In this document: positions 1 to 64,000 of the stretch, piece after piece
Layout of the letters: every line of letters begins with the position of its first letter
How positions within the stretch are numbered: position 1 is the stretch's first letter
DNA from: a virus
Lineage: Duplodnaviria > Heunggongvirae > Uroviricota > Caudoviricetes
Reading direction: 5' to 3' (one strand)
Virus record (IMG/VR): IMGVR_UViG_3300034061_003277
Location: 64,479-128,478 of that record
DNA: 64,000 bases
Program-made: the position numbers and the translations under genes
Notes under the pieces: model-generated
What the model saw: only the letters and a program-made list of their open reading frames with translations
The model's database searches: none
Told to the model about the DNA's origin: nothing

Positions 1-2
1 AT

Positions 3-1232
3 ATTGTACCTACTTCTTTGCCATATGTTAATATGTTTGTGACTGAGTCATGGGACACAGTATCACAATACACACAATTAAGTGATCAAAATTACCCATC
101 TTTAAGTAGTGAAATACCAAATGTTAATTTATTAGAAGTAGCATTCTCACCTCAAAATGAGATTGATGATGATATTATAGCTTCATTAGGTTATTTTAAT
201 ATCGGTGAATTTATAGGCGACCCAAGATATGTCTCGTCTTCAAATACTAATTATACAGATCTATATAGATTAAGTGAGGATTATTTCAAGAAATATTTCC
301 TTAACTATACTTTATATGATTACATAAGATTAATTAAATTCTTTGACAACTCATTATTTAAGTTAATTAAAGATTTTATACCTGCTAGAACTAACCTAGT
401 ATCAGGAATAGCAGTTAAATCTCATTTATTAGAGCGAAACAGATACCCTCAACCTCAAATGAGTTGGGAGTCAGTTGAATACTCAGGATCTATAGACACT
501 GCATTTATATCAGGTAGTACAGGGGGTGTTCTAAATCCTTATAATATTTTAATTGATAGTGTTCCTTTTCAAACTGATAATGAAAATTATAATTTAACAC
601 CCTCACCTATTAATCCATTTATCAATTCTACACCAACATCTAGTTTTGATTATGTTTCATGGTCACCTGAATCTGGAGAATTGGTAACATATTTTTATGG
701 GTTTATAAAACTCCAAACAACTGGGGTCGTAGGAAGCTCAGGGACAGCTATTGTAGAATATATATCATCTATTAATGGTCTACTTGAAACTAACACAGAA
801 ATCAGCAACACATCCAATTTCTTCCCATGTGTGTATGGAGAAAAATTCTCAGTACTAATAAGTTCAACTACTTCATTTTTACCTATATATAATTCAAGAT
901 TCATAATTAATAATGTAGTTCCATTTTCAAACCAAGCTTGGTATGAGACTACTATAGGACCATCTGGATCAACATTGTTACTTAATAGCTCTCAAGAAGA
1001 GTTTTACGACGGAGAATTTTCAGGAAGTATTATAGAAGTGACAGATGGGGAACTAAACCCATATAATCCTTTTAAATATATTAACCCAACTGAATTTACA
1101 TTCACCCCAATACTATACAAATATAATATTAACACTAGTAATCCTGAAATAATTACACCATCTGCTGATTTTGTAAATGACAATACTTCACCAAATCAAG
1201 GAGAAATATATTTATGGTTTGGATTTAACTAA
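3..1232 (+). CDS. Virion/baseplate structural protein, 5'-truncated by window edge
   Basis: Frame is open from the first in-frame codon (att gta cct act tct ttg...), so the true start lies upstream of the window; S/T/N-rich; DYIRLIKFFDNSLFKLIKDFIPAR segment resembles baseplate wedge-type proteins of large myophages. Confidence 0.6.
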   Translation: MVPTSLPYVNMFVTESWDTVSQYTQLSDQNYPSLSSEIPNVNLLEVAFSPQNEIDDDIIASLGYFNIGEFIGDPRYVSSSNTNYTDLYRLSEDYFKKYFLNYTLYDYIRLIKFFDNSLFKLIKDFIPARTNLVSGIAVKSHLLERNRYPQPQMSWESVEYSGSIDTAFISGSTGGVLNPYNILIDSVPFQTDNENYNLTPSPINPFINSTPTSSFDYVSWSPESGELVTYFYGFIKLQTTGVVGSSGTAIVEYISSINGLLETNTEISNTSNFFPCVYGEKFSVLISSTTSFLPIYNSRFIINNVVPFSNQAWYETTIGPSGSTLLLNSSQEEFYDGEFSGSIIEVTDGELNPYNPFKYINPTEFTFTPILYKYNINTSNPEIITPSADFVNDNTSPNQGEIYLWFGFN

Positions 1233-1248
1233 TAAGTTTTTATATTAT
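1218..1248 (+). promoter_or_regulatory. Possible Bacteroidota-type host-sigma promoter (TTTG-N19-TATATTAT)
   Basis: TTTG at 1218, TATATTAT at 1241; same architecture as the site at 7048; 8 nt upstream of the ATG at 1257. Confidence 0.35.
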
Positions 1249-1256
1249 ACAACATA

Positions 1257-3845
1257 ATGAGCAGCCCAGCAGTACACTATGCTAAAATTAGCAAAATAAA
1301 TAAAGAAGGATTTGACATAACCGGCTATCTTTCTCAACTTAACACATTCACAATACAATCTGATGATGTTGGGGAGTTAAACTATAATATTTTATCCTCT
1401 CAAGAGCATCCTACATATTACTTATATCAAGTTGAACCGGTATATACTACATCCTCTTATTACCAAATTTTAGATTATACGTTAAGTGCGGCTAGAGATG
1501 GCATAATTACTGGTAACATAGGCAGCACAGTTATTAGTAATTATACTAGTGTAGACAGTAACCCAAATTCTTATTTCACTGCTTCAAGTGGTGATTATTA
1601 TTTTTACGACACACCTAATATAAGTCTATCGTCTTCATTTACATGCTCATTACTTCTAGATCCAACAACATTTTTAGGCACAGGTAGTAGAGTATTTGTA
1701 AGAATAGCCAGACCTGATGGGGTAGTTTTAACAAAAGATATGTATGATCTAAGCGGATACAATCTCGCCTTTAATCCTACCATATCTGGCTCAACAGTAT
1801 TATCTTTTAATACTCTTTCAACACCATACCCATACAACCCAGGAATTATAGAAAACTCATCGCTTCGAGTATGGGTTACAAATGAAGACCCAGGAGGAGG
1901 AATTGGTGGCCCAGTGAAAATTAAAGACTTCCAATTTAATATATTTCAATCTACAAATCCACAAACCCCACCTGATAGTACTGTTGTATTCTCACCAGAC
2001 CAAGTAAACTTCTTCTATTCAGATTATAATCCGTTATATGGAAATGCTGAGATAAATAGGATATCTCAATTTAGAATGGATGTTGATTATTCTGATAATC
2101 CTTTAGTACCTATTAATTTTGACCAACTGATATCCGGATCCGCAACAAGAGCTGAAGTTCAAGATTCTAATTATGCTTCTCAAGCTTGGTCTAATATAAG
2201 GTATAATGGGTGTGCATCCACAGCTATATTCTCCCAGCTAAATGATGGATTTAATGCTCCTGCAACCCCTCCTGTACCTAATGCTTTAGATAGTGGTTAT
2301 GGTGCTCTTTCACCTGCTGAAAAGAATGAGGCCCTTTTTGCTTATTTTGAAGGAGTAGAAGGAACAGGACCTGAAATTATAGGCCAGACTGCTTATCTTG
2401 TTAAATGGATTATAGACGAAAAAGGAAACGTAACTGACCCTGAAGTTAATATAGATCCATTCACTGGTTTGCAACAAAATGTAGGTGTTATAAATCTAAC
2501 AGATACATTTGAGCCTGGTAAGAATGCCAATGTATCTTTAATATCTAATGACCCATTATTAACATCTAATCCAAATGATGACGCATTAACAGGAATACAT
2601 CCTATAACACACCTTGGAAGAATAAACAGTATACTTATTACTGAAACTGGGTCTAACTCAATAGATTATCTTAGAACCGCTTCTTTTTCTGAGGTTGTAG
2701 AGGGAGTATCACCATCTGTAAACTATAATTTTTTCGCTCTTAGATCTAGCACCATACAAATAAGTCCTAACAGCCCAGTTATTGTCAACTGGAGTAGCGT
2801 AACATCAGATCCATCTAACGCATTCACTCCTCATACTACTTATTACGAATCGCCAGGAGATACTACAGTAGATAATATTCAAGTACAATTTTCTTCTAGA
2901 ATTATAGTAAGAAATACACTTGATGACGATAATACTAACCCAACAATATCTCTAGCAATTGAAAAATCAACAGATGGAGGAGCGACATGGCAGGCTATTC
3001 CTATCACAGGGCAATTTAGACAAGGAAATAATACTGGGTGGTGGCAAAATCCTACTTATTACAATGGAAATAACCAATGGGGATTTATAGGTATAAGTTT
3101 AGCTTTAGGTGCTCCTAATATGTTAAATGAAATTAAAATAGCTACGCCATATATAGATCTAAATACTGGTGACAGAGTTAGATTATATATAAATAGCACT
3201 GATGGTTATAAATTATACGGATTAGACGAAGATGCCAACACTTGGTTCACAGCAAACATGACATATAATCCCCAACTAGAAGCCACTTCTAGTTACTGGA
3301 GAGTAGGTACCTACCACCCAGCATATTCTCGTGAACTTACAGTCCTAACCGCTTCAAATCAATTAAACCAAATATATAACTCTCAGGTACCATATTATCA
3401 AAATATTTATACTGGAATAGATACAACAACATCTCCTCCTACACCTACATCTACAGTTTTAGATTTTGGGTTTAGTGTTCCTCAAATAGCTTTTAATAAT
3501 GGTGATATGGGAGGCCCACGCCCTGGAGATTATATAAGATTTGAATATAATCCTAATCAAGTATATAATATCAAACAAATAGGAGTAGTGACTAATCCTT
3601 CATCTTCATATTTTGGAAATTTAACACTTTCTGTTTTCCCTCCTATCCCCTCTACTGCTAACCTAAACCATTTTAATATATATCGGGTAGTGAATGATGG
3701 CTCATCAGTTATATTAGATGTGCCTAAACCTACAAGTGGTTATAGTTTTAGCGGATTATTATACCCTCAATTCTTAAGTGAAACATTACAAGCATCATCT
3801 TCAGCGATAGTTCAAGATCTATCAACGAAAGGAATAATATCATAA
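1257..3845 (+). CDS. Large virion structural protein (862 aa), probably baseplate-associated
   Basis: Long ORF, beta-rich S/T/N/P composition, within the structural block. Confidence 0.6.
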   Translation: MSSPAVHYAKISKINKEGFDITGYLSQLNTFTIQSDDVGELNYNILSSQEHPTYYLYQVEPVYTTSSYYQILDYTLSAARDGIITGNIGSTVISNYTSVDSNPNSYFTASSGDYYFYDTPNISLSSSFTCSLLLDPTTFLGTGSRVFVRIARPDGVVLTKDMYDLSGYNLAFNPTISGSTVLSFNTLSTPYPYNPGIIENSSLRVWVTNEDPGGGIGGPVKIKDFQFNIFQSTNPQTPPDSTVVFSPDQVNFFYSDYNPLYGNAEINRISQFRMDVDYSDNPLVPINFDQLISGSATRAEVQDSNYASQAWSNIRYNGCASTAIFSQLNDGFNAPATPPVPNALDSGYGALSPAEKNEALFAYFEGVEGTGPEIIGQTAYLVKWIIDEKGNVTDPEVNIDPFTGLQQNVGVINLTDTFEPGKNANVSLISNDPLLTSNPNDDALTGIHPITHLGRINSILITETGSNSIDYLRTASFSEVVEGVSPSVNYNFFALRSSTIQISPNSPVIVNWSSVTSDPSNAFTPHTTYYESPGDTTVDNIQVQFSSRIIVRNTLDDDNTNPTISLAIEKSTDGGATWQAIPITGQFRQGNNTGWWQNPTYYNGNNQWGFIGISLALGAPNMLNEIKIATPYIDLNTGDRVRLYINSTDGYKLYGLDEDANTWFTANMTYNPQLEATSSYWRVGTYHPAYSRELTVLTASNQLNQIYNSQVPYYQNIYTGIDTTTSPPTPTSTVLDFGFSVPQIAFNNGDMGGPRPGDYIRFEYNPNQVYNIKQIGVVTNPSSSYFGNLTLSVFPPIPSTANLNHFNIYRVVNDGSSVILDVPKPTSGYSFSGLLYPQFLSETLQASSSAIVQDLSTKGIIS

Positions 3846-3853
3846 TATTTATA
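3846..3853 (+). promoter_or_regulatory. Putative phage late promoter TATTTATA
   Basis: Motif recurs upstream of >20 genes in the window. Confidence 0.65.
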
Positions 3854-3871
3854 ATAAAAAACATATAAAAA

Positions 3872-4534
3872 ATGGGATTTCTTAATAACCAAATAGTAAC
3901 AGTTGACGCTATATTAACTACAAAAGGTAGAGAATTATTAGCTAAAAACGACGGCTCTTTCAGAATTACACAGTTTGCTTTATCTGACGACGAGATAGAT
4001 TATACTCTTTATAACCCAACAAACCCATCAGGTTCTGCTTATTATGGACAAGCTATAGAAAACATGCCTCTTTTAGAAGCATTTTCTAATGAAACTCAAG
4101 ATATGAAATATTTACTTACTACTCTACCAAGAGGAACAGCTAAATTACCTATAATTGATGTCGGATACACAGCTATTACTTTAAATCAAGGAGCTTCATT
4201 AAGTATAACACCTCAAACTCTTAACTATTTAGGAGCCACCCAAACATATGAGACATCAGGATATACTGCAACTATAGCAGATGTTCGACTAATGAATACA
4301 TTTACTGGAACTGGTATTAATACAGCCGCTGCCCAAGCTGCTAACTCAACAACAACACTAGGAACTAACGTTTCTAAAACAGTTATTGGTACTACTATTA
4401 GTTTAACAGCAACTACTGTTAATATTTTATTCGGTTCATTAACATCTTTAAGCACTACATTAACTATTGTAGGTAGAGATAGTGGAGCAAGAATAACTGT
4501 TCCTTTAGTTGTAACTCAAGCTAACGCTTGCTAA
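3872..4534 (+). CDS. Virion structural protein (220 aa)
   Basis: TVDAILTTKGRELLA...ITQFALSDDEIDY N-terminus resembles tail-collar/baseplate fibre attachment proteins; late motif upstream. Confidence 0.6.
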   Translation: MGFLNNQIVTVDAILTTKGRELLAKNDGSFRITQFALSDDEIDYTLYNPTNPSGSAYYGQAIENMPLLEAFSNETQDMKYLLTTLPRGTAKLPIIDVGYTAITLNQGASLSITPQTLNYLGATQTYETSGYTATIADVRLMNTFTGTGINTAAAQAANSTTTLGTNVSKTVIGTTISLTATTVNILFGSLTSLSTTLTIVGRDSGARITVPLVVTQANAC

Positions 4535-4564
4535 TAATTAAATTTATAAAATAAAAATATAAAA

Positions 4565-5623
4565 ATGGCTTATAAAAGACTAGACCCTGAAGATTTTGTA
4601 GTAAGTGCAGACTCAGTAGTAGCACCAGCATGGTCTACTAACATTCCTACTTTAACTGAAATGTACACATCATCAGTACAAGAAATCGGATCATCAGGTA
4701 ATTATTATTTAAGTATATATCAAACTGAGTCTCTCCAAAATAGCGCAGAAGTCCAGTTTAGTATAGCTTACGGAGACGCACAAGGATCAGGTTCATACCT
4801 ATACGACCCAGGAGTACCTACTCTTTCACCAACTCGCACAGTTTATGGGCAATTCCGAAACTTAATATATGGTGATGAAAATGCAGAATTTATTTTTGGA
4901 TCAGTAACTCAACCTAATTTTTATGTTATTTCTGTTAATAGATCTAGATATAAGGAGAGTTTATTCCCAGGAAGTTTAAACTTAACCTTATTCTCAGGTG
5001 TTAACTCTATAATCTTAACAGACAATAGTAATGATGTAACTACTACAACATATTGTGACGCAGGTAGAATCTACCAAATAGTTACGGGAAGTAATGGATA
5101 TGCTGTAGCGTCTGCCCAAGCTAATAATGGAGCTACACTAGGCCAAACACTATCAGGTTCATATGGTTTATTCCTTCCAGATATAGGAACTATAGTATTA
5201 AACCCAGCTGCCCTAGCTTTACCATATATCTCAGGAGGTATAAATTTACAAACTCCTCGAAACTCAAATTTTGATGATAATACTCCTGCTCTTCTATATA
5301 AAAGTGGAAGTGGATATGGTATGACATCTGGATCAGGAGCAGGATCAAGTTTCCAAATTCTAGGACAAGAAACAGTAACATCTGACTTTATATTCATTAG
5401 AGCTCGAAACGCTGAATTTAATTACTCTGTTAACCCAAGCTTTATATCTGGTAGTTCTGGTAATATATTATATGATCAATTTATCCAAAACCCAGTAACA
5501 TATATTACAGGAATTGGATTATATAATGACACTAATAATTTGTTAGCAACAGCTAAACTATCAAAACCGCTTAAAAAAGACTTTACAAAAGAAGCTTTAG
5601 TTAGAGTTAAACTAGATTTCTAA
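4565..5623 (+). CDS. Baseplate/tail-collar-type structural protein (352 aa)
   Basis: C-terminal YITGIGLYND...LLATAKLSKPL domain shared with the next gene. Confidence 0.6.
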   Translation: MAYKRLDPEDFVVSADSVVAPAWSTNIPTLTEMYTSSVQEIGSSGNYYLSIYQTESLQNSAEVQFSIAYGDAQGSGSYLYDPGVPTLSPTRTVYGQFRNLIYGDENAEFIFGSVTQPNFYVISVNRSRYKESLFPGSLNLTLFSGVNSIILTDNSNDVTTTTYCDAGRIYQIVTGSNGYAVASAQANNGATLGQTLSGSYGLFLPDIGTIVLNPAALALPYISGGINLQTPRNSNFDDNTPALLYKSGSGYGMTSGSGAGSSFQILGQETVTSDFIFIRARNAEFNYSVNPSFISGSSGNILYDQFIQNPVTYITGIGLYNDTNNLLATAKLSKPLKKDFTKEALVRVKLDF

Positions 5624-5627
5624 ATGA

Positions 5628-6602
5628 ATGGGTGCATGGAAATCACTTACAACCTCAGATGTTACGGTTGTACCGTTTGTTGTAAATAAAAGTTTCGCTT
5701 TTATAGGGACTAGTTCCTTTGTAGAACCTGAAGTTGGTATTGATAGATTAATTGGGACTTATATTCCTAATTCTATTCCTTTTAGAGAAGATTTAGACCC
5801 CACAACTGGGTTTGTGGGGACTTACTATCAAAGAGATATATATTCTTCTATAAAACAACTTTACTACACAAACTACATACCTAACCCAATAAGTGGATCC
5901 CTTATATCTTATGAGGTAGATCCTACAAGCGGTGGGTTTAATGTAGTCTCAGAAAACCACACTAATACTAATGTATATAGTAGGTTCTATAACTATGAGC
6001 AAACTACTTTATCACAATCTAGATACTTCCCAACTGAATCTGGGGCTCAAATAGGTGTTATATCTATTCCATCAAAATTATTTGGTGAGTATATTAATCC
6101 TAGAACATTTGAATACACATTCAACTACAGTGGCTCTGAAATGACTACACTTTATGATAACGGAGAAGGAAATATATTAGAAAGCGGTTCAAACAATAAT
6201 GTAGGAATAATAACTTACCAACATGGTTTAATAACTATTACTTCTGCTTCATTATTAACTAACTTTACATCATCAGTTAACACTACATGCAGTTTCCAGA
6301 GTGCATGGACTATATTTGAAACACAATATAGATGTACTCTAAGAGAAAATGAATTTAATTATTCCCAAAACCCAAGTGTCATCTCAGGAAGTGGATTCAC
6401 AAATCCTTTAAATACCACTTGCTCCATTGACCAGAGGGGACTAGTATATGGATTCGTCACAGGCTCAGTTTTCAGTCCATATGTAGCAGCTGTTGGTTTA
6501 TATAATGAAGCCCAAGAATTATTAGCTGTGGCTAAATTATCTCAACCACTCCCTACAACAAGAACAACAGATATGACTATAGTAGTTAACTTAGACATGT
6601 AA
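5628..6602 (+). CDS. Baseplate/tail-collar-type structural protein, paralogous C-terminus to 4565..5623 (324 aa)
   Basis: EFNYSQNPS...YVAAVGLYNE...LLAVAKLSQPL matches the preceding gene's C-terminal domain. Confidence 0.6.
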   Translation: MGAWKSLTTSDVTVVPFVVNKSFAFIGTSSFVEPEVGIDRLIGTYIPNSIPFREDLDPTTGFVGTYYQRDIYSSIKQLYYTNYIPNPISGSLISYEVDPTSGGFNVVSENHTNTNVYSRFYNYEQTTLSQSRYFPTESGAQIGVISIPSKLFGEYINPRTFEYTFNYSGSEMTTLYDNGEGNILESGSNNNVGIITYQHGLITITSASLLTNFTSSVNTTCSFQSAWTIFETQYRCTLRENEFNYSQNPSVISGSGFTNPLNTTCSIDQRGLVYGFVTGSVFSPYVAAVGLYNEAQELLAVAKLSQPLPTTRTTDMTIVVNLDM

Positions 6603-6622
6603 AAAAATTAATCTAAAACGTT

Positions 6623-7060
6623 ATGAATTGGTTATATAATAATAAAGGTGTAGAGTCGATAAGTGACCTACCTGAAGGAGCGTATGGGTTTATATACCGT
6701 ATAGTAAGCCCTAGCGGGAAATTTTATATTGGTAAAAAAAGTCTAATCCATAATATTAAAAAAGCTCTCACTAAAAAAGAATTAGCCGAACAATCAGGTC
6801 CTGGCCGTAAAGCTACTAAAAAAGTAGTCCAAAAAGAATCAGATTGGAAAACATATTACGGTTCAGCAAAAGAACTTAAAGACGATTTAGACAAAATTGG
6901 TAAGGAAAACTTCACAAGAGAAATAATAAAAATATGCTATAGTAAAAAATCCTTAACATACTGGGAAATAGCTATACAATGTAAAGAAGACGTCCTACTG
7001 CAAGAGACATATAATGATAACATTTTAGGAAAGTTTTTTCGAAAAGATTTGGAGAGATAA
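6623..7060 (+). CDS. GIY-YIG family endonuclease (Seg-like)
   Basis: GFIY-RIVSPSGK-FYIGKK bipartite GIY-YIG motif, YYGS and a conserved Glu helix. Confidence 0.8.
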   Translation: MNWLYNNKGVESISDLPEGAYGFIYRIVSPSGKFYIGKKSLIHNIKKALTKKELAEQSGPGRKATKKVVQKESDWKTYYGSAKELKDDLDKIGKENFTREIIKICYSKKSLTYWEIAIQCKEDVLLQETYNDNILGKFFRKDLER

Positions 7061-7078
7061 GATTTTATGTTATATTAT
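7048..7078 (+). promoter_or_regulatory. Possible host-sigma promoter (TTTG-N19-TATATTAT) upstream of primase
   Basis: Spacing matches Bacteroidota -33/-7 architecture; variant -7 element. Confidence 0.4.
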
Positions 7079-7082
7079 ATCC

Positions 7083-8012
7083 ATGGTTGATCAACTATTG
7101 ATAACATTAACAGACTCAGTATTAGGCTTAGGCAAGAATACGGCTAGAGGTAATAGAGCGTATCACTGTCCATTTTGTAACCACCATAAACCTAAATTAG
7201 AGGTTAATATGGTTACTAATTCTAAAGGTGAAAATCCATGGAATTGTTGGGTATGTAATAAAAAAGGCAAAAAACTTATTAATTTATTTAAACTACTAAA
7301 AGTAGATCCTATCAAATTACATGAGTTAAAAGCGCTTGTCGGATCATCTAATACAAACGCAAAAGAAATAGTAATAGAGTCGATTCATTTACCTAAAGAA
7401 TTTACACCTCTATACCCAGCTCCTACAAGTATTATAGCACGTCATGCTCTAGCATATTTAAAATCTAGAAATATAACTGAAGAAGATATTATTAAGTATA
7501 ATATAGGTTATTGCGAATACGGGGAGTACGCCAACATGATAGTAATACCTTCTTATGATGGGAATGGGGTGTTAAATTATTTCTCAACCCGAAATTTTAA
7601 TAAAAATTCAACACTTAAATATAAAAACCCACAAATATCTAGAGATATAGTTCCTTTTGAATTTTATATAAATTGGGATTCTCCTTTAGTATTATGTGAA
7701 GGTCCATTTGATGCGTTAGCTATTAAAAGAAATGCTATACCTTTGTTAGGCAAAAATATTTCTAAATCATTAATGAAAAAAATAGTTAAATCATCTACAC
7801 AAAAAATATATATAGCTTTAGATAAAGACGCTATCAAAGCAGCTTTAACATTCTGTGAAGAATTAATAAATGAAGGCAAAAAGGTATATTTAGTAGAATT
7901 ACAAGATAAAGACCCAGGAGAAATGGGTTTTGAAAATTTCACTAATTTAATCCAACAAACTCAAAAACTAACATTCTCAAAATTATTTGAGAAAAAATTA
8001 CAACTAATATGA
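7083..8012 (+). CDS. DNA primase (Zn-finger + Toprim)
   Basis: CPFCNHH...WNCWVC zinc-binding domain; LCEGPFDAL and IALDKDA Toprim motifs; QDKDPGE. Confidence 0.9.
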   Translation: MVDQLLITLTDSVLGLGKNTARGNRAYHCPFCNHHKPKLEVNMVTNSKGENPWNCWVCNKKGKKLINLFKLLKVDPIKLHELKALVGSSNTNAKEIVIESIHLPKEFTPLYPAPTSIIARHALAYLKSRNITEEDIIKYNIGYCEYGEYANMIVIPSYDGNGVLNYFSTRNFNKNSTLKYKNPQISRDIVPFEFYINWDSPLVLCEGPFDALAIKRNAIPLLGKNISKSLMKKIVKSSTQKIYIALDKDAIKAALTFCEELINEGKKVYLVELQDKDPGEMGFENFTNLIQQTQKLTFSKLFEKKLQLI

Positions 8013-8806
8013 TTGAAAAAAATGTAAATGTTAACAAAAAAGCAGTAACTCGTTTAGTAGAAATAGATACTAAAGGAAAACGTGTTAATGTCTTAGATAG
8101 ACGTTTCTACAACAAAAATGGCGAATACTACCCATCTGTAACAAGTATATTACAGTTTATGCCTAAAAATAAGTTTTTTGAAAATTGGCTTAAAGATGTA
8201 GGACATAACGCTGATTTTATCGCTAGAAAAGCAGCAGATGAAGGAACACAAGTTCACGATGCTATTGAGCGTTATTTAGAAGGTGAAAAAATTACCTGGT
8301 TTGACAAAGACGGTAACTCACAATACTCTATGGATACATGGAAAATGATTCTAAAATTTGTAGATTTTTGGGAAACATACACCCCAACATTAGTAGAAAG
8401 TGAAATCCACTTATACTCAGATATTCATAAATTTGCGGGAACATGCGATTTAGTATTAGAAATTAATGGTGAAAAATGGTTAATTGATATTAAAACATCA
8501 AACTCAATCCACACATCATATGATTTACAAACAGCATCATACGCTGTAGCATGGAATGAGACATTTAAAGAAAAAATTGATCGTACTGGTATTTTATGGT
8601 TAAAATCATCTAAACGTGGTGAAGATAAAAAAGGTAAAAAAATCCAAGGTAAAGGATGGGAACTATTTGAATCTGAAAGAAGTATAGAAGAAAACTTTAA
8701 ATTATTTGGATATATATACGAGTTATACAAGTTAGAAAACACAAATTCACCTTCTAGCGAAGAAATACCAACTGAAGTTCAAATTAAACCATCTAAGAAA
8801 AAATAA
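8009..8806 (+). CDS. PD-(D/E)XK superfamily exonuclease
   Basis: YPSVTSIL, GTQVHDAIE, FAGTCDLV...LIDIKTS, YDLQTASYA motifs. Confidence 0.85.
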   Translation: MIEKNVNVNKKAVTRLVEIDTKGKRVNVLDRRFYNKNGEYYPSVTSILQFMPKNKFFENWLKDVGHNADFIARKAADEGTQVHDAIERYLEGEKITWFDKDGNSQYSMDTWKMILKFVDFWETYTPTLVESEIHLYSDIHKFAGTCDLVLEINGEKWLIDIKTSNSIHTSYDLQTASYAVAWNETFKEKIDRTGILWLKSSKRGEDKKGKKIQGKGWELFESERSIEENFKLFGYIYELYKLENTNSPSSEEIPTEVQIKPSKKK

Positions 8807-8838
8807 TATTTATAACAAATTATTGTTAAATATTACCC

Positions 8839-9324
8839 ATGGATTTAAAATACACCGAACTTGCGAATAAGCTTAGTTTAGATAAATATACTTATGAATT
8901 AGTAGAGGAGTTAAAAAAAGAATTACACTATGATAGTGATATTCAAGCAAAACTCCAACCGCATATACTTTCATTAGTTAAACATATGTTAGGTAAGGGG
9001 ATGAATATATCTCCTTTACCTAAAGTATCTTTTATAGACCATGACTCTGAAAACGCTAATAATGTATTAGGCTTAACCGCATATTATGATCCTATTGGTA
9101 AATCCATTACATTATATACATGTAACAGACATCCTAAAGACATACTACGTTCATTTTCCCACGAGATGATCCATCACATGCAAAATCTTGAAGGTAGACT
9201 ACAGGGTAAAATTCATACTCAAAATGTAAATGAAGATGACTATTTACGAGAAATAGAAAGAGAAGCATATGAACTTGGTAATATGACTTTAAGAGAATGG
9301 GAAAACTCGCTAAAGAACAAATAA
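8839..9324 (+). CDS. Putative zinc metallopeptidase (HExxH)
   Basis: SFSHEMIHHMQ followed by EIEREAY; TATTTATA at 8807. Confidence 0.6.
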   Translation: MDLKYTELANKLSLDKYTYELVEELKKELHYDSDIQAKLQPHILSLVKHMLGKGMNISPLPKVSFIDHDSENANNVLGLTAYYDPIGKSITLYTCNRHPKDILRSFSHEMIHHMQNLEGRLQGKIHTQNVNEDDYLREIEREAYELGNMTLREWENSLKNK

Positions 9325-9350
9325 CTAATATTTATTAAAAATAAACACAT

Positions 9351-9764
9351 ATGAAACTTTCTCAGTTAAAAAATTTAATTCTAGAAGCTATACAAGAAGA
9401 TAATTTAGCATCTATGCCTCAAGAAAATATTGATGAGCCAATGAAATTCAAAGGCGTCAATATGATCAAAGACTTTTACGTAGTATCAAAACCAACCCCA
9501 GAAAACCGTGAAAGCTCAGTTCGTAAAGCTAATGTATTCGATGAAGTATTAATGGAAGATACACATGGTGTGTATGAATCTCAAGCTGAAGCCACTCGTG
9601 AAGCTAAAAAACTTACTCAAGAATACAGCTCTCAGTTGCAAGAATTAGAAAGTACTATGGAAGAAGTAAGAGCTCAAAAGAAAGAGTTAGAACTTAGAAG
9701 AAAAGAAGCAGCTGAAAAATTAGCCCAAATGAAAGGCAAAAAGAAAAAAGAAGATAAAAAATAA
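9351..9764 (+). CDS. Hypothetical coiled-coil protein, candidate internal head protein
   Basis: MKLSQLKNLILEAIQE N-terminal helix; TATTTATT at 9329. Confidence 0.6.
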   Translation: MKLSQLKNLILEAIQEDNLASMPQENIDEPMKFKGVNMIKDFYVVSKPTPENRESSVRKANVFDEVLMEDTHGVYESQAEATREAKKLTQEYSSQLQELESTMEEVRAQKKELELRRKEAAEKLAQMKGKKKKEDKK

Positions 9765-9767
9765 ATT

Positions 9768-10337
9768 ATGTCTGATAATGTTCTAAAAAAGCAGTTCCAA
9801 CAAAAAGACGTTCAACGTCTCCGTAATCTTATGACTGGTAAATACGGTGATAAGACTACAGTTGGTATAGGTTACACTAAACAACATGAATTCCATGATG
9901 AAGGTGATATATGGGAAGAAGATGGTCGTCAATGGACTATTAGAAATGGTGTTAAACAAAATATTACTAAATTAGATAAAGCAAAAGAAGCTGTAAATAT
10001 GCCTCTTTTTTGTCCATGTTGTAATAAATTGATGAAAAATAAATATGATAAGCCATTCTATATGCAATATAGAAGATGCTTTGGCTGTCAAGTTGATTTT
10101 GAAACAGAGTTAAGAATAAAAGGACTCTGGGAAGAATATGAAAAACACATCATAAATTCAGATATAGATGGACTAATAAACGAGTTCACAATCTGGATAG
10201 ACGAAGAAATGACTGAAACCAACACCTCATACATTACAGAAGATGGAGAAGTTGAAAGATGGGTAGGTTCTTCAAAACAAAAATTAATACAAAATAAAGA
10301 AGAAACAATTAAATATCTTGAGAGTTTCAAGAGATAA
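9768..10337 (+). CDS. Hypothetical protein with CxxC...CxxC zinc finger
   Basis: CPCC...RRCFGC. Confidence 0.65.
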   Translation: MSDNVLKKQFQQKDVQRLRNLMTGKYGDKTTVGIGYTKQHEFHDEGDIWEEDGRQWTIRNGVKQNITKLDKAKEAVNMPLFCPCCNKLMKNKYDKPFYMQYRRCFGCQVDFETELRIKGLWEEYEKHIINSDIDGLINEFTIWIDEEMTETNTSYITEDGEVERWVGSSKQKLIQNKEETIKYLESFKR

Positions 10338-10361
10338 CAAATATTTATACACAAAATCAAC

Positions 10362-10748
10362 ATGGATAGAAAATTTGACGTAACCAAATGGAGAAATGAT
10401 CAGTATAACAAAGAAATTGAACGAACTGAAGAAATTTCTCAAATTAAAAACTTAGTCAAAGAAGAAATTAAAAATTTTCTTACTGAAGAAGTAGTTACTA
10501 AAACAATAGAATCATTAACCTTTGATGATGTTGAAGGTTTAGCTTTACCTACAAAAACACAAGGAATATATCGAAAAATCCTTAAAAACCGTGACTTAAT
10601 AGACTGGAAAGAAAATTGGGATAAAGACACCCAAGTCACTATCGACCCTTCAGCAATATGGTTTGACAAAGTAAAAATTGAAGATTTATCTCAAACAGAT
10701 TATATGGGATATATGAATAAAACAGATAAAAATCCTAAATTAGACTAA
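10362..10748 (+). CDS. Hypothetical protein, candidate internal head protein
   Basis: QIKNLVKEEIKNFLTE helix; TATTTATA at 10342. Confidence 0.6.
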   Translation: MDRKFDVTKWRNDQYNKEIERTEEISQIKNLVKEEIKNFLTEEVVTKTIESLTFDDVEGLALPTKTQGIYRKILKNRDLIDWKENWDKDTQVTIDPSAIWFDKVKIEDLSQTDYMGYMNKTDKNPKLD

Positions 10749-10753
10749 ATATC

Positions 10754-11122
10754 ATGAATGAATTTGCAAAACTAATATCATATTTATTCCACTCTCAAAC
10801 CCAATCCCACATATTCCATCTGCAAACACAGTCATATGCTGAGCATAAAGCACTCCAAAAGTATTATGAGAGTATTGATGATTTAATTGATGGTATTATA
10901 GAATCATATCAAGGAAAATATGGTATCTTAACTGGGTATTCTAATTTTAATTTATTAGAATATACAAATCTTGGAGAAGTAATAGCATATTTCCAAGGAC
11001 TAAATAATACTATTGAGAAATTGCGTCAAAGTGCACCTCAAGACTCATATATTCAAAATCAAATTGATACTATAGTAGAGTTAGTAGAATCAACAACTTA
11101 CAAACTTCAATTCTTGAAATAA
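10754..11122 (+). CDS. Ferritin/Dps-like four-helix protein (DUF5856-like)
   Basis: SHIFHLQT..SYAEHKAL..YY..IDDLIDGIIESYQG pattern. Confidence 0.65.
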   Translation: MNEFAKLISYLFHSQTQSHIFHLQTQSYAEHKALQKYYESIDDLIDGIIESYQGKYGILTGYSNFNLLEYTNLGEVIAYFQGLNNTIEKLRQSAPQDSYIQNQIDTIVELVESTTYKLQFLK

Positions 11123-11418
11123 TGCCCGATTATAAATTCTATATAGAAACTATTAATACTTTACTTAACTCAGATGGATATAAACCATCTGTATATGTTA
11201 ACGCTAAAGGTAAAAAAGCTGAAGAAGCTTTACATAGATTATATATTGATATGCAAAATGATTTGCATCATCAAAGAGGTGTGCCAAGCCTTAGTGAAAT
11301 AGCTGATGATATATTATCTGAAAAAAAAGCATGTTGGAAAGGATATAAACAAGTAGGAATGAAGGAAAAAAATGGTAAACAAGTTCCAAATTGTGTTCCT
11401 ATTAAAAACAAAAAATGA
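11122..11418 (+). CDS. Hypothetical protein with C-terminal CWKGY...VPNCVP module
   Basis: Basic two-Cys module directly after ILSE. Confidence 0.6.
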   Translation: MPDYKFYIETINTLLNSDGYKPSVYVNAKGKKAEEALHRLYIDMQNDLHHQRGVPSLSEIADDILSEKKACWKGYKQVGMKEKNGKQVPNCVPIKNKK

Positions 11419-11564
11419 TTACCCTAACAGACATATTAAAGGAAATGATTGCTAATTCTAAAATCATTTGCGATAAATGTGGATGGTCATGGAAAATAAA
11501 AGACGGAGGAGACGATTTATTCATATGCCATAAATGCGGCCATGATAACGCCTCTAACAAATAA
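11415..11564 (+). CDS. 49-aa zinc-ribbon protein (not in ORF track)
   Basis: MITLTDILKEMIANSKIICDKCGWSWKIKDGGDDLFICHKCGHDNASNK; ATG overlaps the previous TGA (ATGA); CxxC-x15-CxxC. Confidence 0.7.
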   Translation: MITLTDILKEMIANSKIICDKCGWSWKIKDGGDDLFICHKCGHDNASNK

Positions 11565-11589
11565 AACAATATTTATTATAAAATATAAC

Positions 11590-12306
11590 ATGGAAAAACA
11601 AATCAACGAGCAATTCCTCAAAATGCAAAAACTTGCAGGAGTAATTACTGAGTCTCAATATGCTAATAAAATAAATGAGATGAGCGTAGATGATGATCTT
11701 CAAATGGAAAAAGCATGGAAAGCTACACCAGAAGAAGAAAAAATAGACATTCTCGTACCTTACACAGACGACGGGGATGTAAAACCTTTTCTTAATCTAT
11801 CAATAGGTGAAATGCCATCTGATATGAGCAAGGCTGTAAAAGATTTTTTAAATGAGCCTTTCTCAGCAGGTAATCCTAATGCATACACAGATGATATCTA
11901 CAATTATGGTGGTGAAATGGATGATATGGGATTTGATGATGACACATTTTATGAGTCTGAAAAACCTAAAAATAAGAAAATGTCTAAAACTGAGTTAAAA
12001 GAAGCTATTCGTAAAGAAATTATGGCTGCTTTGACTGAAGATGGAATAGACTTAGAAGAAGCTAAAAAAGACGAAGAAGAAGAGGAAGTAACATTAGATG
12101 CTGAAGAAACTGAAACAGACGACACAGCAGAAGATACAACCGATGATTCTATGGGTGATGGTAACGGATCAACTGATGAAGTACAACAAGACTTAACAGC
12201 CGCGTTAAACTCAGCTAAACAATTAGGAGATAAAAAACTTGTAAGACAAATTGGTAATGCTCTTACTTATTTTACAAGACAACAAATCTCTACTGAAGAA
12301 GTATAA
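11590..12306 (+). CDS. Acidic hypothetical protein with scaffold-like MQKLAG motif
   Basis: Start reassigned to ATG 11590 (late motif at 11570; upstream space taken by the Zn-ribbon gene); NEQFLKMQKLAGVITE. Confidence 0.7.
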   Translation: MEKQINEQFLKMQKLAGVITESQYANKINEMSVDDDLQMEKAWKATPEEEKIDILVPYTDDGDVKPFLNLSIGEMPSDMSKAVKDFLNEPFSAGNPNAYTDDIYNYGGEMDDMGFDDDTFYESEKPKNKKMSKTELKEAIRKEIMAALTEDGIDLEEAKKDEEEEEVTLDAEETETDDTAEDTTDDSMGDGNGSTDEVQQDLTAALNSAKQLGDKKLVRQIGNALTYFTRQQISTEEV

Positions 12307-12324
12307 CCCCTAAAAATAAAATAT

Positions 12325-12495
12325 ATGAAACAAGAGTTATTTGAACAAATGCAAACTTTGTGGAATGAGTTAGTGGAAAACCATAACGAGACTACAAAAG
12401 CAGCAGCAGGTCGCGCTAGAAAAGCAGCTAGTAACCTCAAAAAAGTAATTGCAGCTTATAATAAAGCATCAGTTGCTGAAGGTAAAACTAAATAA
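12325..12495 (+). CDS. 56-aa histone H1-like Hc1-family small basic protein (not in ORF track)
   Basis: MKQELFEQMQTLWNELVENHNETTKAAAGRARKAASNLKKVIAAYNKASVAEGKTK; KAAAGRARKA core resembles the Hc1 N-terminal domain. Confidence 0.65.
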   Translation: MKQELFEQMQTLWNELVENHNETTKAAAGRARKAASNLKKVIAAYNKASVAEGKTK

Positions 12496-12510
12496 GTATA
12501 CCTAAACTAA

Positions 12511-12545
12511 AAGATACGGGGGGTGTAAAATACCCCCCATCTTTA
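12511..12545 (+). terminator. Intrinsic terminator-like hairpin
   Basis: aagat..GGGGGGT-gtaaaat-ACCCCCC-atcttt. Confidence 0.65.
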
Positions 12546-12559
12546 TAAAAATAAACGTC

Positions 12560-13264
12560 ATGCCGTATATTAGAAAGGGAAAATGTGTTTATAATAAAGA
12601 AACTGGAGAAAAAAAAGGATGTTCTTCATCTATCGAAAAAGCTAAAAGATATATGAAGGCGTTGTATTCTTCTGAAATTAAAGAATATTTAGACAATAAA
12701 GACGCCTCATCTAACTTATCAGATAAAGAAACAGATCTAATCAACTACTATTATCAAAGCATAGTTGGTAAAAATCATAAAGAGTTATTTAAGAACTACG
12801 GTCCTGAAGCTGATCAAGTTGCATATTACAGCGCAGTAGATAGAGCTAAAAATAAACTTAATAAGATGAATAAAAAAGAACTTAAAGAAATAATAAAAGA
12901 TGTTTTAAATAGCAACAAATCTAAAAAGGATCAAGACGGTGATGGAGATAACGATTTTGCAGATGTGATGGTATCTCGTATGATGGCATCTGGTAAAAGT
13001 AAAGAAGATGCTGTAAAAGCCACTAAAAACAAAAAATATAATAAAGAATCTTTAGGAGAAGGAGGAGATGGAAGAACTGAAAATTATATGTTTTTTAGTA
13101 ATTTAAAACAAATGAAGCGTCAAATTGAGATATTAATGGAAATGGATCCTACGATGGTAGATTCTATACTCCAAAATGGACATGACTGGGCAGATGATCA
13201 TATAACTGCTGCTAAAGAAAATGTAGATCAAGTGTTTGATTTTTTAATGAATGAAACCAAATGA
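12560..13264 (+). CDS. Multi-module hypothetical protein
   Basis: N-terminal KGKCVYNK...GCS module, KELKEIIKDVL helix, DQDGDGDNDFAD EF-hand-like loop, C-terminal module after LGE. Confidence 0.65.
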   Translation: MPYIRKGKCVYNKETGEKKGCSSSIEKAKRYMKALYSSEIKEYLDNKDASSNLSDKETDLINYYYQSIVGKNHKELFKNYGPEADQVAYYSAVDRAKNKLNKMNKKELKEIIKDVLNSNKSKKDQDGDGDNDFADVMVSRMMASGKSKEDAVKATKNKKYNKESLGEGGDGRTENYMFFSNLKQMKRQIEILMEMDPTMVDSILQNGHDWADDHITAAKENVDQVFDFLMNETK

Positions 13265-13785
13265 CCAAGAAAGAACTAATAGAAAAAATTAAAACTGTTA
13301 TCAAACAAGTTTCCGACTCAAGCGAATCATCAGCTTCGTCTCAAGAAATAAATTTAGATACTGTTACTCCTCCTATATCATTTGATGCTGGGAGATTTCC
13401 TATTTTAAGTAGATTCCCACCTTTAAAAGACATTTTAATAGATTTATTGACAGATCAATATGAGTCTTTTATTGAAGAAATCCAGTGGACTGCTCCTAGA
13501 CCTACTACTCTTAAAATTATATTAAATAATGGGCAGAGTTTTTACCTTACCCATACTGATAGATCTTGGATTGCTAAAGTAGAAGGCAAAAAATATTATT
13601 TACTAAACCTCCCTGAAGAAGAACGGGCGGCTGAGGCCATAGCACGTATATTATCATACGCTTGGGCATCAGAACCAGAAAAAGAACCTGAAGGTGGAGA
13701 GGAAACATCCCCACCAGCAGAAGAAACACCTGAACCTGAAGAAGAAGCCCCAAAACCTGAAGAAGAAATACCAGCTGAAGTATAA
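13261..13785 (+). CDS. Hypothetical protein with acidic P/E tail
   Basis: ORF overlapping previous stop; KKELIEKIKTVIKQ helix. Confidence 0.65.
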   Translation: MTKKELIEKIKTVIKQVSDSSESSASSQEINLDTVTPPISFDAGRFPILSRFPPLKDILIDLLTDQYESFIEEIQWTAPRPTTLKIILNNGQSFYLTHTDRSWIAKVEGKKYYLLNLPEEERAAEAIARILSYAWASEPEKEPEGGEETSPPAEETPEPEEEAPKPEEEIPAEV

Positions 13786-14633
13786 TGAAAAAGAACATTA
13801 AAGAAATATCACCATCAGTTATAGCTAATATAAAATTGAATCCTACATTAAGGAATGAATTTGTTAACTCTCCTGCTAATAGCGATGAAAGTCTTGAATT
13901 AGAAGACATTATACGTGATATATTAAGCGAAAAAGGATTATCTGAAGATGATATCGAAACATATATGGATATCTTATATATAGAACGTAATAGTAATATA
14001 CAAGGTGAAGTTCCATTAAGTGAAGTTGATTTAGGTAGGATTAAACAAATGTTAAAGACAAACTCACAAGTTGAGTTTAAAAATGATCCTAAAATATATT
14101 ATGTTAAAAATATCTCCCCAGACGGAGTTAATGTATTTGTAACATTAAATGGGCTACAAACATATAGAAAAAGTTTAAAAAATCTTATTAAAATCGATAC
14201 TAAAATGATTAATGAAGAAAATGACACTAACACAAGACCTTATCTTGATAAAAGAATAAGAGTATTTGTTTATAATTTTGGTGGGAAAGAAAATTTTGAA
14301 AAAACACAAGCTATCCTTAGAGACAATAATGTAGAATTTGAAAAAAAGGTAGCTTCATTTGGTACTAAAGGAGCAGCTAATATAGTAGGACTTCTTATAA
14401 ACTCTAGCCTATACAAACCTACAGCTGCATCTCAGAGTTATTCATCAACTACCGCACCTGTAGCTGCATCCCAAAAGTATAAAAGCACAGTTGAAGTATT
14501 GAAAAATGACATATTAAAAGATCTTCCACAACTTAAATATAGAGAATTTAAAAGCATAACAGAACAAACATTACCTAAAGATCAACTAAAACAAATCATT
14601 AAAGAAGAGCTTATAAAAATACTAACCAAATAA
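13785..14633 (+). CDS. Hypothetical protein, candidate internal head protein
   Basis: LEDIIRDILSE and C-terminal QLKQIIKEELIKILTK helices. Confidence 0.65.
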   Translation: MKKNIKEISPSVIANIKLNPTLRNEFVNSPANSDESLELEDIIRDILSEKGLSEDDIETYMDILYIERNSNIQGEVPLSEVDLGRIKQMLKTNSQVEFKNDPKIYYVKNISPDGVNVFVTLNGLQTYRKSLKNLIKIDTKMINEENDTNTRPYLDKRIRVFVYNFGGKENFEKTQAILRDNNVEFEKKVASFGTKGAANIVGLLINSSLYKPTAASQSYSSTTAPVAASQKYKSTVEVLKNDILKDLPQLKYREFKSITEQTLPKDQLKQIIKEELIKILTK

Positions 14634-14639
14634 ATTCCT

Positions 14640-15287
14640 ATGGTTACATTTGATTCAATACCTACCCAGAGTTTAAACCAAACTCGAGTAGAGTACTTCA
14701 ATGAACTAGCTCAATTTACTTATGATAATAATAAAGACTTAGATCCTATTAACATAGTATTCTCTACTCCTATATATGTTATACCTAATTGGAAACAACA
14801 CTCAACTGGGACTCATAGTAATATAGGCAAAGAAATTGAGCAAGTTCTAGTTAATTATTCCTTATCTAAAGGTGTATTTGCAGAAAGGGGACATGATGAT
14901 ATATTAATAGGTGACAAACAAATAGAAATCAAATCATCTAGAGACAACACTATCCAGTCTCATCTCCAAACATCTTTTGCGTCTAATGTTTCTAATAAAT
15001 TTTATTGTTTTGTAACTAACACTTCATCTCCTGATTTAACATTAAGGATGGTATCTAGTGAAGTTTTATACTATTTATCGTTAGGTGATACCATTACTCG
15101 TGAGTTGTCTGCAACAGGTGACTCCCCAACATTAGAAAACCAACTAAAAGAAGGTTTAAGTTTAATGGATTTTTACCCATTGTTAGACAATTTAATGAAA
15201 ACAGGGCATAATTTAAAATCAACTAAGTCTTTTAAAATAGGAGATAAAGTTAGAATTAGATTTATAACCCAAATAGAATTATTATGA
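14640..15287 (+). CDS. Putative PD-(D/E)XK restriction-endonuclease-like protein
   Basis: GKEIEQ helix then GHDDILIGDKQIEIKSS (D-x(n)-E-x-K). Confidence 0.5.
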   Translation: MVTFDSIPTQSLNQTRVEYFNELAQFTYDNNKDLDPINIVFSTPIYVIPNWKQHSTGTHSNIGKEIEQVLVNYSLSKGVFAERGHDDILIGDKQIEIKSSRDNTIQSHLQTSFASNVSNKFYCFVTNTSSPDLTLRMVSSEVLYYLSLGDTITRELSATGDSPTLENQLKEGLSLMDFYPLLDNLMKTGHNLKSTKSFKIGDKVRIRFITQIELL

Positions 15288-15997
15288 AAAGTTTAGAAGA
15301 CAAAATACTTAAAGAAGCATTAATTAGATTAAAATCTAAAAAGAAATGTGATTGTGGGTGTTCTCGCAACTGCAATAAAGCACCTATATTAAATGAATCT
15401 AAACAATACGATGCTCCTATTTCTGAGAATTTAAGGTATCATATAACCAATAAAATCGCGATTAACGAAAGTGTTTTCCGCGCTGCATCAACATCTCATA
15501 TTAATCTAGTTATTGAAGCTAGAAATTTATGGAAACAAGGTATTATAGAACTACAAGGTACTGATAAAGAATTATTTGAAAAAACAGATTTAGGTATTGT
15601 AGGTGTATTTGAAAACAAGATAGTTCCTCTTGACTTCCCAATTATGGAAGCAGAAGACTCATTAGCAGCAGATATTAATACTATAGCTGATGAACCTATA
15701 TCTGAGGAAGGTAAAAAGAAAAACCCACCCCTTAATAAACCTCGTCGTGGTGGTTCTAAAAAATTCTATGTTTATGTTAGAGATCCTAAAACTAAACGTA
15801 TTAAGAAAGTGTCATTTGGTATGGCTGGAGGTGGGTTACGCTCTAAATTAAATAATCCTAAAGCACGCCAAGCGTTTTCTAAACGCCACAATTGTCCTCA
15901 AAAGAAAGATAAGACAAAAGCATCATATTGGTCATGTCGCTTACCTCGCTACGCCAAACTGCTAGGACTAAAAACAACATTCTCAGGATACTGGTAA
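15284..15997 (+). CDS. Multi-module hypothetical protein with basic C-terminal domain
   Basis: CDCGCSRNC cluster; C-terminal KKFYVYVRDPK...KVSFG...FSKRHNC...YWSCR domain after ISEE. Confidence 0.65.
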   Translation: MKSLEDKILKEALIRLKSKKKCDCGCSRNCNKAPILNESKQYDAPISENLRYHITNKIAINESVFRAASTSHINLVIEARNLWKQGIIELQGTDKELFEKTDLGIVGVFENKIVPLDFPIMEAEDSLAADINTIADEPISEEGKKKNPPLNKPRRGGSKKFYVYVRDPKTKRIKKVSFGMAGGGLRSKLNNPKARQAFSKRHNCPQKKDKTKASYWSCRLPRYAKLLGLKTTFSGYW

Positions 15998-15998
15998 T

Positions 15999-16706
15999 AT
16001 GAAACTTACAGAGATACTAAGACAACTCCTTGAGGAGAAAAAGAAAAAAGCTGATCGTTGTAAACGTATTGCTGATCGTAAGTATGATAAACCATCTGCT
16101 TACAAATCTGGGGCTATTGTTAGATGTCGTCAAGGTAAAATCTGGAAAGATCTAAAAGAATATGAAGATCTATCTACTAAAAATAATTATATAGATGCTG
16201 AGGGAAGGTTAGATTTTCAACAGATTCAAAATGATTTAATTAAAATAAAACCATATTATAAATCATTATTGCCTAATTATTTAAATGATGAATCATTAAC
16301 TGATGATCAAATAGATCAATTAATAGAAATTTTCACTGATAATGAAGCTGATATATTTGGTTCTGATTGGATGACAGACACTGATAAACTTAAATTTAAC
16401 CAACGTTGGCAAAAAGCAGATATAGATGATTTAAATGATTGGTTTGTAAGTTTTGTAGAAGGATTGGCTGATAATTGGGAAGAATATCCATTAAATGAAG
16501 ATGAATCACTTCATAAGTGGTTTAAACGTAAAGGAACACCTGGTAAAGAGGGTGGTTGGGTAGATTGTAACACATGCCGTGATGGTAAGTGTAAGTCTTG
16601 TGGTCGTAAAAAAGGCGAAAACCGCGCCAAATACCCATCATGTCGTCCTACACCAGCCCAATGTAAAACTAAAGGCAAGGGTAAAAAATGGGGGAAAACA
16701 AAATAA
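15999..16706 (+). CDS. Multi-module hypothetical protein: two basic Cys modules around an acidic core
   Basis: MKLTEILRQLLEE; RCKRIADRKY...VRCRQG; SLHKWF...WVDCNTC...CKSCGR...YPSCRP. Confidence 0.65.
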   Translation: MKLTEILRQLLEEKKKKADRCKRIADRKYDKPSAYKSGAIVRCRQGKIWKDLKEYEDLSTKNNYIDAEGRLDFQQIQNDLIKIKPYYKSLLPNYLNDESLTDDQIDQLIEIFTDNEADIFGSDWMTDTDKLKFNQRWQKADIDDLNDWFVSFVEGLADNWEEYPLNEDESLHKWFKRKGTPGKEGGWVDCNTCRDGKCKSCGRKKGENRAKYPSCRPTPAQCKTKGKGKKWGKTK

Positions 16707-16711
16707 TCAAT

Positions 16712-17116
16712 ATGGATAAGAATAGAATTAAACAAACAATAAAAGAAATATTAGATGAGATAGCATATATCCGTCCTAAAAATGGCAATATGGCTGAAGC
16801 AGTAACAAAATCTACTGTATATAAATTTAAAGGTCTTTTATCAGTAAATACAGGTAAACGTAATAAAGAAGAAGTATTATCAGATATTCGTTCTTTAACT
16901 GGTATTACAATTGTGTCTACTAAACCAGCCGAAGGGGAAAATGTAACTCCTCAAACTGATGAATCTATATTGAGTATTAAAGTTGATCCTCATCCTTACA
17001 TAGGTAAAGGTGGATTTGGGAAAGAAGATATTAAGGGTGTTATAGGTGATATTCGTAAGATAGATGGTGTAAATTATTTTAAACAAATTGGTGATGTTGA
17101 ACTAAAAGGTCTATAA
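16712..17116 (+). CDS. Hypothetical protein
   Basis: Start reassigned to ATG 16712 after the previous stop; RIKQTIKEILDE helix. Confidence 0.6.
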   Translation: MDKNRIKQTIKEILDEIAYIRPKNGNMAEAVTKSTVYKFKGLLSVNTGKRNKEEVLSDIRSLTGITIVSTKPAEGENVTPQTDESILSIKVDPHPYIGKGGFGKEDIKGVIGDIRKIDGVNYFKQIGDVELKGL

Positions 17117-17120
17117 TAAT

Positions 17121-17372
17121 ATGATTAAACTAATTGATTTATTAAGCGAAACTCAAACAGAGACAAAATACCCACCATACATGTATTCACATGCTGGTTT
17201 TGGGTGCCATGTTTGTAAATTTTACAGCATGCAAGAAGATAAGCATTATTGTGGTAATAAAGAATATCAAAAATATATGGGTACTAATGAACTAATAGAC
17301 CCTATAACTAATGAACAAATAAAAGACCCATCAATGTGGTGTTCTAATTGGTTTTTGCCTAAAGCTGAATGA
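17121..17372 (+). CDS. Small four-Cys protein, HiPIP-like spacing
   Basis: CHVC...HYC...MWCSNW; MIKLIDLLSE leader. Confidence 0.5.
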   Translation: MIKLIDLLSETQTETKYPPYMYSHAGFGCHVCKFYSMQEDKHYCGNKEYQKYMGTNELIDPITNEQIKDPSMWCSNWFLPKAE

Positions 17373-17629
17373 GACCTTACACAGATATAGAAGTTACAGA
17401 TAAATATATTATTCGTGAATTTAGCGAAAATATAGATCCTATTGAATTGATGTGGCATAGAGATAATGAACATCGCACTGTAGAAATTGTAGGAAAAACA
17501 GACTGGAAATTACAACTTGAAAACCAGTTACCAACTTCTATGGATTCTCCAATATTTATTCCTAAACATGAGTGGCATCGTGTTATTAAAGGGACCGGCA
17601 CTTTAAAATTGAAAATTTATAAATCATGA
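17369..17629 (+). CDS. Cupin-fold protein
   Basis: WHRDNEHR...IPKHEWHRVIKG His pattern of cupins. Confidence 0.6.
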   Translation: MRPYTDIEVTDKYIIREFSENIDPIELMWHRDNEHRTVEIVGKTDWKLQLENQLPTSMDSPIFIPKHEWHRVIKGTGTLKLKIYKS

Positions 17630-20043
17630 TACAACCTCTTAACGAGCAGTTTGTTCGTATGCAAAAATTAGCAGGTGTTAAATCTACTAATATAAAATAT
17701 AATAAAGTCTTAGAAGGCATTAACATATATTCCCAAATAATGGGGTATAATATCCTAATTACAGAAGCAGATGGTGCCAAAACTAAATCTGTAGATAGTA
17801 AAGCTCAAGTTTGGTTTCAAGGTTTAGATGCTGTCTATAATGCTTTAGATTCTCAAGAGAAAGAAGAATTTGAAAAAGCATTCAAAAAAGCTATTGAAGG
17901 AATACAAGACCAAAATCTATCTCCAGATGAAGTAAAACAAGCTTTAAACCAAAATTTATCAGAGGCAGACGAAGAAAATCCTAATAAATCAGGCTATAAA
18001 TTCATGGCTCCTTTAAATAAATTCTTAGATTCAACCTCTGGGAAGATAAGTAAAGTAATTTTAGCTTTAACAATAGGTGCCGCTATTTTAGCTCCTAAAA
18101 TTGGTAATACTATAAAAGCACTCACACCTGACCAAGTTACTACTATATCTCATAATGTTGATATAGATCAAATTGGTGGTGGAGATGATAAAACAGTATC
18201 TTGGGATGACGCTAAAGCTGTTGGAGCTAACGACGGTGAGGGTAACTCATTACAAGACTTAGAAGATGAAAAAAATTCTTCTACTGAATTTGTTAAGTTT
18301 GAATACGGTAAAGGAAGTGAAAGTGGAATAGCACCTGAAGGTGATAAAGTTATAGATGATATAGCAACCCAGTTGCAAACATTAGACAATGCTGGAGGTG
18401 GTGAAGTCACTATAGATATAGACGGAGAAGCCTCAAACACAGGAAACGGCTCAGACACCCCAGATGATGGTGAAGGTTCATTAGCAGATAATAGGGCTGA
18501 GACAGTTAAAGCTAAAATCCAACAAAAAGTTGACCAATTAGGTTTAAAAAATATAAAAGTCAATGTAACCGCAGATGACACTCCAGATGATCATTATAAA
18601 ACTTTAAAGAAAACATCTAAAAAAGACGGGAATAAAGGAGCAGGAGCATTAGTTACTGTAACTGGTGATGTAGAATCTACAGAAACTACCACAACCCCAG
18701 ATGAGTTCGATAAAGACTTTAACCCAGCATTTAAAAGATGGGGTTGGGATTTCTCAAGAAAGAAAACAAATGAAAAACCAACAGACCAAGAAGAACCATC
18801 AGACGAAGAGTTACCAGACGAAGAAACACCAAAAACATCACCAAACACATCTGATAAAACTGGAGTAAAACTTCCCCCATTAGATATGTCTGACGTATCT
18901 AGTGAAAAGGCTACTCCTATCAAACCTACTCAAGTTAAACAAGATGTCACTAGTTTATCTAAACTAAACAGAAATGGACAAATAGCAATGGTTTTATCTC
19001 GTATGAGTCCTAAACTTAATATTTTTACACAATTAGGCAAAGATACCATTACTAGCCTTTCAGATAATGACTTTAAAAAAGTACAGGATAGTAATGCCCC
19101 AGAAACTGCTAAAAAATTAGCTAAACTTATCCCAAACCTTAGAAAATCACCAGATTCATTTCTGAAAAAAATATCTGCTCTTACTGGTGTTGAGTTGGCT
19201 CCAAGAGCTAAAGCAGTTGCTACTAAACCTGGAGCCAACACACAAGCCCCAATTACACAAGTAACTGAAGCTCAAATTTATTTACAAGAGGCAGCTATTG
19301 ATGATTTATTTAGTGAATTGGGAATAACACCTGAAGAAATTAAAGCTAACAGAGTAGCTATCATAGCATTATTAGGAAGTATGTATGCTGCGGAAGGAAA
19401 TACAGATGTTAGTATTGTAGATCCTTCAAAACTTTCTAAACAAGAACAAAAAGAACTTCAAGGTATGGGGTTTGCACCTCAAGATGGGGGCAACTATGTT
19501 TACCTACAACCAGGAGAAACAAAGTCGCAAGCTTATGATAGATCTCAAAAGAATACTAAAGACCAACCTGATGCAAATAAAATAGGCGCTGAAATAGGAA
19601 AAAGAAAAGATATACAGCGATACCTTAAATTAATTAATAAAAAAGATGAGCTTAAAGATCTAACTACAGGCATTATAGGTATAATTGATCCAAATTTAAT
19701 TAAAGACAAAGGAAAATTACGAAGCATAATGTTTGGTATGAGAAATAGAATTACAGAGGAAGAAAAAGATGCTTCAACAGCTATTCAAAATATTCTTAGA
19801 AATCCTACTTTAGTAACTCGTTTTAAAAATATTAACACTGTTGAAGAAGCCATACAAGTCATTCTACGCGAAATAATACCATACCTAAACCCAGATTTCT
19901 TAAAAAGAACATCAGAAATTAGAGGAGCTATCGTAGCCGCAGCTAATGAACTTACTAATGCTACTTCTAAAGATACTACTCAAACCCAACCAGTGAAAGA
20001 ATCATTTACAAGAATGCAAAAATTAGCAGGTGTAATTAAGTAA
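17626..20043 (+). CDS. 805-aa protein with hydrophobic helix, OmpA/MotB-like domain and MQKLAG motifs at both termini
   Basis: VILALTIGAAILA hydrophobic segment; FEYG...IDGEAS...SLADNRAETVK OmpA-like motif; NEQFVRMQKLAG and KESFTRMQKLAG. Confidence 0.6.
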   Translation: MIQPLNEQFVRMQKLAGVKSTNIKYNKVLEGINIYSQIMGYNILITEADGAKTKSVDSKAQVWFQGLDAVYNALDSQEKEEFEKAFKKAIEGIQDQNLSPDEVKQALNQNLSEADEENPNKSGYKFMAPLNKFLDSTSGKISKVILALTIGAAILAPKIGNTIKALTPDQVTTISHNVDIDQIGGGDDKTVSWDDAKAVGANDGEGNSLQDLEDEKNSSTEFVKFEYGKGSESGIAPEGDKVIDDIATQLQTLDNAGGGEVTIDIDGEASNTGNGSDTPDDGEGSLADNRAETVKAKIQQKVDQLGLKNIKVNVTADDTPDDHYKTLKKTSKKDGNKGAGALVTVTGDVESTETTTTPDEFDKDFNPAFKRWGWDFSRKKTNEKPTDQEEPSDEELPDEETPKTSPNTSDKTGVKLPPLDMSDVSSEKATPIKPTQVKQDVTSLSKLNRNGQIAMVLSRMSPKLNIFTQLGKDTITSLSDNDFKKVQDSNAPETAKKLAKLIPNLRKSPDSFLKKISALTGVELAPRAKAVATKPGANTQAPITQVTEAQIYLQEAAIDDLFSELGITPEEIKANRVAIIALLGSMYAAEGNTDVSIVDPSKLSKQEQKELQGMGFAPQDGGNYVYLQPGETKSQAYDRSQKNTKDQPDANKIGAEIGKRKDIQRYLKLINKKDELKDLTTGIIGIIDPNLIKDKGKLRSIMFGMRNRITEEEKDASTAIQNILRNPTLVTRFKNINTVEEAIQVILREIIPYLNPDFLKRTSEIRGAIVAAANELTNATSKDTTQTQPVKESFTRMQKLAGVIK

Positions 20044-20067
20044 CATATTTAAAATTTTAAAATAAAG

Positions 20068-20099
20068 TTTGGCCTTAGGGCCATTCTTTATTATTTTTA
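20068..20099 (+). promoter_or_regulatory. Host-sigma promoter with embedded hairpin (TTTG-N20-TATTTTTA)
   Basis: TGGCC-ttag-GGCCA hairpin between the -33 and -7 elements. Confidence 0.6.
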
Positions 20100-20105
20100 C
20101 AGTAT

Positions 20106-21395
20106 ATGAATAAGAAAATAGTTATAGTAGGAGCTGGTGTAGCAGGTATAAATGCTGCTACAAAACTAATCGATAATGGTTACCCAGGTGAATTAATTAC
20201 AATCATAGACAAAGGAAATGACCCACATAATCGTCTACCTGAAGAGGTAATGACAGGTATGCTAGGAGCAGGTGGGTGGTCAGATGGTAAATTAACATAT
20301 CATACTGCAATTGGAGGTGTATTATCAAAATATTGCGGTGAGGAAAAAGCAATGGAGTTAATGGATCAAGTTATTAATAACTTTAGACGTTTCCACCCTA
20401 AACCAGAAGAAATATTTTGCTCTGACCCACAAGCAGAACCTGATTTTATTAAACCATATTTTGGATTACGTTTATTCCCAGTATGGCATATTGGTTCAAA
20501 TTATCTACATGAAATTGCTAAAACATGGTATCAATATTTAGTTGATAATGGTGTTAATTTTATGTGGGGAACCGAAATTACTAATTTAAATCTAGCTAAT
20601 AGTTGGGTTAATTATGTTGATGGGTACGGAGAAAATGAGGCAATAACATATGATACTCTTATATTTGCTGTAGGCAAATCAGGTATTGATTTTGCTCAAA
20701 AAGTATCTAACCAATATGATTTACCAACAGAACCAAAATCAGTACAAATTGGAGTACGTTTTGAAGCACCACAAAAATACTTCCAAAAACTAATTGATGT
20801 AAGTTATGATTTTAAACTATATCAAAAGTTTGACAATGTATCATTACGTTCATTCTGCACTAACAATAATGCAGCATATGTAGCAGTAGAAAAAACATAT
20901 GGTGATATTAGTTATAACGGTCATGCTAAGAAAGGTGAAGAATTTAGAAATGATATGACTAATTTTGGTATCTTAATGGAAATTAAAGGTATTGAAAATC
21001 CATTTGAATGGTCACGTGAAATAGTAAGTAAATTGCAATTTAGAAATATTGGATTATATTATAGTCCATCTCGTACACCATCAAGAACATCTGAAGGTGA
21101 AAATGTTAATGCAGTTCAAATTTTTAATCTAAATCAATTTAAAGAAGTAATGGGTGAATATGCTGATTATATTACTAATTTTATTGATCAAATGAATAAA
21201 GTATTTGAATTTGGTGACGATTGGGGAATGTATATACCTGAAGTAAAATATTTAAGTCCTGAACCACTAGTTGATTATGCTAATTTAGCTTTAACTAACT
21301 ATCCTAATGTGCATTTTGTAGGAGACGCGTTAAGTGCTAGAGGTATAACAGTTAGTGGTGCACATGGAATTTACGTAGCAGAAAATTTATTATGA
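20106..21395 (+). CDS. FAD-dependent oxidoreductase (COG2509-like uncharacterised family)
   Basis: IVIVGAGVAG Rossmann motif, GAGGWSDGKL, IGVRFE, VHFVGDALSARGI. Confidence 0.85.
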   Translation: MNKKIVIVGAGVAGINAATKLIDNGYPGELITIIDKGNDPHNRLPEEVMTGMLGAGGWSDGKLTYHTAIGGVLSKYCGEEKAMELMDQVINNFRRFHPKPEEIFCSDPQAEPDFIKPYFGLRLFPVWHIGSNYLHEIAKTWYQYLVDNGVNFMWGTEITNLNLANSWVNYVDGYGENEAITYDTLIFAVGKSGIDFAQKVSNQYDLPTEPKSVQIGVRFEAPQKYFQKLIDVSYDFKLYQKFDNVSLRSFCTNNNAAYVAVEKTYGDISYNGHAKKGEEFRNDMTNFGILMEIKGIENPFEWSREIVSKLQFRNIGLYYSPSRTPSRTSEGENVNAVQIFNLNQFKEVMGEYADYITNFIDQMNKVFEFGDDWGMYIPEVKYLSPEPLVDYANLALTNYPNVHFVGDALSARGITVSGAHGIYVAENLL

Positions 21396-22438
21396 ATATA
21401 AAAATTGATTTTTCGACCAACTTTCCACTAGAGATAGGAACTCCAATCATTACAGCTTCCCCTGAAGTTGAAAGTGAAGTAAATTCATCTATAATAGTAG
21501 AATTCATAGATGATGAAACTAATAAACTAATAGATTTTAGATTAGTTAAACTTGATAATAAACCAGTCCCTGGGTTTAGACAATATTACACTAAATGGAA
21601 ATTAATTTTTAAAGATTTAGAAAGTAATATACTAGGAACTTATACTTTAGATCTAGAAAATAAAGTAGTATTCATTAAAATGGATGCTAGAGCATTAGGT
21701 GATAATTTAGCGTGGATTGATTATGTAGATCAATTTAGAGTTAAACATAAATGCCATGTAATATGCTCTACATTCTTTAATGAATTATTTGAACAAACAT
21801 ACCCAGACATAATGTTCGTGGCTCCCAACACTAAAATTACTAATGTCGCTGCTCAATATTATATAGGTACTAATAATAGTCCTAATAAAGTATACCAACC
21901 TAGTTTATATCTAAATAATCCATTACAAAAAATAGCTTCTGATATTTTAGGATTAGAATATAAAGAATCTAAACCAAAAATTAATTATCCTAATGTTCCA
22001 CGTAAGAAAAAAGTATGCTTAAGTGAGTATGCTAGTTTAAAAACTAAAGAATGGAATATTATAGGAGGATGGCAAGCCATTGTTGATTTATTTAATGAAT
22101 ACGGATACGAAGTTGTAGTAATTAGTAAAGAATACTCATATTTAAAAAATATTACTAACAAATCAGGTGATTATCCACTAGAAGATCGCATCAAAGATTT
22201 AGCTGAATCTGAGTTTTTTGTTGGTAATTCCTCAGGTTTATCATGGTTAGCATGGGGATGTGGTGCTCATGCGTTTTTAATTAGTGATTTTACTCCTCCA
22301 TATCATGAACCAACAGAAAATATTACTAGGATATATAATAAAAATCACCCTAGAGAAAGTATCAAATATGAAGAAGTATTACATCCTGTCTCAAAAGAAG
22401 ATGTATTAAAAGCTATAAAAGAAAAAATTCAAAAATAA
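21392..22438 (+). CDS. Glycosyltransferase resembling autotransporter O-heptosyltransferases (Aah/TibC-like, GT-B fold)
   Basis: ALGDNLAW..Y...F...HKC.V.C...LFEQTYPDI and FFVGNSSGLSWLAW motifs. Confidence 0.7.
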   Translation: MNIKIDFSTNFPLEIGTPIITASPEVESEVNSSIIVEFIDDETNKLIDFRLVKLDNKPVPGFRQYYTKWKLIFKDLESNILGTYTLDLENKVVFIKMDARALGDNLAWIDYVDQFRVKHKCHVICSTFFNELFEQTYPDIMFVAPNTKITNVAAQYYIGTNNSPNKVYQPSLYLNNPLQKIASDILGLEYKESKPKINYPNVPRKKKVCLSEYASLKTKEWNIIGGWQAIVDLFNEYGYEVVVISKEYSYLKNITNKSGDYPLEDRIKDLAESEFFVGNSSGLSWLAWGCGAHAFLISDFTPPYHEPTENITRIYNKNHPRESIKYEEVLHPVSKEDVLKAIKEKIQK

Positions 22439-22440
22439 AA

Positions 22441-22472
22441 TTTGGCCTTCGGGCCATTTTTTGTTATTTTTA
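22441..22472 (+). promoter_or_regulatory. Host-sigma promoter with embedded cUUCGg hairpin and U-tract
   Basis: TTTG-N20-TATTTTTA; TGGCC-TTCG-GGCCA-TTTTTT; 30-bp identity with 27567-27596. Confidence 0.65.
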
Positions 22473-22486
22473 CAAAAAAAAAGGTT

Positions 22487-23680
22487 ATGGCAAATTTACA
22501 AGAAGACCTATCACGAATAGGTAAACAATTAATGTTTAATGAACCGTTCTATGGTTTATTTTTATCAACACTTAATAAAGTTACAAGAAAAGACATACCA
22601 ACAGCTGGTGTGTGTAAACAAAACATTAACTATCAATTAGCAGTTAATGAAGAATTTTGGAATTCATTAGATAATGATAAAAAGAAAATTGGACTACTAA
22701 AACATGAATTACTTCATATATGTTTTAATCATTTAGAAGACAGAGAATGGTTCCCAAATCAAGAATTACATAACATAGCAGCAGATTTAGAAATTAACCA
22801 ATACCTAACACCAGAATATTACCCAACAGAAGGTATTATATTATTATCCTCATTTCCTGAACTAACTTTACCTGAAAAAGCAGGTACTAAAGTATATTAC
22901 AATCTACTGCAAAAAGCATTAAATGAAGGGACAAGTCCATCATTACAAGATTTAATGGATGGTTTAACAGGACCTGGGGAATTTGATGGTTTACACCCAA
23001 CATGGAAAGAATTTGATGGAATGAGCGAAGCTGATGCCAAATTAGCTAAAGCACAAATTGAACATCAAATTAAAGACATTGTTAACTCACAAAAAAATAG
23101 AGGATTCATACCAGCAGAATTACAAAGCTGGATTGATGGTATGTTCGAAGACTCAGAACCATCATATGATTGGAAAACATATTTTAGACGATTTTGTGGT
23201 ACATCATCAAAAACATACACTAAAAAAACAAGACGTAAACTAAACAAACGCTTCCAAGAAAACCCAGCATTAAAAATTAAAACTAAAAAGAAAATATTAG
23301 TAGGAGTCGACACATCAGGTTCAGTTGGCAATGATGATTTGATTGAGTTTTTTAGTGAGATTAATCATATGCATAAAACTGGCGTATCAATTACTATAGC
23401 TGAAGGTGACGCCAGTATCACTAATATATATGAATATAAAGGTGACATACCTAACCAAATAACAGGTAGAGGTGGTACTGATATGAATCCATTTATTGCA
23501 TATTTTAACGAGCATAAAGAGTTTAACAGTCTTATCATATTAACTGATGGTCATATAGGTGAAAATACAGTTAAGACGTTTAAACCAATGATGATGGTTA
23601 TATGCTCAAGTGGCGACGACGTAAAATCAGTAAAAGAAAATGGATGGGGCCACACAATTAAAATAGGTTTGGCTTCTTAA
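22487..23680 (+). CDS. DUF2201-like metallopeptidase + vWA domain protein
   Basis: KHELLH (HExxH), NIAADLEIN, MIDAS-type VDTSGSV, GRGGTD; start reassigned to ATG 22487. Confidence 0.85.
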   Translation: MANLQEDLSRIGKQLMFNEPFYGLFLSTLNKVTRKDIPTAGVCKQNINYQLAVNEEFWNSLDNDKKKIGLLKHELLHICFNHLEDREWFPNQELHNIAADLEINQYLTPEYYPTEGIILLSSFPELTLPEKAGTKVYYNLLQKALNEGTSPSLQDLMDGLTGPGEFDGLHPTWKEFDGMSEADAKLAKAQIEHQIKDIVNSQKNRGFIPAELQSWIDGMFEDSEPSYDWKTYFRRFCGTSSKTYTKKTRRKLNKRFQENPALKIKTKKKILVGVDTSGSVGNDDLIEFFSEINHMHKTGVSITIAEGDASITNIYEYKGDIPNQITGRGGTDMNPFIAYFNEHKEFNSLIILTDGHIGENTVKTFKPMMMVICSSGDDVKSVKENGWGHTIKIGLAS

Positions 23681-23699
23681 AAAAACGATGTTATCTTTA
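23668..23699 (+). promoter_or_regulatory. Host-sigma promoter (TTTG-N20-TATCTTTA)
   Basis: Same spacing as 20068, 22441 and 27575. Confidence 0.55.
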
Positions 23700-23713
23700 T
23701 AAAAAAAAAGGTT

Positions 23714-24910
23714 ATGGCAAAAGAAAAAACAAAAAAACACACAGAAGTGTCTCTGAATATTAAAGAGGCAAAACAATTCCTAAAACACATTATCAACAAT
23801 AACCGCTACCTACAGGAAAATGGTAAACTACCAGTAGCTGTTGAAGTAGTTGGTGACTCAGGTATTGGTAAAACATCAACAATTTTACAACTAGCAAAAG
23901 AAACAGATTTAAACTTTGTTAAGTTAAATTTAGCTCAAATTGAAGAGTTAGGTGATTTAGTAGGTTTTCCAATTCGCCAATTTGAAGTATGTAAAACAGA
24001 TAATGATTGTTTATGGATTGATGAACACGCAGTAGAAGAGTACACTAAACAAGGATATAAATTCACAGGCCTAAACCGTATGAGTTATTGTCCGCCTGAA
24101 TGGATTAGTGGTAAAACAAATGGAGGTATTTTATTATTAGATGACTGGAATCGCGCTGATGTAAGATTCATTCAAGCTGTTATGGAATTAATTGATAGAC
24201 AGCAGTATATTAGTTGGACATTACCTAAAGATTGGCATATCATTTTAACAAGTAACCCAGACAATGGTGATTATTTAGTTAATAGTATTGATAGTGCACA
24301 AAAAACACGATTTATATCAGTTAATTTAAAATTTGACATCAACTGTTGGAGTGAATGGGCTGAGAATGCTACAGTAGATAGTAGATGTATTAATTTCTTA
24401 TTAAAACACCCAGAACTAGTATCAACAAATACTAATTCAAGAAGTATTACAACATTTTTTAATTCAATTTCATCGTTAAATTCATTTGATAATGAATTAG
24501 GATTGATTCAAATGATTGGTGAGGGTAGTGTTGGATCTGAATTTACAACTATGTTCACAATGTTTATTAACAATAAACTAGACAAAATTATCTCACCAGA
24601 AACAATCATGACTCATGAAAGTAATGAATATATTTTAAATACTTTAAAAGGTATTATTGGTAAAGATGATAAATATAGAGCAGATTTAGCCTCAATTATA
24701 TCAACACGTTTGATTAACTTTAGCTTATTTTATTCTAAAAATAATAAAATCGAAAAGTCATATATTGATCGTTTAGCGTTTTTAATAAACGAGGAACTAT
24801 TAGCCACTGATTTAAAATATAAAGTAGTTAAATCAATCTATAATGGTGATACGTCATCATTTAAATCATTAATGTTAAATAAAACTTTAGTTACATTTTT
24901 AATGAAATAA
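23714..24910 (+). CDS. MoxR/dynein-related AAA+ ATPase
   Basis: Walker A GDSGIGKT, Walker B LLLDD-WNRA, IILTSNP, adjacent to the vWA gene. Confidence 0.85.
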   Translation: MAKEKTKKHTEVSLNIKEAKQFLKHIINNNRYLQENGKLPVAVEVVGDSGIGKTSTILQLAKETDLNFVKLNLAQIEELGDLVGFPIRQFEVCKTDNDCLWIDEHAVEEYTKQGYKFTGLNRMSYCPPEWISGKTNGGILLLDDWNRADVRFIQAVMELIDRQQYISWTLPKDWHIILTSNPDNGDYLVNSIDSAQKTRFISVNLKFDINCWSEWAENATVDSRCINFLLKHPELVSTNTNSRSITTFFNSISSLNSFDNELGLIQMIGEGSVGSEFTTMFTMFINNKLDKIISPETIMTHESNEYILNTLKGIIGKDDKYRADLASIISTRLINFSLFYSKNNKIEKSYIDRLAFLINEELLATDLKYKVVKSIYNGDTSSFKSLMLNKTLVTFLMK

Positions 24911-24914
24911 TATT

Positions 24915-26018
24915 ATGAATAAAGTATATAAAGATTTACAAATATCTAATGCTACTACCCATAGTGGAAAACGAACTCTTTTATCTTGGAAACAATATAC
25001 TCATATTATACCTGAGAATACTAAAAAAGAAATATATAGTATAGTTCAAAATGCTAAAGATAATAAACTAACTGACAACTCAATAGTATATCGTTCACCA
25101 TTATCTACATTACCCCCATATAAATTAAAAAGTTATATAACTGATAATAAATTAGATATTAAAACAGCTAGAAAATGGGAGAAAATAGACACTGTCATCA
25201 TTGACGAAATATTCATCAATCAGTTTTTTGAAAAAACAAGATGGGATTGGAGATTAAACCAATATGTAAAAGATGGAATGGAAGAACTTGTAGTCATCCC
25301 AACAGAAGCGTTATTAGATAACAGTAAATTTAAACAGCATATCGCATTCAACCAAAGGCCACTTGATGATTTAGAATATACTATTGAATCCCCTAAATGT
25401 ACTCATTTTATAATAAAAGAAAATGAGTTTCAAGAAATGATAAATGCTAACCCAGCATTTGCTGAGTTAAAAATATTAGGAGAGGTTATAAGAGGACAAG
25501 CATTAGAAAAAGAACATGGATCTAAACCATTAACTGACGCTTGTGATTTTTTATTAGATTTTGCTAATAATATATCCTCTTATAAAACTAAAGTAGTATT
25601 AGACTCATCGGTAAATAATGAAATTAATAAAGGATTAATTATTGATTCTGAAGTATTTCAAAACTTATACAATATGCTTAATAGTACTGATACTAGTAAC
25701 TATGAGATGGCTAAGGAAATTATTGCTAATTGTGAGTTTGACGCCTCTAAACCATATATTGTGGCTTTATACAACATATTTCCTGAACTACGAAAATCAA
25801 CTATGAATAAGAATTATAAAATAGTTCAAAAAATACTAGATAAATCCTCATTAAATATTCGTATGTCTACACGATATGGTACACCTACATTTGATCATTT
25901 ATTATCATTCTTTGGGGAAAAATGCCCTGAGCTATTACCTAATTTAATGCCTTGTTTAGTATATCATATTAATATAATATCAAAATCAAATCTTATTAAA
26001 GAAATAATTCTTCATTAA
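24915..26018 (+). CDS. Hypothetical protein (367 aa) in the vWA/AAA operon
   Basis: ORF follows the ATPase after a 4 nt gap. Confidence 0.65.
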   Translation: MNKVYKDLQISNATTHSGKRTLLSWKQYTHIIPENTKKEIYSIVQNAKDNKLTDNSIVYRSPLSTLPPYKLKSYITDNKLDIKTARKWEKIDTVIIDEIFINQFFEKTRWDWRLNQYVKDGMEELVVIPTEALLDNSKFKQHIAFNQRPLDDLEYTIESPKCTHFIIKENEFQEMINANPAFAELKILGEVIRGQALEKEHGSKPLTDACDFLLDFANNISSYKTKVVLDSSVNNEINKGLIIDSEVFQNLYNMLNSTDTSNYEMAKEIIANCEFDASKPYIVALYNIFPELRKSTMNKNYKIVQKILDKSSLNIRMSTRYGTPTFDHLLSFFGEKCPELLPNLMPCLVYHINIISKSNLIKEIILH

Positions 26019-26041
26019 TATTTATATGTAAATAATACTCA

Positions 26042-26524
26042 ATGGCCAATATAGTACTTTTAAGTTGTTCTAAATCCAAATTAGACCACGCTGCCCCAGC
26101 ACAAGAACTATATTCAGCCTCCCCAATGTTTAAAAAAACATTAGAATACGGTAAGTCTCTCAAACCAGACAAAATGTACATATTGTCCGCTAAACATCAT
26201 TTAGTACCCCTAAATAAAAAATTAGCACCATATGACAAAACATTGAAAGAAATGCCAGCAGATGAAAAAGAAGCTTGGGGTGAAGAAGTAGCAAAACAGA
26301 TGAAATCATCTGGGATTGATCTTAAAAATGATAATTTTATATTTTTAACAGGTAACGAATATCTTAAACCATTATTAAAATATATTCCTTCTGATCATGT
26401 ATCTAAACCGATGGAAGGTAAACGTTTTGGTCAACGTTTAAGTTGGTTAAATTCTCAAATCCAAAACGTAAAAGAAGTAGTATTAAAAATTAAAAATATT
26501 TTAAATGAAATCTTTAAAAAATAA
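26042..26524 (+). CDS. DUF6884-like protein
   Basis: IVLLSCSKSK...AQELYS.SPMF...YILSAKHHLV...PYDKTL pattern. Confidence 0.6.
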   Translation: MANIVLLSCSKSKLDHAAPAQELYSASPMFKKTLEYGKSLKPDKMYILSAKHHLVPLNKKLAPYDKTLKEMPADEKEAWGEEVAKQMKSSGIDLKNDNFIFLTGNEYLKPLLKYIPSDHVSKPMEGKRFGQRLSWLNSQIQNVKEVVLKIKNILNEIFKK

Positions 26525-26744
26525 TATAAACGAATGTATTAAACTTTATCTTAATGATCTAAATGATTATGAAGATGGAATTGAAGATATAATACTAGCA
26601 GAATATGTTTTAGGTAATTTTAAAACACTACTAACAGAATCTAACACAGATCCTAAAATCTTACTAGCGGAAGTTATCAATAACTCAACAACAGAACATA
26701 AACAAGTATTTAAAGACTTTTTAGAATATTTGGAAAATATATAA
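26505..26744 (+). CDS. Hypothetical protein (79 aa)
   Basis: ORF fills the gap with a short overlap; LLTE/LLAE motifs. Confidence 0.5.
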   Translation: MKSLKNNINECIKLYLNDLNDYEDGIEDIILAEYVLGNFKTLLTESNTDPKILLAEVINNSTTEHKQVFKDFLEYLENI

Positions 26745-26750
26745 CTTATG

Positions 26751-26781
26751 TTTGGCTTTTTATCTATAGACGTTATCTTTA
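26751..26781 (+). promoter_or_regulatory. Host-sigma promoter (TTTG-N19-TATCTTTA)
   Basis: Same architecture as the other early-type promoters. Confidence 0.55.
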
Positions 26782-26803
26782 TAGTAAATAAAAAATAAAA
26801 GTT

Positions 26804-27040
26804 ATGAGTATTGATCCAACATTACAAACAAAAAAGTTTACATCACCTGACGGCACAGTTCGTTATATTAAAGATGGTAAATTACACAACTGGGAAGGAC
26901 CAGCATTAATCACACCTGAAGGTAAAGAAGAGTATTATATCAATGGTACTCAACACACTAAAGATAGTCATAAAAAAGCTAGAAAAGACGGAGTTGGATT
27001 GCCGTGGTATAAATCAGGTGTCGCAAAACAACGATTCTAA
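26804..27040 (+). CDS. Small hypothetical protein with LHxxxGPA beta-repeat
   Basis: GKLHNWEGPALITPEGKEEYYING repeat type common in phages. Confidence 0.65.
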   Translation: MSIDPTLQTKKFTSPDGTVRYIKDGKLHNWEGPALITPEGKEEYYINGTQHTKDSHKKARKDGVGLPWYKSGVAKQRF

Positions 27041-27083
27041 TTTCTTTTGAATATTTATTGTAAACATACTAAAAAACAGGATA

Positions 27084-27551
27084 ATGAATAAAGAATTTCT
27101 TAAAATGCAAAAAATTGCTGGTTTAATCACTGAAGGTCAATATAAAAATAAATTAAGCGAAATTATAGGCGACATTGATGACACTCCACACCCAGATGGA
27201 GATTTTGACCCAATGGATTATGCTGACGACTATACCCCACCAGCATATGAAGCCATTAATGATTTAATGGATTATATACGCCAAGGTACCGGAGTTCGCG
27301 GTCAAATAAAACCATACCGTTCAATCTCTTGGCTACCAGGAGTATCAGCAGAAGATGGAGATATGGATATGTTGACCTATAAAAAAGGAAAACAAGAAAT
27401 AGCAATCGGAGCAGATGATGTATATCAAGACCCAAATGATGAGAATTTTAAATCATGGGTAATTGACTCAAACGATCCTGATCTTGATTTTGGAGAATAT
27501 TTAACTTTTAATGAAGTAGTAGATGCTGTTTCAAATTGGTTAGAATCATAA
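27084..27551 (+). CDS. Acidic hypothetical protein with scaffold-like MQKIAG motif
   Basis: MNKEFLKMQKIAGLITEGQY; TATTTATT at 27052. Confidence 0.7.
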   Translation: MNKEFLKMQKIAGLITEGQYKNKLSEIIGDIDDTPHPDGDFDPMDYADDYTPPAYEAINDLMDYIRQGTGVRGQIKPYRSISWLPGVSAEDGDMDMLTYKKGKQEIAIGADDVYQDPNDENFKSWVIDSNDPDLDFGEYLTFNEVVDAVSNWLES

Positions 27552-27574
27552 TCTAAAAAACATATTAAATAAAA

Positions 27575-27606
27575 TTTGGCCTTCGGGCCATTTTTTATTA
27601 TCTTTA
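27575..27606 (+). promoter_or_regulatory. Host-sigma promoter with embedded cUUCGg hairpin and U-tract
   Basis: TTTG-N20-TATCTTTA; hairpin identical to the copy at 22441. Confidence 0.65.
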
Positions 27607-27620
27607 TAAAAACAACTGTT

Positions 27621-28151
27621 ATGAAAATAGGATTTTGTGGGACAATGAGTGTAGGTAAGTCAACACTCGTACATGCATTAAAAGAATTACCTGAATTTAA
27701 AGATTATTATTTTGCTACTGAACGTAGTAAGTATTTACGCGATTTAGGTATTCCATTAAATACTGATAGTACATTAAAAGGACAAACAATATTCTTAGCT
27801 GAACGTTGTTCTGAATTAATGCGTGAAGATGTTATCACTGATAGAACAATTATTGATGTGATTTCATTTGCTAAATGTGCTAATTCAATTCATGATGAAT
27901 ACAAAGAAGCATTTGTTAAGTATGCTGCTCCATTAATTTGGGAGTATGATTATATATTTTACGTGTCACCTGTTGGAGTTAGTATCGAAGATAATGGAGT
28001 AAGAGAAACAGATGCTGGGTATCGTAAACTAATTGATATTACTATTAAGGGTGTTATCAATGAAAATTTAAATCATATCCAAAACTTTGGTATTATTGCT
28101 GGCACTACTGAGGAGAGAATTAGACAAATTAAATCTTATTTGGGATTTTAA
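27621..28151 (+). CDS. P-loop NTPase (NadR/AAA_28-type nucleotide kinase-like)
   Basis: GFCGTMSVGKSTL Walker A, ITDRTIID, EDNGVRET; start reassigned to ATG 27621. Confidence 0.75.
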   Translation: MKIGFCGTMSVGKSTLVHALKELPEFKDYYFATERSKYLRDLGIPLNTDSTLKGQTIFLAERCSELMREDVITDRTIIDVISFAKCANSIHDEYKEAFVKYAAPLIWEYDYIFYVSPVGVSIEDNGVRETDAGYRKLIDITIKGVINENLNHIQNFGIIAGTTEERIRQIKSYLGF

Positions 28152-28184
28152 TATATTTATCATCAAAATCTAAATCCTAAAACA

Positions 28185-28796
28185 ATGAAACAACTTAATT
28201 TATTAAGACAAATTATTAAAGAAACCATCGCTGAGATGGATATTGATGAAATGGCTCGTCCTCCTAAAGGTATATCTTTAGTAGACGACTGGAAAGAAAA
28301 ATTAGCCGATCTAAAATCAGCTGAAATGACAAGCCCAGAAGATGCTGTTTTAAAAAGTAAAATATACGGTAAGAAAGGTGAACTTATGAAAACCGTTAAT
28401 GATATTACTACAGCTATGTCTGAAAAAGACGGTTCATCAAAAGGAATGATGACTAAGCAAAATGTAGCTAACTTAACTAGCCCTAAAGGAGTTGGAGACA
28501 CAGCTGGTTTAGCTCAAACTTTTAAAGCATTAACAAAATTCGGAATCTTAGAACCATCATCAGGATATGTTCAAGCAGATGACGAAACTGGAGATATTAC
28601 TGGAGATTATGAATTCAAAGCAAAACCAAAATCAGAAAACCCTGGTGCTAAAGGTCGTCCAAGAGTTGTAGATCCTGGTGTAAAATCAATAGGAGAGAAA
28701 ATTGCTGCTAAATTCGCTAAAGGAATTACAGATTTCACAGATGAGGAAAAAGCATATATTATGAATCTTTCTAAGATGGCTAAATCTAAAAAATAA
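28185..28796 (+). CDS. Hypothetical protein, candidate internal head protein
   Basis: LLRQIIKETIAE leader; KGRPR AT-hook-like motif. Confidence 0.65.
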   Translation: MKQLNLLRQIIKETIAEMDIDEMARPPKGISLVDDWKEKLADLKSAEMTSPEDAVLKSKIYGKKGELMKTVNDITTAMSEKDGSSKGMMTKQNVANLTSPKGVGDTAGLAQTFKALTKFGILEPSSGYVQADDETGDITGDYEFKAKPKSENPGAKGRPRVVDPGVKSIGEKIAAKFAKGITDFTDEEKAYIMNLSKMAKSKK

Positions 28797-28811
28797 TCTT
28801 AAAAAATAGTT

Positions 28812-30392
28812 ATGAGTGAATCCCCAAACATTAGGGAGATAATTCGTGAAGAGTTTGTAAAGTGCGCCACTGATCCGGCGCACTTTATGAACAAATACTG
28901 CTTTATTCAACACCCACAAAGAGGTAGAATACATTTTAATCTTTATCCATTCCAAAGTAAAGTATTACATTTATGGAGAGATAATCCATATAGTATAGTA
29001 TTAAAATCACGCCAATTAGGTATATCAACACTAGCTGCTGGTTACTCTTTATGGCTTATGATGTTTCATAAGGACAAAAACGTATTATGTATAGCTACTA
29101 AACAAGAAACTGCTCGTAACATGGTTACGAAAGTTAAATTCATGTTTGACAACCTCCCATCATGGCTAAAAATACCAGCAGACGAAAATAATAAACTATC
29201 ACTACGTCTAAACAACGGATCACAAATTAAAGCCACATCTGCAAGTAGTGATGCAGGTCGATCAGAAGCAGTATCTTTGCTACTAGTCGATGAGGCAGCG
29301 TTTATTGAAGGAATTGGTGAGATATGGGCATCTGCTCAACAAACCTTAGCAACCGGTGGTGGAGCAATTGTATTATCTACTCCTTATGGTACTGGTAACT
29401 GGTTCCACCAAACATGGGTTAGAGCAGAAGCTCAAGAAAATGACTTTTTACCTATTAAATTACCTTGGTTTGTCCATCCTGAAAGAAATGAAGAATGGAG
29501 AAAAAAACAAGATGAATTATTAGGTGATCCTAGAATAGCGGCACAAGAGTGTGACTGTGATTTTAGTACATCTGGAGATATAGTATTCTATAGTGAATGG
29601 TTAGAATTTATTGGTCAAACAACTATTAAAGAACCATTAGAAAGAAGAGGAGCAGACCAAAATTTATGGATCTGGGAACCGGCTGATTATACACGAGATT
29701 ATTTAGTTACAGCCGACGTTGCTCGTGGGGATAGCAAAGACTTTTCAGCATTCCATGTTATAGACATAGCAACTAATACTCAAGTAGCAGAATATAAAGG
29801 ACAATTATCACCTAAAGAATTTGGTTATTTCTTAGTAGCTATAGCTACAGAATATAATCAAGCTCTATTAGCTGTAGAAAATGCTAACATAGGATGGGCT
29901 ACATTAGACTCAATACAAGAAAGAGGATATAGAAATCTATATTTTTCTCCTAAATCTGACACTAATGTTACAGCTGAGACATATTTTAACAAATTTGAAA
30001 ACCCAGACAATACTGTTCCTGGTTTTACAATGTCTATGAGAACAAGACCACTAGTAATTAATAAATTTAGGGAGTATATCGGCGATAAAAGCGTTACTAT
30101 ACAGTCTAAACGGTTACTAGAGGAAATGAAAGTATTTATATGGAAAAATGGTCGACCTGAAGCTCAATCGGGTTATAACGACGATTTAGTAATGAGTTTT
30201 GGCATAGCTATGTATCTAAGAGATACATCTTTAAAATTTAGACAGCAAAGTTTAGATCTTACACGAAATATGTTAAATAATATTACTTCAGCTAGGAATT
30301 CTTCTTTAGGTGCGTATAATACAGCGAGTCCAAATAACCCATATAATTTTAATGTTAATGGGCAACAGGAAGATTTAAATTGGTTATTTTAA
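28812..30392 (+). CDS. terL: Terminase large subunit (T4 gp17-like)
   Basis: KSRQLGIST, LLVDEAAF Walker B, STPYG coupling motif, nuclease ADVARG..DFS and DDLVMS. Confidence 0.95.
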   Translation: MSESPNIREIIREEFVKCATDPAHFMNKYCFIQHPQRGRIHFNLYPFQSKVLHLWRDNPYSIVLKSRQLGISTLAAGYSLWLMMFHKDKNVLCIATKQETARNMVTKVKFMFDNLPSWLKIPADENNKLSLRLNNGSQIKATSASSDAGRSEAVSLLLVDEAAFIEGIGEIWASAQQTLATGGGAIVLSTPYGTGNWFHQTWVRAEAQENDFLPIKLPWFVHPERNEEWRKKQDELLGDPRIAAQECDCDFSTSGDIVFYSEWLEFIGQTTIKEPLERRGADQNLWIWEPADYTRDYLVTADVARGDSKDFSAFHVIDIATNTQVAEYKGQLSPKEFGYFLVAIATEYNQALLAVENANIGWATLDSIQERGYRNLYFSPKSDTNVTAETYFNKFENPDNTVPGFTMSMRTRPLVINKFREYIGDKSVTIQSKRLLEEMKVFIWKNGRPEAQSGYNDDLVMSFGIAMYLRDTSLKFRQQSLDLTRNMLNNITSARNSSLGAYNTASPNNPYNFNVNGQQEDLNWLF

Positions 30393-30411
30393 TATTTATA
30401 AATAAAAACAA

Positions 30412-32328
30412 ATGGCAGATACTAACATTTTTACCCGACTAAGACGATTATTCTCAACTGATGTAATAATTCGTAATGCCGGAGGAAACGAGTTAAAAGT
30501 AATGGATGTTAATACTATCCAAACAAGTGGAGAATACTCAAATAATTCTCTAATGGATAGATTTAATCGCATATATTCAACTAATAGCACATCACTTTAC
30601 GGAGCTCAATTAAATCTTAACTATCAGTATCTTCGCCCCCAATTATACTCAGATTACGATGCTATGGATACAGATGCGATTATCTCATCAGCATTAGATA
30701 TCATAGCAGACGAAAGTACATTAAAAAATGATATGGGTGAGGTACTTCAAATTAGAAGTAGTGATGAAGATATCCAAAAGATATTATACAACTTATTTTA
30801 TGATGTATTAAATATTGAATTCAATTTATGGTCTTGGGTTCGCCAAATGTGTAAATATGGTGACTTTTTCTTAAAACTTGAAATCACTGAAAAGTTTGGT
30901 GTATATAATGTTATACCATACACCGCTTATCATATTATGAGAGAAGAAGGATATGACAAAGCAGCACCAGCAGCAGTAAGATTCAAATATAGCCCAGATG
31001 GATATGCCGGAGGAAGTGGATATTATGGTACTCCAAACGCTTATGGTTCATACAATAATAACAAAGATGATAATTCTATCTATTTTGATAATTATGAGAT
31101 GGCTCATTTTCGTTTAATGACTGATGTTAACTATCTTCCATATGGTAGATCATATCTAGAACCTGCTCGTAAATTATTTAAACAATATGTTTTAATGGAA
31201 GATGCTATGCTTATTCATAGAATTGCTCGCGCCCCAGAAAAACGTATTTTCTATGTAAACGTTGGTTCTATTCCTCCAAATGAAGTTGAAAACTTCATGC
31301 AGAAGACTATTTCTTCTATGAAGAGAACACCTCTTATGGATCCTCAAACAGGTGAATATAATTTAAAATACAATCAACAAAATATGTTGGAAGATTTTTA
31401 TATTCCTATTAGAGGTAATGACCAAACAACTCGTATTGAACCTACAAAAGGTATGGAATATGATGGTATCACAGACGTAGTTTATTTAAGAGATAAATTA
31501 TTCGCTGCTTTAAAAGTACCTAAAGCGTTTATGGGTTACGAGAAGGATTTAACAGGTAAAGCAACATTAGCCGCCGAAGATATTCGATTTGCTCGTACAA
31601 TTGACCGTATCCAACGTATCATGCTATCAGAATTATATAAAATAGCATTAGTTCATTTATATACTCAAGGGTATAAGAGTGAAAATTTAACTAATTTTGA
31701 TTTAACATTAACTACTCCTTCTATCATATATGATCAAGAAAGAATAGCATTAATGAAAGAAAAAGTAGATTTAGCTCGCCAGATGATGGAAACTAAACTA
31801 TTACCTACCAATTGGATTTACGATAACATATTCCACTTAAGTGAGGATCAATATGATGAATATAGAGATTTAATCACACAAGATCAAAAGCGTACCTTTA
31901 GATTAAAACAAATAGAAAATGAAGGTAATGACCCAATGGAATCTGGTAAATCATATGGTACACCTCATGATCTAGCTTATCTATACGGTAAAGGCAGATA
32001 CGCAGGTATGGACGGAGGAGTACCAGCAGGATATGGTGAAGATTTAACACTAGGTCGCCCTAAAGAAAGAGCATCTGACATAGGTACTCAAGATAATGCT
32101 TTAGGCACAGACAGATTAGGAAATATAGGTATGAAGAAAGGAGACGATACAGGTGAAGATAAAAATATAGGAAATAATTTTAAAGGTAATTCACCTTTAG
32201 CGTTAGAAAATGCTCAAGTTTCATTTCTAAAAAATAGACAACTGTTTGAAAGTTTAGAAAAGAAAATAGTATTCGCACATCAACCTGAAGAGAAATCGTT
32301 ATTAGATGAATCTAATATAAAGGAATAA
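30412..32328 (+). CDS. gp20: Portal protein (T4 gp20-like)
   Basis: GRSYLE.ARK...LMEDAMLIHRIARAPEKRIFYVNVG, EDFYIP, LFAALKVPK motifs. Confidence 0.95.
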   Translation: MADTNIFTRLRRLFSTDVIIRNAGGNELKVMDVNTIQTSGEYSNNSLMDRFNRIYSTNSTSLYGAQLNLNYQYLRPQLYSDYDAMDTDAIISSALDIIADESTLKNDMGEVLQIRSSDEDIQKILYNLFYDVLNIEFNLWSWVRQMCKYGDFFLKLEITEKFGVYNVIPYTAYHIMREEGYDKAAPAAVRFKYSPDGYAGGSGYYGTPNAYGSYNNNKDDNSIYFDNYEMAHFRLMTDVNYLPYGRSYLEPARKLFKQYVLMEDAMLIHRIARAPEKRIFYVNVGSIPPNEVENFMQKTISSMKRTPLMDPQTGEYNLKYNQQNMLEDFYIPIRGNDQTTRIEPTKGMEYDGITDVVYLRDKLFAALKVPKAFMGYEKDLTGKATLAAEDIRFARTIDRIQRIMLSELYKIALVHLYTQGYKSENLTNFDLTLTTPSIIYDQERIALMKEKVDLARQMMETKLLPTNWIYDNIFHLSEDQYDEYRDLITQDQKRTFRLKQIENEGNDPMESGKSYGTPHDLAYLYGKGRYAGMDGGVPAGYGEDLTLGRPKERASDIGTQDNALGTDRLGNIGMKKGDDTGEDKNIGNNFKGNSPLALENAQVSFLKNRQLFESLEKKIVFAHQPEEKSLLDESNIKE

Positions 32329-32361
32329 GGACTTCGTCATATTTATAATAAAAAATTCTTA

Positions 32362-33216
32362 ATGGAAATTAAACATTCCAAATATAAAAATACGGGTATT
32401 CTTTTTGAGTTACTCGTTAGACAAATTACATCTGATACTTTGTCAAATAAAGACTCAAAGGCTACTGGTATCCTCAAAAAACATTTTGTTAAGACAGAAT
32501 TAGGGAGAGAATATAAGTTGTATGAGACTTTGTTAAAAAATACCAACTTAAGTGAGGGTAAAGCAGATATGATAACAAACACTGTTTTGGAATCTGCTAA
32601 GCATCTTAATCAATCTATACTAAAAAGACAAAAGTATAATTTGATTAAAGAGATAAAACAACATTACAATATAGATGAGTTTTTTAAAACTAAATTGCCT
32701 AATTATAAGGCTCAAGCTTCTATATATATTTTGTTAGAAAATTATACTCAAGATGGCTCACCTAATCTAACACAAATTATCGATAATAAGATTACTCTTT
32801 TAGAATATTTAACATCTTCTAATTTAGATAAGAAAAATGTAGAAAGTGAAGTAATAGAGGAATTTAACTCACACGATAAAGACATACGTATCTTAACATA
32901 TAAAATTCTTTTAGAGAAATTTAATGCTAAATATGATAGCTTAAATTCTAACCAAAAATTAGTCTTAAAAGAATTCATCAACTCAACTGACTCAACCCCA
33001 AAACTAAAAATATTCTACAACCAGAAGATAAACGAAATAAAAAACGAGTTATCTATGTTGAGAATTACAGTGTCAGATAAAGTAACTAAAATAAAATTAG
33101 ACGAAGTTTCTTCACTTTTAAAGGAATTAGATAAAACATCTAATATGACCAATGATCATATGGTTAATTTGCTCCAATACTATGAGTTGTTGGAAGAATT
33201 GAAAAAAATTAAGTAA
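32362..33216 (+). CDS. Head-module protein of unknown function (284 aa)
   Basis: Between portal and protease; helical; TATTTATA at 32340. Confidence 0.65.
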   Translation: MEIKHSKYKNTGILFELLVRQITSDTLSNKDSKATGILKKHFVKTELGREYKLYETLLKNTNLSEGKADMITNTVLESAKHLNQSILKRQKYNLIKEIKQHYNIDEFFKTKLPNYKAQASIYILLENYTQDGSPNLTQIIDNKITLLEYLTSSNLDKKNVESEVIEEFNSHDKDIRILTYKILLEKFNAKYDSLNSNQKLVLKEFINSTDSTPKLKIFYNQKINEIKNELSMLRITVSDKVTKIKLDEVSSLLKELDKTSNMTNDHMVNLLQYYELLEELKKIK

Positions 33217-33217
33217 T

Positions 33218-33727
33218 ATGTTAAGTGAAAAACTAAAAGCGGTAATACGATCTGTAGTAAAAGAGATGAGCGCCACTGGTACTGGTGCTTCATATACTAC
33301 TGGAACAGGTATTGCTACTGCTACACCTGTTGTTAAAAAGAAAAACACAGCTAAAAATGCTAGTCAATATTTTAAAGCAGGTTATAAATTAGTTGACTCA
33401 GAAAAACTGGCTAAAAACTCTAAAGCTATTGATACCAAAAAATTGTGGGTTAACGAAGAGTCGGACGCTAAATTTAATATAGACGACTATATTAGTGGTT
33501 TAAATATTGAAGATGAAAAACTTAAAAAACATATAGCTGGAAAGATCGGAGATTATGATCAAATAGAAGCCCAACTAAATGATTTAAAAGATTTATTAGT
33601 TAAAGCTAAATACGACACTATAAATTACTATAAAGAAAACCCATCATATGATATAAAATACAGTACTAGTACTGCTAAAGAATATTTAAATGATTTAATT
33701 GAACTTTTCCAACCTAAACAAAAATGA
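33218..33727 (+). CDS. Hypothetical head-module protein
   Basis: KLKAVIRSVVKE leader helix. Confidence 0.6.
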   Translation: MLSEKLKAVIRSVVKEMSATGTGASYTTGTGIATATPVVKKKNTAKNASQYFKAGYKLVDSEKLAKNSKAIDTKKLWVNEESDAKFNIDDYISGLNIEDEKLKKHIAGKIGDYDQIEAQLNDLKDLLVKAKYDTINYYKENPSYDIKYSTSTAKEYLNDLIELFQPKQK

Positions 33728-35442
33728 AAACAATACAAGAACAATACAACCTACTTAAAGAAGGTAAAGGTAATAAAGACGTTTTTATGAAGTCTGTACG
33801 TAACCTATTTCCTGAATATGTTAATCAATATACATCATATAATGATGCTGTTAATATTTTAAAAAGCAAAAGCGTTATTAGTGAAGGAATTGGAGGTTTA
33901 GTAACATCATCTAATAAAACTCCGGATTGGTTTTCTATCTTTAATGAGAATATGGACTCTCTTAAAGAAGCAAAAGCTGAAGAAAAGAAACCTACTAAAG
34001 ATGTAACTGATATGGAAACACGTGGTTTTGATTACAAAGATCCTAAAAATATTGATAATGTTTACGGACAAGAATTTTTAGTTGGATATTATGCTGAAAT
34101 GAAAGATCCTAAAAATGAGGACAAAAGTGTTGATGAATTAAAAGCTATTGTAGCTAAAAATTTAGCTAAAGATAATCAACATTATGTTAAAGACGGACAG
34201 TTTGGTGTTAAAGGATTAGGATATGAAGTTAAAGCTCCTGCTTTAGGTGAACCTAAAGAAGCAAAAGGCAAATATAAATCATCTGGAATGGAACCAGTTA
34301 AAATAACAGAATCTAAAGCAGATGATGAATTAGAAGAAATGATTCAAATTCGCCCACAAAAAGGTAGTGGTGGAAAACGTTTCATTCCTTCATTCCATAT
34401 GCTCCCTAAAGAAGCGGCTAACGCTTTCCCAGGACTTATTAAAATGGTTAACTCACCTGCAGGTGTAGAAATGTATATATCAGCTAAATTACCACCAGTA
34501 TTTGCCGCTATACATAGAGGTCGTCAAGATGTTCGTAATTTGCCTCCGATGCTTAAAAAAGTACAAGACAAATTATCAAACGAAATTATTAATTTAATTA
34601 AGAACAATTTTGATAATAAAACTGTTGTAGTAAACGGAGAACCAATGCATAAGGTAAATTTACCTATAGCTAAAGTAGAAAACGGAGACTACAAAATTAC
34701 AACTCCATTCGCAGCTGGATTAACTGAATCTTATATGGATGATCTAGAAGCAGCTAAAAAAGAAGCACAAGAGAATTCTAAAGAAGGATATGTTCAGCAT
34801 GTAAACAAAACTGATAACGGATATGAAATATCTGATTGGTACGATAGTGATACTACAGTATATAGCTATGAGAACGGTGAAGAAATTAATAACCGTGAAG
34901 ATATGTTTATGGATGATGAGTTTGCTAATGATTTAGATAATTATGATGACGACATGTATGATCAAAGTTATCAATGGGATGATGAAAACCCAGATTTAAG
35001 AGATTTAGGTGCTAATCTAAGTATGTATGAGCAAAAGTTTCGTTCAATAATTTCACAGCTTATCAAAGAAGAACTTGATATGAAATATATTGAAGAAGTT
35101 GGTGAAGATGCTAAAAATAAAGCAATGCGTGTTAAAATTGATAAAGAAATAAACATGCGTAAGAAAAAACTTAAAGCATTAACTACTTTAACTGAACTTG
35201 AAGAAGATTCTGTTAATCCTAAAAAAGTAAAAGAATTAAAAAAGGAAATTGAGAAGTTAGAAGCTGCTAAGAAGAAATTAACTGGTGGAAAAAAAGAAAG
35301 CAAAGAAGTAGAAGAGGCATTATATGATTTAGACCCAACTAGCACAACAGACAAACCAGTAGTAGCTACCAGCTCGGCGGCGAAAGGCGCTATAACAAGA
35401 GCTGGAGGCAAAGAAATCCCAGGAACTAAAGACGCTAGATAA
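33724..35442 (+). CDS. Multi-module head-associated protein (572 aa)
   Basis: Many [IL]-x-E sites (LKE, ISE, ITE, LTE) separating segments; IISQLIKEEL helix. Confidence 0.65.
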   Translation: MKTIQEQYNLLKEGKGNKDVFMKSVRNLFPEYVNQYTSYNDAVNILKSKSVISEGIGGLVTSSNKTPDWFSIFNENMDSLKEAKAEEKKPTKDVTDMETRGFDYKDPKNIDNVYGQEFLVGYYAEMKDPKNEDKSVDELKAIVAKNLAKDNQHYVKDGQFGVKGLGYEVKAPALGEPKEAKGKYKSSGMEPVKITESKADDELEEMIQIRPQKGSGGKRFIPSFHMLPKEAANAFPGLIKMVNSPAGVEMYISAKLPPVFAAIHRGRQDVRNLPPMLKKVQDKLSNEIINLIKNNFDNKTVVVNGEPMHKVNLPIAKVENGDYKITTPFAAGLTESYMDDLEAAKKEAQENSKEGYVQHVNKTDNGYEISDWYDSDTTVYSYENGEEINNREDMFMDDEFANDLDNYDDDMYDQSYQWDDENPDLRDLGANLSMYEQKFRSIISQLIKEELDMKYIEEVGEDAKNKAMRVKIDKEINMRKKKLKALTTLTELEEDSVNPKKVKELKKEIEKLEAAKKKLTGGKKESKEVEEALYDLDPTSTTDKPVVATSSAAKGAITRAGGKEIPGTKDAR

Positions 35443-35444
35443 TA

Positions 35445-36059
35445 ATGAAACAAGTACTGATAGAAACACAATACTTTACTGCTAAGTCTATTAAGTTAGA
35501 TGAAGGAAAATCCCCAACAGGTAATCCTATTGTCCAAGGTATTTTAGCAACAGCTGAAGTTAAAAACGGCAATGGTAGATACTATTCTAAAGATTTATGG
35601 GAACGTGAGATTGATAAGTATATGGAAAATGTCACTGCTAATAGAGCATTAGGCGAATTAGACCACCCAGACTCATCTATTATCAATTTAAAAAACGTAT
35701 CTCATAACATTAAAAAGATTTGGTGGGACGGAGACAACGTGTTGGGAGCAATTGAACTTTTACCTACACCCTCAGGTAATATTTTAAGATCATTATTCGA
35801 AAACAACATACCAGTAGGTGTTTCATCTCGTGGTATGGGTTCATTAAAACAAATGGGTGATTTAATGGAAGTACAAGATGATTTTGAATTATTATGTTGG
35901 GATTTTGTTTCAACACCATCAAACCCAGGTTCATACATGGCTCCAGCTGGAGGAATGATGAATGAAGGTTTAAATGCTAAATCTTTTAGTAAATACTCTA
36001 AAGTTAACTCATTAATAACTGACATACTTTGTTCACAAGGTACTTGTCCCGTTTGGTAA
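35445..36059 (+). CDS. gp21: Prohead core protease (T4 gp21-like)
   Basis: NGNGRYY, ALGELDHP, GVSSRGMGS, WDFVSTPS motifs. Confidence 0.95.
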   Translation: MKQVLIETQYFTAKSIKLDEGKSPTGNPIVQGILATAEVKNGNGRYYSKDLWEREIDKYMENVTANRALGELDHPDSSIINLKNVSHNIKKIWWDGDNVLGAIELLPTPSGNILRSLFENNIPVGVSSRGMGSLKQMGDLMEVQDDFELLCWDFVSTPSNPGSYMAPAGGMMNEGLNAKSFSKYSKVNSLITDILCSQGTCPVW

Positions 36060-36063
36060 AACT

Positions 36064-36510
36064 ATGAAAAAATTACAATTAAAACAAATCATCAAAGAAG
36101 AACTAAAAAAAGTTTTAAAAGAAGCTTCATCTTCAGAATTCGCATCAATTGAGTCAGCATTAAATGATTTTTATGATTCTTATCTCGCTAAAGATCTTAG
36201 ACTAAGTAAAGAAATTACTTCTGAGGAAAGAATTAAAAGACTTGAATCGTTTATAAATGTATTAAAATCATATATTGGTAAACTTAATAGCGGCATTGAA
36301 GAAGAAAATTTCTGGATTGATAAAGCTAAAAATATTACAGAATCTGATGAAGTATTAACTTACGATGAATTATTTGCCAAATACAACCCAGAAGATGGAC
36401 CAGCTTTCTTAGATGGTTTGGAAGATGAACCTGGTTTTAAATTATTACCATCTGAAAAGCGAAGATATTTAGTTAAATGGTTAGAACATCAAAAAAGAAT
36501 GGATAGATAA
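36064..36510 (+). CDS. Hypothetical protein, candidate internal head protein
   Basis: MKKLQLKQIIKEELKKVLKEA leader. Confidence 0.65.
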   Translation: MKKLQLKQIIKEELKKVLKEASSSEFASIESALNDFYDSYLAKDLRLSKEITSEERIKRLESFINVLKSYIGKLNSGIEEENFWIDKAKNITESDEVLTYDELFAKYNPEDGPAFLDGLEDEPGFKLLPSEKRRYLVKWLEHQKRMDR

Positions 36511-36538
36511 CCTCTCCTAAAATAGTATTTTAGGATTG

Positions 36539-36568
36539 ATGCCTCTCGAAAGAGAGGCATTTCTTTTT
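36539..36568 (+). terminator. Intrinsic terminator
   Basis: ATGCCTCTC-GAAA-GAGAGGCAT followed by ttcttttt. Confidence 0.8.
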
Positions 36569-36599
36569 CATCCATGTGCATTTTTAAAGAATCCTCATA

Positions 36600-36709
36600 T
36601 ATGTATATTAGAATATACTGCTCATCTATGCAGTATCTATTAACTAACTATCTATTACGTTTCTTAATAAACGTATTTCCAAAACAAATTAATTGAGGAG
36701 AAAAACAAA
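36600..36709 (+). promoter_or_regulatory. Late-promoter variant (TATGTATA) and structured 5' leader of the scaffold-capsid operon
   Basis: Hairpins 36615-36636 and 36656-36675; GAGGAG at 36695-36700, 9 nt before ATG. Confidence 0.5.
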
Positions 36710-37747
36710 ATGAGTAAAACCTTATTTAAAGAAGCAATTGCCGATGCTAGAGCCGTTAAAGAAACAGCTATAGAAAGTGCAAAGGCTGCACTTGAGGAAG
36801 CATTTACTCCACATCTTAAATCAATGTTCGCTGCAAAGTTAGAAACACTAGCTGAAAACGACGATTATTTAGGAGAAGAGGAAATGAAAGACGAGATGCA
36901 AGACGAAACCCAAAATGAAGCTGCAGAGATGGATCTTGAAGAAATCTTACGTGAACTAGCAGAACTAGAAGAATCTGAAAATTCAAACAAAATCGACGAA
37001 GAAGCCGATGAAGCGTTAGAAGAAGAAGAAACTGAAGGTATCTATGAAAACGAAGACAAAGAAGAAGAATCTGAAGAAGATTTTGACATTGAAGACCTAT
37101 CAGCTGAAGATCTTAAAGAACTTGTAGTTGATATTATGGTTGATTTAGGTTTAACTTCAGCTGAAGAAGCTGCTAAATTAAAATCTAAAGAAGCTGGCGA
37201 CGATGAAATGGAGATGGGTGATGATGAAATGGGTGAAGAAGAAGAAACTGAAACAGAGGTTGTTGACGAAATCGATCTTAACGAACTTCTTGCTGAAATC
37301 GAGCTTTTAGAAAAGAAAAACAAGAAAAAAGCTATGAAAGATGAAGAAGAGAAAGAGAAAGATGAAGAAGACAAAGAAACTAAAAAGTTGAAAGAAGATC
37401 TTCAAGAAGCTATGGATTCATTAAATGAATTGAAAAACGAATTAGATGAAGTTAATTTATTAAATGCTAAATTGCTTTACACTAATAAAATTTTCAAAGC
37501 TAAAAACTTATCTGAGACACAAAAAATAAAAGTATTATCAACATTTGATAAAGCGAGTTCTGTAAAAGAAGTTAAACTAGTATATGAAACTTTATCTGAA
37601 GGATTAACTACCTCAACTGAGAAAAAATCCCCAATTAAAGAATCATTAGGTTCAGCTTCAAAAGCAATGGGTATGGCCCCTAAAAAACCAATAATTGAAT
37701 CCAACGAAGTATTTGCACGTATGCAAAGATTAGCTGGAATTAACTAA
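36710..37747 (+). CDS. Prohead scaffolding protein (T4 gp22-like)
   Basis: Highly acidic coiled-coil immediately before the capsid gene; NLLNAKLLY..K.F motif; C-terminal FARMQRLAGIN. Confidence 0.85.
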   Translation: MSKTLFKEAIADARAVKETAIESAKAALEEAFTPHLKSMFAAKLETLAENDDYLGEEEMKDEMQDETQNEAAEMDLEEILRELAELEESENSNKIDEEADEALEEEETEGIYENEDKEEESEEDFDIEDLSAEDLKELVVDIMVDLGLTSAEEAAKLKSKEAGDDEMEMGDDEMGEEEETETEVVDEIDLNELLAEIELLEKKNKKKAMKDEEEKEKDEEDKETKKLKEDLQEAMDSLNELKNELDEVNLLNAKLLYTNKIFKAKNLSETQKIKVLSTFDKASSVKEVKLVYETLSEGLTTSTEKKSPIKESLGSASKAMGMAPKKPIIESNEVFARMQRLAGIN

Positions 37748-37775
37748 TTAAAATTAAAACTAAATTAATAAACAA

Positions 37776-39473
37776 ATGAACTCAATTCAATCCCTATTAG
37801 AGTCTGCTAATCCATGGAAGTCACTTCAAAGTGATTCAGCTAAGTTAGCAAACAAGTGGACCAAAACTGGTTTGTTGGAAGGTATCGAAAACGAAACCAA
37901 CAAAAACAATATGGCCCTTATGCTTGAAAACCAAGCAAAACAATTAGTAATCGAAAACTCTCAAACTGGAACCGGTGCTACTTTCACAGTAGGACAAGGT
38001 GAGCAGTGGGCTGGAATCGCATTGCCATTAGTACGTAAGGTATTCGGTCAAATCGCAGCGAAAGAATTCGTTAGCGTTCAACCAATGAACTTGCCTTCTG
38101 GTCTTGTGTTCTTCCTAGATTTCCAATATGGTACTACCAAGAACCCATTCGATAGAAACGGATCTTTATATGGTACTACTGGAAGCCAATACCCATTCGC
38201 AACTCCTAACCCAGTTGGTGGTTTGTATGGTGCTGGTCGTTTCACATATTCTACCAACCAATTCTCAGCTTCTGTAACTGCTACTTCTGGTTCATCTGCA
38301 ACTGCACGTGTAGCGTCTTGGGCTAACGTTAACTTTAACTCAGATTTATCAGCTTCTGCTGCTGCTAGTCAAATTATCCAAGTTGTTGTAACTAGTGCTA
38401 CTACAACTTTATCTAACTTTGATGTTGATGCAGTTCGTGGTTTCGTATTAGTATCTGGTTCATACGCTACTGGAACTATTACTAAGAACTTACCAGCATT
38501 CACAGCTTATGATTACACTAACAACACAATTACTTTCTATGTAACTGGTTCAAGTGTTAATGATTTCTATACTGCAGGTAGCGGATCTTATGTTGTAGAA
38601 TACAACAAGTTGACGTCTATGAATACTCGTGGTGATTTCGAAGATACTCCAGCAGTTTCTTACTCAACACCTAACGCTGAGAGCGCAAGCACAATCGTTA
38701 TCCCAGAGATTAACGTTAGCATGCAATCACAAGCTATCACAGCTAAGACTAAAAAGTTAAAGGCAGTTTGGACTCCTGAGTTTGCTCAAGATTTAAACGC
38801 TTACCAAAACTTGGATGCTGAAGCAGAATTGACTAACATTATGAGCGAGTATATCTCTTTAGAGATTGACCTTGAAATCTTAGATATGTTGATCGAAGAT
38901 GCAGCTGCAGGAACTGAGTACTGGACAGCATTAAACAATGGTGTTTACAACCCAGCTAACGCTGCTGGTTTTGATTTCCCAACTTCAACTACTCAAAACG
39001 GATATTACAACACTCAAGGTCAATGGTTCCAAACTCTTGGTACTAAGATCCAAAAGTTAAGTAACAAAATTCACCAGTTGACTTTACGTGGTGGTGCGAA
39101 CTTCTTAGTATGTTCTCCAACTGTAGCAACTATTTTGGAATCAATCCCAGGATTTGCTTCTAGCAACAACGGTGATGCTGCTCAAATGGAGTATGCGTTT
39201 GGCGTACAAAAAGCTGGCCAATTAAACGGTCGCTACAAAGTTTACAAGAACCCTTATATGACTGAAAACGTAATCTTATTAGGATTCCGTGGAACTCAGT
39301 TCTTAGAAGCAGGTGCTGTATTCGCTCCATACATTCCGTTGATCATGACTCCTCTAGTGTACGATCCAAACACCTTCACTCCACGTAAAGGTTTATTGAC
39401 TCGCTTCGCTAAGAAGATGTTACGTCCTGAATTCTATGGTAAGATTTATGTTAGTGGTTTGAACTCTATCTAA
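37776..39473 (+). CDS. gp23: Major capsid protein (T4 gp23-like)
   Basis: VSVQPMNLPSGLVFFLDF, KTKKLKAVWTPEFAQDL, YIPL..TP.VYDPNTFTPRKGLLTRFA. Confidence 0.97.
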   Translation: MNSIQSLLESANPWKSLQSDSAKLANKWTKTGLLEGIENETNKNNMALMLENQAKQLVIENSQTGTGATFTVGQGEQWAGIALPLVRKVFGQIAAKEFVSVQPMNLPSGLVFFLDFQYGTTKNPFDRNGSLYGTTGSQYPFATPNPVGGLYGAGRFTYSTNQFSASVTATSGSSATARVASWANVNFNSDLSASAAASQIIQVVVTSATTTLSNFDVDAVRGFVLVSGSYATGTITKNLPAFTAYDYTNNTITFYVTGSSVNDFYTAGSGSYVVEYNKLTSMNTRGDFEDTPAVSYSTPNAESASTIVIPEINVSMQSQAITAKTKKLKAVWTPEFAQDLNAYQNLDAEAELTNIMSEYISLEIDLEILDMLIEDAAAGTEYWTALNNGVYNPANAAGFDFPTSTTQNGYYNTQGQWFQTLGTKIQKLSNKIHQLTLRGGANFLVCSPTVATILESIPGFASSNNGDAAQMEYAFGVQKAGQLNGRYKVYKNPYMTENVILLGFRGTQFLEAGAVFAPYIPLIMTPLVYDPNTFTPRKGLLTRFAKKMLRPEFYGKIYVSGLNSI

Positions 39474-39492
39474 TCTAAACTAGATATAACTT

Positions 39493-39522
39493 AAAAGGGC
39501 CGGATTTATCCGGCCTTTTTTT
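39493..39522 (+). terminator. Intrinsic terminator after capsid gene
   Basis: GGCCGGA-ttta-TCCGGCC-TTTTTTT. Confidence 0.9.
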
Positions 39523-39590
39523 GTTTTCTCTTATATATGTTTTATACTTAGTAGGTTTCTACTTATATTTATATCAAAATAAAGTATATA

Positions 39591-40505
39591 ATGAAAGAAA
39601 CCCCGTCACAATTAAATGTTCCGTCTTATGTAATGAATTTTCCTTTTACATTAGACACATCTAATCCAAATAACATTTGGATGCAAGAACTAAGCCCCGA
39701 AGAATTAAAAGTAGATAAAAGAAAAGCATATAAACAGTTTATGGACGTTTATAACTTTATATCTGCAGGTGCTTTAGTATATCTATTACCTAATGAAGGT
39801 AATTTTCAAGATCAAGTATATGTAGCAAATTTAGGACTACAATTACCTCACATCACAGATAAAAACACTATCTTATTATCTAACTATACTTCAGAACCAA
39901 GACAAGGTGAAGAATATGTAGGTGAAAAATTCTTTAATATGATGGGTTATGATACCCACATCAGCCCATACAAATGGGAAGGTGAAGCAGATCTAAAATA
40001 CCTACATGATAATGTTTATATCGGTGGCTATGGTATTCGCTCAGATATTAAAGCATATGAGTGGATGGAGAAAAACTTTGATATGAATATTATTAAAGTA
40101 GAAATGGTAGATGATTATTTATATCACTTAGATTGTAGTATATTCCCGTTAACAAGCGAAGACACATTAATTTGCACCGACTTCTACGAGCCCGAAGAAA
40201 TTAAGTTAATAGAACAATATACTAACATTATAGACGTACCTGAGCATATTCATTATTATGATATTACAAATGCTGTACGATATGGTAATATGGTTTTAGG
40301 TAGTTCATTTATTCATGAGTTAGATAAAGGTCATGAATGGTATGACGGTGAGAAAGCAAAAATTGACTTTATGGAGAAAATATGCTATAAACTAGGATTA
40401 GAACCAGTATTTTTCAATATTAGTGAATATGCTAAAAGCGGTGCTGCTTTAAGTTGCATGGTAATGCATTTGAACAGAGTAGATCAAAATAAAATTCTTT
40501 TATAA
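39591..40505 (+). CDS. Guanidino-group-modifying enzyme (amidinotransferase / arginine dihydrolase / DDAH superfamily)
   Basis: NIWM, DQVYVAN, RQGEE, WEGEAD, GYGIRS, YHLDC, EYAKSGAALSC: Asp/His/Cys catalytic set of the pentein fold. Confidence 0.85.
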   Translation: MKETPSQLNVPSYVMNFPFTLDTSNPNNIWMQELSPEELKVDKRKAYKQFMDVYNFISAGALVYLLPNEGNFQDQVYVANLGLQLPHITDKNTILLSNYTSEPRQGEEYVGEKFFNMMGYDTHISPYKWEGEADLKYLHDNVYIGGYGIRSDIKAYEWMEKNFDMNIIKVEMVDDYLYHLDCSIFPLTSEDTLICTDFYEPEEIKLIEQYTNIIDVPEHIHYYDITNAVRYGNMVLGSSFIHELDKGHEWYDGEKAKIDFMEKICYKLGLEPVFFNISEYAKSGAALSCMVMHLNRVDQNKILL

Positions 40506-40511
40506 TAAGTT

Positions 40512-41231
40512 ATGGCTAAAACATTAGAAGAGTGGTTGGACAGTGATGTAAAAGAACTGCTAAAACTACCTACAGGCGACCTCTCAAATACATTTTTCTT
40601 TAGAGATCCACCTCGTACTAATTTCATTAACAATGAATATTTCTTCTCACCAGCAGATGGAACTATTTTATACCAAAAATTTATAACTAATCCAAAAGAA
40701 CCAGTTGTAGAAATTAAAGGTGTAAATTATACATTGCAGGATGTGATGTGTGATCCAACATATGATACTCCATCTCTTGTAATTGGTGTATTTATGTCAT
40801 TTTATGATGTTCATATTAACAGAATACCATACTCTGGTGTGTTAAAATATGACCCAATTGAAAGCATAGAGTCAACTAACAAACCTATGTTAGCACTTGA
40901 AAAAGATATTCTAAACAAAGCTATTAATCCTAATAATTTAGATTATTTAAAAAATAATGAGCGAATGTTTAATGAAATTTATTCACCTTCATTAGATTAT
41001 TCTTATTATTTAATACAAATTGCTGATGAAGATGTAGATGTTATAGCTCCATTTGTTAAATATCAAAATACTTATTTAACCCAAAACGAAAGATTTAGTC
41101 TAATACGTTGGGGTAGCCAAGTAGATTTGGTATTACCGTTAGATGAGCGTTATAAATTTGAATTAATACACCCTGACACGACTCACGTGGAAGCGGGGAT
41201 AGACACGTTAGTTAAACTAATATATAAATAA
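40512..41231 (+). CDS. psd: Phosphatidylserine-decarboxylase-family pyruvoyl enzyme lacking N-terminal membrane helices
   Basis: FFRDPPR, FSPADG, VFMSFYDVHINRIP, IRWGSQVDLVLP (G-S self-cleavage site). Confidence 0.8.
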   Translation: MAKTLEEWLDSDVKELLKLPTGDLSNTFFFRDPPRTNFINNEYFFSPADGTILYQKFITNPKEPVVEIKGVNYTLQDVMCDPTYDTPSLVIGVFMSFYDVHINRIPYSGVLKYDPIESIESTNKPMLALEKDILNKAINPNNLDYLKNNERMFNEIYSPSLDYSYYLIQIADEDVDVIAPFVKYQNTYLTQNERFSLIRWGSQVDLVLPLDERYKFELIHPDTTHVEAGIDTLVKLIYK

Positions 41232-41232
41232 T

Positions 41233-41919
41233 ATGGCTTCGAATGATTACAATGATGAAGTATTTCAAAACAAAAGAAAACCTAAAAATCCTATTAAATT
41301 TAAAATAGAACTTAATAGTGAGCAGAAAGAAGCGAAACAACTAATTTTAGAAAATCCTGTTACTTTAATAAAAGGAATGGCAGGATCAGGTAAAACATTG
41401 GTTGCATGTCAAATAGCATTAGACATGGTTTTTAAGAGAGAAGTTGAGAAAATTGTAATCACACGACCTACTGTAGCAAAAGAAGATATCGGATTCTTAC
41501 CAGGTGATCTAAAAGAAAAAATGGATCCCTGGTTGGCTCCTATATATGCTAACTTGCATTTACTCTATGATAAAGATAAAATAGACAAAATGGTTGCTGA
41601 AGGTCAAATTGAAATTGTACCTTTCGCATTTATGCGAGGAAGAACATTCCCTAACTGTTTTGTAATTGTAGACGAATGTCAAAATATTACTCACGGTCAA
41701 ACTGAAATGATGTTAGGTCGTTTAGGTAAAGGTGGTAAAATTGTATTTTGCGGAGACATAACTCAAACTGATTTAAAACAAAAGAAAGATAGTGGTATTG
41801 GTTTCTTTACTCGTTTAGAAGCAGAAATTAAAGGAGTAAAAGTAATAACATTAAAGACAAACCATCGTCACGAGATAGTAGAACCAATTCTTAAACTTTA
41901 CCAAGAATATAGAGATTGA
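41233..41919 (+). CDS. phoH: PhoH-like ATPase
   Basis: GMAGSGKT, IGFLPGDLKEKMDPW, MRGRTF, IVDECQN, GDITQTD. Confidence 0.95.
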   Translation: MASNDYNDEVFQNKRKPKNPIKFKIELNSEQKEAKQLILENPVTLIKGMAGSGKTLVACQIALDMVFKREVEKIVITRPTVAKEDIGFLPGDLKEKMDPWLAPIYANLHLLYDKDKIDKMVAEGQIEIVPFAFMRGRTFPNCFVIVDECQNITHGQTEMMLGRLGKGGKIVFCGDITQTDLKQKKDSGIGFFTRLEAEIKGVKVITLKTNHRHEIVEPILKLYQEYRD

Positions 41920-41944
41920 TATTTATAATAGATAATCAATCTAT

Positions 41945-44900
41945 ATGACAATAGTTAAACAAAGCCAGTTTGCTAAATCTGCGTTACAAGCTCAAAATGC
42001 AATTACAGCTACTAGTGCATCATTTGCTTCAACCGCTACTTCAGCATCATATGCGGGAACCGCATCTTATGTTTTAACACCAATTATCCCGTCTTTACAA
42101 CAAGTTGTAAATGTTGGAAATAGTATAGTTAATTTTGGAGGAACAGGTAACGCATCTTTACTATCAGTCAATTTTACAAATAATAGAACATTATACCTTA
42201 ATGATAATTCTTATCCTACTATAAGATTAGTAGATAATAACAATTCATCAAATAATCTCCAAATTGATATTGACACCATTAGTTTAGATGGTACTCCATA
42301 CAATTGGTCAGATATTGTTAGTAACACATCTTCATATGCTGAAACTGCATCATATTTAAATTCATTACATCAAGATGTAAATATTTTTGGTAACTTAATG
42401 GTTACTGGTAATTTAAATGTATTAGGAACAGCATCTTTTATATATACTACTCAATCTATTGTAGATATAGGAGCAGGATTTATTAATCTAAACACAGATT
42501 ACCCTGCAGCTCAATTTGGAGGAATAAATGTTGTAGATTCTGGCTCATTTGGTAATGATTCAACTGGATCTTTACTTTGGGATTCATTAAATAATAAATG
42601 GATATATTCTAACCCATCTGGTTCAAGTTACTCAAGTGGAATGCTTATTTCGGGTCCTAGAAACACTGGATCAATAGGTAATGAACAAGGTACTACATTA
42701 AATGCTTTAATGAAAGGACAGGGAGGTGATCATATTACCTCATCAGGTATATTTGAAGTAAGCGGAAGTGTAGGTATAGGGACATCAACTCCTACTTCTG
42801 GGTCATTAATTATTGTAGGAGCATATGCCGCAACTACATCTGCTCCATTAGTTACTCGAAATACTACGCCATATGGAGGAGCTGCCAATCAGTACTCTCA
42901 AGTTTGGCTTAACGCAGCAGGTGGTGTGATGGGTTATTTTAGAAATGATGGAAGGTTATATACTACTAATGATATTAACTCAAATTATATTATTGCAAAT
43001 CAAACAGGAAATGCAGGCACCCCTATAATTAGAGGCCCAGGCACAAGTGGGTTATTTTTTCCTGCAACTAACGGTTTAGCAATAACAACAAATGGTACTG
43101 AAGCACTACGTGTATTTTCTAATCAAAATATTAGTATTGGCACAACAACAGACGGAGGATACAAACTTGATGTGAATGGAACAGGAAGGGTGAGTGGGAT
43201 ATTTGTAGCATCAGATAGATTAACAGTTGGCGGAACAACTATAATTGCAAACGCATCTGTTCAAGTAAACGGAACAAATAAATTTGTTAACTTTAATGCA
43301 GCATATTTAAACGGCAGCTTTTATACTTATCAATGTTTTGGTGGGTATGAAGTTTTTGGTACAGACTCAGCATTAACAGGTTTACTAACTATTGGTGGTT
43401 ATCGCGCTTCGCAATGGACAGGAATAACATTCCATTCAAGTGGCTCTGAAAGAATGCGCATTGCAACAGGCGGAAACGTCCTCATCGGCACAACAACAGA
43501 CGCAGGGTATAAGTTAGATGTTAATGGCACTACTAGACTTGCTGGAAATACTCTAATAGCATCAGCTGCAACCCAACTAGGCACAGAAACAGCTAAACTA
43601 AAAGTACTTTCTGGGTATGAGGGTGGAGTAATGAATGGTATATTAGTGGAAGCAAATGGAGCTACATACACTACCATATTAAGGCATACAGGAAGCTCAC
43701 CTGGATCTTTGTATATTGACGCTACTAATGCAGGACTATCCGCCATGACTAGAGCTATATATATTAATGGGTCTTCAGCTCTTACTAATTATGTAACATT
43801 TGCGGAATCTGGTACCCCACGTTTTAATATATCAAGAGCAGGCACTATATCATTAGCCGGAGACATATATAAAAATATTGATAATTCATCTTTAGCACTA
43901 TACGGCGGTTCAGACGGAGTACAAGACGGATTTATAAAAATTAGTGGAAACTCATATTATTGGGGTATGATCCAATTTAATATGGGATATGATGCTAATA
44001 ACTCTAAAATGACTTGGACTTTACAAGACACTACTGAGTTAATGAGACTTACAGGAGGTGGTAGTTTACTTATTAATACTACATCTAGTGCTGGTTATAA
44101 ATTAGATGTGAGCGGAAGTACTAGAACCAACAACTTTAGATTAAATGATAACTCGTTAATAGCATCACAATATACTGTAGGTGGTACTACATTAACAGTG
44201 CTAAACACAGGCCATAATGGCGCAGTTGGGGTAAAAAGTACATCTGCCGTAGGAGTACACGCCATCAGCAGCTTAGGAGTAAGCGGCAACAACCCAACTG
44301 GAGCATCAGTATACGCTGCTGGAGGTAACCAGACTGGGAACATCTCATTAGGATTACTATCAAACAGAGCATTAATAACCAGTACTACAAACGGTTTAGC
44401 AATGCATACTAGCTCAATGTTGCAAGTTGATAGTACAATACAAGGATTTCTGCCTCCACGTACTAATTTAACTTCTAATATCACTACTCCTGCTCAAGGT
44501 TTAATGACATATCTTACTGGGTCTATTAATGAAGGATTATATTATTACAACAGCGGGTCACAAACTGGGTGGCATAAAGTATTAACTAATATTGGTTTAC
44601 AAAATATAACAGGATCACTCATAGTATCAGGAACATACGGTGGTATTAATACTACTTTTAATAAACCAAATCTATTTGATGCTAATGGAATTGCAAGAGT
44701 AGATTGGTCTACTGGGACCTTAACTAGTGTTGCAAATGATGTAACTGTAGATTGGGAGAATAAAATACTATATGACTCAACTACTAATACAGCATTAGAC
44801 TGGGAGAACAAAATACTATCTGATTCAACAAGTGCTAACAGCATAAATTGGGAAAATAGAACACTATTAGAACCTAGCAATACCTGGGTTGCCTTAGATT

Positions 44901-45382
44901 TCTCTAATGATACTATTGTGTCTAGTGAATTATACAACATTCAAAATATAGCCGACCAAGTACAAAGATCCTTCGCGGACACAGCTAATTATGCTGGTCA
45001 ATTAATACAAGCACCTATAGATGTCGGAGTAGCTGACTACAGTCTAGTTTACTTAGAAACTGATGGGACATGGTATAATCCTAAAGCTACTGTCGGATAT
45101 GGGCCGGATAAGATGCTAGGCATATGTTTAGCCGGCGGTAGCATACTAATAGAAGGAGATATAGGAGTAAGTGATGACAATAGCCAAGGTGTATACATAC
45201 CAGGCGCAGATTATGGTTTACCTGTATATATTTCTGATACTACTGGTAGAATGACAATAACTGCTCCTTCATCTACTAATAATGTAGTAAGAATAGTAGG
45301 TCATATATATTATCGAAGTGCTACAAATAGTAGTTGGTGGACAATGAAATTTAGACCAAGTAATGATTGGTATGTAATATAA
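41945..45382 (+). CDS. Long modular fibre protein (1145 aa)
   Basis: SASFA/SASYA repeats, IGTTTD.GYKLDVNG repeats, 14-aa DWENK repeats. Confidence 0.75.
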   Translation: MTIVKQSQFAKSALQAQNAITATSASFASTATSASYAGTASYVLTPIIPSLQQVVNVGNSIVNFGGTGNASLLSVNFTNNRTLYLNDNSYPTIRLVDNNNSSNNLQIDIDTISLDGTPYNWSDIVSNTSSYAETASYLNSLHQDVNIFGNLMVTGNLNVLGTASFIYTTQSIVDIGAGFINLNTDYPAAQFGGINVVDSGSFGNDSTGSLLWDSLNNKWIYSNPSGSSYSSGMLISGPRNTGSIGNEQGTTLNALMKGQGGDHITSSGIFEVSGSVGIGTSTPTSGSLIIVGAYAATTSAPLVTRNTTPYGGAANQYSQVWLNAAGGVMGYFRNDGRLYTTNDINSNYIIANQTGNAGTPIIRGPGTSGLFFPATNGLAITTNGTEALRVFSNQNISIGTTTDGGYKLDVNGTGRVSGIFVASDRLTVGGTTIIANASVQVNGTNKFVNFNAAYLNGSFYTYQCFGGYEVFGTDSALTGLLTIGGYRASQWTGITFHSSGSERMRIATGGNVLIGTTTDAGYKLDVNGTTRLAGNTLIASAATQLGTETAKLKVLSGYEGGVMNGILVEANGATYTTILRHTGSSPGSLYIDATNAGLSAMTRAIYINGSSALTNYVTFAESGTPRFNISRAGTISLAGDIYKNIDNSSLALYGGSDGVQDGFIKISGNSYYWGMIQFNMGYDANNSKMTWTLQDTTELMRLTGGGSLLINTTSSAGYKLDVSGSTRTNNFRLNDNSLIASQYTVGGTTLTVLNTGHNGAVGVKSTSAVGVHAISSLGVSGNNPTGASVYAAGGNQTGNISLGLLSNRALITSTTNGLAMHTSSMLQVDSTIQGFLPPRTNLTSNITTPAQGLMTYLTGSINEGLYYYNSGSQTGWHKVLTNIGLQNITGSLIVSGTYGGINTTFNKPNLFDANGIARVDWSTGTLTSVANDVTVDWENKILYDSTTNTALDWENKILSDSTSANSINWENRTLLEPSNTWVALDFSNDTIVSSELYNIQNIADQVQRSFADTANYAGQLIQAPIDVGVADYSLVYLETDGTWYNPKATVGYGPDKMLGICLAGGSILIEGDIGVSDDNSQGVYIPGADYGLPVYISDTTGRMTITAPSSTNNVVRIVGHIYYRSATNSSWWTMKFRPSNDWYVI

Positions 45383-45391
45383 AAATAATTT

Positions 45392-45877
45392 ATGGCTAAT
45401 ATATCTCAAATAAATGGCAATGTAATAGCAGCTACTACAGTTGTAGGCTCATACTTTGCTCAAGGTAAATTAAGTGCTAACCAACTAATAGCAACAGGAT
45501 CAGATGTTATTATACAATTTGTAGATGACTATGACCCACAAAGTTGGTGGAATACTTCAACATATAGATTTACTCCAAGTGTAGCTGGTTATTATAACGT
45601 TTCATTTGGTGTGTGGTTTGATAATATGGCTACAACTTCTTCAAACCAAATAAATATTCAAGCTAGAAAAAATGGTAACTCATTTATGATTATACAACAA
45701 CCATGTCAAAATGGTACTGGTATAAGTTTAAATGGTTCTAAAATTATTTATCTTAATGGCAGTACAGACTACCTTGATTTTACAGCTTATAATGGAGCAC
45801 TTGCTTCTAAAAATATACTACAAGGAACAGCCGCTGGATCTGGCACCTGGTTTGCAGCATCTTTACTAACACAATAG
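45392..45877 (+). CDS. C1q-like beta-sandwich virion protein
   Basis: YRFTPSVAGYYNVS...IIYLNGSTDYLDF pattern of C1q-like domains. Confidence 0.6.
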   Translation: MANISQINGNVIAATTVVGSYFAQGKLSANQLIATGSDVIIQFVDDYDPQSWWNTSTYRFTPSVAGYYNVSFGVWFDNMATTSSNQINIQARKNGNSFMIIQQPCQNGTGISLNGSKIIYLNGSTDYLDFTAYNGALASKNILQGTAAGSGTWFAASLLTQ

Positions 45878-45933
45878 TTAATAATAGTTGTAAAGTTTTT
45901 CAAACAACGCCATATTTATAACAAAAACTAAAC

Positions 45934-46338
45934 ATGGCCGCTGGTAGATATTCATTTACAATAGAACAAGGAGTAACAGCTAATTTTGAAATTCAATACC
46001 TGGATTCAAATGGCACTCCTGTAGACTTAACAGGATACTCAGGTAGAATGCAAATTAAATCTAATTATGCTGACCAAAATCCTATTGTTTATCTTACATT
46101 ATCTAGTTCCCTTCAACCTGATGGAACAGGATTAAATTTTAGTGGAAGTAACGGAACAACTCCTCCAACAAGTGGATCTATAGGAGTTTATATTTCTTCT
46201 TGCACATCTTCTTTATTAACATTTGATAATGCATTATATGATTTAGAAATATACACAACTGGATCAGGAAACTGTTCTGTAGTGACTCGCTTATTACAAG
46301 GTACAGTTAATTTAAGTCAAGAAGTAACAACTATATAA
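45934..46338 (+). CDS. Fibre-associated Ig-like/BppU-N-like protein
   Basis: FTIEQG......Y.DSNG.PVDLTGYSGRMQIK...LYDLEI...RLLQG pattern. Confidence 0.55.
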   Translation: MAAGRYSFTIEQGVTANFEIQYLDSNGTPVDLTGYSGRMQIKSNYADQNPIVYLTLSSSLQPDGTGLNFSGSNGTTPPTSGSIGVYISSCTSSLLTFDNALYDLEIYTTGSGNCSVVTRLLQGTVNLSQEVTTI

Positions 46339-47453
46339 TGAATGTAATAGTAGTAACAAGCCCTGGCCCACAAGGTCCACAAGGTCCTCAAGGAGGAATA
46401 GGCCCATCTGGATCACAAGGACCTATTGGGTTAACAGGACCACAAGGAGAACAAGGCCCATCTGGCTCACAAGGCCCATCTGGCTCTATTAACTCTAGTA
46501 GTTTAGCCACAACAGGTTCTAATATTTTTATAGGTAACCAAATAGTGACTGGTTCTTTGTTCACATCTGGTTCAAATATACTAATAGGAAATACAGAACT
46601 AACAGGTTCTTTAAGTGTTAGTGGTTCAACTTTATTTGTAGGAATCCATACTTTAAGTGGATCAAATACAATTACTGGAAATACTATAATGAGTGGTAGT
46701 ATAGAAGTTAGTGGATCATCTAATTTTCATAATAGTGTATTTATTGTGACAGGATCAACATCTGTATCTGGTTCATTTAATGTTAAAGGAACATCAACAT
46801 TTTCTGACACTACCTTTACTATAACAGGATCACAACTATTTACAGGTTCATCATTTATTAATGGAAATCAAACTATATCTGGGTACCAATCTGTTAGTGG
46901 ATCATCTTCTATTACAGGCTCATTAAATGTCATAGGAGATATTAATGTAGTGAGTGGCTCTTCATTCTATCGTTGGGGTAATAAACTATTTAACTATGGA
47001 GCGTTTTCATCTACTCAAACGCAAATAGGACTGAGGAACAGCATACTTAGTATGTCCTTCGACACAACAGATATTGGAGGATCGGGGGTGAGCCTACTCG
47101 ACAGCACAAAAATCGCAGTAGAGAACACGGGTATATATAATTTACAATTCTCAGCCCAATTGGATCGAACTACAAGCGGAACTAACATAGTAACTATATG
47201 GTTTGCATATACTGGGAGTAGCATTGCAAACAGTGCTACTGATGTAACAATAACAGGAGGAGCTGCAGCAAATCCATTAGTAGCATCTTGGAATTATATA
47301 TTACCTATGTCTGCAAGCTCATATGTTGAAATATATTGGAGTCATAATGATAATGCTGATGATGATATTGAGCTAAAAGCTGTAACTACAAGAATAAACC
47401 CACCACGCCCAGCAGTACCTTCTGTAATCGCTACCCTAACTCAGATATCATAA
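46338..47453 (+). CDS. Collagen-repeat fibre protein with TGS/SGS beta-repeats and C1q-like C-terminus
   Basis: About 13 Gly-X-Y triplets at the N-terminus, periodic xTGS/xSGS repeats, NTGIYNLQFSAQL. Confidence 0.7.
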   Translation: MNVIVVTSPGPQGPQGPQGGIGPSGSQGPIGLTGPQGEQGPSGSQGPSGSINSSSLATTGSNIFIGNQIVTGSLFTSGSNILIGNTELTGSLSVSGSTLFVGIHTLSGSNTITGNTIMSGSIEVSGSSNFHNSVFIVTGSTSVSGSFNVKGTSTFSDTTFTITGSQLFTGSSFINGNQTISGYQSVSGSSSITGSLNVIGDINVVSGSSFYRWGNKLFNYGAFSSTQTQIGLRNSILSMSFDTTDIGGSGVSLLDSTKIAVENTGIYNLQFSAQLDRTTSGTNIVTIWFAYTGSSIANSATDVTITGGAAANPLVASWNYILPMSASSYVEIYWSHNDNADDDIELKAVTTRINPPRPAVPSVIATLTQIS

Positions 47454-47494
47454 ATTGATTAATTGTTTTAATATTTATAATAAACTTATATCTA

Positions 47495-50383
47495 ATGCAA
47501 AGTAATAGTGTAAATGGACAACCCGATATAGCCAGTGTAGTAGTAACTACAGCTGATAATCAAATCATTGTCCCTCAGCCTATTACTACTGTTGTAGAAG
47601 TAAACAGCCCCGGCCCACAAGGTGCTAAAGGAGAAAGAGGTCCTATAGGCCCATCTGCCCCATTTAATGAAATAGTAACGGATGTTTGGGCTACTACATC
47701 AAGCATAGAAATATCAGGATCACTTACAGTATCAGGTTCTTCTACTTTTACAAACATAGGCCCAGCTGTATTTTCAGGTAGTGTTAATGTAACTGGTTCT
47801 ATATTTAATTGGAATGGAAATCAAGTATTAACATTTGGTGATACTGGATCTATAACTGTATTAAGCGCTAGTTATGCTGAATCTGCATCTTATGCCGTAA
47901 CTTCAAGTTACTCTAATGCATCAACTAGTGCCTCATATTCATTAACTTCAAGTTACTCAGATACATCAGTAAGCGCTTCATATGCTTTAAGTTCATCTTA
48001 TTCTGTAACTTCAAGCTATTCAAATACTTCTACAAGTGCTTCATACACTATAACTTCAAGTTACTCAAATACTTCTACAAGTGCCTCATATGCTTTAAGC
48101 TCATCTTACACTATAACATCAAGTTATTCTGTAACTTCAAGTTACTCAAATACTTCTACAAGTGCCTCAAACGCTTTATATGCTTCACAATCTATAACTT
48201 CAAGTTATTCAAATACTTCAACTAGCGCATCATTTGCATTAACTGCTAATAGCATAAATCCATTATATCAAGATGTTTATATAAGTGGCTCTACAGTAAT
48301 AGATGGGAACTTAACAGTATTTGGAACCGCGTCTTATGTTTATATAACTGCGTCCCAATTGGATGTAGGAACTAATACTATATCTGTAAACATAGCTGAA
48401 CCAGCTCAAAGATTTGGTGGGTTATTAGTATATGATTCTGGATCATTTTCACATCAATCTACTGCTAGTTTACTTTGGGATTCACTAAATAATCATTGGA
48501 TTTATCAAAACGCCTCAGGCAGCTCATACTCAGGAGGAATGTTTTTGTCTGGTCCTAGAAACACAGGATCATTAGGAGACGAACCTAGTTTAACTAGATT
48601 CTTAGTCCCAAGAGGAGACGGGGGCGATCATTTAAATAATACACAAATATATAGTAGTGCCTCTATAACCCAAATAACAGGATCATTATTAGTATCAGGC
48701 TCAACCAATGGAATAGATACAATTAGTGGAACATTAATATCTAATGGAAAAACCTCAGTTGATTGGGATGGATATACATTATATGATGAGAATGCTAATA
48801 CAAGCATAGACTGGAAAGGTAGAGCTTTAATCACTTCTTTAGGAACTTTATCTATAGATTATGAAAATAACGCTTTAAGTGATTTATTATCAAATGTATC
48901 TTTTGATTGGGAAAATAGGTATTTAGTCTACCCTGGTGGGACATCTAGAGCTATAAATTTTGGTACTTTAAATCAAATAATAACAACCGGATCTATTATA
49001 TCATCTGGAAGTATATTAGCAGCGTCTTCTAACACTGCGATACCAGCAATTACTTCATCAGCTTTTACAGATGATTATAATAGAGTAACATTATCACCTG
49101 GTGGTACTCCATCTTTAACCTATACTAATACTAACACAGGAGCAGGTAATGCTACTATAGTTACAAATTATCTTAATATAGCCAACGGAAACCCAGCAGG
49201 ACAATCATATACTACAGTACCTTTATCCGGATTCTCATCACCATATAATGCTACATTAGCAAGCAATACTGGTGATCTAATCGAGTGGACTTTTAATTTA
49301 AGAACAAACCGTAACACCATATTTTCAGGTTTTGGAGTTGGGCAGTACAGTGGAGCCATAATATTAGTAGGATCAAACGCTAATGTTCAAACATTAGGCC
49401 AAGGGTATGCTTTAGTATATGGTGGAACCGGGACTAGAAACTGGAGATTAGTTAGATATAATAATGGGTTATCTGGAACTTTAACTGATGTTATAGCAGG
49501 AGGAATATTCGCTGCTAATACAAACTATGTTAGTGTGAAAATAACTTACATTCCTTCTACAAACACTTGGTCATATTATTTTAGAGATGACGGAGCAGTA
49601 GGATGGGGCGATCCAACAACAGTAAGTACATTAATAAGTACAGCAGTTGATAGTACTTATACTTCTACTCTTATGAGTGTATTTGGAGTATATTTCAATT
49701 ATTCTACCGCTGCTTCTCAAAACTTACAGTTTGACAATTTAGCGATAAATTCATATCAAACATTCCCGCTTACTCCTCAAAACATGCTGACAGTTAAAGA
49801 TGCTTCTGGCAACAATGACTTTACAGTGACTGATACAGGAAACATAACAGCATCGGGAAGTATATTAGGATATGGAGGAATATCAGGCTCATTCTCAGGA
49901 AGTTATGTAGGTAATGGTAGAGCATTAGTTTTAGGACAAACTGGATCTTCGGTATTCGGCACAGGAGTATTATCAGTAACTAGTGCTGTCACTACTTTAA
50001 CCCTCATCCCAGGATTAACAACAACATTTACTGTTCCTTCAGGTGGTACTTACCTGACTTATATTGCTACTAATGGAGGAATTAACACTACTGCTACTAC
50101 TTCAACAGGAGTATCCGCGATAGATGTAGCTATACAAGTAGACGGGGCCATTCTTACAGCTGGAGGATATAACAGAATGTATGCCGACAACCCAGCAGCT
50201 AACGCAACTGTAACTAACTATGTATCAAACTGGAATATGCATGTTGTAACACCTTTAGCAGCTGGATCTCATACTGTAAATGTTAGTGCGGCTTTTGTAG
50301 CAGGTTCAACAGCTACAGTTAGTGGAGGAGCTACAACTATTAAACAAGGTACTTTAACAATAATGATATTAAAAGCTTCATAA
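47495..50383 (+). CDS. Long modular fibre protein (962 aa)
   Basis: Short collagen stretch, Ser-rich SASY repeats, a domain shared with 41945..45382 (LLWDSLNN.WIY...SGPRNTGS), DW repeats. Confidence 0.75.
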   Translation: MQSNSVNGQPDIASVVVTTADNQIIVPQPITTVVEVNSPGPQGAKGERGPIGPSAPFNEIVTDVWATTSSIEISGSLTVSGSSTFTNIGPAVFSGSVNVTGSIFNWNGNQVLTFGDTGSITVLSASYAESASYAVTSSYSNASTSASYSLTSSYSDTSVSASYALSSSYSVTSSYSNTSTSASYTITSSYSNTSTSASYALSSSYTITSSYSVTSSYSNTSTSASNALYASQSITSSYSNTSTSASFALTANSINPLYQDVYISGSTVIDGNLTVFGTASYVYITASQLDVGTNTISVNIAEPAQRFGGLLVYDSGSFSHQSTASLLWDSLNNHWIYQNASGSSYSGGMFLSGPRNTGSLGDEPSLTRFLVPRGDGGDHLNNTQIYSSASITQITGSLLVSGSTNGIDTISGTLISNGKTSVDWDGYTLYDENANTSIDWKGRALITSLGTLSIDYENNALSDLLSNVSFDWENRYLVYPGGTSRAINFGTLNQIITTGSIISSGSILAASSNTAIPAITSSAFTDDYNRVTLSPGGTPSLTYTNTNTGAGNATIVTNYLNIANGNPAGQSYTTVPLSGFSSPYNATLASNTGDLIEWTFNLRTNRNTIFSGFGVGQYSGAIILVGSNANVQTLGQGYALVYGGTGTRNWRLVRYNNGLSGTLTDVIAGGIFAANTNYVSVKITYIPSTNTWSYYFRDDGAVGWGDPTTVSTLISTAVDSTYTSTLMSVFGVYFNYSTAASQNLQFDNLAINSYQTFPLTPQNMLTVKDASGNNDFTVTDTGNITASGSILGYGGISGSFSGSYVGNGRALVLGQTGSSVFGTGVLSVTSAVTTLTLIPGLTTTFTVPSGGTYLTYIATNGGINTTATTSTGVSAIDVAIQVDGAILTAGGYNRMYADNPAANATVTNYVSNWNMHVVTPLAAGSHTVNVSAAFVAGSTATVSGGATTIKQGTLTIMILKAS
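47865..48245 (+). repeat. Imperfect tandem repeat (45-nt units with 18-nt inserts) encoding TSSYSNTSTSASYxx
   Basis: Six 45-nt units such as acttcaagttactcaaatacttctacaagtgcctcatatgcttta, with agttcatcttattctgta-type inserts. Confidence 0.85.
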
Positions 50384-50384
50384 T

Positions 50385-50711
50385 ATGGTTTGGAATAACT
50401 TAAGTATAGAATTAGTAAGTAATAATGAAATAATAAACACTGGATTTGCCACTAATGAAGGTTTAGTTACTTTAACTCCACTTGAAATTCAAGAAACTTT
50501 AGAAATTATATTCTATGAAATTGAAAATCCATCATTAAAAAAAGGAATACCATCACAACCATTATGGGATTCATTTTATATAAAACTATGCGATGATAAT
50601 GTAGTAGTAAATTTTGTTTTAATTGAAAAACAAATTATGGAGTATGATATGATGATAAATGACTATACTCGCCCTGAGTATTTGAAATTTCAATATGATA
50701 ATTTAATATAA
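50385..50711 (+). CDS. Hypothetical protein (108 aa)
   Basis: ORF starts 1 nt after the previous stop. Confidence 0.55.
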   Translation: MVWNNLSIELVSNNEIINTGFATNEGLVTLTPLEIQETLEIIFYEIENPSLKKGIPSQPLWDSFYIKLCDDNVVVNFVLIEKQIMEYDMMINDYTRPEYLKFQYDNLI

Positions 50712-50725
50712 TATTTATAGACAAA

Positions 50726-51880
50726 ATGACTAATAATCTCCAAATCTTTGAATTTAATCCTTCTAGACCACGGCTGTTTAAAAGAATTATAACTCATGTC
50801 AAACAAATATCAGGTATGTTTGTTAAAGGTCAATCTTCATATAATAATATTTTAAATGAAGATATATCCAAAGGAACAACCCCCACAATAATTATTACTA
50901 AATCTCCATATGGTTCATATATAGCACCATTAGTAAACATTTACGGAGAAGAAATTAAAGAAGCTTGGAATCTCAATTATACCATCTCCACCACTGTTAA
51001 ATTAAACCGATTCCCATCTACAGTTTACACCCCAGACTTAAAAAAGTTAACTAAAAATAATGAACTAGAAAAAGATCAAATTTTTTATCATAAATCATTT
51101 CCTATAACTAAAAAAAGAACAGATTTAGCAGTATACCATTATGGAGAACATTATATCTCACAAAATATAATAGGTTATGAAAAAGGAGTAGATGAAAATG
51201 GAAATGGTATTAAAATTCCAATATATGAAAATGTAGTTAATGAAAAACCATTAGGGACTATTGAATTTGGAGCTATGGCACCTTATTTCCAAGATGCTAA
51301 AAAACCATCTAATTTATTTTCATTGTGTGTATATATAAACTTAGGCAAAACTAGATACTCATTATATACTGATTATAAATTTAAATTAGGAAGTATAAAT
51401 AAAATTGACTTTTCAATAGAGACTATTAAGCCTACTGACCTAGAAAACGAAAAATGGATAAGAGAAATAAAACTATTTGTTAATGGTGAACAACAAGAAG
51501 TAGTTCAATATTTTGGAAAAGTATGGAATAAGCATAAAAAAGAAATTGAATCTGGGATAATTGCTTCTTCTCCTAATTTTGGCCAATATGCAAATGCTAA
51601 AAGACCACCTAAAGGCCTTGAAGAATTAAAAATACATAAATCTATTATAGATTATATGGAAATACCTACAGATTGGTTAAAGTTTTTAAATAAAATTGAA
51701 TGTTCTCCTATTGTTAGTAGACATTCTAAAACATTATCTTCTAAAGATTTACCTTCTTTAAATAATGGTGTAGATTTTGGTCCTATTAATATTTATAGTA
51801 GCACAACTGAAAAAGACAAAGAAATACTCCCTGAGTATGAAAAAGCACTCCCTAACGAGGGGGCTTCACAAGATATTTAA
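50726..51880 (+). CDS. Hypothetical protein (384 aa), basic, directly followed by structured RNA
   Basis: TATTTATA at 50712; no family recognised. Confidence 0.65.
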   Translation: MTNNLQIFEFNPSRPRLFKRIITHVKQISGMFVKGQSSYNNILNEDISKGTTPTIIITKSPYGSYIAPLVNIYGEEIKEAWNLNYTISTTVKLNRFPSTVYTPDLKKLTKNNELEKDQIFYHKSFPITKKRTDLAVYHYGEHYISQNIIGYEKGVDENGNGIKIPIYENVVNEKPLGTIEFGAMAPYFQDAKKPSNLFSLCVYINLGKTRYSLYTDYKFKLGSINKIDFSIETIKPTDLENEKWIREIKLFVNGEQQEVVQYFGKVWNKHKKEIESGIIASSPNFGQYANAKRPPKGLEELKIHKSIIDYMEIPTDWLKFLNKIECSPIVSRHSKTLSSKDLPSLNNGVDFGPINIYSSTTEKDKEILPEYEKALPNEGASQDI

Positions 51881-51886
51881 CGCGTT

Positions 51887-52082
51887 TAGGTGAGAACCTG
51901 GACTATAGACCATCTTCTCGATTTACATGTATCTTGAGGGTGAAGGTGCCAACTGTGACCTCCTTAGCGGGAAGGAACGGTTGGAAAATTTAACTCGTCT
52001 AGTTCGAGTTAAAGTGATGCTAGTGGGGGTTTAATCCCCTTCGGGGGATTAGATTCCGGGGCCATCCGGCACAACTAGCATC
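51887..52082 (+). ncRNA. Candidate structured non-coding RNA, family unknown
   Basis: GC-rich island in an AT-rich genome with stems AGGT-GAGA-ACCT, CCAACTG/CGGTTGG enclosing TCCTT/AAGGA, TTTAACTCG/CGAGTTAAA, GATGCTAGT/ACTAGCATC enclosing TAATCCCC-TTCG-GGGGATTA; no ORF in track; terminator follows. Confidence 0.65.
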
Positions 52083-52092
52083 TTGAAAACTA

Positions 52093-52127
52093 AAAAAGCT
52101 GGGGAAGTCGCGCTCCCTGGCTTTTTT
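52093..52127 (+). terminator. Intrinsic terminator (A-tract and T-tract, possibly bidirectional)
   Basis: aaaaaAGCTGGGGA-agtcgcgc-TCCCTGGCT-ttttttt. Confidence 0.75.
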
Positions 52128-52179
52128 TATTTTAATTAATCTATTTTACTTTCCTAATATTTATAACAAAATCTAACAC

Positions 52180-53340
52180 ATGAATGTTCCTATATACCCT
52201 GGCAGCTCGTCATTCTACCCAGGATTAACACCATTTGGGTTTTATGACTATGATTATCAATTTCAACAAGATGCTGATAAAGTAACAACATTTTGTGCTC
52301 GTAGATTAGGATACCCTATTATGGAGGTAGAGTTACAAAACTTAAACTTCTATGCTGCTTTTGAAGAGGCAGTTACAACATATGGTAATGAATTATACGC
52401 ATTTCAAGTTAGAGATAACTTATTATCTTTAGAAGGAACATCTACAGGATCAAATTTAAATAATGCTCTTATCACCCCCAATATGGCTAATATTGTCAGA
52501 TTATCTCAACAATATGGCGAAGAAGCGGGAGTAGGAGGTAACGTAAATTATTATAGTGGATCTGTAGCATTAACATCTAGCATTCAAGATTATGACTTAG
52601 CACAATGGGCTATAAGTAATGGAATTGATGGAGGAATAGAAATTAAACAAGTATTCTTTTATCCACTACCCGCTATTAATCAAATGTATGCCCCATATGG
52701 TGGATTCGCAGGATTAGGAGGAGTACCATCAGCTGGTATATATGGTGGAGGAATGTTAGGTAGTGGATATGGTACTGGTTATTTAATGATGCCATTATCA
52801 TATGATATGTCTACTCTTCAAGCAATTGAAATGAGTAACCAAGTTCGCTTATCTAATTACTCATTCCAGTTAATTAACAACAAATTACGAATATTCCCTA
52901 TACCTTTCACTGAGGATGAAACACATGGTGGATATATTTGGTTTAATTATATCAAATCATCAGAACGTTTAAATAATGGATTAGTTACTCCTGGAGGAGT
53001 TACAAACCCATCAAACGCTCCTTACGGTAACCCAGTATACACTCAAATTAACTCAGTTGGAAGACAATGGATATTTGAATATACTTTAGCTTTAGTAAAA
53101 GAAATTCTAGGATATGTACGTGGAAAATATAGCACTGTACCTATCCCAGATCAAAATATGACTCTTAACCAAGCTGACTTGTTAGCATCAGCTACTGCTG
53201 ATAAAAATGCTTTGATAGAAAGATTAAGATTTTATTTTGATGATACTTCACAAAAAGCTTTACTTGAAAGACGTTCACAAGAAAGTGAATTTAGAAAACA
53301 AGAAATTATGAATGTACCAATGGTAATTTATATAGGATAA
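52180..53340 (+). CDS. Neck/head-tail connector protein (T4 gp13-like)
   Basis: RRLGYPIMEVEL...FEEAV, QWIFEYTLALVKEILG.VRGKY..VPIP motifs; position in neck module. Confidence 0.8.
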   Translation: MNVPIYPGSSSFYPGLTPFGFYDYDYQFQQDADKVTTFCARRLGYPIMEVELQNLNFYAAFEEAVTTYGNELYAFQVRDNLLSLEGTSTGSNLNNALITPNMANIVRLSQQYGEEAGVGGNVNYYSGSVALTSSIQDYDLAQWAISNGIDGGIEIKQVFFYPLPAINQMYAPYGGFAGLGGVPSAGIYGGGMLGSGYGTGYLMMPLSYDMSTLQAIEMSNQVRLSNYSFQLINNKLRIFPIPFTEDETHGGYIWFNYIKSSERLNNGLVTPGGVTNPSNAPYGNPVYTQINSVGRQWIFEYTLALVKEILGYVRGKYSTVPIPDQNMTLNQADLLASATADKNALIERLRFYFDDTSQKALLERRSQESEFRKQEIMNVPMVIYIG

Positions 53341-53849
53341 TGGCAATATTTGGCTCGGCGAGAGATATATCAATGTTTAGGCACGTTAACCGCGAGTTAT
53401 TGTGGGATGTTATTACTCAACAATGTGCTTTATATAAATTTATTTTAGACAAAACTACTGTTAACATGTATGGAGAAGCAGCAGGAGGTAAATTCTATGA
53501 TGGTCCTGTATTGTTAAACGCTTTAATAACAGTAAAAGATAATACAACTCCAATAAATGAATTTGGAGCCGATTTTGGATGGGGTATTGATGTAGCATTT
53601 TTAAGAGATGATTTAGTTCAAGCTAATGCTCACCCCGAAGTTGGGGATATAATTCTATACCAAGAAAGTTATTTCGAAGTGGACAATACAAATGAAATCC
53701 AATACTTTGCTGGTAAGAACCCAGATTACCCATACAATCCTAATCCATTAAACCCAGGATTAAGTAATTTTGGATATAATGTATCTATAGTATGTCAAAC
53801 TCATTATGTACCTGCCGACAGACTTAACTTGATAAAAACTAGATTATAA
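53340..53849 (+). CDS. Neck/head-closure protein (T4 gp14-like)
   Basis: NMYGE...PEVGDIILY...FEVD pattern; follows gp13-like gene. Confidence 0.7.
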   Translation: MAIFGSARDISMFRHVNRELLWDVITQQCALYKFILDKTTVNMYGEAAGGKFYDGPVLLNALITVKDNTTPINEFGADFGWGIDVAFLRDDLVQANAHPEVGDIILYQESYFEVDNTNEIQYFAGKNPDYPYNPNPLNPGLSNFGYNVSIVCQTHYVPADRLNLIKTRL

Positions 53850-54751
53850 TGACTGAAATAAGAAAACCCATACCTAAAACTCAAAGAGAAATAAGCATTT
53901 CTCAGCAGAGACCATACCAGCCACCTCCTGGAGCTGAGGGTTTTCAAGCTATTGGCAACCCAAATAAAGCTGAAGGTTTAAATAGAGGAGAACAAGTATC
54001 ATTTAAAGACGATACTACAAAACCTTTTTCAGTCGGGTTAGAAGATATAGACTGGGCTGTAATGTATTATTTTGAAAATGTTATAAGCCCAACTGTAGTA
54101 CAAAATGGACAAAGACTTCCTGTACCTATAATATATGGTTCACCTGAACGTTGGAAATCATTTCAAAAAGATGGTTACTATAGAGATGCTCAAGGTAGAA
54201 TAATGGCTCCACTTTTAATGTTTAAAAGAGAAAGTGTTGAAAAGAATAGAAGTGTAGCTAATAAATTAGATGCTAATATTCCATACAATTATGCTGTTAC
54301 TCAAAAATCATATTCTACTCAAAACGCTTATGATAAGTTTAATGTTCAAAATAATATTAGACCTGAAAAAGTATATTACGTTACTGTAGTCCCTGATTAT
54401 GTTACAATAACATATGAATGTGCTGTATTTACTTACTATATGGAACAACTAAATAAAATAGTAGAAGCTATAGAATACGCGTCCGATGCTTATTGGGGTG
54501 ATCCATCTCGTTTTAAATTTAAGACTATGATTGATACTTTTAGTACTAACATAGAAATGACAGAAGGTACAGAACGTATAGCTAAAAGTACATTTACTAT
54601 AAAAATAAATGGATATATAGTTCCTGAGATTTTACAAAAAGACCTTAACTCAATTAAGAAATATTCTAATAAAAATATATTAACGTTCACCGGCGAAGCA
54701 GTTTCATCAATAGAAAGTGTGAATTTTCTACCTCCAGGTGCACAAATTTAA
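53849..54751 (+). CDS. Tail terminator/sheath stabiliser (T4 gp15-like)
   Basis: VPIIYGSPERW, VPDYVTITY...YMEQLNKIVE motifs. Confidence 0.8.
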   Translation: MTEIRKPIPKTQREISISQQRPYQPPPGAEGFQAIGNPNKAEGLNRGEQVSFKDDTTKPFSVGLEDIDWAVMYYFENVISPTVVQNGQRLPVPIIYGSPERWKSFQKDGYYRDAQGRIMAPLLMFKRESVEKNRSVANKLDANIPYNYAVTQKSYSTQNAYDKFNVQNNIRPEKVYYVTVVPDYVTITYECAVFTYYMEQLNKIVEAIEYASDAYWGDPSRFKFKTMIDTFSTNIEMTEGTERIAKSTFTIKINGYIVPEILQKDLNSIKKYSNKNILTFTGEAVSSIESVNFLPPGAQI

Positions 54752-54773
54752 ATATTTATACTAAACATATAAC

Positions 54774-57359
54774 ATGGCTATATTAACACTAAGACAAGGC
54801 TCAATAGCAGGAACTTTACCTAATGACGTATACTTAAAAGGAGCAAAAATATCCATTAGTGAAATGGATAACAATTTAATCTTTTTAGCGAATACTCTTT
54901 TAGGACCCGAAAACTCAATATCAGGCTCATTAGTCCTATCAGGTTCATTAGTGGATTTTACACAAGTAACTTCAGTAATAGGATTAAACATGACTGGATC
55001 TGTCGGTACTTTTACAGGTTCATTTACAGGTTCATTTAGTGGTGATGGAAGCGCATTAACAGGAGTGACTGGAGAATGGGACGGAACACATGATGGTAAC
55101 GCTCAAATCACTGGAAGTTTATCTCAAGGATTAAATAATACTACAACTGGCACTTATTCACACGCTGAAGGATTTCAAACCACTACTGTTGGAGATTATT
55201 CACATACTGAAGGATACGGAACAATAGTAGATGGTACTGGGGCTCATGCTGAAGGTAATTCAACAACTGCTATAGGTAGCTACTCACATGCTGAAGGTTA
55301 TTTCACTACTACTACTAATACTTTCTCACATGCTGAAGGTAAAGAAACTACATCAGCGGGATATGCGTCTCACGCTGAAGGATCAGGATCAATATCTTTA
55401 GGATGGTATTCACATGCTGAAGGTTTTAGAACAACAACACCCGGTATGCATTCTCATGCTGAAGGGAGAACAACAACGTCGGTTGGTGAGTACTCACATA
55501 CTGAAGGGCTACAAACTGTAGCTATAGGCACTGGCTCACACGCTGAAGGACATATAAACTTAGCACAGGGTAATTATTCACATGCTGAAGGTAATGTTAG
55601 TACTGCTGAAGGTCAATACTCACACGCTGAAGGAAATGATACTGTAGCCGCTGGTCAATTCTCACATGCTGAAGGATCACAAACTAAAGCAGCATCAAAT
55701 GGATCACATGCTGAAGGTCTATTCTCAACAACAATAGGTGTTAGTTCACATGCTGAAGGTTATCTTACTACATCAAAAGGATTTATCTCTCATGCTGAAG
55801 GATATTCAACAACATCATCTGGTTCTTATTCTCATACTGAAGGAAGTGGCTCTATAGCAGTAGGAGATGCATCACACGCTGAAGGATTTCAAACAACTGC
55901 TAAAGGAAATGGATCTCATGCTGAAGGTGTTTCATTCATTGTAGGAACTGGCATTATTACCCCCGCCTCAGTCAATTATTTTGAATATGACGAATACTCA
56001 GGAGGCGTAGTTTCATTAACAACAACAACATTAGTAGTAGATGGTGACTACTCAGGCAATACAGTTCCATATACTATAGAGTATCTTTACTTAGAAAATC
56101 CATCTTATGCTTATCAAATAAATGCTTATTATTATACAACTTTCCCAATAATAACAAATATTTCATATAGTGCAGGAACTGATGAAAGTACATTTACATT
56201 CTCCCCAGCACTCCAACCATTTTATAATGATGTTACTGGTTCACAAAATATAGCATCTGGATCATATTCGCACGCTGAAGGACAAGGCACTACTTCAGTG
56301 GGATTAGCTTCACATACTGAAGGATGGAATACTACAACAGTAGGTAATTATTCTCATGCTGAAGGATTCCAAACTACTGCTATGGGTAATTATTCACATG
56401 CTGAAGGAGGTTATACCCAACCTTTAGGTTATGGATCACATGCTGAAGGAATAGGTTCTATAGCTGAAGGCGAGTACTCACACGCTGAAGGTGATAATAC
56501 GACTGCTAAAGGAATTAGATCACACGCGGAAGGCTCTTCAACAATAGCTTCAGGCTCTTATTCACATGCTGAAGGAGCCGGCACTATCTCAATTGGACAA
56601 GAATCTCATTCAGAAGGAGCTTCAACAACTTCTATTGGAAATTGGTCTCACGCTGAAGGAAGTGCTAATAAAGCAATAGGAGATTGGTCTCATGCTGAAG
56701 GATATTTTACTACAGCAATAGGCGATTGGTCACATGCTGAAGGATCTAATACAAAAGCGTCAGGTTCTAACTCACACACTGAAGGATCAGGTACTTTAGC
56801 TATAGGCTCTTACTCACACACTGAAGGATCAAATACTTTAGCAATAGGATTAGCATCACATGCTGAAGGTGTTGAAGTTACAGCATCTGGTGATTATTCT
56901 CACGCTGAAGGTTTTAGAACAAAAGCAATTGGATATTCCTCACACGCAGAAGGTTATCAAACTATAGCATCTGGTACTTATTCACACGCTGAGGGAGCTC
57001 AATCAACAACAATAGGTCTTTATTCACACGCTGAAGGTCAAAGTACCACATCAATAGGATACAGCTCACACACTGAAGGTCGAGGTACTGTAGCATCAGG
57101 ATCATACCAAACTGTAGTAGGCCAATATAATGTATATAATGATACTACTAGCCCATTTATTGTAGGATTCGGAACATCAGATTCAATTAGAAAAAATGCT
57201 TTTAAAGTGACATTAAGTTCTTCTATTGTAGTAGCAACTCAAAGTGCTGCTCCAGCATGGGCGGGCACAGAAGGAGAAATGATACCTGTAAATAATGGTG
57301 GATCATATTTCATATACACTTATATTGGAGGAGCTTGGAGATCTGCATCTCTAGCTTAA
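54774..57359 (+). CDS. Fibre/adhesin with YadA-head-like 14-aa SHAEG repeats
   Basis: About 39 H[AST]EG repeats of 14 aa in two blocks, ending QTVVGQYN...FIVGFG. Confidence 0.85.
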   Translation: MAILTLRQGSIAGTLPNDVYLKGAKISISEMDNNLIFLANTLLGPENSISGSLVLSGSLVDFTQVTSVIGLNMTGSVGTFTGSFTGSFSGDGSALTGVTGEWDGTHDGNAQITGSLSQGLNNTTTGTYSHAEGFQTTTVGDYSHTEGYGTIVDGTGAHAEGNSTTAIGSYSHAEGYFTTTTNTFSHAEGKETTSAGYASHAEGSGSISLGWYSHAEGFRTTTPGMHSHAEGRTTTSVGEYSHTEGLQTVAIGTGSHAEGHINLAQGNYSHAEGNVSTAEGQYSHAEGNDTVAAGQFSHAEGSQTKAASNGSHAEGLFSTTIGVSSHAEGYLTTSKGFISHAEGYSTTSSGSYSHTEGSGSIAVGDASHAEGFQTTAKGNGSHAEGVSFIVGTGIITPASVNYFEYDEYSGGVVSLTTTTLVVDGDYSGNTVPYTIEYLYLENPSYAYQINAYYYTTFPIITNISYSAGTDESTFTFSPALQPFYNDVTGSQNIASGSYSHAEGQGTTSVGLASHTEGWNTTTVGNYSHAEGFQTTAMGNYSHAEGGYTQPLGYGSHAEGIGSIAEGEYSHAEGDNTTAKGIRSHAEGSSTIASGSYSHAEGAGTISIGQESHSEGASTTSIGNWSHAEGSANKAIGDWSHAEGYFTTAIGDWSHAEGSNTKASGSNSHTEGSGTLAIGSYSHTEGSNTLAIGLASHAEGVEVTASGDYSHAEGFRTKAIGYSSHAEGYQTIASGTYSHAEGAQSTTIGLYSHAEGQSTTSIGYSSHTEGRGTVASGSYQTVVGQYNVYNDTTSPFIVGFGTSDSIRKNAFKVTLSSSIVVATQSAAPAWAGTEGEMIPVNNGGSYFIYTYIGGAWRSASLA

Positions 57360-57380
57360 TATTTATAATAAAATAAATTT

Positions 57381-57632
57381 ATGACAACTAAAGTTTTAAC
57401 CCCAGAAGAAATTGAATTATTAAAATCAATCCAAACCAAACAAAATGATCTAATTCAAAATTTAGGCATTGTAGAATATAAAATGCAAATGTTAGAATTA
57501 GATAAACAAGTTCTTAAAGCCGAAATCCAAAAACAAATAGAATCAGAATCTAGTTTAGGAAAACAACTTCAAGAAAAATATGGTGATGGGACTATTGATT
57601 TAGAAAAAGGAGAATTTATTAGTTCTAATTAA
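57381..57632 (+). CDS. Small coiled-coil protein (83 aa)
   Basis: TATTTATA at 57360; heptad pattern; precedes sheath. Confidence 0.65.
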   Translation: MTTKVLTPEEIELLKSIQTKQNDLIQNLGIVEYKMQMLELDKQVLKAEIQKQIESESSLGKQLQEKYGDGTIDLEKGEFISSN

Positions 57633-57682
57633 CTTTTACACCCTCCTTTGATATTTATAACAAAATTAAATAACAACATCAC

Positions 57683-59758
57683 ATGGCAGAAACCTTAATA
57701 TCCCCAGGAGTATTAGCGAGAGAAAATGATTCTTCATTTGTTTCTCGCCAACCTATTGCTGCTGGAGCCGCAATTATTGGCCCTACAGTTAAAGGACCTG
57801 TAAATATACCTACATTAGTTAGTTCATATAGCGATTTCAAAAATAAATTTGGAACTGTATTGATTAGCGGTAGTGATACTTATACTTACTTTACATCTAT
57901 AGCAGCCTACAATTATTTTAACAACGGAGGAGTTTCATTACTAGTAGCTCGAGCAGTAAATGGTAATTATTCCCCAGCAACTAGTTCTGGTATCATTAAC
58001 TCTGAACCATCACTCCCAGGAGCATATTCTAGAGGCAATGTGAATATAGTTAATGACTTAGCAATTGGATCTGGAGAAGTTAGAGTGACAGGAAGTTTCG
58101 GCTTATACAGATATATTTCTACTGCTACAGTAGGTACACCAGCTGATGATGTTGATGGACAATTATACTATTTTGCTAGTGGATCTAACCTTGCAGCGAC
58201 TGCAACCAATTTAGCTACTGTATTAAACACAACTTTAGGTAGCTATTTTACAGTAACTTCAGGATCAGGTGGATTGATTTTCTCTTCATCAGTATCATCT
58301 TCAGCATATAATGGAACAGCTATCCTCTCAGGATCTGGAACTACTTTCTCAAATATATTAACTATCAGCGGAGGTGTAACAGGAATTGGATCAGTACCAT
58401 TTGTGTTAGAAACACTTTCTGAAGGCGAAATTATGAATAGTGATGGCCCAATTGATGCTTATGGAGCATTAGCTAGTGGGTCTGCTGATAACATTAGATG
58501 GGAAATATTAAACTCAGATGCAGATTCAGGAACATTTGACTTATTAATAAGAAGAGGTGATGATACAACTAATGACCAAATTGTATTAGAAACTTGGACT
58601 GGATTATCATTAGACCCAACTCAAGGAAACTTTATAGCTAAAGTATTAGGTGATCAAGTTGAAGTATATAACCCAACAACTAATCAAATTGAATTAACTG
58701 GATTCTACGCTAATGCATCTCAATATGTAAGAGTAAGTACTGTTAATTATTTAACACCAAATTATTTTGATAATGCAGGTTCACCAAAACCACAATATGC
58801 TGATTACCTTCCATTAGATTCTGAAGGAGCATTTGGTGGAGCTTTAGGTGATGTGATGGGTGGAGCTAATTTCTACAATGATATCAACTCAACTAACACA
58901 CAAGGATTAGTAGGAACAGATTATGATAATATGATTAATTTATTATCAAACCAAGATGACTATATATTCAATGTGTTAATGACTCCTGGTTTGATTAACT
59001 CATTACATTCTTCACAAGTAACAAGCATTATTACAAATACTCAACAAAGAGGAGATAATATCTATGTAGTAGATATGGTTCCTTATGGATCAAATGTAAA
59101 CGCAGTTGTAGCTCAAGCTACAAGTAGAAATACTTCATATGCCGCAACATACTGGCCTTGGACTTTAGTATTCGATCCAGACACTGGAGACATGGTTTGG
59201 GTACCAGCTTCAACAGTAATTGGTGGAGTATATGCTTACACCGATAACGTATCAGAACCTTGGTTTGCACCAGCAGGTATTAATCGTGGTGGATTACAAG
59301 TAGTAAGAGCTGAGCAAAAATTACCACAATCATATCGCGATACTTTATATAATGGAAAAGTGAACCCAATCGCTACATTCCCATCAACCGGAGTAGTAGT
59401 ATATGGTCAAAAGACATTACAAACAAGAGCATCAGCATTAGATCGTGTAAATGTTCGCCGCTTGTTAATTGCTCTTAAAGCTTATATTTCTCAAGTAGCT
59501 CAAAACTTAGTGTTTGAACAAAACACAGCAGCAACAAGAAATAGCTTCTTAGCAGTAGTTAACCCATACTTAGAAAGTGTTCAACAAAGACAAGGATTGT
59601 ATGCGTTTAAAGTAGTAATGGATGATACAAATAATACAGCAGATGTAGTAGATAGAAACCAATTAGTAGGTCAAATTTACTTACAACCAACTAAAACTGC
59701 TGAATTTATTTACTTAGATTTCAACATTACTCCAACAGGAGCTACTTTCCCAGCGTAA
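57683..59758 (+). CDS. gp18: Tail sheath protein (T4 gp18-like)
   Basis: LISPGVLARE, PWFAPAGINRG, YGQKTLQ...SALDRVNVRRLLI, PTKTAEFI. Confidence 0.97.
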   Translation: MAETLISPGVLARENDSSFVSRQPIAAGAAIIGPTVKGPVNIPTLVSSYSDFKNKFGTVLISGSDTYTYFTSIAAYNYFNNGGVSLLVARAVNGNYSPATSSGIINSEPSLPGAYSRGNVNIVNDLAIGSGEVRVTGSFGLYRYISTATVGTPADDVDGQLYYFASGSNLAATATNLATVLNTTLGSYFTVTSGSGGLIFSSSVSSSAYNGTAILSGSGTTFSNILTISGGVTGIGSVPFVLETLSEGEIMNSDGPIDAYGALASGSADNIRWEILNSDADSGTFDLLIRRGDDTTNDQIVLETWTGLSLDPTQGNFIAKVLGDQVEVYNPTTNQIELTGFYANASQYVRVSTVNYLTPNYFDNAGSPKPQYADYLPLDSEGAFGGALGDVMGGANFYNDINSTNTQGLVGTDYDNMINLLSNQDDYIFNVLMTPGLINSLHSSQVTSIITNTQQRGDNIYVVDMVPYGSNVNAVVAQATSRNTSYAATYWPWTLVFDPDTGDMVWVPASTVIGGVYAYTDNVSEPWFAPAGINRGGLQVVRAEQKLPQSYRDTLYNGKVNPIATFPSTGVVVYGQKTLQTRASALDRVNVRRLLIALKAYISQVAQNLVFEQNTAATRNSFLAVVNPYLESVQQRQGLYAFKVVMDDTNNTADVVDRNQLVGQIYLQPTKTAEFIYLDFNITPTGATFPA

Positions 59759-59804
59759 GAGTTGAAAAAATAAATACGTATAATAAACAAAATACAATAG
59801 AAAC

Positions 59805-60293
59805 ATGGCAATTTTAGATGCAAACGAAATATTTTTTACAGCGTTTGAACCCAAACAGCAGAACAGATTCATCCTTTATGTAGACGGTTTTCCAAGTTAT
59901 ATAATCAAAGGAGTATCAGGAGTTGAATATACCGCTGATGAAGTAGTTTTAAACCATATAAACATTTATCGTAAAGTAAAAGGTAAATCAAAATGGAGCG
60001 ATATCACATTAACATTATTTGACCCAGTAACACCATCAGGTGCTCAGGCAGTAATGGAATGGGTACGTTTACACCACGAATCAGTAACAGGTAGAGATGG
60101 GTATTCAGATTTTTATAAAAAAGATTTAACCATTGATATCCTAGGTCCTGTAGGTGATGTAGTGAGTGAGTGGATTATCAAAGGAGCATTTATCAAATCT
60201 GCTAACTTTGGAGATTATAACTATGATAATGAATCTGTAGCTCAAAACATTTCAATGGTCGTAGGTATGGATTACTGCGTATTGAACTACTAA
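59805..60293 (+). CDS. gp19: Tail tube protein (T4 gp19-like)
   Basis: KVKGKSKWSDITLTLFDP...VMEWVRL...YKKDLTIDILGPVGD..SEW.IKGAF; follows sheath. Confidence 0.9.
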   Translation: MAILDANEIFFTAFEPKQQNRFILYVDGFPSYIIKGVSGVEYTADEVVLNHINIYRKVKGKSKWSDITLTLFDPVTPSGAQAVMEWVRLHHESVTGRDGYSDFYKKDLTIDILGPVGDVVSEWIIKGAFIKSANFGDYNYDNESVAQNISMVVGMDYCVLNY

Positions 60294-60310
60294 TACAAAT
60301 ACTTATTTTT

Positions 60311-60344
60311 AAAAGAGGCTCAACTTTTGTTGAGCTTTTTTTTT
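60311..60344 (+). terminator. Intrinsic terminator after tube gene
   Basis: GCTCAAC-tttt-GTTGAGC-TTTTTTTTT. Confidence 0.85.
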
Positions 60345-60391
60345 CTTTATATATTTATATATGATAATAATGTTATAATTAAATAAAGATC

Positions 60392-61126
60392 ATGGAAAAT
60401 AAAATTAACGTCCCAACAGAAACTGTTGAATTGCCTTCTAAAGGTTTAGTGTATTCTAAAGATAATCCACTTTCAAGCGGTACAATAGAAATGAAGTATA
60501 TGACTGCTAAAGAAGAAGATATTCTAACTAACCAATCATATATTCAAAAAGGAATTGTTTTAGATAAATTAATGACTTCACTTATTGTATCTAAGATAAA
60601 TTATGATGATTTGATAGTAGGCGATAAAAACGCTGTTATGGTCGCTTCTCGTGTTTTAGGATACGGTAAAGACTATAAATTTAAATATAACAACGAACAT
60701 CATGAAGTAGATTTGTCTACATTGGAGAATAAAATTATCGATGAGACACTATTTACACCTGGAGTTAATGAATTTTCTTTTATATTACCTGCTTCTCAAA
60801 CACCAATCACATTCAGATTGTTAACAGGACATGAGGAAAAGAAAATTGAAGCGGAAATCAACGGTATGAAGAAAGTTAACTCAAATATCTCAGCTGAGTT
60901 ATCTACTCGTATGAAATATATTATTACATCTGTTAATGGAGATAGAGACACTAAAACTATACGAGAATATGTCGATACAGCTTTATTAGCTCGAGATTCT
61001 CGAGCGTTAAGAGATCATATTAAAGCAATTCAACCAGATGTAGATCTAACTTTTTTTCCCCTCGGAAGTAACGAGTCAATTTCAATTCCAATTGGACTTA
61101 GCTTTTTTTGGCCTGACTACGAATAA
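60392..61126 (+). CDS. Tail/baseplate hub assembly chaperone (T4 gp26-like)
   Basis: VELPSKG..Y...MKYMTAKEEDILT, LIVGDKNAVM..SR.LGYG; ends FFWP. Confidence 0.8.
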   Translation: MENKINVPTETVELPSKGLVYSKDNPLSSGTIEMKYMTAKEEDILTNQSYIQKGIVLDKLMTSLIVSKINYDDLIVGDKNAVMVASRVLGYGKDYKFKYNNEHHEVDLSTLENKIIDETLFTPGVNEFSFILPASQTPITFRLLTGHEEKKIEAEINGMKKVNSNISAELSTRMKYIITSVNGDRDTKTIREYVDTALLARDSRALRDHIKAIQPDVDLTFFPLGSNESISIPIGLSFFWPDYE

Positions 61127-61406
61127 TATATCTGAAGCTCGATTTAACGTTTTTAAACAAATACATGAAATAGTATTTCATGGTAATGGCGGGTACTCAT
61201 GGGAAACAGTCTATAACATGCCTGTTTGGTTAAGGAACTTTACATTTAGTGAAATCCAGAAATTCCATGATAATGAGCGAGAAAGAGTATCTAAAGTAAA
61301 TAAACCTAATACTACTACAGTGATGGACTCCCAGGGTAATGTTTTAGTTGATAAGAATAGTATACCTAAACCAATTGCTCCTCAAAAGGCTCCAAGTTAT
61401 AAATAA
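61104..61406 (+). CDS. Overlapping +1-frame extension of the tail chaperone (probable frameshift product)
   Basis: No early in-frame ATG; T7 run at 61103-61109 links the frames; FKQIHEIVFHGNGGYSWETVYNMP.WLR resembles chaperone C-terminal extensions. Confidence 0.6.
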   Translation, partial: FFGLTTNNISEARFNVFKQIHEIVFHGNGGYSWETVYNMPVWLRNFTFSEIQKFHDNERERVSKVNKPNTTTVMDSQGNVLVDKNSIPKPIAPQKAPSYK

Positions 61407-61443
61407 AAATTTAAAAGTTAAATATTTATAGCAAATCTACTTT

Positions 61444-63894
61444 ATGGCTGGTAAAAAAGAAATAGATGATCTACTAAAACAGATAGAAGATAAGTATGAT
61501 GCTTTAGGGAAAAAGAACCCATTTAGCGCTAAAAACTTCAATACTGGTAAAGTAGAAGAAATTATAGCTATATTAACAGCTGGTCTTAAAGACATTACTA
61601 GAGAATATGATAAGTTTAATGAGTCAATAGGTGATTCATTAAGCGGTCTTCGTGATGCCATGTCTGAATTAAAAAAAGGCCCTAATGCTATTAAAGAAAC
61701 ATCTAAAGCATATCGTGGATTAACAGACATAGCTAGAGATCTTATTAAATTTAAAAAAGGAGACATTGATCTTTCCGGACAAGAAATTAAAGAACTCCAA
61801 AAGCAAGCTTCTTTACATAAACAACGCATAGCTGATTCATTAAGATTAAATCAACTTAGAGCTCAAGGATTAGATAGTGAATTAAAAGGTATCCTTAATG
61901 GAAGAAAATTCAATCAGACTGCTGGCGAGGAAAGAAAACGATATCAAGAAATTCTATCTACTAAAAAAGATATTGAAACCCAGAATAAAATTCTTCTTGA
62001 TCAAGAAAAAGAATCAAAAGAACTTATTGGTGATATAGATGGTGAATTAAATAATGCTGCTAAAGGAACTAAAGCTTTTGAAGGCAAATTCAAAGCATTA
62101 AGTGCCTTATTTGGAAAAGGAGAAATAGGCCAAGCTATAGCCAAGCGATTATCAGGACCTAATTCATACAAAGGATCAGCATTTACCCCTCCAGGTGGTG
62201 CGGGTGGAGGAGGAGCACCTCCTACTGGAGGAGGCGGAGCCTCAGCAGCCTCAGGCATGATGGGAGGTGGAGGTGGTGGAGGAGCCATGGCTGGAGCAGC
62301 AGGAGGAGTATATGGTATGCTTTTAGCAAAAGCTGCTGAGAAACTTGGAGAAATAGTAGAGGAAATTAAAAAAACATTTAAGGAACTTGACAAAGCCGTT
62401 GGTGATATGGCTGGAGAATTTGGTATTAGTTACCAAGAAGCAGCTCGTCTTAGCAATGAGATGAACACTCAGGCTAATTTGTCAATGGCTACTTCTGTTA
62501 GTACTAAGAAAATTCAAGAGGCCAACATGGCTATAAATAGAGTATTAGGTACTAATGCTGCTTTATCAGCTGAAATGGCTGTAGACTATGCCCAAATAAC
62601 TCACCAAGCTAAATACTCAGCAGAAGCTATGGATGAGTTTGCTAGAATTAATTTAGCTACTAATGGAGATATGTCTGAAAATTTAGCATTAATGCAGGGC
62701 CAAGCTGTGGCTTTGAATATGCAAAATGGTACTGTTATTAATGAGAAGAAATTATTTGAAGATTTAATGAAAACTTCAAAAACATTACTTCTTACTTATG
62801 CTAACATGCCTAAAGAATTAATGAAGGCAGGGTATGAAGCGGCTAAGTTAGGTACATCTTTAGATAAATTAGAAAAAGCCGGAGAATCATTATTACAATT
62901 CGAAGACTCAATATCAGCAGAATTAGAAGCTCAATTATTAACAGGTGAACAATTAAACTTAGAAGGTGCTAGATTAGCATACTTAAATAATGATATGGTT
63001 GGGTTTGCTAGAGAGTTAGCAGCCCAAAATATAACAGCCGCTAAATTCCAAGGCATGAATCGTCTCCAGCAAGATGCAATAGCCAAATCAATGGGTATGC
63101 AAAAAGATGAGATGGCTGAGATGTTAATGAATCAAGAAGCTTTAAAAAATGTAGGAGCAAAAAACACTGAAGAAGCTAAAAAGAAATATGATGAATTAGT
63201 TAAACAGTATGGTGTTGAAGGAGCTATAAAAAGATTAGGAGACGAAAAACTAGCCCAACAATTCCAATCACAATCTTCCCAAGAAAGATGGAATGATGCT
63301 ACTGAAAAATTTAAAGAAATTCTAGTATCAGTAATGGAAACTCTTATGCCTATAGTAAGTGCATTTTCAAATGTTCTTAAAATTGTAGGACCTATAGTAG
63401 GATTTGTAGCACAGTTACTTAAATTATTATTAAATATTGTTAATCTAGCTAATCCTTTCTCATGGATAGTATCTGGAATCCAATCATTAACTGGAAGTGA
63501 TTTTAAAGATACAATGGCTGGTCAAAGTGTTGAGTCTATTAAAGGAACATTTAAATCTTCAAATACTTCAAAACCAACACCTGGTTTAGCAAGTGGAGGA
63601 ACAGTTGTAGGAGCTGGAGCCATAATGGTAGGAGAAAACGGACCAGAAATTAGAACTGAAAAACCAGGTGCCACTATAACACCTTTAAATAAAGTTAATG
63701 CTGCCTCTGAAAGTGGTGCTAATAATAAACAACTAATAGACTCATTTAATGCTAAATTAGACAGCGTGGTAGCGGCTATTAAATCAATGAACGTATCAGT
63801 AGAGTTAGACGGTGAAAGAATAGGCCAAAATCGAACAGTTACAAATGCTGTGAATACAACTAATAATGTTATGTATAATACTAACATGGCTTAA
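61444..63894 (+). CDS. Tape measure protein (816 aa)
   Basis: Long alpha-helical A/K/E-rich protein after tube and chaperone, Gly-rich linker, hydrophobic VGPIVGFVAQLL segment, LASGG...VGENGPE tail motif. Confidence 0.85.
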   Translation: MAGKKEIDDLLKQIEDKYDALGKKNPFSAKNFNTGKVEEIIAILTAGLKDITREYDKFNESIGDSLSGLRDAMSELKKGPNAIKETSKAYRGLTDIARDLIKFKKGDIDLSGQEIKELQKQASLHKQRIADSLRLNQLRAQGLDSELKGILNGRKFNQTAGEERKRYQEILSTKKDIETQNKILLDQEKESKELIGDIDGELNNAAKGTKAFEGKFKALSALFGKGEIGQAIAKRLSGPNSYKGSAFTPPGGAGGGGAPPTGGGGASAASGMMGGGGGGGAMAGAAGGVYGMLLAKAAEKLGEIVEEIKKTFKELDKAVGDMAGEFGISYQEAARLSNEMNTQANLSMATSVSTKKIQEANMAINRVLGTNAALSAEMAVDYAQITHQAKYSAEAMDEFARINLATNGDMSENLALMQGQAVALNMQNGTVINEKKLFEDLMKTSKTLLLTYANMPKELMKAGYEAAKLGTSLDKLEKAGESLLQFEDSISAELEAQLLTGEQLNLEGARLAYLNNDMVGFARELAAQNITAAKFQGMNRLQQDAIAKSMGMQKDEMAEMLMNQEALKNVGAKNTEEAKKKYDELVKQYGVEGAIKRLGDEKLAQQFQSQSSQERWNDATEKFKEILVSVMETLMPIVSAFSNVLKIVGPIVGFVAQLLKLLLNIVNLANPFSWIVSGIQSLTGSDFKDTMAGQSVESIKGTFKSSNTSKPTPGLASGGTVVGAGAIMVGENGPEIRTEKPGATITPLNKVNAASESGANNKQLIDSFNAKLDSVVAAIKSMNVSVELDGERIGQNRTVTNAVNTTNNVMYNTNMA

Positions 63895-63923
63895 TTTTTT
63901 AATATTTATAATAAAACACACAT

Positions 63924-64000
63924 ATGGGACTTTTAGACTTACTCGCACAAAATGGCTCTAACCTTACCTCACAAGACGGTCAGACGCCTCCAGGATTTAA
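63924..64000 (+). CDS. Start of next tail gene, truncated by window edge
   Basis: TATTTATA at 63903; ATG GGA CTT TTA GAC... open to the end of the window. Confidence 0.55.
   Translation, partial: MGLLDLLAQNGSNLTSQDGQTPPGF

What the first reader, a model, noticed from the sequence alone, without database searches (positions are those of the whole stretch)
11590..37747. Scaffold C-terminal motif (FxxMQxLAG) reused by unrelated proteins: candidate capsid-addressing tag
Seen: the scaffold ends FARMQRLAGIN (about 37700-37747). The same motif opens the 11590 protein (NEQFLKMQKLAGVITE) and the 27084 protein (KEFLKMQKIAGLITE), and occurs at both ends of the 805-aa 17626 protein (NEQFVRMQKLAG; KESFTRMQKLAG). 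In 11590 and 27084 it is followed by ITE[SG]QY, an [IL]-x-E site. Known: scaffold C-termini bind the capsid protein inside proheads (P22, herpesviruses), T4 packages internal proteins via a short capsid-targeting sequence, and T4 gp21 cleaves after [ILV]-x-E. Inference: the phage uses a scaffold-mimic tag to load otherwise unrelated cargo into the prohead, and the protease then removes the tag.
Basis: partly seen in the sequence, partly recalled or inferred. Interest (0 to 1): 0.85.

Follow-up and report, generated by a model that had tools for sequence, protein, structure and literature searches.

The report
Scaffold-tail peptide reused as prohead tag
A T4-like phage of Flavobacteria puts the conserved last dozen residues of its head-scaffold protein, always next to a head-protease cut site, on the ends of many unrelated proteins, which most likely addresses them into the assembling head; this has not been shown by experiment.

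Summary
The peptide [FL]xx-MQ-x-[LI]AG occurs six times in the 140-kb genome, five of them in the window, against 0.003 expected. Every copy lies at a protein end.

It is the near-invariant C-terminal tail of the scaffold in 78 of 78 relatives. Recognisable forms persist in Microcystis phage Mel-JY01, a 484-kb uncultured phage and Rhodothermus phage RM378.

In the immuto-like subclade the same peptide heads, or ends, many unrelated small ORFan proteins. About 1,168 cluster representatives at 50% identity carry the N-terminal leader.

An [ILVM]-x-E site, the T4 gp21-type cleavage motif, always lies between tag and protein body, after N-terminal tags and before C-terminal ones. The phage encodes a gp21-family protease.

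An 805-residue protein is tagged at both ends. It carries a hydrophobic helix and an OmpA-like peptidoglycan-binding domain.

Best reading: a lineage-specific analogue of the T4 capsid-targeting sequence that copies the scaffold tail and is clipped off during maturation. The receptor (capsid protein or core), packaging and cleavage are all inferred.

This scan has noted T4-like capsid tags on other phage DNA, two of them with scaffold likeness. I class it as a new variant of a known kind.

The parts
36710..37747 (+). Scaffold protein, 345 aa. Acidic, and sits in the gp22 position between protease and major capsid protein.
   Evidence: Position and composition. Orthologs lie next to the MCP in 78 related loci. 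No Pfam or PHROG family. Only a 14-column likeness to T4 gp22.
37685..37744 (+). Scaffold C-terminal tail KPIIE|SNEVFARMQRLAGIN: a predicted protease site followed by the shared peptide.
   Evidence: R337, A342 and G343 are invariant and E330 of the PI[IV]E site is invariant. A tail with an [ILVMF]xE site 3-6 residues upstream of R is present in 76 of 78 orthologs, and directly abutting R in one more. Also seen in immuto, Mel-JY01, LR756508 and RM378.
37628..37645 (+). Second conserved [IV]-x-E site (SPIKE|S) in the scaffold C-terminal region.
   Evidence: E311 is invariant across 31-33 orthologs.
11590..12306 (+). Tagged acidic protein, 238 aa counted from the ATG at 11590.
   Evidence: Body homologs in relatives carry other N-termini. 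An ATATTTAT box at 11569 lies 21 nt before this ATG.
11605..11652 (+). N-terminal tag NEQFLKMQKLAGVITE|S.
   Evidence: HMM score 20.7 bits; coordinates.
17626..20043 (+). 805-aa protein tagged at both ends, with a hydrophobic helix (about aa 141-160) and an OmpA-like domain.
   Evidence: Family of 19 homologs: 18 of the 20 sequences examined (the query, P0222 and 18 other homologs) keep the N-tag, and about 10 of 20 carry the C-tag.
17638..17679 (+). N-terminal tag LNEQFVRMQKLAGV. The next [ILV]xE site (VLE|G) is at 17704-17718.
   Evidence: HMM score 18.2 bits; coordinates.
18238..18735 (+). OmpA/MotB/Pal-like peptidoglycan-binding domain (aa 205-370).
   Evidence: AF2 model has pLDDT 71.5. 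All top 50 PDB matches are OmpA-like domains, prob 0.63-1.00 (0.96 or more for the top 20), TM up to 0.56. Pfam OmpA is below threshold: E 0.0089, 16.8 bits against a cut-off of 27.2. Atlas structure hits are nearly all OmpA (9 of 10 rows).
19990..20040 (+). C-terminal tag PVKE|SFTRMQKLAGVIK.
   Evidence: HMM score 14.9 bits. In homologs it is appended after the conserved ...AANELTNA end, always with an [IVM]xE|S site.
27084..27551 (+). Tagged 155-aa ORFan protein.
   Evidence: No Pfam or PHROG family. An ATATTTAT box lies 33 nt upstream.
27084..27134 (+). N-terminal leader MNKEFLKMQKIAGLITE|G. This is the commonest form in metagenomes.
   Evidence: 117 cluster representatives share it. A profile search finds 1,168 representatives at E<=1e-3.
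35445..36059 (+). Prohead protease of the T4 gp21 family.
   Evidence: Pfam Peptidase_S77 at 98.9 bits against a cut-off of 27. PHROG head maturation protease at 1.8e-54. The GELxHP and GVSSRGxGS motifs are shared with T4 gp21.
37776..39473 (+). Major capsid protein (gp23 family), the candidate receptor.
   Evidence: Pfam Gp23 at 254.9 bits; 57% identical to the immuto MCP.
37941..37958 (+). Conserved QLV[IV]E|x site closing the MCP N-terminal propeptide region.
   Evidence: L57, V58 and E60 are invariant in 31 MCPs. In the alignment with T4 gp23 the site lies in the N-terminal propeptide region, upstream of the shared mature core.

Best explanation
The peptide [NE]-x-F-x-[RK]-M-Q-K-[LI]-A-G-[ILV] is this lineage's prohead-addressing signal.

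Its original home is the extreme C-terminus of the scaffold protein. There it most likely forms a short amphipathic helix that docks the scaffold to a conserved site inside the assembling shell, with the capsid protein the favoured partner. It is released when the gp21-type protease cuts the conserved PI[IV]E site just upstream.

In the immuto-like (Flavobacteriia phage) subclade the same peptide has been copied onto the N- or C-terminus of many otherwise unrelated proteins. These would then occupy the same site and be built into the prohead. Because an [ILVM]-x-E site always lies between tag and body, maturation would free the body inside the head.

What is shown:
- the shared peptide and its strictly terminal placement;
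- the body-proximal cleavage-type site;
- modular gain and loss of the tag;
- the protease family;
- the conservation of the tail.

What is inferred: binding, the receptor, packaging, cleavage, and what happens to the cargo afterwards (injected with the DNA or expelled like scaffold).
For: 1. The tail is the best conserved part of the scaffold. It is present in 78 of 78 orthologs, with invariant R, A and G. Forms of it are retained in Mel-JY01, LR756508 and RM378, the last at 35% MCP identity. In RM378 the scaffold body is no longer detectable by BLAST. A partner that conserved is unlikely to be the fast-changing scaffold body.

2. Placement is terminal. All six copies in the genome are at protein ends. 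In 2.2 Mb of related loci, 112 of 191 instances are N-terminal and 76 C-terminal; two of the other three end 12-13 residues before the stop.

3. The cut-site geometry is consistent. 239 of 242 N-tags have [ILVM]xE within 5 residues after LAG. C-tags have the site upstream: 77 of 78 scaffolds, and PVKE|SF, PMNE|SF, SINE|SF and GVKE|N in other proteins. The MCP propeptide carries conserved sites of the same type. T4 gp21 cuts after L/I-x-E (PMC9026906).

4. The protease belongs to the gp21 family.

5. The tag is modular.
- There are at least 62 BLAST-unrelated bodies among 222 sampled.
- 1,168 representatives at 50% identity carry the leader.
- In the 805-aa family the C-tag is present in about half of the homologs, appended after the same body end.
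- The body of the 11590 protein has other N-termini in relatives.

6. Synonymous codon differences among the copies point to selection on the peptide.

7. There are precedents.
- The T4 CTS is a 10-19-residue propeptide that targets the internal proteins (IPs) to the core and is then removed by gp21, and both termini of T4 Alt are gp21-cleaved propeptides (PMC9026906, PMC5694885).
- Herpesvirus scaffold C-termini bind the MCP and are cut off at the M site, and the protease shares that tail (PMC12474303).
- C-terminal helices of the P22, SPP1, phi29 and 80alpha scaffolds bind the coat protein (PMC11565965).

8. The doubly tagged 805-aa protein has a hydrophobic helix plus an OmpA-like peptidoglycan-binding domain and no signal peptide. 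This suits a protein delivered into the envelope from the virion.
Against: - There is no direct evidence of binding, packaging or cleavage. I found no virion proteome for immuto or any relative.
- The tagged genes are scattered among primase, exonuclease, dehydrogenase, HNH, ATPase and thymidylate-kinase genes, not in the head module. Their timing of expression is unknown.
- The ATATTTAT box they share with the portal and sheath genes also precedes genes on the replication side.
- 87% of sampled bodies are acidic, with a median net charge of -0.13 per residue. Since the T4 internal proteins are basic (from memory), stable co-packaging with DNA is not obvious.
- Complete relatives with the same scaffold tail carry no tagged cargo (G002, Mel-JY01; RM378, whose diverged tail the model itself does not score, likewise shows none). 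Cargo tagging is therefore a subclade innovation.
- Tag and scaffold tail do not co-vary within a genome: immuto has W in the scaffold tail and M in its tags.
Confidence: 0.6

Rival explanations
1. The address function is the same but the receptor differs. The peptide is a scaffold-scaffold (core) association motif, or a portal-binding one. Tagged proteins would then co-polymerise with the core, as T4 CTS proteins are said to do, and would not bind the capsid protein.
For: The T4 CTS is described as targeting proteins to the scaffolding core, which forms before the shell (PMC3012670, PMC5694885). The scaffold N-terminal 45 residues and the C-terminal region around LNAKLLYTNKIFKAK are also conserved and could be the receptor.
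Against: The tail outlasts recognisable scaffold-body similarity (RM378), which points to a more conserved partner. In other systems the C-terminal scaffold helices bind coat protein (PMC11565965, PMC12474303).
Confidence: 0.2
2. The peptide is a docking or recognition element for the prohead protease. It would recruit substrates to the enzyme, or mark them for degradation, rather than address them to a structural site.
For: The peptide always lies next to an [ILVM]-x-E site. The gp21 cleavage motif alone is very short, and how the enzyme selects substrates is an open question (PMC9026906).
Against: The MCP has several conserved sites of the same type and no tag. The scaffold has a further conserved site about 20 residues upstream of the tail. 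In the 805-aa N-tag the nearest site is 13 residues away.
Confidence: 0.08
3. The peptide is a short linear motif for a hub protein that has nothing to do with head assembly, such as a chaperone, a sliding clamp or RNA polymerase. The scaffold would simply be one of its clients.
For: Terminal short motifs shared by unrelated proteins are typical of hub binding. The relative immuto encodes GroEL/GroES. The tagged genes sit among replication genes.
Against: This gives no reason for a protease-type site to lie strictly on the body side of the tag at either terminus. The motif does not resemble clamp-binding consensus sequences (from memory). Its strongest and oldest conservation is on the scaffold, at the position where scaffolds bind coat protein.
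Confidence: 0.07
4. The repeat reflects conserved DNA or RNA, such as a recombination cassette or a translational operator at the start of genes, and not a protein signal.
For: The leader MNKEFLKMQKIAGLITE is almost identical across more than 100 different genes. Tandem pairs of tagged genes occur in some contigs. Exchange of cassettes probably does spread the tag.
Against: Synonymous positions differ among the six copies in the genome. The same peptide occurs at C-termini and on the scaffold, in different DNA contexts.
Confidence: 0.02

Closest known systems
Capsid targeting sequence (CTS) of phage T4 internal proteins IPI-III and Alt (Mullaney and Black 1996; reviewed in PMC9026906 and PMC5694885)
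   Same: Both are short terminal propeptides shared by otherwise unrelated, fast-turning-over proteins. In both, the tag is immediately followed by an L/I-x-E site for a gp21-family protease. T4 Alt has gp21-cleaved propeptides at both termini, as the 805-aa protein here has tags at both ends. Both phages have a T4-type head module (gp20, gp21, gp23).
   Different: There is no sequence likeness to MKTYQEFIAE. Here the tag matches the scaffold's own conserved C-terminal tail, it is used at N- or C-termini with the cut site switching sides, and the cargo bodies are mostly acidic. The scale is also larger: about 1,168 representatives at 50% identity. In T4 the scaffold N-terminus (MLKEQLIAEA) only loosely resembles the CTS.
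Herpesvirus scaffold/protease C-terminal tail and M-site (UL26 / UL26.5)
   Same: In both, a C-terminal scaffold tail binds the capsid protein and is cut off by the maturation protease just upstream. In herpesvirus a non-scaffold passenger, the protease, is loaded because it carries the same tail (PMC12474303).
   Different: In herpesviruses the shared tail arises from nested in-frame genes and serves a single passenger. Here the tail has been copied onto many independent genes and also works in N-terminal position. The sequences are unrelated.
C-terminal coat-binding helices of phage scaffolds (P22 helix-turn-helix, phi29, SPP1, 80alpha) and engineered P22 scaffold-fusion cargo loading
   Same: A small C-terminal helical element is what holds the scaffold to the shell (PMC11565965). 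Fusing it to foreign proteins loads them into P22 procapsids (from memory).
   Different: Those scaffolds leave intact or are recycled. Natural reuse of the element on other phage proteins is not described for them, as far as I know.
Encapsulin cargo-loading peptides
   Same: Both are short terminal peptides that address unrelated cargo to the inner face of an HK97-fold shell (from memory).
   Different: The consensus differs, encapsulins have no protease step and no scaffold, and the binding site here is unknown. The comparison is about how it works, not about membership.

Membership tests
T4-type capsid targeting sequence system | A short terminal propeptide shared by otherwise unrelated proteins of one phage | tested here: met
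   Six copies in five proteins of this genome. At least 62 unrelated bodies in metagenomes.
T4-type capsid targeting sequence system | A prohead-protease site (L/I-x-E) between tag and mature protein | tested here: met
   239 of 242 N-tags have the site. C-tags have it upstream. Only the presence of the site was tested, not cleavage.
T4-type capsid targeting sequence system | The phage encodes a gp21-family (Peptidase S77) prohead protease | tested here: met
   Pfam score 98.9 bits against a cut-off of 27. The His and Ser motifs are shared with T4 gp21.
T4-type capsid targeting sequence system | Sequence relationship to the T4 CTS (MKTYQEFIAE) | tested here: not met
   Direct comparison with ipI, ipII and ipIII shows no likeness. 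A different protein of this phage (33724) does start MKTIQEQYNLLKE.
T4-type capsid targeting sequence system | The tag is necessary and sufficient for packaging into proheads, and the tagged proteins are found processed in virions | not testable with these tools
   This needs virion or prohead mass spectrometry and tag-fusion packaging assays. No proteome was found.
Scaffold C-terminal coat-binding tail (P22 / herpesvirus type) | Lies at the extreme C-terminus of the scaffold and is more conserved than the rest of the protein | tested here: met
Scaffold C-terminal coat-binding tail (P22 / herpesvirus type) | Binds the major capsid protein | not testable with these tools
   This needs a binding assay or cryo-EM of uncleaved proheads.
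Scaffold C-terminal coat-binding tail (P22 / herpesvirus type) | A maturation-protease site just upstream of the tail (herpesvirus M-site layout) | tested here: met
   An [ILVMF]xE site lies 3-6 residues upstream of the invariant R in 76 of 78 orthologs and directly abuts it in one more. Cleavage itself was not tested.
T4 gp22 scaffold family | Detectable sequence or profile homology to gp22 | tested here: inconclusive
   hhalign probability 6.7%. Only KNLSETQKIKV against KDLTESQKEKV align. No Pfam or PHROG hit. Gene position and acidic composition fit.
OmpA-like peptidoglycan-binding domain (PF00691), in the 805-aa protein | Pfam gathering score | tested here: not met
   16.8 bits against a cut-off of 27.2, E 0.0089, covering model positions 6-94 of 98.
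OmpA-like peptidoglycan-binding domain (PF00691), in the 805-aa protein | OmpA/MotB/Pal fold | tested here: met
   AF2 model with pLDDT 71.5. All 50 best PDB matches are OmpA-like domains, prob up to 1.00, TM up to 0.56.

The most novel reading that the evidence does not exclude
Natural scaffold mimicry as the loading mechanism. Cargo proteins would compete with the scaffold tail for the same pocket on the inner face of the gp23-type capsid protein. That would make this a phage counterpart of encapsulin cargo-loading peptides. It works from either terminus, is erased by the prohead protease, and marks more than a thousand protein families of uncultured Flavobacteriia phages as virion-delivered. 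It would also suggest what the long-unknown receptor of T4-type capsid-targeting sequences is.
Probability: 0.35. Interest if true: 0.8.

Novelty: new variant of a known kind. Interest (0 to 1): 0.62.

Why it matters
The T4 capsid-targeting sequence has been known since the 1990s, but the reviews read here say only that it binds "the core" (PMC3012670, PMC9026906). In this clade the tag matches the scaffold's own conserved C-terminal tail. That gives a concrete, testable mechanism: competition for the scaffold-binding site.

A cultured relative is available for the tests. Flavobacterium phage immuto has gp067 as scaffold and gp083 and gp230 as tagged proteins.

If the reading is right, the proteins that a large group of abundant aquatic phages carry in their heads could be read directly from sequence. 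About 1,168 cluster representatives at 50% identity carry the tag, and none of the 21 checked against Pfam reached a family's gathering score except two carrying DUF6576 (function unknown). The tag would also be a ready-made, self-removing handle, usable at either end, for loading foreign proteins into T4-type heads.

Tried and rejected
- Complex prediction of MCP (alignment A1) with the last 45 scaffold residues (A2) gave no verdict, score 0.00 in two runs. I do not count it for or against binding.
- Searching for the leader in proteins longer than 272 aa found none. Long tagged proteins surfaced only through the profile search and the 805-aa family search.
- Pfam and PHROG scans of the window's tagged proteins and of 18 metagenomic cargo proteins gave no family above threshold except DUF6576. 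Atlas look-ups of the 155-aa protein gave nothing usable.
- A back-translated pattern and the HMM found no extra copies in Mel-JY01, LR756508 or RM378.
- tblastn of the tag against 50,697 phage records found it only in the immuto phages.
- The motif strings appear in none of about 8.4 million papers and preprints searched. No virion proteome for immuto or Mel-JY01 was found.
- Profile comparison of the scaffold with T4 gp22 and with PDB sequences was not significant.
- One T4 region fetch did not contain the ip genes.
- I found a second motif, FNLxxFLTENKLT, but rejected it as a multi-protein tag because there is one copy per genome, on one orthologous family.
- I did not attempt covariation between the tail and the MCP. 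There are too few independent lineages and the phylogenetic confounding is heavy.

Full report
**What the window is.** The window is bases 64,479-128,478 of a 140-kb IMG/VR phage record, estimated 82% complete. It carries a T4-type head module:
- large terminase, 28812-30392;
- gp20-type portal, 30412-32328;
- Peptidase_S77 (gp21-type) protease, 35445-36059;
- an acidic 345-aa protein in the gp22 position, 36710-37747;
- a gp23-type major capsid protein, 37776-39473.

The nearest cultured relative is Flavobacterium phage vB_FspM_immuto (MCP 57% identical). More distant relatives are Microcystis phage Mel-JY01, the 484-kb uncultured phage LR756508 and Rhodothermus phage RM378. The protease aligns with T4 gp21 and shares its GELxHP and GVSSRGxGS motifs.

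**The observation.** A six-frame scan finds no further copy in the window. It finds a sixth in the genome, 15.2 kb upstream of the window, at the N-terminus of a roughly 125-aa ORF.

By residue composition and by shuffling, 0.003 copies are expected. A 15-column HMM built from relatives separates the six copies (14.8-26.4 bits) from everything else (5.8 bits or less). The copies use different synonymous codons, so the peptide is what is conserved, not the DNA.

**The scaffold tail.** I recovered the gene upstream of the MCP from 80 related IMG/VR loci. All 78 scaffold orthologs end in ...PI[IV]E-[VS]-N-[DE]-x-[FV]-x-R-[MWF]-[QKR]-K-L-A-G-[IL], followed by at most five further residues. R, A and G are invariant, as is the E of the upstream PI[IV]E.

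The tail survives well beyond this group:
- immuto gp067: ...SRWQKLAGIIK;
- Mel-JY01: ...ERMKKLAGIVK;
- LR756508: ...SRMQKLADIS;
- RM378...LERIKRLAGL, although its scaffold body is no longer detectable by BLAST.

T4 gp22 ends differently. So the tail is an old, strongly constrained element of a large T4-like clade.

**Reuse on other proteins.** Counts for complete or near-complete relatives are as follows.

| Genome | Copies beyond the scaffold |
|---|---|
| This genome | five, on four proteins |
| G001 | four |
| G003 | one |
| G005 | one |
| immuto | two (gp083, gp230) |
| G002 | none |
| Mel-JY01 | none |
| RM378 | none (its own diverged tail is not scored by the model) |

Reuse is therefore a subclade innovation built on an older scaffold feature.

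In public protein collections the leader MNKEFLKMQK[IL]AG[LIV]ITE[NGS]Q heads 117 cluster representatives of 85-272 aa. A profile of the leader finds 1,168 representatives at 50% identity with E<=1e-3, and nearly all of the best 150 start at or near residue 1 (130 at residue 1). Of 242 sampled proteins, 239 carry the tag within 30 residues of the N-terminus. Their bodies fall into at least 62 BLAST-unrelated groups among 222. At least 115 stretches of IMG/VR contigs carry the exact back-translated leader, some as tandem gene pairs. Of the 18 metagenomic cargo proteins scanned against Pfam, none has a characterised family; two carry DUF6576.

**Geometry of the cut site.** T4 gp21 cleaves after L/I-x-E (PMC9026906). 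Here an [ILVM]-x-E site always lies between tag and body.
- After N-terminal tags: LAG-[ILV]-I-T-E|, in 239 of 242. It is often followed by a second site, KLNE|, about nine residues later.
- Before C-terminal tags: 77 of 78 scaffolds; PVKE|SF, TMNE|SF, EIKE|SF and similar in the 805-aa family; PMNE|SF, SINE|SF and GVKE|N in other small proteins.

In 2.2 Mb of related loci, 112 of 191 instances are N-terminal and 76 are C-terminal. Two of the remaining three end 12-13 residues before the stop. The MCP N-terminal region has invariant sites of the same type, the last being QLV[IV]E60, in the N-terminal propeptide region upstream of the mature core that aligns with T4 gp23. This switch of side is what a removable address tag predicts, and it is hard to explain otherwise.

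**Modularity.** The 805-aa protein has 19 homologs (including its own cluster) down to 33% identity. Of the 20 sequences examined (these plus P0222), 18 keep the N-tag. About half carry the C-tag, which is always appended after the same conserved body end. One 874-aa homolog has full tags at both ends.

The body of the 11590 protein recurs in relatives with other N-termini or none. One metagenomic 304-aa protein has a second, internal tag flanked by cut sites, which looks like a two-part polyprotein.

**What the cargo is.** The tagged proteins are mostly small (median 126 aa), acidic (87%) ORFans. The exception is the 805-aa protein.
- Residues 205-370 fold (pLDDT 71.5) into a domain whose 50 best PDB matches are all OmpA/MotB/Pal-type peptidoglycan-binding domains.
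- Pfam OmpA is below threshold.
- A hydrophobic helix precedes the domain.

A peptidoglycan-binding protein with a membrane helix, no signal peptide and head tags at both ends fits a protein delivered into the cell envelope from the virion. A role in tethering proheads to the membrane cannot be excluded.

**Context.** The tagged genes lie among primase, exonuclease, dehydrogenase, HNH, ATPase and thymidylate-kinase genes, much as the T4 ip genes lie among non-structural genes.

The tagged genes 27084 and 11590 have an ATATTTAT box 33 and 21 nt upstream. The same box lies 12-49 nt before about 29 plus-strand genes, including portal and sheath, but also before genes on the replication side. It suggests co-expression with structural genes and does not prove late timing.

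**Interpretation.** The most economical reading is a lineage-specific analogue of the T4 capsid targeting sequence (PMC9026906, PMC5694885, PMC3012670), derived from the scaffold's own C-terminal tail. The layout also matches herpesviruses: there the scaffold C-terminus binds the MCP, is removed at the M site, and is shared with the protease (PMC12474303). It also matches the C-terminal coat-binding helices of other phage scaffolds (PMC11565965).

I favour the capsid protein as receptor because the tail outlasts recognisable scaffold-body similarity, but the scaffold core or the portal remain possible. Binding, packaging and cleavage are inferences. The acidity of the cargo leaves open whether it stays with the DNA or leaves like scaffold.

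**Comparison and novelty.** The tag has no sequence likeness to the T4 CTS, and the motif string appears in none of the papers searched. It is a new variant of a known kind. Three things are new: the match to the scaffold tail, use at either terminus with the cut site switching sides, and the scale.

Earlier notes of this scan describe T4-like capsid tags in many other uncultured phages, two of them with a likeness to scaffold parts. I did not test those notes.

Noticed in passing
window 36064-36123 (N-end of the 148-aa protein between protease and scaffold); 14583-14630 (C-end of the 13785-14633 protein); about 11995 (internal in the 11590 protein): A second shared terminal peptide, QLKQIIKEEL-x-K-x-L-x-E. 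It also sits at the N-termini of two G001 proteins and one immuto protein. It may be a second address or propeptide class, ending in [ILV]-x-E.
   Followed up: partly
window 33724-33765 (start of the 572-aa protein upstream of the protease): This protein begins MKTIQEQYNLLKE|G. That resembles the T4 IPII/IPIII capsid-targeting sequence MKTYQEFIAE|A (five of the first six residues identical). The protease itself starts MKQVLIE|T, like T4 gp21 (LIE-9).
   Followed up: no
window, about 29 sites, e.g. 30392, 57651, 27051, 11569: The box ATATTTAT(A) occurs 39 times on the + strand and 11 times on the - strand of the genome. About 29 copies lie 12-49 nt upstream of start codons (portal, sheath, many structural genes, some replication-side genes). 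It is a candidate promoter class, reminiscent of the T4 late TATAAATA.
   Followed up: partly
L121:6118-6150 (T4 gp22) against L144 ipII/ipIII: The T4 scaffold gp22 starts MLKEQLIAE|A, loosely like the T4 CTS MKTYQEFIAE|A. This is a weak hint that likeness between cargo tag and scaffold terminus is more general. It may reflect only the shared IAE|A cut site.
   Followed up: partly
G002 about 143390 (-), G005 about 20195 (+), immuto 117658 (gp077, annotated PduO): Orthologs of the 11590-protein body carry a different N-terminus (FNLxxFLTENKLT, containing an L-T-E site) in place of the MQKLAG tag, and the G001 ortholog has neither. The N-terminal modules of this acidic family are swapped between phages.
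   Followed up: partly
P0136 (304 aa, metagenomic): This protein has one tag at the N-terminus and a second, internal tag (residues about 215-235) with cut-type sites on both sides. It is a possible two-part polyprotein or a recent gene fusion.
   Followed up: no
window 36710-37747 against T4 gp22 residues 181-194: The only profile match between this scaffold family and T4 gp22 is KNLSETQKIKV against KDLTESQKEKV, at a similar relative position. It may be a remnant of common origin.
   Followed up: no
window 28185-28235: The 203-aa protein just upstream of the terminase starts MKQLNLLRQIIKETIAE|M, another N-terminal leader ending in an I-A-E site.
   Followed up: no

Follow-up and report, generated by a model that had tools for sequence, protein, structure and literature searches.

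Virus-encoded enzymes are known to supply putrescine or agmatine from arginine. Giant viruses use an arginase and an ornithine decarboxylase (ODC) for the identical two steps that we consider below, and ornithine supply can limit putrescine synthesis, while marine phages encode ODC/arginine decarboxylase (ADC) enzymes derived from SpeD (PMC9992855). The latter use a pyruvoyl cofactor, as is predicted for the decarboxylase described here, but the folds of these giant-virus and SpeD-derived systems (ureohydrolase, alanine racemase, and AdoMetDC folds) are unrelated to those of the two proteins considered here. In phages, the same survey found neither arginase, agmatine deiminase, nor N-carbamoylputrescine amidohydrolase, and the gene pair that is our subject goes unmentioned there (PMC9992855).

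The systems closest to the two proteins themselves are the cyanobacterial hydrolase ArgZ/AgrE (PDB 6juy, 6lrf) and enzymes of the phosphatidylserine decarboxylase (PSD; EC 4.1.1.65) fold. E. coli PSD (PDB 7cnw, 6l06) binds the membrane via its N-terminal helices and holds acyl chains. The fold also includes an Aspergillus oryzae arginine decarboxylase, Ao-ADC1, which is without PSD activity (PMC12904898). Ao-ADC1 (PDB 9jer) and PsiD (PDB 8x4q) have the PF02666 fold, are soluble, form their pyruvoyl group by Gly-Ser self-cleavage, and act on a free amino acid. Both are fungal proteins of 440-480 aa with long N-terminal regions. We know of no pentein partner of either enzyme.

The window, i.e., the whole stretch of 64,000 nucleotides that was analyzed, belongs to a T4-like phage and carries two tightly linked enzyme genes on the + strand directly after the capsid gene. 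A preliminary description had presented them as adjacent genes behind a capsid gene and an upstream motif, and each of these points held. The pentein ORF (304 aa, 39591-40505, +) and the decarboxylase ORF (239 aa, 40512-41231, +) are separated by 6 nt, and the ORF upstream encodes a Gp23-type major capsid protein (Pfam, 2.2e-75), the transcript of which is ended by a strong Rho-independent terminator (39493..39520, +; a 12-bp stem with 6 G-C pairs, then a T run). The promoter-like motif TATTTATA lies at 39566-39573 (+), 18 nt upstream of the pentein start codon, and chance does not account for it: of the 22 + strand copies in the window, 18 precede an ORF start in the structural region by 7-33 nt, a range into which 4.6% of positions would fall by chance. 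Judging from this placement, TATTTATA is probably the late promoter of the phage. A gene for a PhoH-like ATPase (41233..41919, +; Pfam PhoH, 2.7e-62) starts 1 nt past the decarboxylase stop, and among 80 viral loci the order capsid-pentein-PSD-PhoH was observed in every one that includes the flanks. PhoH was absent beside the pair in 50 bacterial loci; it is thus a constant neighbor in the phage lineage that lies outside the bacterial module.

The first protein had been called an ArgZ/AgrE-like pentein, a guanidino-group modifying enzyme with an intact catalytic set, and phmmer, Foldseek, and residue alignment uphold this family call. ArgZ/AgrE is its closest solved relative by both sequence (phmmer against AgrE, 1.1e-14) and fold (Foldseek against ArgZ, E 2.5e-19, TM 0.79/0.87; model pLDDT 87). 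All the motifs quoted for it are present (NIWM, RQGEE, GYGIRS, YHLDC, SGAALSC). Residues D74, N80, R104, E130, R150, H179, D181, and C289 align with AgrE D65, N71, R90, E118, R139, H168, D170, and C264, and all eight are at least 95% conserved among 69 phage and bacterial homologs. The Cys-His-acid set of the pentein fold (C289, H179, D181, E130) is intact, with the predicted catalytic Cys289 encoded at 40455-40457 and His179 at 40125-40127 (+). N80 (VYVANLG) aligns with Asn71 of AgrE (VFTAN71AG) and is Asn in 67 of the 69 homologs; PDB 6juz is, by its title, the ArgZ N71S mutant with a covalently bound reaction intermediate, and we base the role assumed for Asn71 in ArgZ on this title. The phage protein thus has in common with ArgZ/AgrE the motifs RQGEE, GYG(I/F)RS, and YHLD, the C-terminal catalytic Cys, and the Asn71 equivalent, but identity is just 21-22%, the fused C-terminal domain of ArgZ/AgrE is missing, and the family has its own C-terminus, SC(M/N)VMHLNR, and an ever-present PSD-fold partner.

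R104 and R150 lie in motifs that we take to be those of Arg98 and Arg145 in human DDAH1; by the same presumed mapping, the position of the guanidine-clamping Asp79 of DDAH1 seems to be Asn80 in the pentein. Arg145 of DDAH1 contacts the substrate alpha-carboxylate (PMC10958460), and the retention of both arginines therefore favors an amino acid over agmatine as the substrate. The curated arginine dihydrolase model NF052232 matched over its first two thirds only, at 72.9 bits against a cut-off of 450, and the DDAH models gave 20.4 bits against 23 (PF19420) and 79.5 against 300 (NF045659); we counted these scores against a route from arginine through ornithine to putrescine. Foldseek ranks the amidinotransferases SxtG (6.5e-12) and HsvA (8.2e-11) after ArgZ, and sequence cannot separate transfer from hydrolysis.

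The second protein (model pLDDT 94.9) is a predicted pyruvoyl-dependent decarboxylase proenzyme of the PSD fold, with a PF02666 match of 3.9e-20 (72.8 bits, gathering cut-off 22) and the motifs FFRDP, FMSFYDVHINR, and GSQVD, as had been described. Its D49, D99, H101 (40812-40814), and S202 align with D90, D142, H144, and S254 of E. coli PSD, which form the D90/D142-H144-S254 triad of that enzyme (PMC7952604), and the predicted self-cleavage site between Gly201 (41112-41114) and Ser202 (41115-41117) is kept. Foldseek matched it to E. coli PSD, with which it shares the fold and a KG..Y(S/T)L insert, and to Ao-ADC1 (E 4.7e-3) and PsiD (E 5.9e-5), with which it shares the fold and predicted solubility, although the relationship is distant. 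It differs from E. coli PSD in that its N-terminal helix is acidic, a further helix occurs at 124-140, and acidic residues are conserved.

The absence of a membrane anchor, also claimed earlier, was borne out: the highest 19-residue hydropathy in the whole protein is 0.94, whereas the N-terminal segments that precede FFRDP reach a median of 2.35 across 30 conventional short PSDs. Compared with the same 30 proteins, conserved E130, D172, and D231 are gained and a conserved Arg-Arg pair is lost, a charge reversal that fits a cationic substrate. The best score against the NCBIfam PSD equivalog models was 70.6 bits (cut-off 183), and in a quick tree, most metagenomic representatives of which are presumed phage sequences, a starred branch sets the decarboxylase clade apart from conventional PSDs. 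Tyr137 of E. coli PSD, which binds phosphate, has Phe94 as its counterpart, but conventional short PSDs also have Phe, and we dropped this argument as non-discriminating. Two homologs carry inteins exactly within the D-V-H catalytic motif, which signals that the gene is strongly constrained. PSD-like homologs fused to Acb1, to an ADP-ribosyltransferase, and to inteins were also seen; we rejected these fusions as a functional clue, as they look like adjoining phage genes or mobile elements.

A gene-neighborhood survey, which the preliminary description had proposed, revealed that the pair is co-conserved in three phage groups and in bacteria of nine phyla. The genes adjoin in every one of 80 related viral loci that has upstream DNA, are adjacent in Bacteroides phage DAC19, and co-occur unlinked in 39-40 records of Campylobacter phages (Fletcherviruses). 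A bacterial genome scan with a narrow alignment yielded 50 loci, and the pair lies side by side in about 48 of them: 45 have a full-length pentein beside the decarboxylase, and another 3 are truncated where the contig stops. No pentein was found beside conventional PSDs (0/30 loci). The decarboxylase precedes the pentein in 48 bacterial loci, whereas the pentein comes first in the phage of the window. The two proteins diverge in step, with a correlation of r 0.85 between their pairwise identities (reached in 0/2000 permutations), and each gene accounts for ~2000 protein clusters at 90% identity. The pair is therefore a conserved module far beyond the phage of the window. Several divergent phage contigs encode the decarboxylase with no pentein in the contig DNA examined, which counts against a two-enzyme reading. 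The pairing had been thought undescribed, and literature searches indeed found no paper on a pentein-PSD pair.

Exporters are found within 1 kb of the bacterial pair in 40 of the 50 loci (MATE in 23, ABC in 17) and are absent beside conventional PSD loci. When the neighbors of the 50 loci were clustered, no third conserved gene other than exporters was detected; a spermidine synthase occurs at one locus and a PLP-dependent Orn/DAP/Arg decarboxylase at another. An Rfam scan of eight bacterial loci gave tRNAs only and no riboswitch, and PADLOC matched neither protein to a defense-system family.

Structure prediction of the pair as a complex favors an interaction between its two members. The pair scored 0.77 (best control, 0.27), a value reached by 58/80 solved complexes and 2/110 mismatched pairs. 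At least 96% of contacts recur between runs, and the partner is modeled with a pLDDT of at least 83. To our knowledge, no solved pentein-PSD complex exists that could have served as a memorized template. Interface conservation lends the complex no support, with means of 0.61 vs 0.65 overall for the pentein and 0.42 vs 0.52 for the decarboxylase. On the strength of the models, the two gene products probably form a heteromeric complex.

Taken together, these observations make it likely that the pair serves a soluble pathway to an arginine-derived amine and not lipid decarboxylation. The joint nature of this pathway, as first proposed, was strengthened by the linkage in nine phyla and three phage groups, the correlated divergence, and the predicted complex, and the existence of PSD-fold enzymes acting on free amino acids (PsiD, Ao-ADC1) counts for a non-lipid substrate; what we infer is which substrates the enzymes take, which of them acts first, when the genes are expressed, and what the product is used for. 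The route from arginine through ornithine to putrescine, one of two options offered initially, has the best-supported chemistry, and we put it forward as a tentative reading that falls short of probable. The pentein would act as an arginine dihydrolase converting L-arginine to L-ornithine, ammonia, and CO2, while self-cleavage at Gly201-Ser202 would give the PSD-fold protein the pyruvoyl group with which to convert ornithine to putrescine by decarboxylation. Bacteria would couple the pair to an efflux pump and send the product out; with no pump and a late-type promoter, the phage pair would let the amine build up in the infected cell, where it may neutralize the DNA to be packaged and supply the spermidine synthesis of the host. 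Several observations weigh against this route. Spermidine synthase, AdoMetDC, and PLP-dependent Orn/Arg decarboxylase are absent from the phage of the window, NCTC12673, and DAC19. Ornithine is a common metabolite, so that an ornithine decarboxylase should need no dedicated partner, an objection that channeling inside the predicted complex could possibly answer. The exporters, moreover, are no less compatible with a secreted specialized metabolite than with a housekeeping polyamine.

The gene order in bacteria, together with the fact that the sole arginine-pathway precedent in the fold is an arginine decarboxylase, also speaks against arginine dihydrolysis as the first step. The PSD-fold enzyme might instead make agmatine from arginine, as the PSD-inactive Ao-ADC1 would suggest, and the pentein might convert it to N-carbamoylputrescine, with a host amidohydrolase finishing the route, or directly to putrescine. 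Tight coupling would be expected if the intermediate were agmatine, which is not commonly present as a free metabolite; arginine decarboxylases are often linked to an agmatine-processing enzyme, and Campylobacter and Bacteroides make putrescine via agmatine and N-carbamoylputrescine. We nevertheless consider this order unlikely, given the two arginines kept at the DDAH/AgrE carboxylate-end positions, a Foldseek hit on C. jejuni agmatine deiminase (E 3.9e-9) far weaker than that on ArgZ, and the pentein-first order of the phage. The exporters raise a different prospect, that of a specialized cationic metabolite secreted by bacteria and made intracellularly by phages to modify host physiology, for example a guanidino amine (amidino transfer plus decarboxylation) or N-carbamoylputrescine from citrulline. 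Two unrelated exporter families occupy the same position, the carriers include genera rich in secondary metabolism (Xenorhabdus, Photorhabdus, Saccharothrix, Kutzneria, Streptoalloteichus), and the gene after the exporter in Saccharothrix xinjiangensis encodes a GNAT acetyltransferase. Depositors label the phage pentein an amidinotransferase, and SxtG and HsvA are among the fold matches, but this label was apparently taken from the superfamily name; the protein, at ~300 aa, lacks the modules that amidinotransferases of 340-370 aa have in addition, is nearest to a hydrolase in fold and sequence, and retains the Asn71 equivalent, and the neighborhood of the pair includes no third conserved biosynthetic gene. 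Such a metabolite is doubtful on balance, and there is an equally modest chance that the pair is the core of an undescribed secreted cationic metabolite, the enzymes of which phages took without the pump to flood the cell for takeover or counter-defense and not for polyamine supply.

Modification of a macromolecule (DNA base, glycan, or protein), in which an attached amino acid would be decarboxylated and a guanidino group acted on, appears very improbable. It draws on one bacterial locus (L094), where the pair sits amid glycosyltransferases, a pyruvyl transferase, and a flippase in a polysaccharide cluster, and on thymidine hypermodification pathways, which include an amino-acid decarboxylation step; exporters of small molecules, not DNA or glycan enzymes, accompany the pair in 40/50 loci. 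On the same comparison of L094 with the exporter loci, the second option offered initially, serine decarboxylation plus amidino transfer, found almost no support. Fletchervirus DNA also has dI in place of dG, a replacement thought to go through dITP (PMC13091555). We rejected a link to it: replacement of guanine by hypoxanthine is no guanidino hydrolysis, and the pair is shared by Bacteroides phages, aquatic phages, and many bacteria. That the decarboxylase is a true PSD raising host phosphatidylethanolamine next to an unrelated pentein is hardly credible: the PF02666 match, the intact triad, and the depositors' labels on homologs would agree with it, but the protein has no anchor, scores far under all PSD equivalog cut-offs, branches apart from conventional PSDs, has lost the Arg-Arg pair and gained acidic residues, and has an obligate pentein partner and exporters that are missing at conventional PSD loci.

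The database labels "phosphatidylserine decarboxylase" and "amidinotransferase" on the phage genes are probably wrong. A depositors' note also ties NCTC12673 gp085 to record AF210249, presumably a bleomycin cluster. If the proposed chemistry is true, the pair would constitute a new two-enzyme route from arginine to putrescine, with folds new to those steps in bacteria and phages, and would add one more protein fold that decarboxylates a basic amino acid. A widespread auxiliary metabolic module, present in Campylobacter and Bacteroides phages among others, would then join the virus-encoded polyamine enzymes, and the unstudied bacterial operon of pair and exporter offers a direct handle on the identity of the product and the reason for its secretion.

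The main new result is that the pentein gene (39591-40505, + strand; 304 aa) and the gene for a decarboxylase of the phosphatidylserine decarboxylase (PSD) fold (40512-41231, + strand; 239 aa), which follows after a 6-nt gap, form a conserved module. The window derives from a 140-kb viral contig (G+C content of 32%) of a T4-like myovirus, whose Gp23-type capsid protein shares 57% identity with its counterpart in Flavobacterium phage immuto. A head maturation protease gene is located upstream of the capsid gene. Beyond the end of the capsid gene at 39473 come a strong terminator (39493-39520), a TATTTATA motif at 39566 (+ strand), the pair and, after a 1-nt gap, the PhoH gene. Of the 22 copies of TATTTATA on the + strand of the window (including those at 3846, 8807, 30393, 41920, 47472, 54753, and 63903), 18 lie 7-33 nt 5' of ORF starts in the structural region, against a chance expectation of 4.6%. 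The motif is a genuine signal in this phage and probably the late promoter of its lineage; it resembles the T4 late motif TATAAATA yet differs from it. Two other proteins of this region had no match in the PHROG comparison: a 345-aa protein with an extreme Glu/Asp content (36710-37747), encoded between the prohead protease and capsid genes and probably a scaffold protein, and a Ser/Thr/Gly/Asn-rich protein of 1145 aa (41945-45382) with a fibre-like composition, encoded downstream of PhoH and preceded by its own TATTTATA.

The pairing singled out in the preliminary description proved to be co-conserved in a gene-neighbourhood survey. In 80 viral loci from related contigs, the order capsid-pentein-PSD-PhoH was found wherever there was sufficient upstream DNA. 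Both genes also co-occur in six Bacteroides phages (adjoining in phage DAC19) and in 39-40 Campylobacter phage records, such as Fletchervirus NCTC12673, where gp044 and gp085 are ~43 kb apart. When prokaryotes were scanned with one genome for each species, 50 bacterial loci carried a full-length decarboxylase at 42-53% identity, followed by a steep fall to conventional PSDs (at most 32%). A full-length pentein (33-54% identity) directly adjoins the decarboxylase in 45 of the 50, and the stop codon of one gene often overlaps the start codon of the next; three others are cut at contig ends, one has a pentein fragment, and one has no pentein. No pentein was found beside conventional PSD genes (0/30 loci). 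The carriers come from nine phyla; among them are Saccharothrix, Kutzneria, Nocardia, Streptoalloteichus, Xenorhabdus, Photorhabdus, Hoeflea, Verrucomicrobiales, and many Gammaproteobacteria. The pairwise identities of the two proteins are correlated (r 0.85, to which shared ancestry contributes; 0/2000 permutations as high). In Streptoalloteichus hindustanus and S. tenebrarius (L090 8795-9670 and L099 8834-9727), the catalytic Cys of the pentein is replaced by Arg or Ser and further invariant residues are lost, while the adjoining decarboxylase is apparently intact; this pentein may be inactive or repurposed. In Photorhabdus tasmaniensis (L139 604-2420), the decarboxylase gene is in two pieces ~1.1 kb apart with an opposite-strand 345-aa ORF between them, and looks broken by an insertion.

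The motifs previously quoted for both proteins were all found in the two ORFs. The decarboxylase matches Pfam PS_Dcarbxylase (3.9e-20) and scores far under the cut-off of every curated PSD model. Its confident structure model (pLDDT 94.9) matches the folds of E. coli PSD, the tryptophan decarboxylase PsiD, and the Aspergillus oryzae arginine decarboxylase Ao-ADC1; the latter two use free amino acids as substrates, and PSD activity is absent from Ao-ADC1 (PMC12904898). In a family-profile alignment, D49, D99, and H101 correspond to D90, D142, and H144 of E. coli PSD, which with Ser254 make up the self-cleavage triad (PMC7952604); Ser202, within WGSQ, is the predicted cleavage serine. In two metagenomic homologues (P0243 and P0361), an intein bearing a LAGLIDADG homing endonuclease splits D-V-H precisely between its Asp and His, with Cys as the first residue past the intein; this insertion position marks a catalytic site under strong constraint. 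Compared with 30 conventional short PSDs drawn from genomes, the 125 members of the soluble subfamily lack a hydrophobic N-terminus, in agreement with the anchor-less form described earlier, and possess two inserts (66-80 and 124-140). They also conserve the acidic residues E130, D172, and D231 and are missing a conserved Arg-Arg pair, a charge reversal that suggests a cationic substrate. A quick tree placed a starred branch between the soluble clade and conventional PSDs; it gives no transfer direction. In two further metagenomic homologues the decarboxylase is fused to or read through into another protein, an ADP-ribosyltransferase with a VapB-like stretch in one and the anti-CBASS protein Acb1 in the other (P0248 and P0247), which hints that some phages keep this gene beside host-takeover or counter-defence genes.

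The product of the first gene is a pentein. Among solved structures, its sequence matches only the arginine dihydrolases AgrE and ArgZ (E 1e-14 to 9e-13), and the best fold match of its model (pLDDT 87) is ArgZ (E 2.5e-19, TM 0.79/0.87), followed by DDAH (1e-12) and the amidinotransferase SxtG (6.5e-12). Its scores are far under the cut-offs of the curated DDAH and arginine dihydrolase models; therefore, it is a relative of both families and a member of neither. The ArgZ counterpart of N80 is Asn71, and an N71S mutant was crystallised with a covalently bound reaction intermediate (title of PDB 6juz). Residues D74, N80, R104, E130, R150, H179, D181, and C289 align with D65, N71, R90, E118, R139, H168, D170, and C264 of AgrE, and are at least 95% conserved across 69 phage and bacterial homologues. 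We take the R104 and R150 motifs to be those holding Arg98 and Arg145 of human DDAH1. As Arg145 contacts the alpha-carboxylate of the substrate (PMC10958460), these residues point to an amino acid such as L-arginine, rather than agmatine, as the probable substrate.

The pentein-decarboxylase complex was predicted with a score of 0.77 (best control, 0.27), a mark attained by 58/80 solved complexes and 2/110 mismatched pairs. The runs share at least 96% of contacts (partner pLDDT at least 83) and place pentein strand 271-276 and its flanking helices against decarboxylase residues 33-43. We know of no solved complex between the two families. The model supports binding, which stays a prediction because conservation at the interface does not exceed that elsewhere in either protein.

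An exporter lies within 1 kb of the pair in 40 of the 50 bacterial loci (MATE, n=23; fused ABC half-transporter, n=17), and the occurrence of two unrelated pump families at the same position indicates that the product leaves the cell. It could be a specialised amine of the guanidino or carbamoyl type that is secreted, which we consider unlikely. No third conserved biosynthetic gene was found among the 50 loci. Additional enzymes are occasional: Hoeflea has a spermidine synthase, one Pseudomonadota genome a PLP Orn/DAP/Arg decarboxylase, and Saccharothrix xinjiangensis a GNAT acetyltransferase. Modification of a macromolecule by the pair is very doubtful; in one Desulfobacula genome (L094 4416-12545), the pair does lie within a polysaccharide locus that also encodes a pyruvyl transferase, glycosyltransferases, and a flippase. 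There the pair has the phage-like order (pentein first) and a third-position G+C below that of its neighbours.

Our literature search recovered no paper describing the pair, in line with the preliminary description, which did not recognise it as a described phage pathway. Both enzymes fall within known superfamilies, and the chemistry we propose is known as well; the novelty lies in the pairing, in the soluble subfamily, in the exporter-bearing operon of bacteria, and in the predicted complex. Depositors labelled the phage homologues 'amidinotransferase' and 'phosphatidylserine decarboxylase', and both labels are probably misleading. A true PSD, as the Pfam match might imply, is highly improbable for the anchor-less second protein, and an arginine-derived amine pathway, rather than lipid decarboxylation, is the likely role of the pair. 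An arginine decarboxylase could act first, as the Ao-ADC1 fold match would allow, with agmatine hydrolysed afterwards; this order seems improbable beside the pentein residues that point to an amino acid substrate.

For the exact chemistry of the amine pathway, our best, though tentative, reading is arginine to ornithine to putrescine. The two proteins would constitute a soluble, probably heteromeric module in which L-arginine would be hydrolysed by the pentein, yielding L-ornithine, two ammonia, and CO2, and the decarboxylase, as a self-processed pyruvoyl enzyme, would convert ornithine to putrescine. A published survey (PMC9992855) describes giant viruses that encode arginase and ODC for the same two steps; in phages it found neither arginase nor agmatine deiminase nor N-carbamoylputrescine amidohydrolase, and it points out that ornithine supply can be limiting. 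The phages carrying the pair have no pump, and genes for spermidine synthase, AdoMetDC, and PLP decarboxylase are all absent from the phage of the window, NCTC12673, and DAC19. Bacteria would pump the amine out, while in phages, with a late-type promoter and no pump, it would be retained in the infected cell, where it would neutralise DNA charge and feed host spermidine synthesis.

Follow-up and report, generated by a model that had tools for sequence, protein, structure and literature searches.

Protective stem-loops at the 3' ends of transcripts include the RNase III-processed 3' hairpins of phage T7 and the REP-type 3' stabilisers. The sib/tI element of phage lambda is a retroregulator of int, in which sib, a single long RNase III hairpin, arises only when transcription reads through, and CpxQ and SroC are small RNAs of enterobacteria derived from 3' untranslated regions (3' UTRs). 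We analysed a 64,000-nt stretch of DNA (the window) that belongs to a 140-kb IMG/VR virus record (IMGVR_UViG_3300034061_003277) with an estimated completeness of 82%. The source is a T4-like phage, uncultured and from fresh water. It is a myovirus of low GC content whose neck and sheath are of the T4 type (the tail sheath gene lies at 57683, by Pfam and PHROG matches), and its closest named relatives are distant (Microcystis phage Mel-JY01, 43% amino acid identity in gp13, and Flavobacterium phage immuto, 39%). Downstream of a late gene for a 384-residue protein, the window encodes a multi-helix RNA that represents a real and previously uncatalogued RNA family; its existence, strand, boundaries, and linkage to that gene are well supported.

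In its likely mode of action, this RNA comes closest to phage mRNA structures that stabilise or retroregulate from the 3' end and to the 3'-UTR-derived small RNAs. Like intrinsic terminators and protective stem-loops, it occupies the 3' end of its transcription unit with a GC hairpin and a U-tract, and as they do it probably acts as a barrier to 3' exonucleases and insulates the unit that follows; unlike them, it has about 210 nt with five covarying helices upstream of the terminator and belongs to one gene family. It shares with lambda sib/tI a position in cis, 3' of the gene that it would control and overlapping the terminator, from which, as we propose here, it may set the fate of the mRNA; it appears to differ in having no conserved double strand of at least 20 bp, and it shows no sign of two transcript forms. 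As with CpxQ and SroC, the terminator is common to the RNA and its parent mRNA, and a conserved AU-rich single-stranded lead could be a cleavage site, but the RNA is much more structured than typical seed-bearing small RNAs. The pRNA of phage phi29 (RF00044) is likewise a phage multi-helix RNA of about 170-250 nt from the virion-morphogenesis region; it shows no match in sequence or structure, however, and it has its own promoter and binds the portal, whereas nothing ties the RNA of the window to packaging.

The RNA fits no described family, and the only label that applies is that of a terminator, to its last 36 nt. No family in Rfam 15 (4227 models, with the family gathering score as cut-off) gave a match anywhere in the window, in keeping with a preliminary description, made from the sequence alone, that had left the class unassigned. 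The top family over the element was manA (RF01745), a multi-stem RNA of marine bacteria and cyanophages, at 16.5 bits against a gathering score of 55.2; this is chance level, and in a scan of five homologous loci manA was not recovered and no family recurred. A match to the CRISPR repeat CRISPR-DR46 (18.9 bits against 50) falls in a dispensable hairpin (P5a, see below) and was rejected. ARAGORN found neither tRNA nor tmRNA in the window, bearing out the earlier statement that the element is not a tRNA and lacks tmRNA ends.

Architecture of the RNA in the window

The minimum free energy (MFE) fold of the plus strand between 51881 and 52127 contains five helices, P1 to P5, with sub-hairpins P5a and P5b and an intrinsic terminator (Table 1). 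About 210 nt of RNA precede the terminator, and the first helix begins 4 nt past the stop codon (51878-51880), where the preliminary description had spoken of a few nucleotides. The stems and loops that it listed, among them two perfect 9-bp helices, a GAGA loop, and a c(UUCG)g loop, are all present in both the sequence and the fold, and its closing terminator was confirmed. A GC-rich hairpin followed by a U-tract accounts for this terminator alone and leaves P1-P5 unexplained. The unpaired segments between the helices include conserved motifs: CUA follows P1, (A/U)GUG(C/A) sits 5' of P3, and AAAAU sits 5' of P4, with GUGAU directly 5' of P5 in the window; tandem U·G pairs within P1 are conserved as well.

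Table 1. Positions of the RNA, the late gene that precedes it, and the start of the following unit, numbered along the window
Feature	Position	Strand	Remarks
Late promoter AATATTTATA of the 384-aa gene	50710..50719	+	6 nt before the ATG; fits the 17-site consensus
384-aa late gene (P0001)	50726..51880	+	Possible lectin-type jelly-roll virion/fibre accessory protein, from weak fold matches
Single-stranded lead (AAGAUAUUUAACGC)	51870..51883	+	Carries the AAAGAU(AY)-type motif and the stop codon
P1 hairpin	51884-51903	+	8 bp; GAGA loop at 51892-51895; MFE fold, covariation
P2 hairpin	51911-51942	+	7 bp, internal loop, 3 bp; MFE fold, covariation
P3 hairpin	51949-51984	+	Apical CUUAGCGG (C-U-[UAGC]-G-G); MFE fold, covariation
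P4 hairpin	51989..52013	+	Perfect 9 bp, 51989-51997 with 52005-52013; MFE fold, covariation
P5 domain	52016..52082	+	Perfect 9-bp outer helix, 52016-52024 with 52074-52082; MFE fold
P5a	52026-52057	+	Inside P5; c(UUCG)g loop; variable part; MFE fold
P5b	52061-52070	+	Inside P5; MFE fold
Intrinsic terminator	52092-52127	+	14-bp stem, U7 tail, A-tract in front; strongest in 45-58 kb
Late promoter AATATTTATA of the next gene	52156..52165	+	PWM 25.8, best in the region; 14 nt before the gp13-like gene
gp13-like neck protein gene	52180-53340	+	PF26809 (Phage_T4_gp13) in homologues; head-tail adaptor PHROG

The plus-strand fold has an MFE of -103.9 kcal/mol (z = -6.97), which none of 200 dinucleotide-shuffled sequences equalled; the minus strand gives z = -4.29. 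As the preliminary description had it, the element is a GC-rich island (GC content 0.43-0.47 against about 0.25-0.35 in its surroundings) free of open reading frames of at least 40 codons, and of the eight longer intergenic regions of the window that we tested, none is richer in GC or folds better. A 35-codon frame can be read inside it, and the possibility of a small peptide was rejected because this frame is not conserved, being out of frame in a homologous locus of the same clade (L082).

Other intergenic regions of the window fold well too. Before a 345-aa gene at 36710, the region 36511-36709 contains two strong hairpins (z = -5.4 and -4.6 on the two strands) that match no Rfam family. 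The structured intergenic region 12307-12559 (z = -4.3 on the plus strand) holds, at about 12510-12550, a terminator-like hairpin, GGGGGGUGU-AAA-AUACCCCCC, whose flanks, AAAGAU and AUCUUU, form complementary arms; AAAGAUAC, present here, is also the leading word of the RNA family in other phages. The AAAGAU lead is not a genome-wide motif: its one further occurrence in the window is at this terminator, in which it forms the A-arm.

Homologues, compensatory changes, and strand

Homologous RNAs were recovered by anchoring the search on the upstream 384-aa gene. A word search gave 10 relatives of that gene, and a profile search over 1.8 billion representatives gave 59 clusters; related contigs derive from freshwater metagenomes. 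The gene had been called an orphan in the preliminary description, a label that these clusters overturn. Other routes returned no copies: the RNA stretch has no BLAST match in GenBank phages, where distant relatives appear at the protein level only; the element was not found in 80 IMG/VR loci anchored on the downstream gp13-like gene, in which different genes, mostly short gaps, and varying neighbours lie upstream of that gene; it was absent from 41 loci anchored on an 81-aa gene that in some clades lies two genes downstream of the element (clades B and C, below); and a degenerate P1 pattern run over IMG/VR gave two matches, both by chance and inside GC-rich open reading frames. A published catalogue (PMC10690425) lists over 10,000 structured RNA candidates from IMG/VR, many of them terminator-associated. 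We found no other copy of the element in IMG/VR, so a comparative pipeline limited to that resource is unlikely to have caught it.

Every relative of the 384-aa gene whose downstream DNA was fetched is followed by a hairpin set and a terminator, in a long noncoding gap that aligns with the element of the window. The large form, with P1-P4, is represented by a small sample of about 10 distinct sequences in four diverged clades (A-D), whose genes are 35-73% identical to that of the window: 68-73% in L082-L089 and 35-36% in L090-L095, the latter in another genomic context. A covariance model of P1-P4 built from the four closest sequences, all from clade A (R1), detects clades B and C with E values of 1e-7 to 1e-11, and a second model built from three clades (R2) detects clade D (L161/L162, after a 498-aa relative) at the expected spot, although this match is weak (E = 0.005 under rough calibration). 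The helices come in the same order in single-sequence folds of each homologue.

Across the large form the elements are arranged as (P0), lead, P1, CUA, P2, (A/U)GUG(C/A), P3, AAAAU, P4, GUG(A/G)U, a variable 3' domain, and the terminator. In nearly all members the first hairpin is immediately preceded by an AAAGAU-type motif, whose reading frame relative to the stop codon varies, and in clades B-D a short additional hairpin with a GNRA loop (P0) precedes the single-stranded AAAGAY lead. Clades A and C and also L105/L106 share the P3 loop of the CUUAGCGG type (C-U-[UAGC]-G-G), and the GUG(A/G)U lead with a P5b-type GNRA hairpin recurs in clades B and C and in L088, while the topology of the 3' domain differs between clade A and clades B and C. 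P5a comes and goes among close relatives: its 32 nt are cleanly missing from L088 (3488-3703), where the enclosing P5 helix is retained, and this natural deletion indicates that P5a is dispensable. In the window P5 stacked on P5a forms about 23 bp, and the remaining helices have at most 10 bp; with P5a dispensable, the family would have no conserved long double strand. The terminator is identical in the window, L082, and L088, and some terminator closes the element in every clade.

We also found a mini form of about 80 nt with three hairpins, in the order stop codon, AAGAUAU, hairpin, GUGGU, hairpin, terminator, at five loci where the gene is 25-30% identical; its stems covary, and P2-P4 are absent. 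Both forms begin with an AAAGAU-type single-stranded lead and end with a terminator, and intermediate or rearranged hairpin sets occur in L105, L106, L109, L164, and L167. Over 160-odd loci, the mini-form pattern is present only after members of the 384-aa gene family.

Between clades B and C, a 35-nt block between the stop codon and P1 (UAGUUCUUUAAAAAUAUUUCUACGUAAGUAGAUAAAG; L090 4069-4107, L092, L094, and L095) is identical, and the RNA beyond it has diverged to about 45% identity. The block contains the P0 hairpin (CUAC-GUAA-GUAG) and a near-match to the core of the late promoter (TATTTCTA). Visual inspection of some clades suggested two longer-range pairings, one between the lead and the 3' strand of P2, the other between GCUA in the P1-P2 junction and the UAGC of the P3 loop; not every clade bears them out, and they stand as an idea only.

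Compensatory change is extensive. In eight distinct sequences from three clades, 95.6% of the cells in the paired columns are paired, compared with 37-49% when the 3' partners are slid by one to three columns; changes on both sides occur at 25 of the 41 pairs, and none of 500 shuffles reached any of five measures. Because this alignment had been fitted to the covariance model, we repeated the test with plain MAFFT and RNAalifold on nine sequences, among them clade D; this recovered P1, P2, and P3, and 20 of their 27 pairs had changes on both sides. Covariation among homologues, the check that the preliminary description had named, is thus seen both with the fitted alignment and independently of the model. 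By helix, both sides have changed in 4 of the 8 pairs of P1, 6 of the 10 pairs of P2 across clades, and 7 of the 9 pairs of P4, in which every cell is paired; compensatory changes are also found in P5 and P5a within clade A and in P5, P5a, and P5b in clades B and C. Identity of the RNA between clades (0.43-0.60) is at or below that of the gene DNA, so that the RNA is no better conserved in sequence than its gene, and structure is what selection keeps.

The structure is selected as RNA on the plus strand, the strand that had been proposed from the sequence. Three consecutive pairs at the base of P1 (columns 5/30, 6/29, and 7/28) are U·G in 7, 8, and 6 of the eight sequences; read from the opposite strand or formed by DNA, these would be C·A mismatches, and further G·U pairs would likewise be mismatched on the opposite strand, which identifies the functional molecule as plus-strand RNA rather than DNA or an antisense transcript. 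Clade A homologues also fold far better on this strand (in L082, z = -6.2, against -0.7 on the minus strand).

The probable late transcription unit and the 384-residue protein

The late promoter of the window consists of AATATTTATA followed by an A-rich stretch, and is found at 17 sites, 6-32 nt ahead of gene starts (for example, 3844-3853, 47470-47479, 50710-50719, 52156-52165, and 57650-57659). It has T in place of A when compared with the T4 late motif TATAAATA, which itself occurs only five times on the plus strand of the window. In clades A-D, AATATTTATA lies directly before the homologous gene. The sole match to the promoter core between the gene and the RNA is TATTTATA at 51790-51797, with a score of 6.6 as against at least 13.4 at real sites. 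It coincides with the invariant Ile-Asn-Ile-Tyr (INIY) codons near the C terminus, 90 nt before the RNA. With its poor flanks and an occurrence expected by chance at this base composition, we rejected it as a promoter of the RNA's own; it is probably a chance match, although it could be a weak internal start. Since no good promoter intervenes, the RNA is probably cotranscribed with 50726..51880, as the preliminary description had suggested. The simplest reading of promoter, gene, RNA, and terminator, with a fresh promoter after them, would be one monocistronic late unit.

The RNA is linked to the upstream gene and not to the downstream one. What follows the element depends on the clade: gp13 comes next in clade A, clades B and C have two small genes and the sheath gene, and clade D has an 83-aa gene together with a reversed glycosyltransferase gene. 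Lying between stop codon and terminator, with no promoter of its own, and retained when the downstream gene changes, the element has the properties of a 3'-UTR element.

The 384-aa protein (P0001; relatives P0004-P0069) matches no Pfam or PHROG family. Its family is unannotated and has the invariant motifs IEFGAMAP, YTD(Y/F)KF, GKVW.KHK, and NNGVDFG.INIY. We found no relative in 185,579 prokaryote genomes, and hence no prophage copies; the family is known from phage and metagenome contigs only. An AF2 model is beta-rich (pLDDT 49, pTM 0.59), and its weak Foldseek matches, to alginate/ulvan lyases, legume lectins, and toxin receptor-binding domains, share the concanavalin-type jelly roll; given the low confidence of the model, they are only a hint. 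Some relatives carry a fused Laminin_G_3 or Ig-like domain. The gene follows those for a 962-aa fibre protein and a 108-aa protein, and in clade A and at the mini-form loci it stands directly before gp13, the position that wac holds in T4. P0001 therefore looks like a carbohydrate-directed accessory protein of the virion surface and not like an RNA enzyme. With a lectin-type neighbour instead of an RNA enzyme, readings of the element as a TnpB omega RNA or an IS110/IS1111 bridge RNA are ruled out; the neighbour has lectin/lyase jelly-roll matches and neither a Pfam nor a PHROG family, and the element is single-copy. Farther downstream, between the neck genes and the sheath gene, an 861-aa late protein (54774-57359) carries many YadA-head-type repeats (PF05658, E = 1e-23), a repeat of bacterial trimeric adhesins.

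Function of the RNA

At about even confidence, we favour a structured 3'-UTR RNA that acts in cis on the mRNA of the 384-aa gene, in end protection or processing, possibly with release of a stable RNA. The RNA would be the structured 3' untranslated domain of a self-contained late unit, the next gene restarting from its own promoter. A compact 3' end would set the stability or processing of the mRNA, and hence the yield of the protein, and cleavage in the conserved single-stranded lead, a plausible site for it, may free a stable 3'-derived RNA. A good deal is conserved beyond one protective hairpin, namely CUA, (A/U)GUG(C/A), AAAAU, GUGRU, the C-U-[UAGC]-G-G loop, the tandem U·G pairs, and recurrent GNRA loops. 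Five helices and conserved junctions where one hairpin would protect suggest a specific partner or a tertiary fold.

Since this complexity exceeds what protection needs, the main rival is a trans-acting or protein-bound RNA: an independent or processed noncoding RNA, or the RNA part of a ribonucleoprotein (RNP), whose 3'-UTR place is a mere mode of expression and whose partner would be a protein of phage or host, perhaps the 384-residue protein itself, or else a second RNA with which it pairs. With its conserved unpaired junctions, the GNRA loops of P0 and P5b, and the tandem U·G pairs of P1, the architecture is more elaborate than a 3' end requires; the association with one gene family is strict through different neighbourhoods; and the 35-nt P0 block has stayed identical in clades B and C despite divergence of the remainder. 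Yet no promoter of the RNA's own is convincing, the linked protein is weakly lectin-type and matches no RNA-binding family, the mini form retains hairpins and short linkers only, and no complementary target was found. The one pairing tried, of the AAAGAU lead with AUCUUU in Ile-Phe codons 7-8 of the 384-aa gene, was rejected because other clades use AUA UUU. We therefore hold a trans-acting RNA to be possible but doubtful. The preliminary description had offered "a phage ncRNA, ribozyme or RNP component": the structured RNA stands, on covariation, while ribozyme and RNP roles are not supported, the first for want of a known family or core and the second in view of the lectin-type neighbour.

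Decidedly unlikely, in our judgement, is a regulatory sensor or antitermination element that decides between a stop at 52092-52127 and read-through into the neck genes, by binding a ligand or protein or by modifying RNA polymerase as the put RNAs of phage HK022 do. A structured domain does lie directly ahead of a strong terminator in every clade, and the conserved junction nucleotides resemble an aptamer core. However, no alternative pairing of the terminator is conserved (the sole partial complement is in P5a, which L088 lacks), no riboswitch family in Rfam 15 scores, read-through is unnecessary given the strong late promoter in front of the downstream gene, and downstream genes vary by clade while the RNA stays with the upstream one.

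That the element has no RNA function of its own, being a pile-up of terminator-like hairpins, a DNA element (an origin, a recombination end, or the end of a mobile element), or an overlooked gene for a small protein, is largely refuted by covariation and very improbable. Its place at the edge of a swappable fibre module, the gain and loss of P5a between close relatives, and the 35-codon frame readable in the window would fit such a view. Against it, helices are kept by compensatory changes while the sequence drifts to 43-60% identity, the U·G pairs conserved in P1 would be mismatches in DNA or on the other strand, the small frame is lost in L082, and the mini and large forms are seen only after the 384-aa gene family. 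The preliminary description had named a match to a transposon end or origin as grounds for giving up an RNA, and here too the outcome favoured RNA: the element is single-copy in its genome, and neither a second copy, flanking repeats, nor a reverse transcriptase was found in the record, whose estimated completeness is 82% (RVT_1 has no match in its 140 kb). The lack of a reverse transcriptase and of a second copy of the stretch also rules out the template repeat of a diversity-generating retroelement (DGR) and a retron RNA. Least probable of all is a new class of self-cleaving ribozyme, one that would trim the 3' end of the mRNA: phages are known to have small ribozymes, and the multi-helix junction, conserved unpaired nucleotides, and 3'-UTR position would suit one, but no Rfam ribozyme model (hammerhead, twister, pistol, hatchet, HDV-like) matches the window or its homologues, no known catalytic core is conserved across clades, a CUGAUGA string in P2 is confined to clade C and lacks a GAAA partner, and the mini form is entirely without P2-P4.

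The element would enlarge RNA libraries by one family; if the fold only protects the mRNA end, as the cis-acting 3' UTR that we favour might, the result is a modest gain in annotation. More speculatively, and in our view unlikely, the RNA may be an autonomous, tertiary-folded molecule that coevolves with a fibre protein of receptor-binding type, either as a 3' riboregulator that senses a ligand or protein or as an RNA partner or chaperone; such a fold would be built on the tandem U·G pairs, the GNRA tetraloops, and the conserved junctions. A sensing riboregulator would tune the amount of host-recognition protein made, and a partner or chaperone in expression or assembly would be the second RNA of virion morphogenesis after phi29 pRNA. 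The 3' ends of genes in bacteria and phages have been surveyed for structured RNAs far less than 5' leaders have, and the present fold, elaborate and covarying, keeps to one fibre-module gene family, even at 35% gene identity. For the function of complex 3' UTRs in phages, be it in mRNA stability, in processing to a stable RNA, or in recognition by a protein, the modular series that it forms, from three hairpins up to seven or more, offers a clean system.
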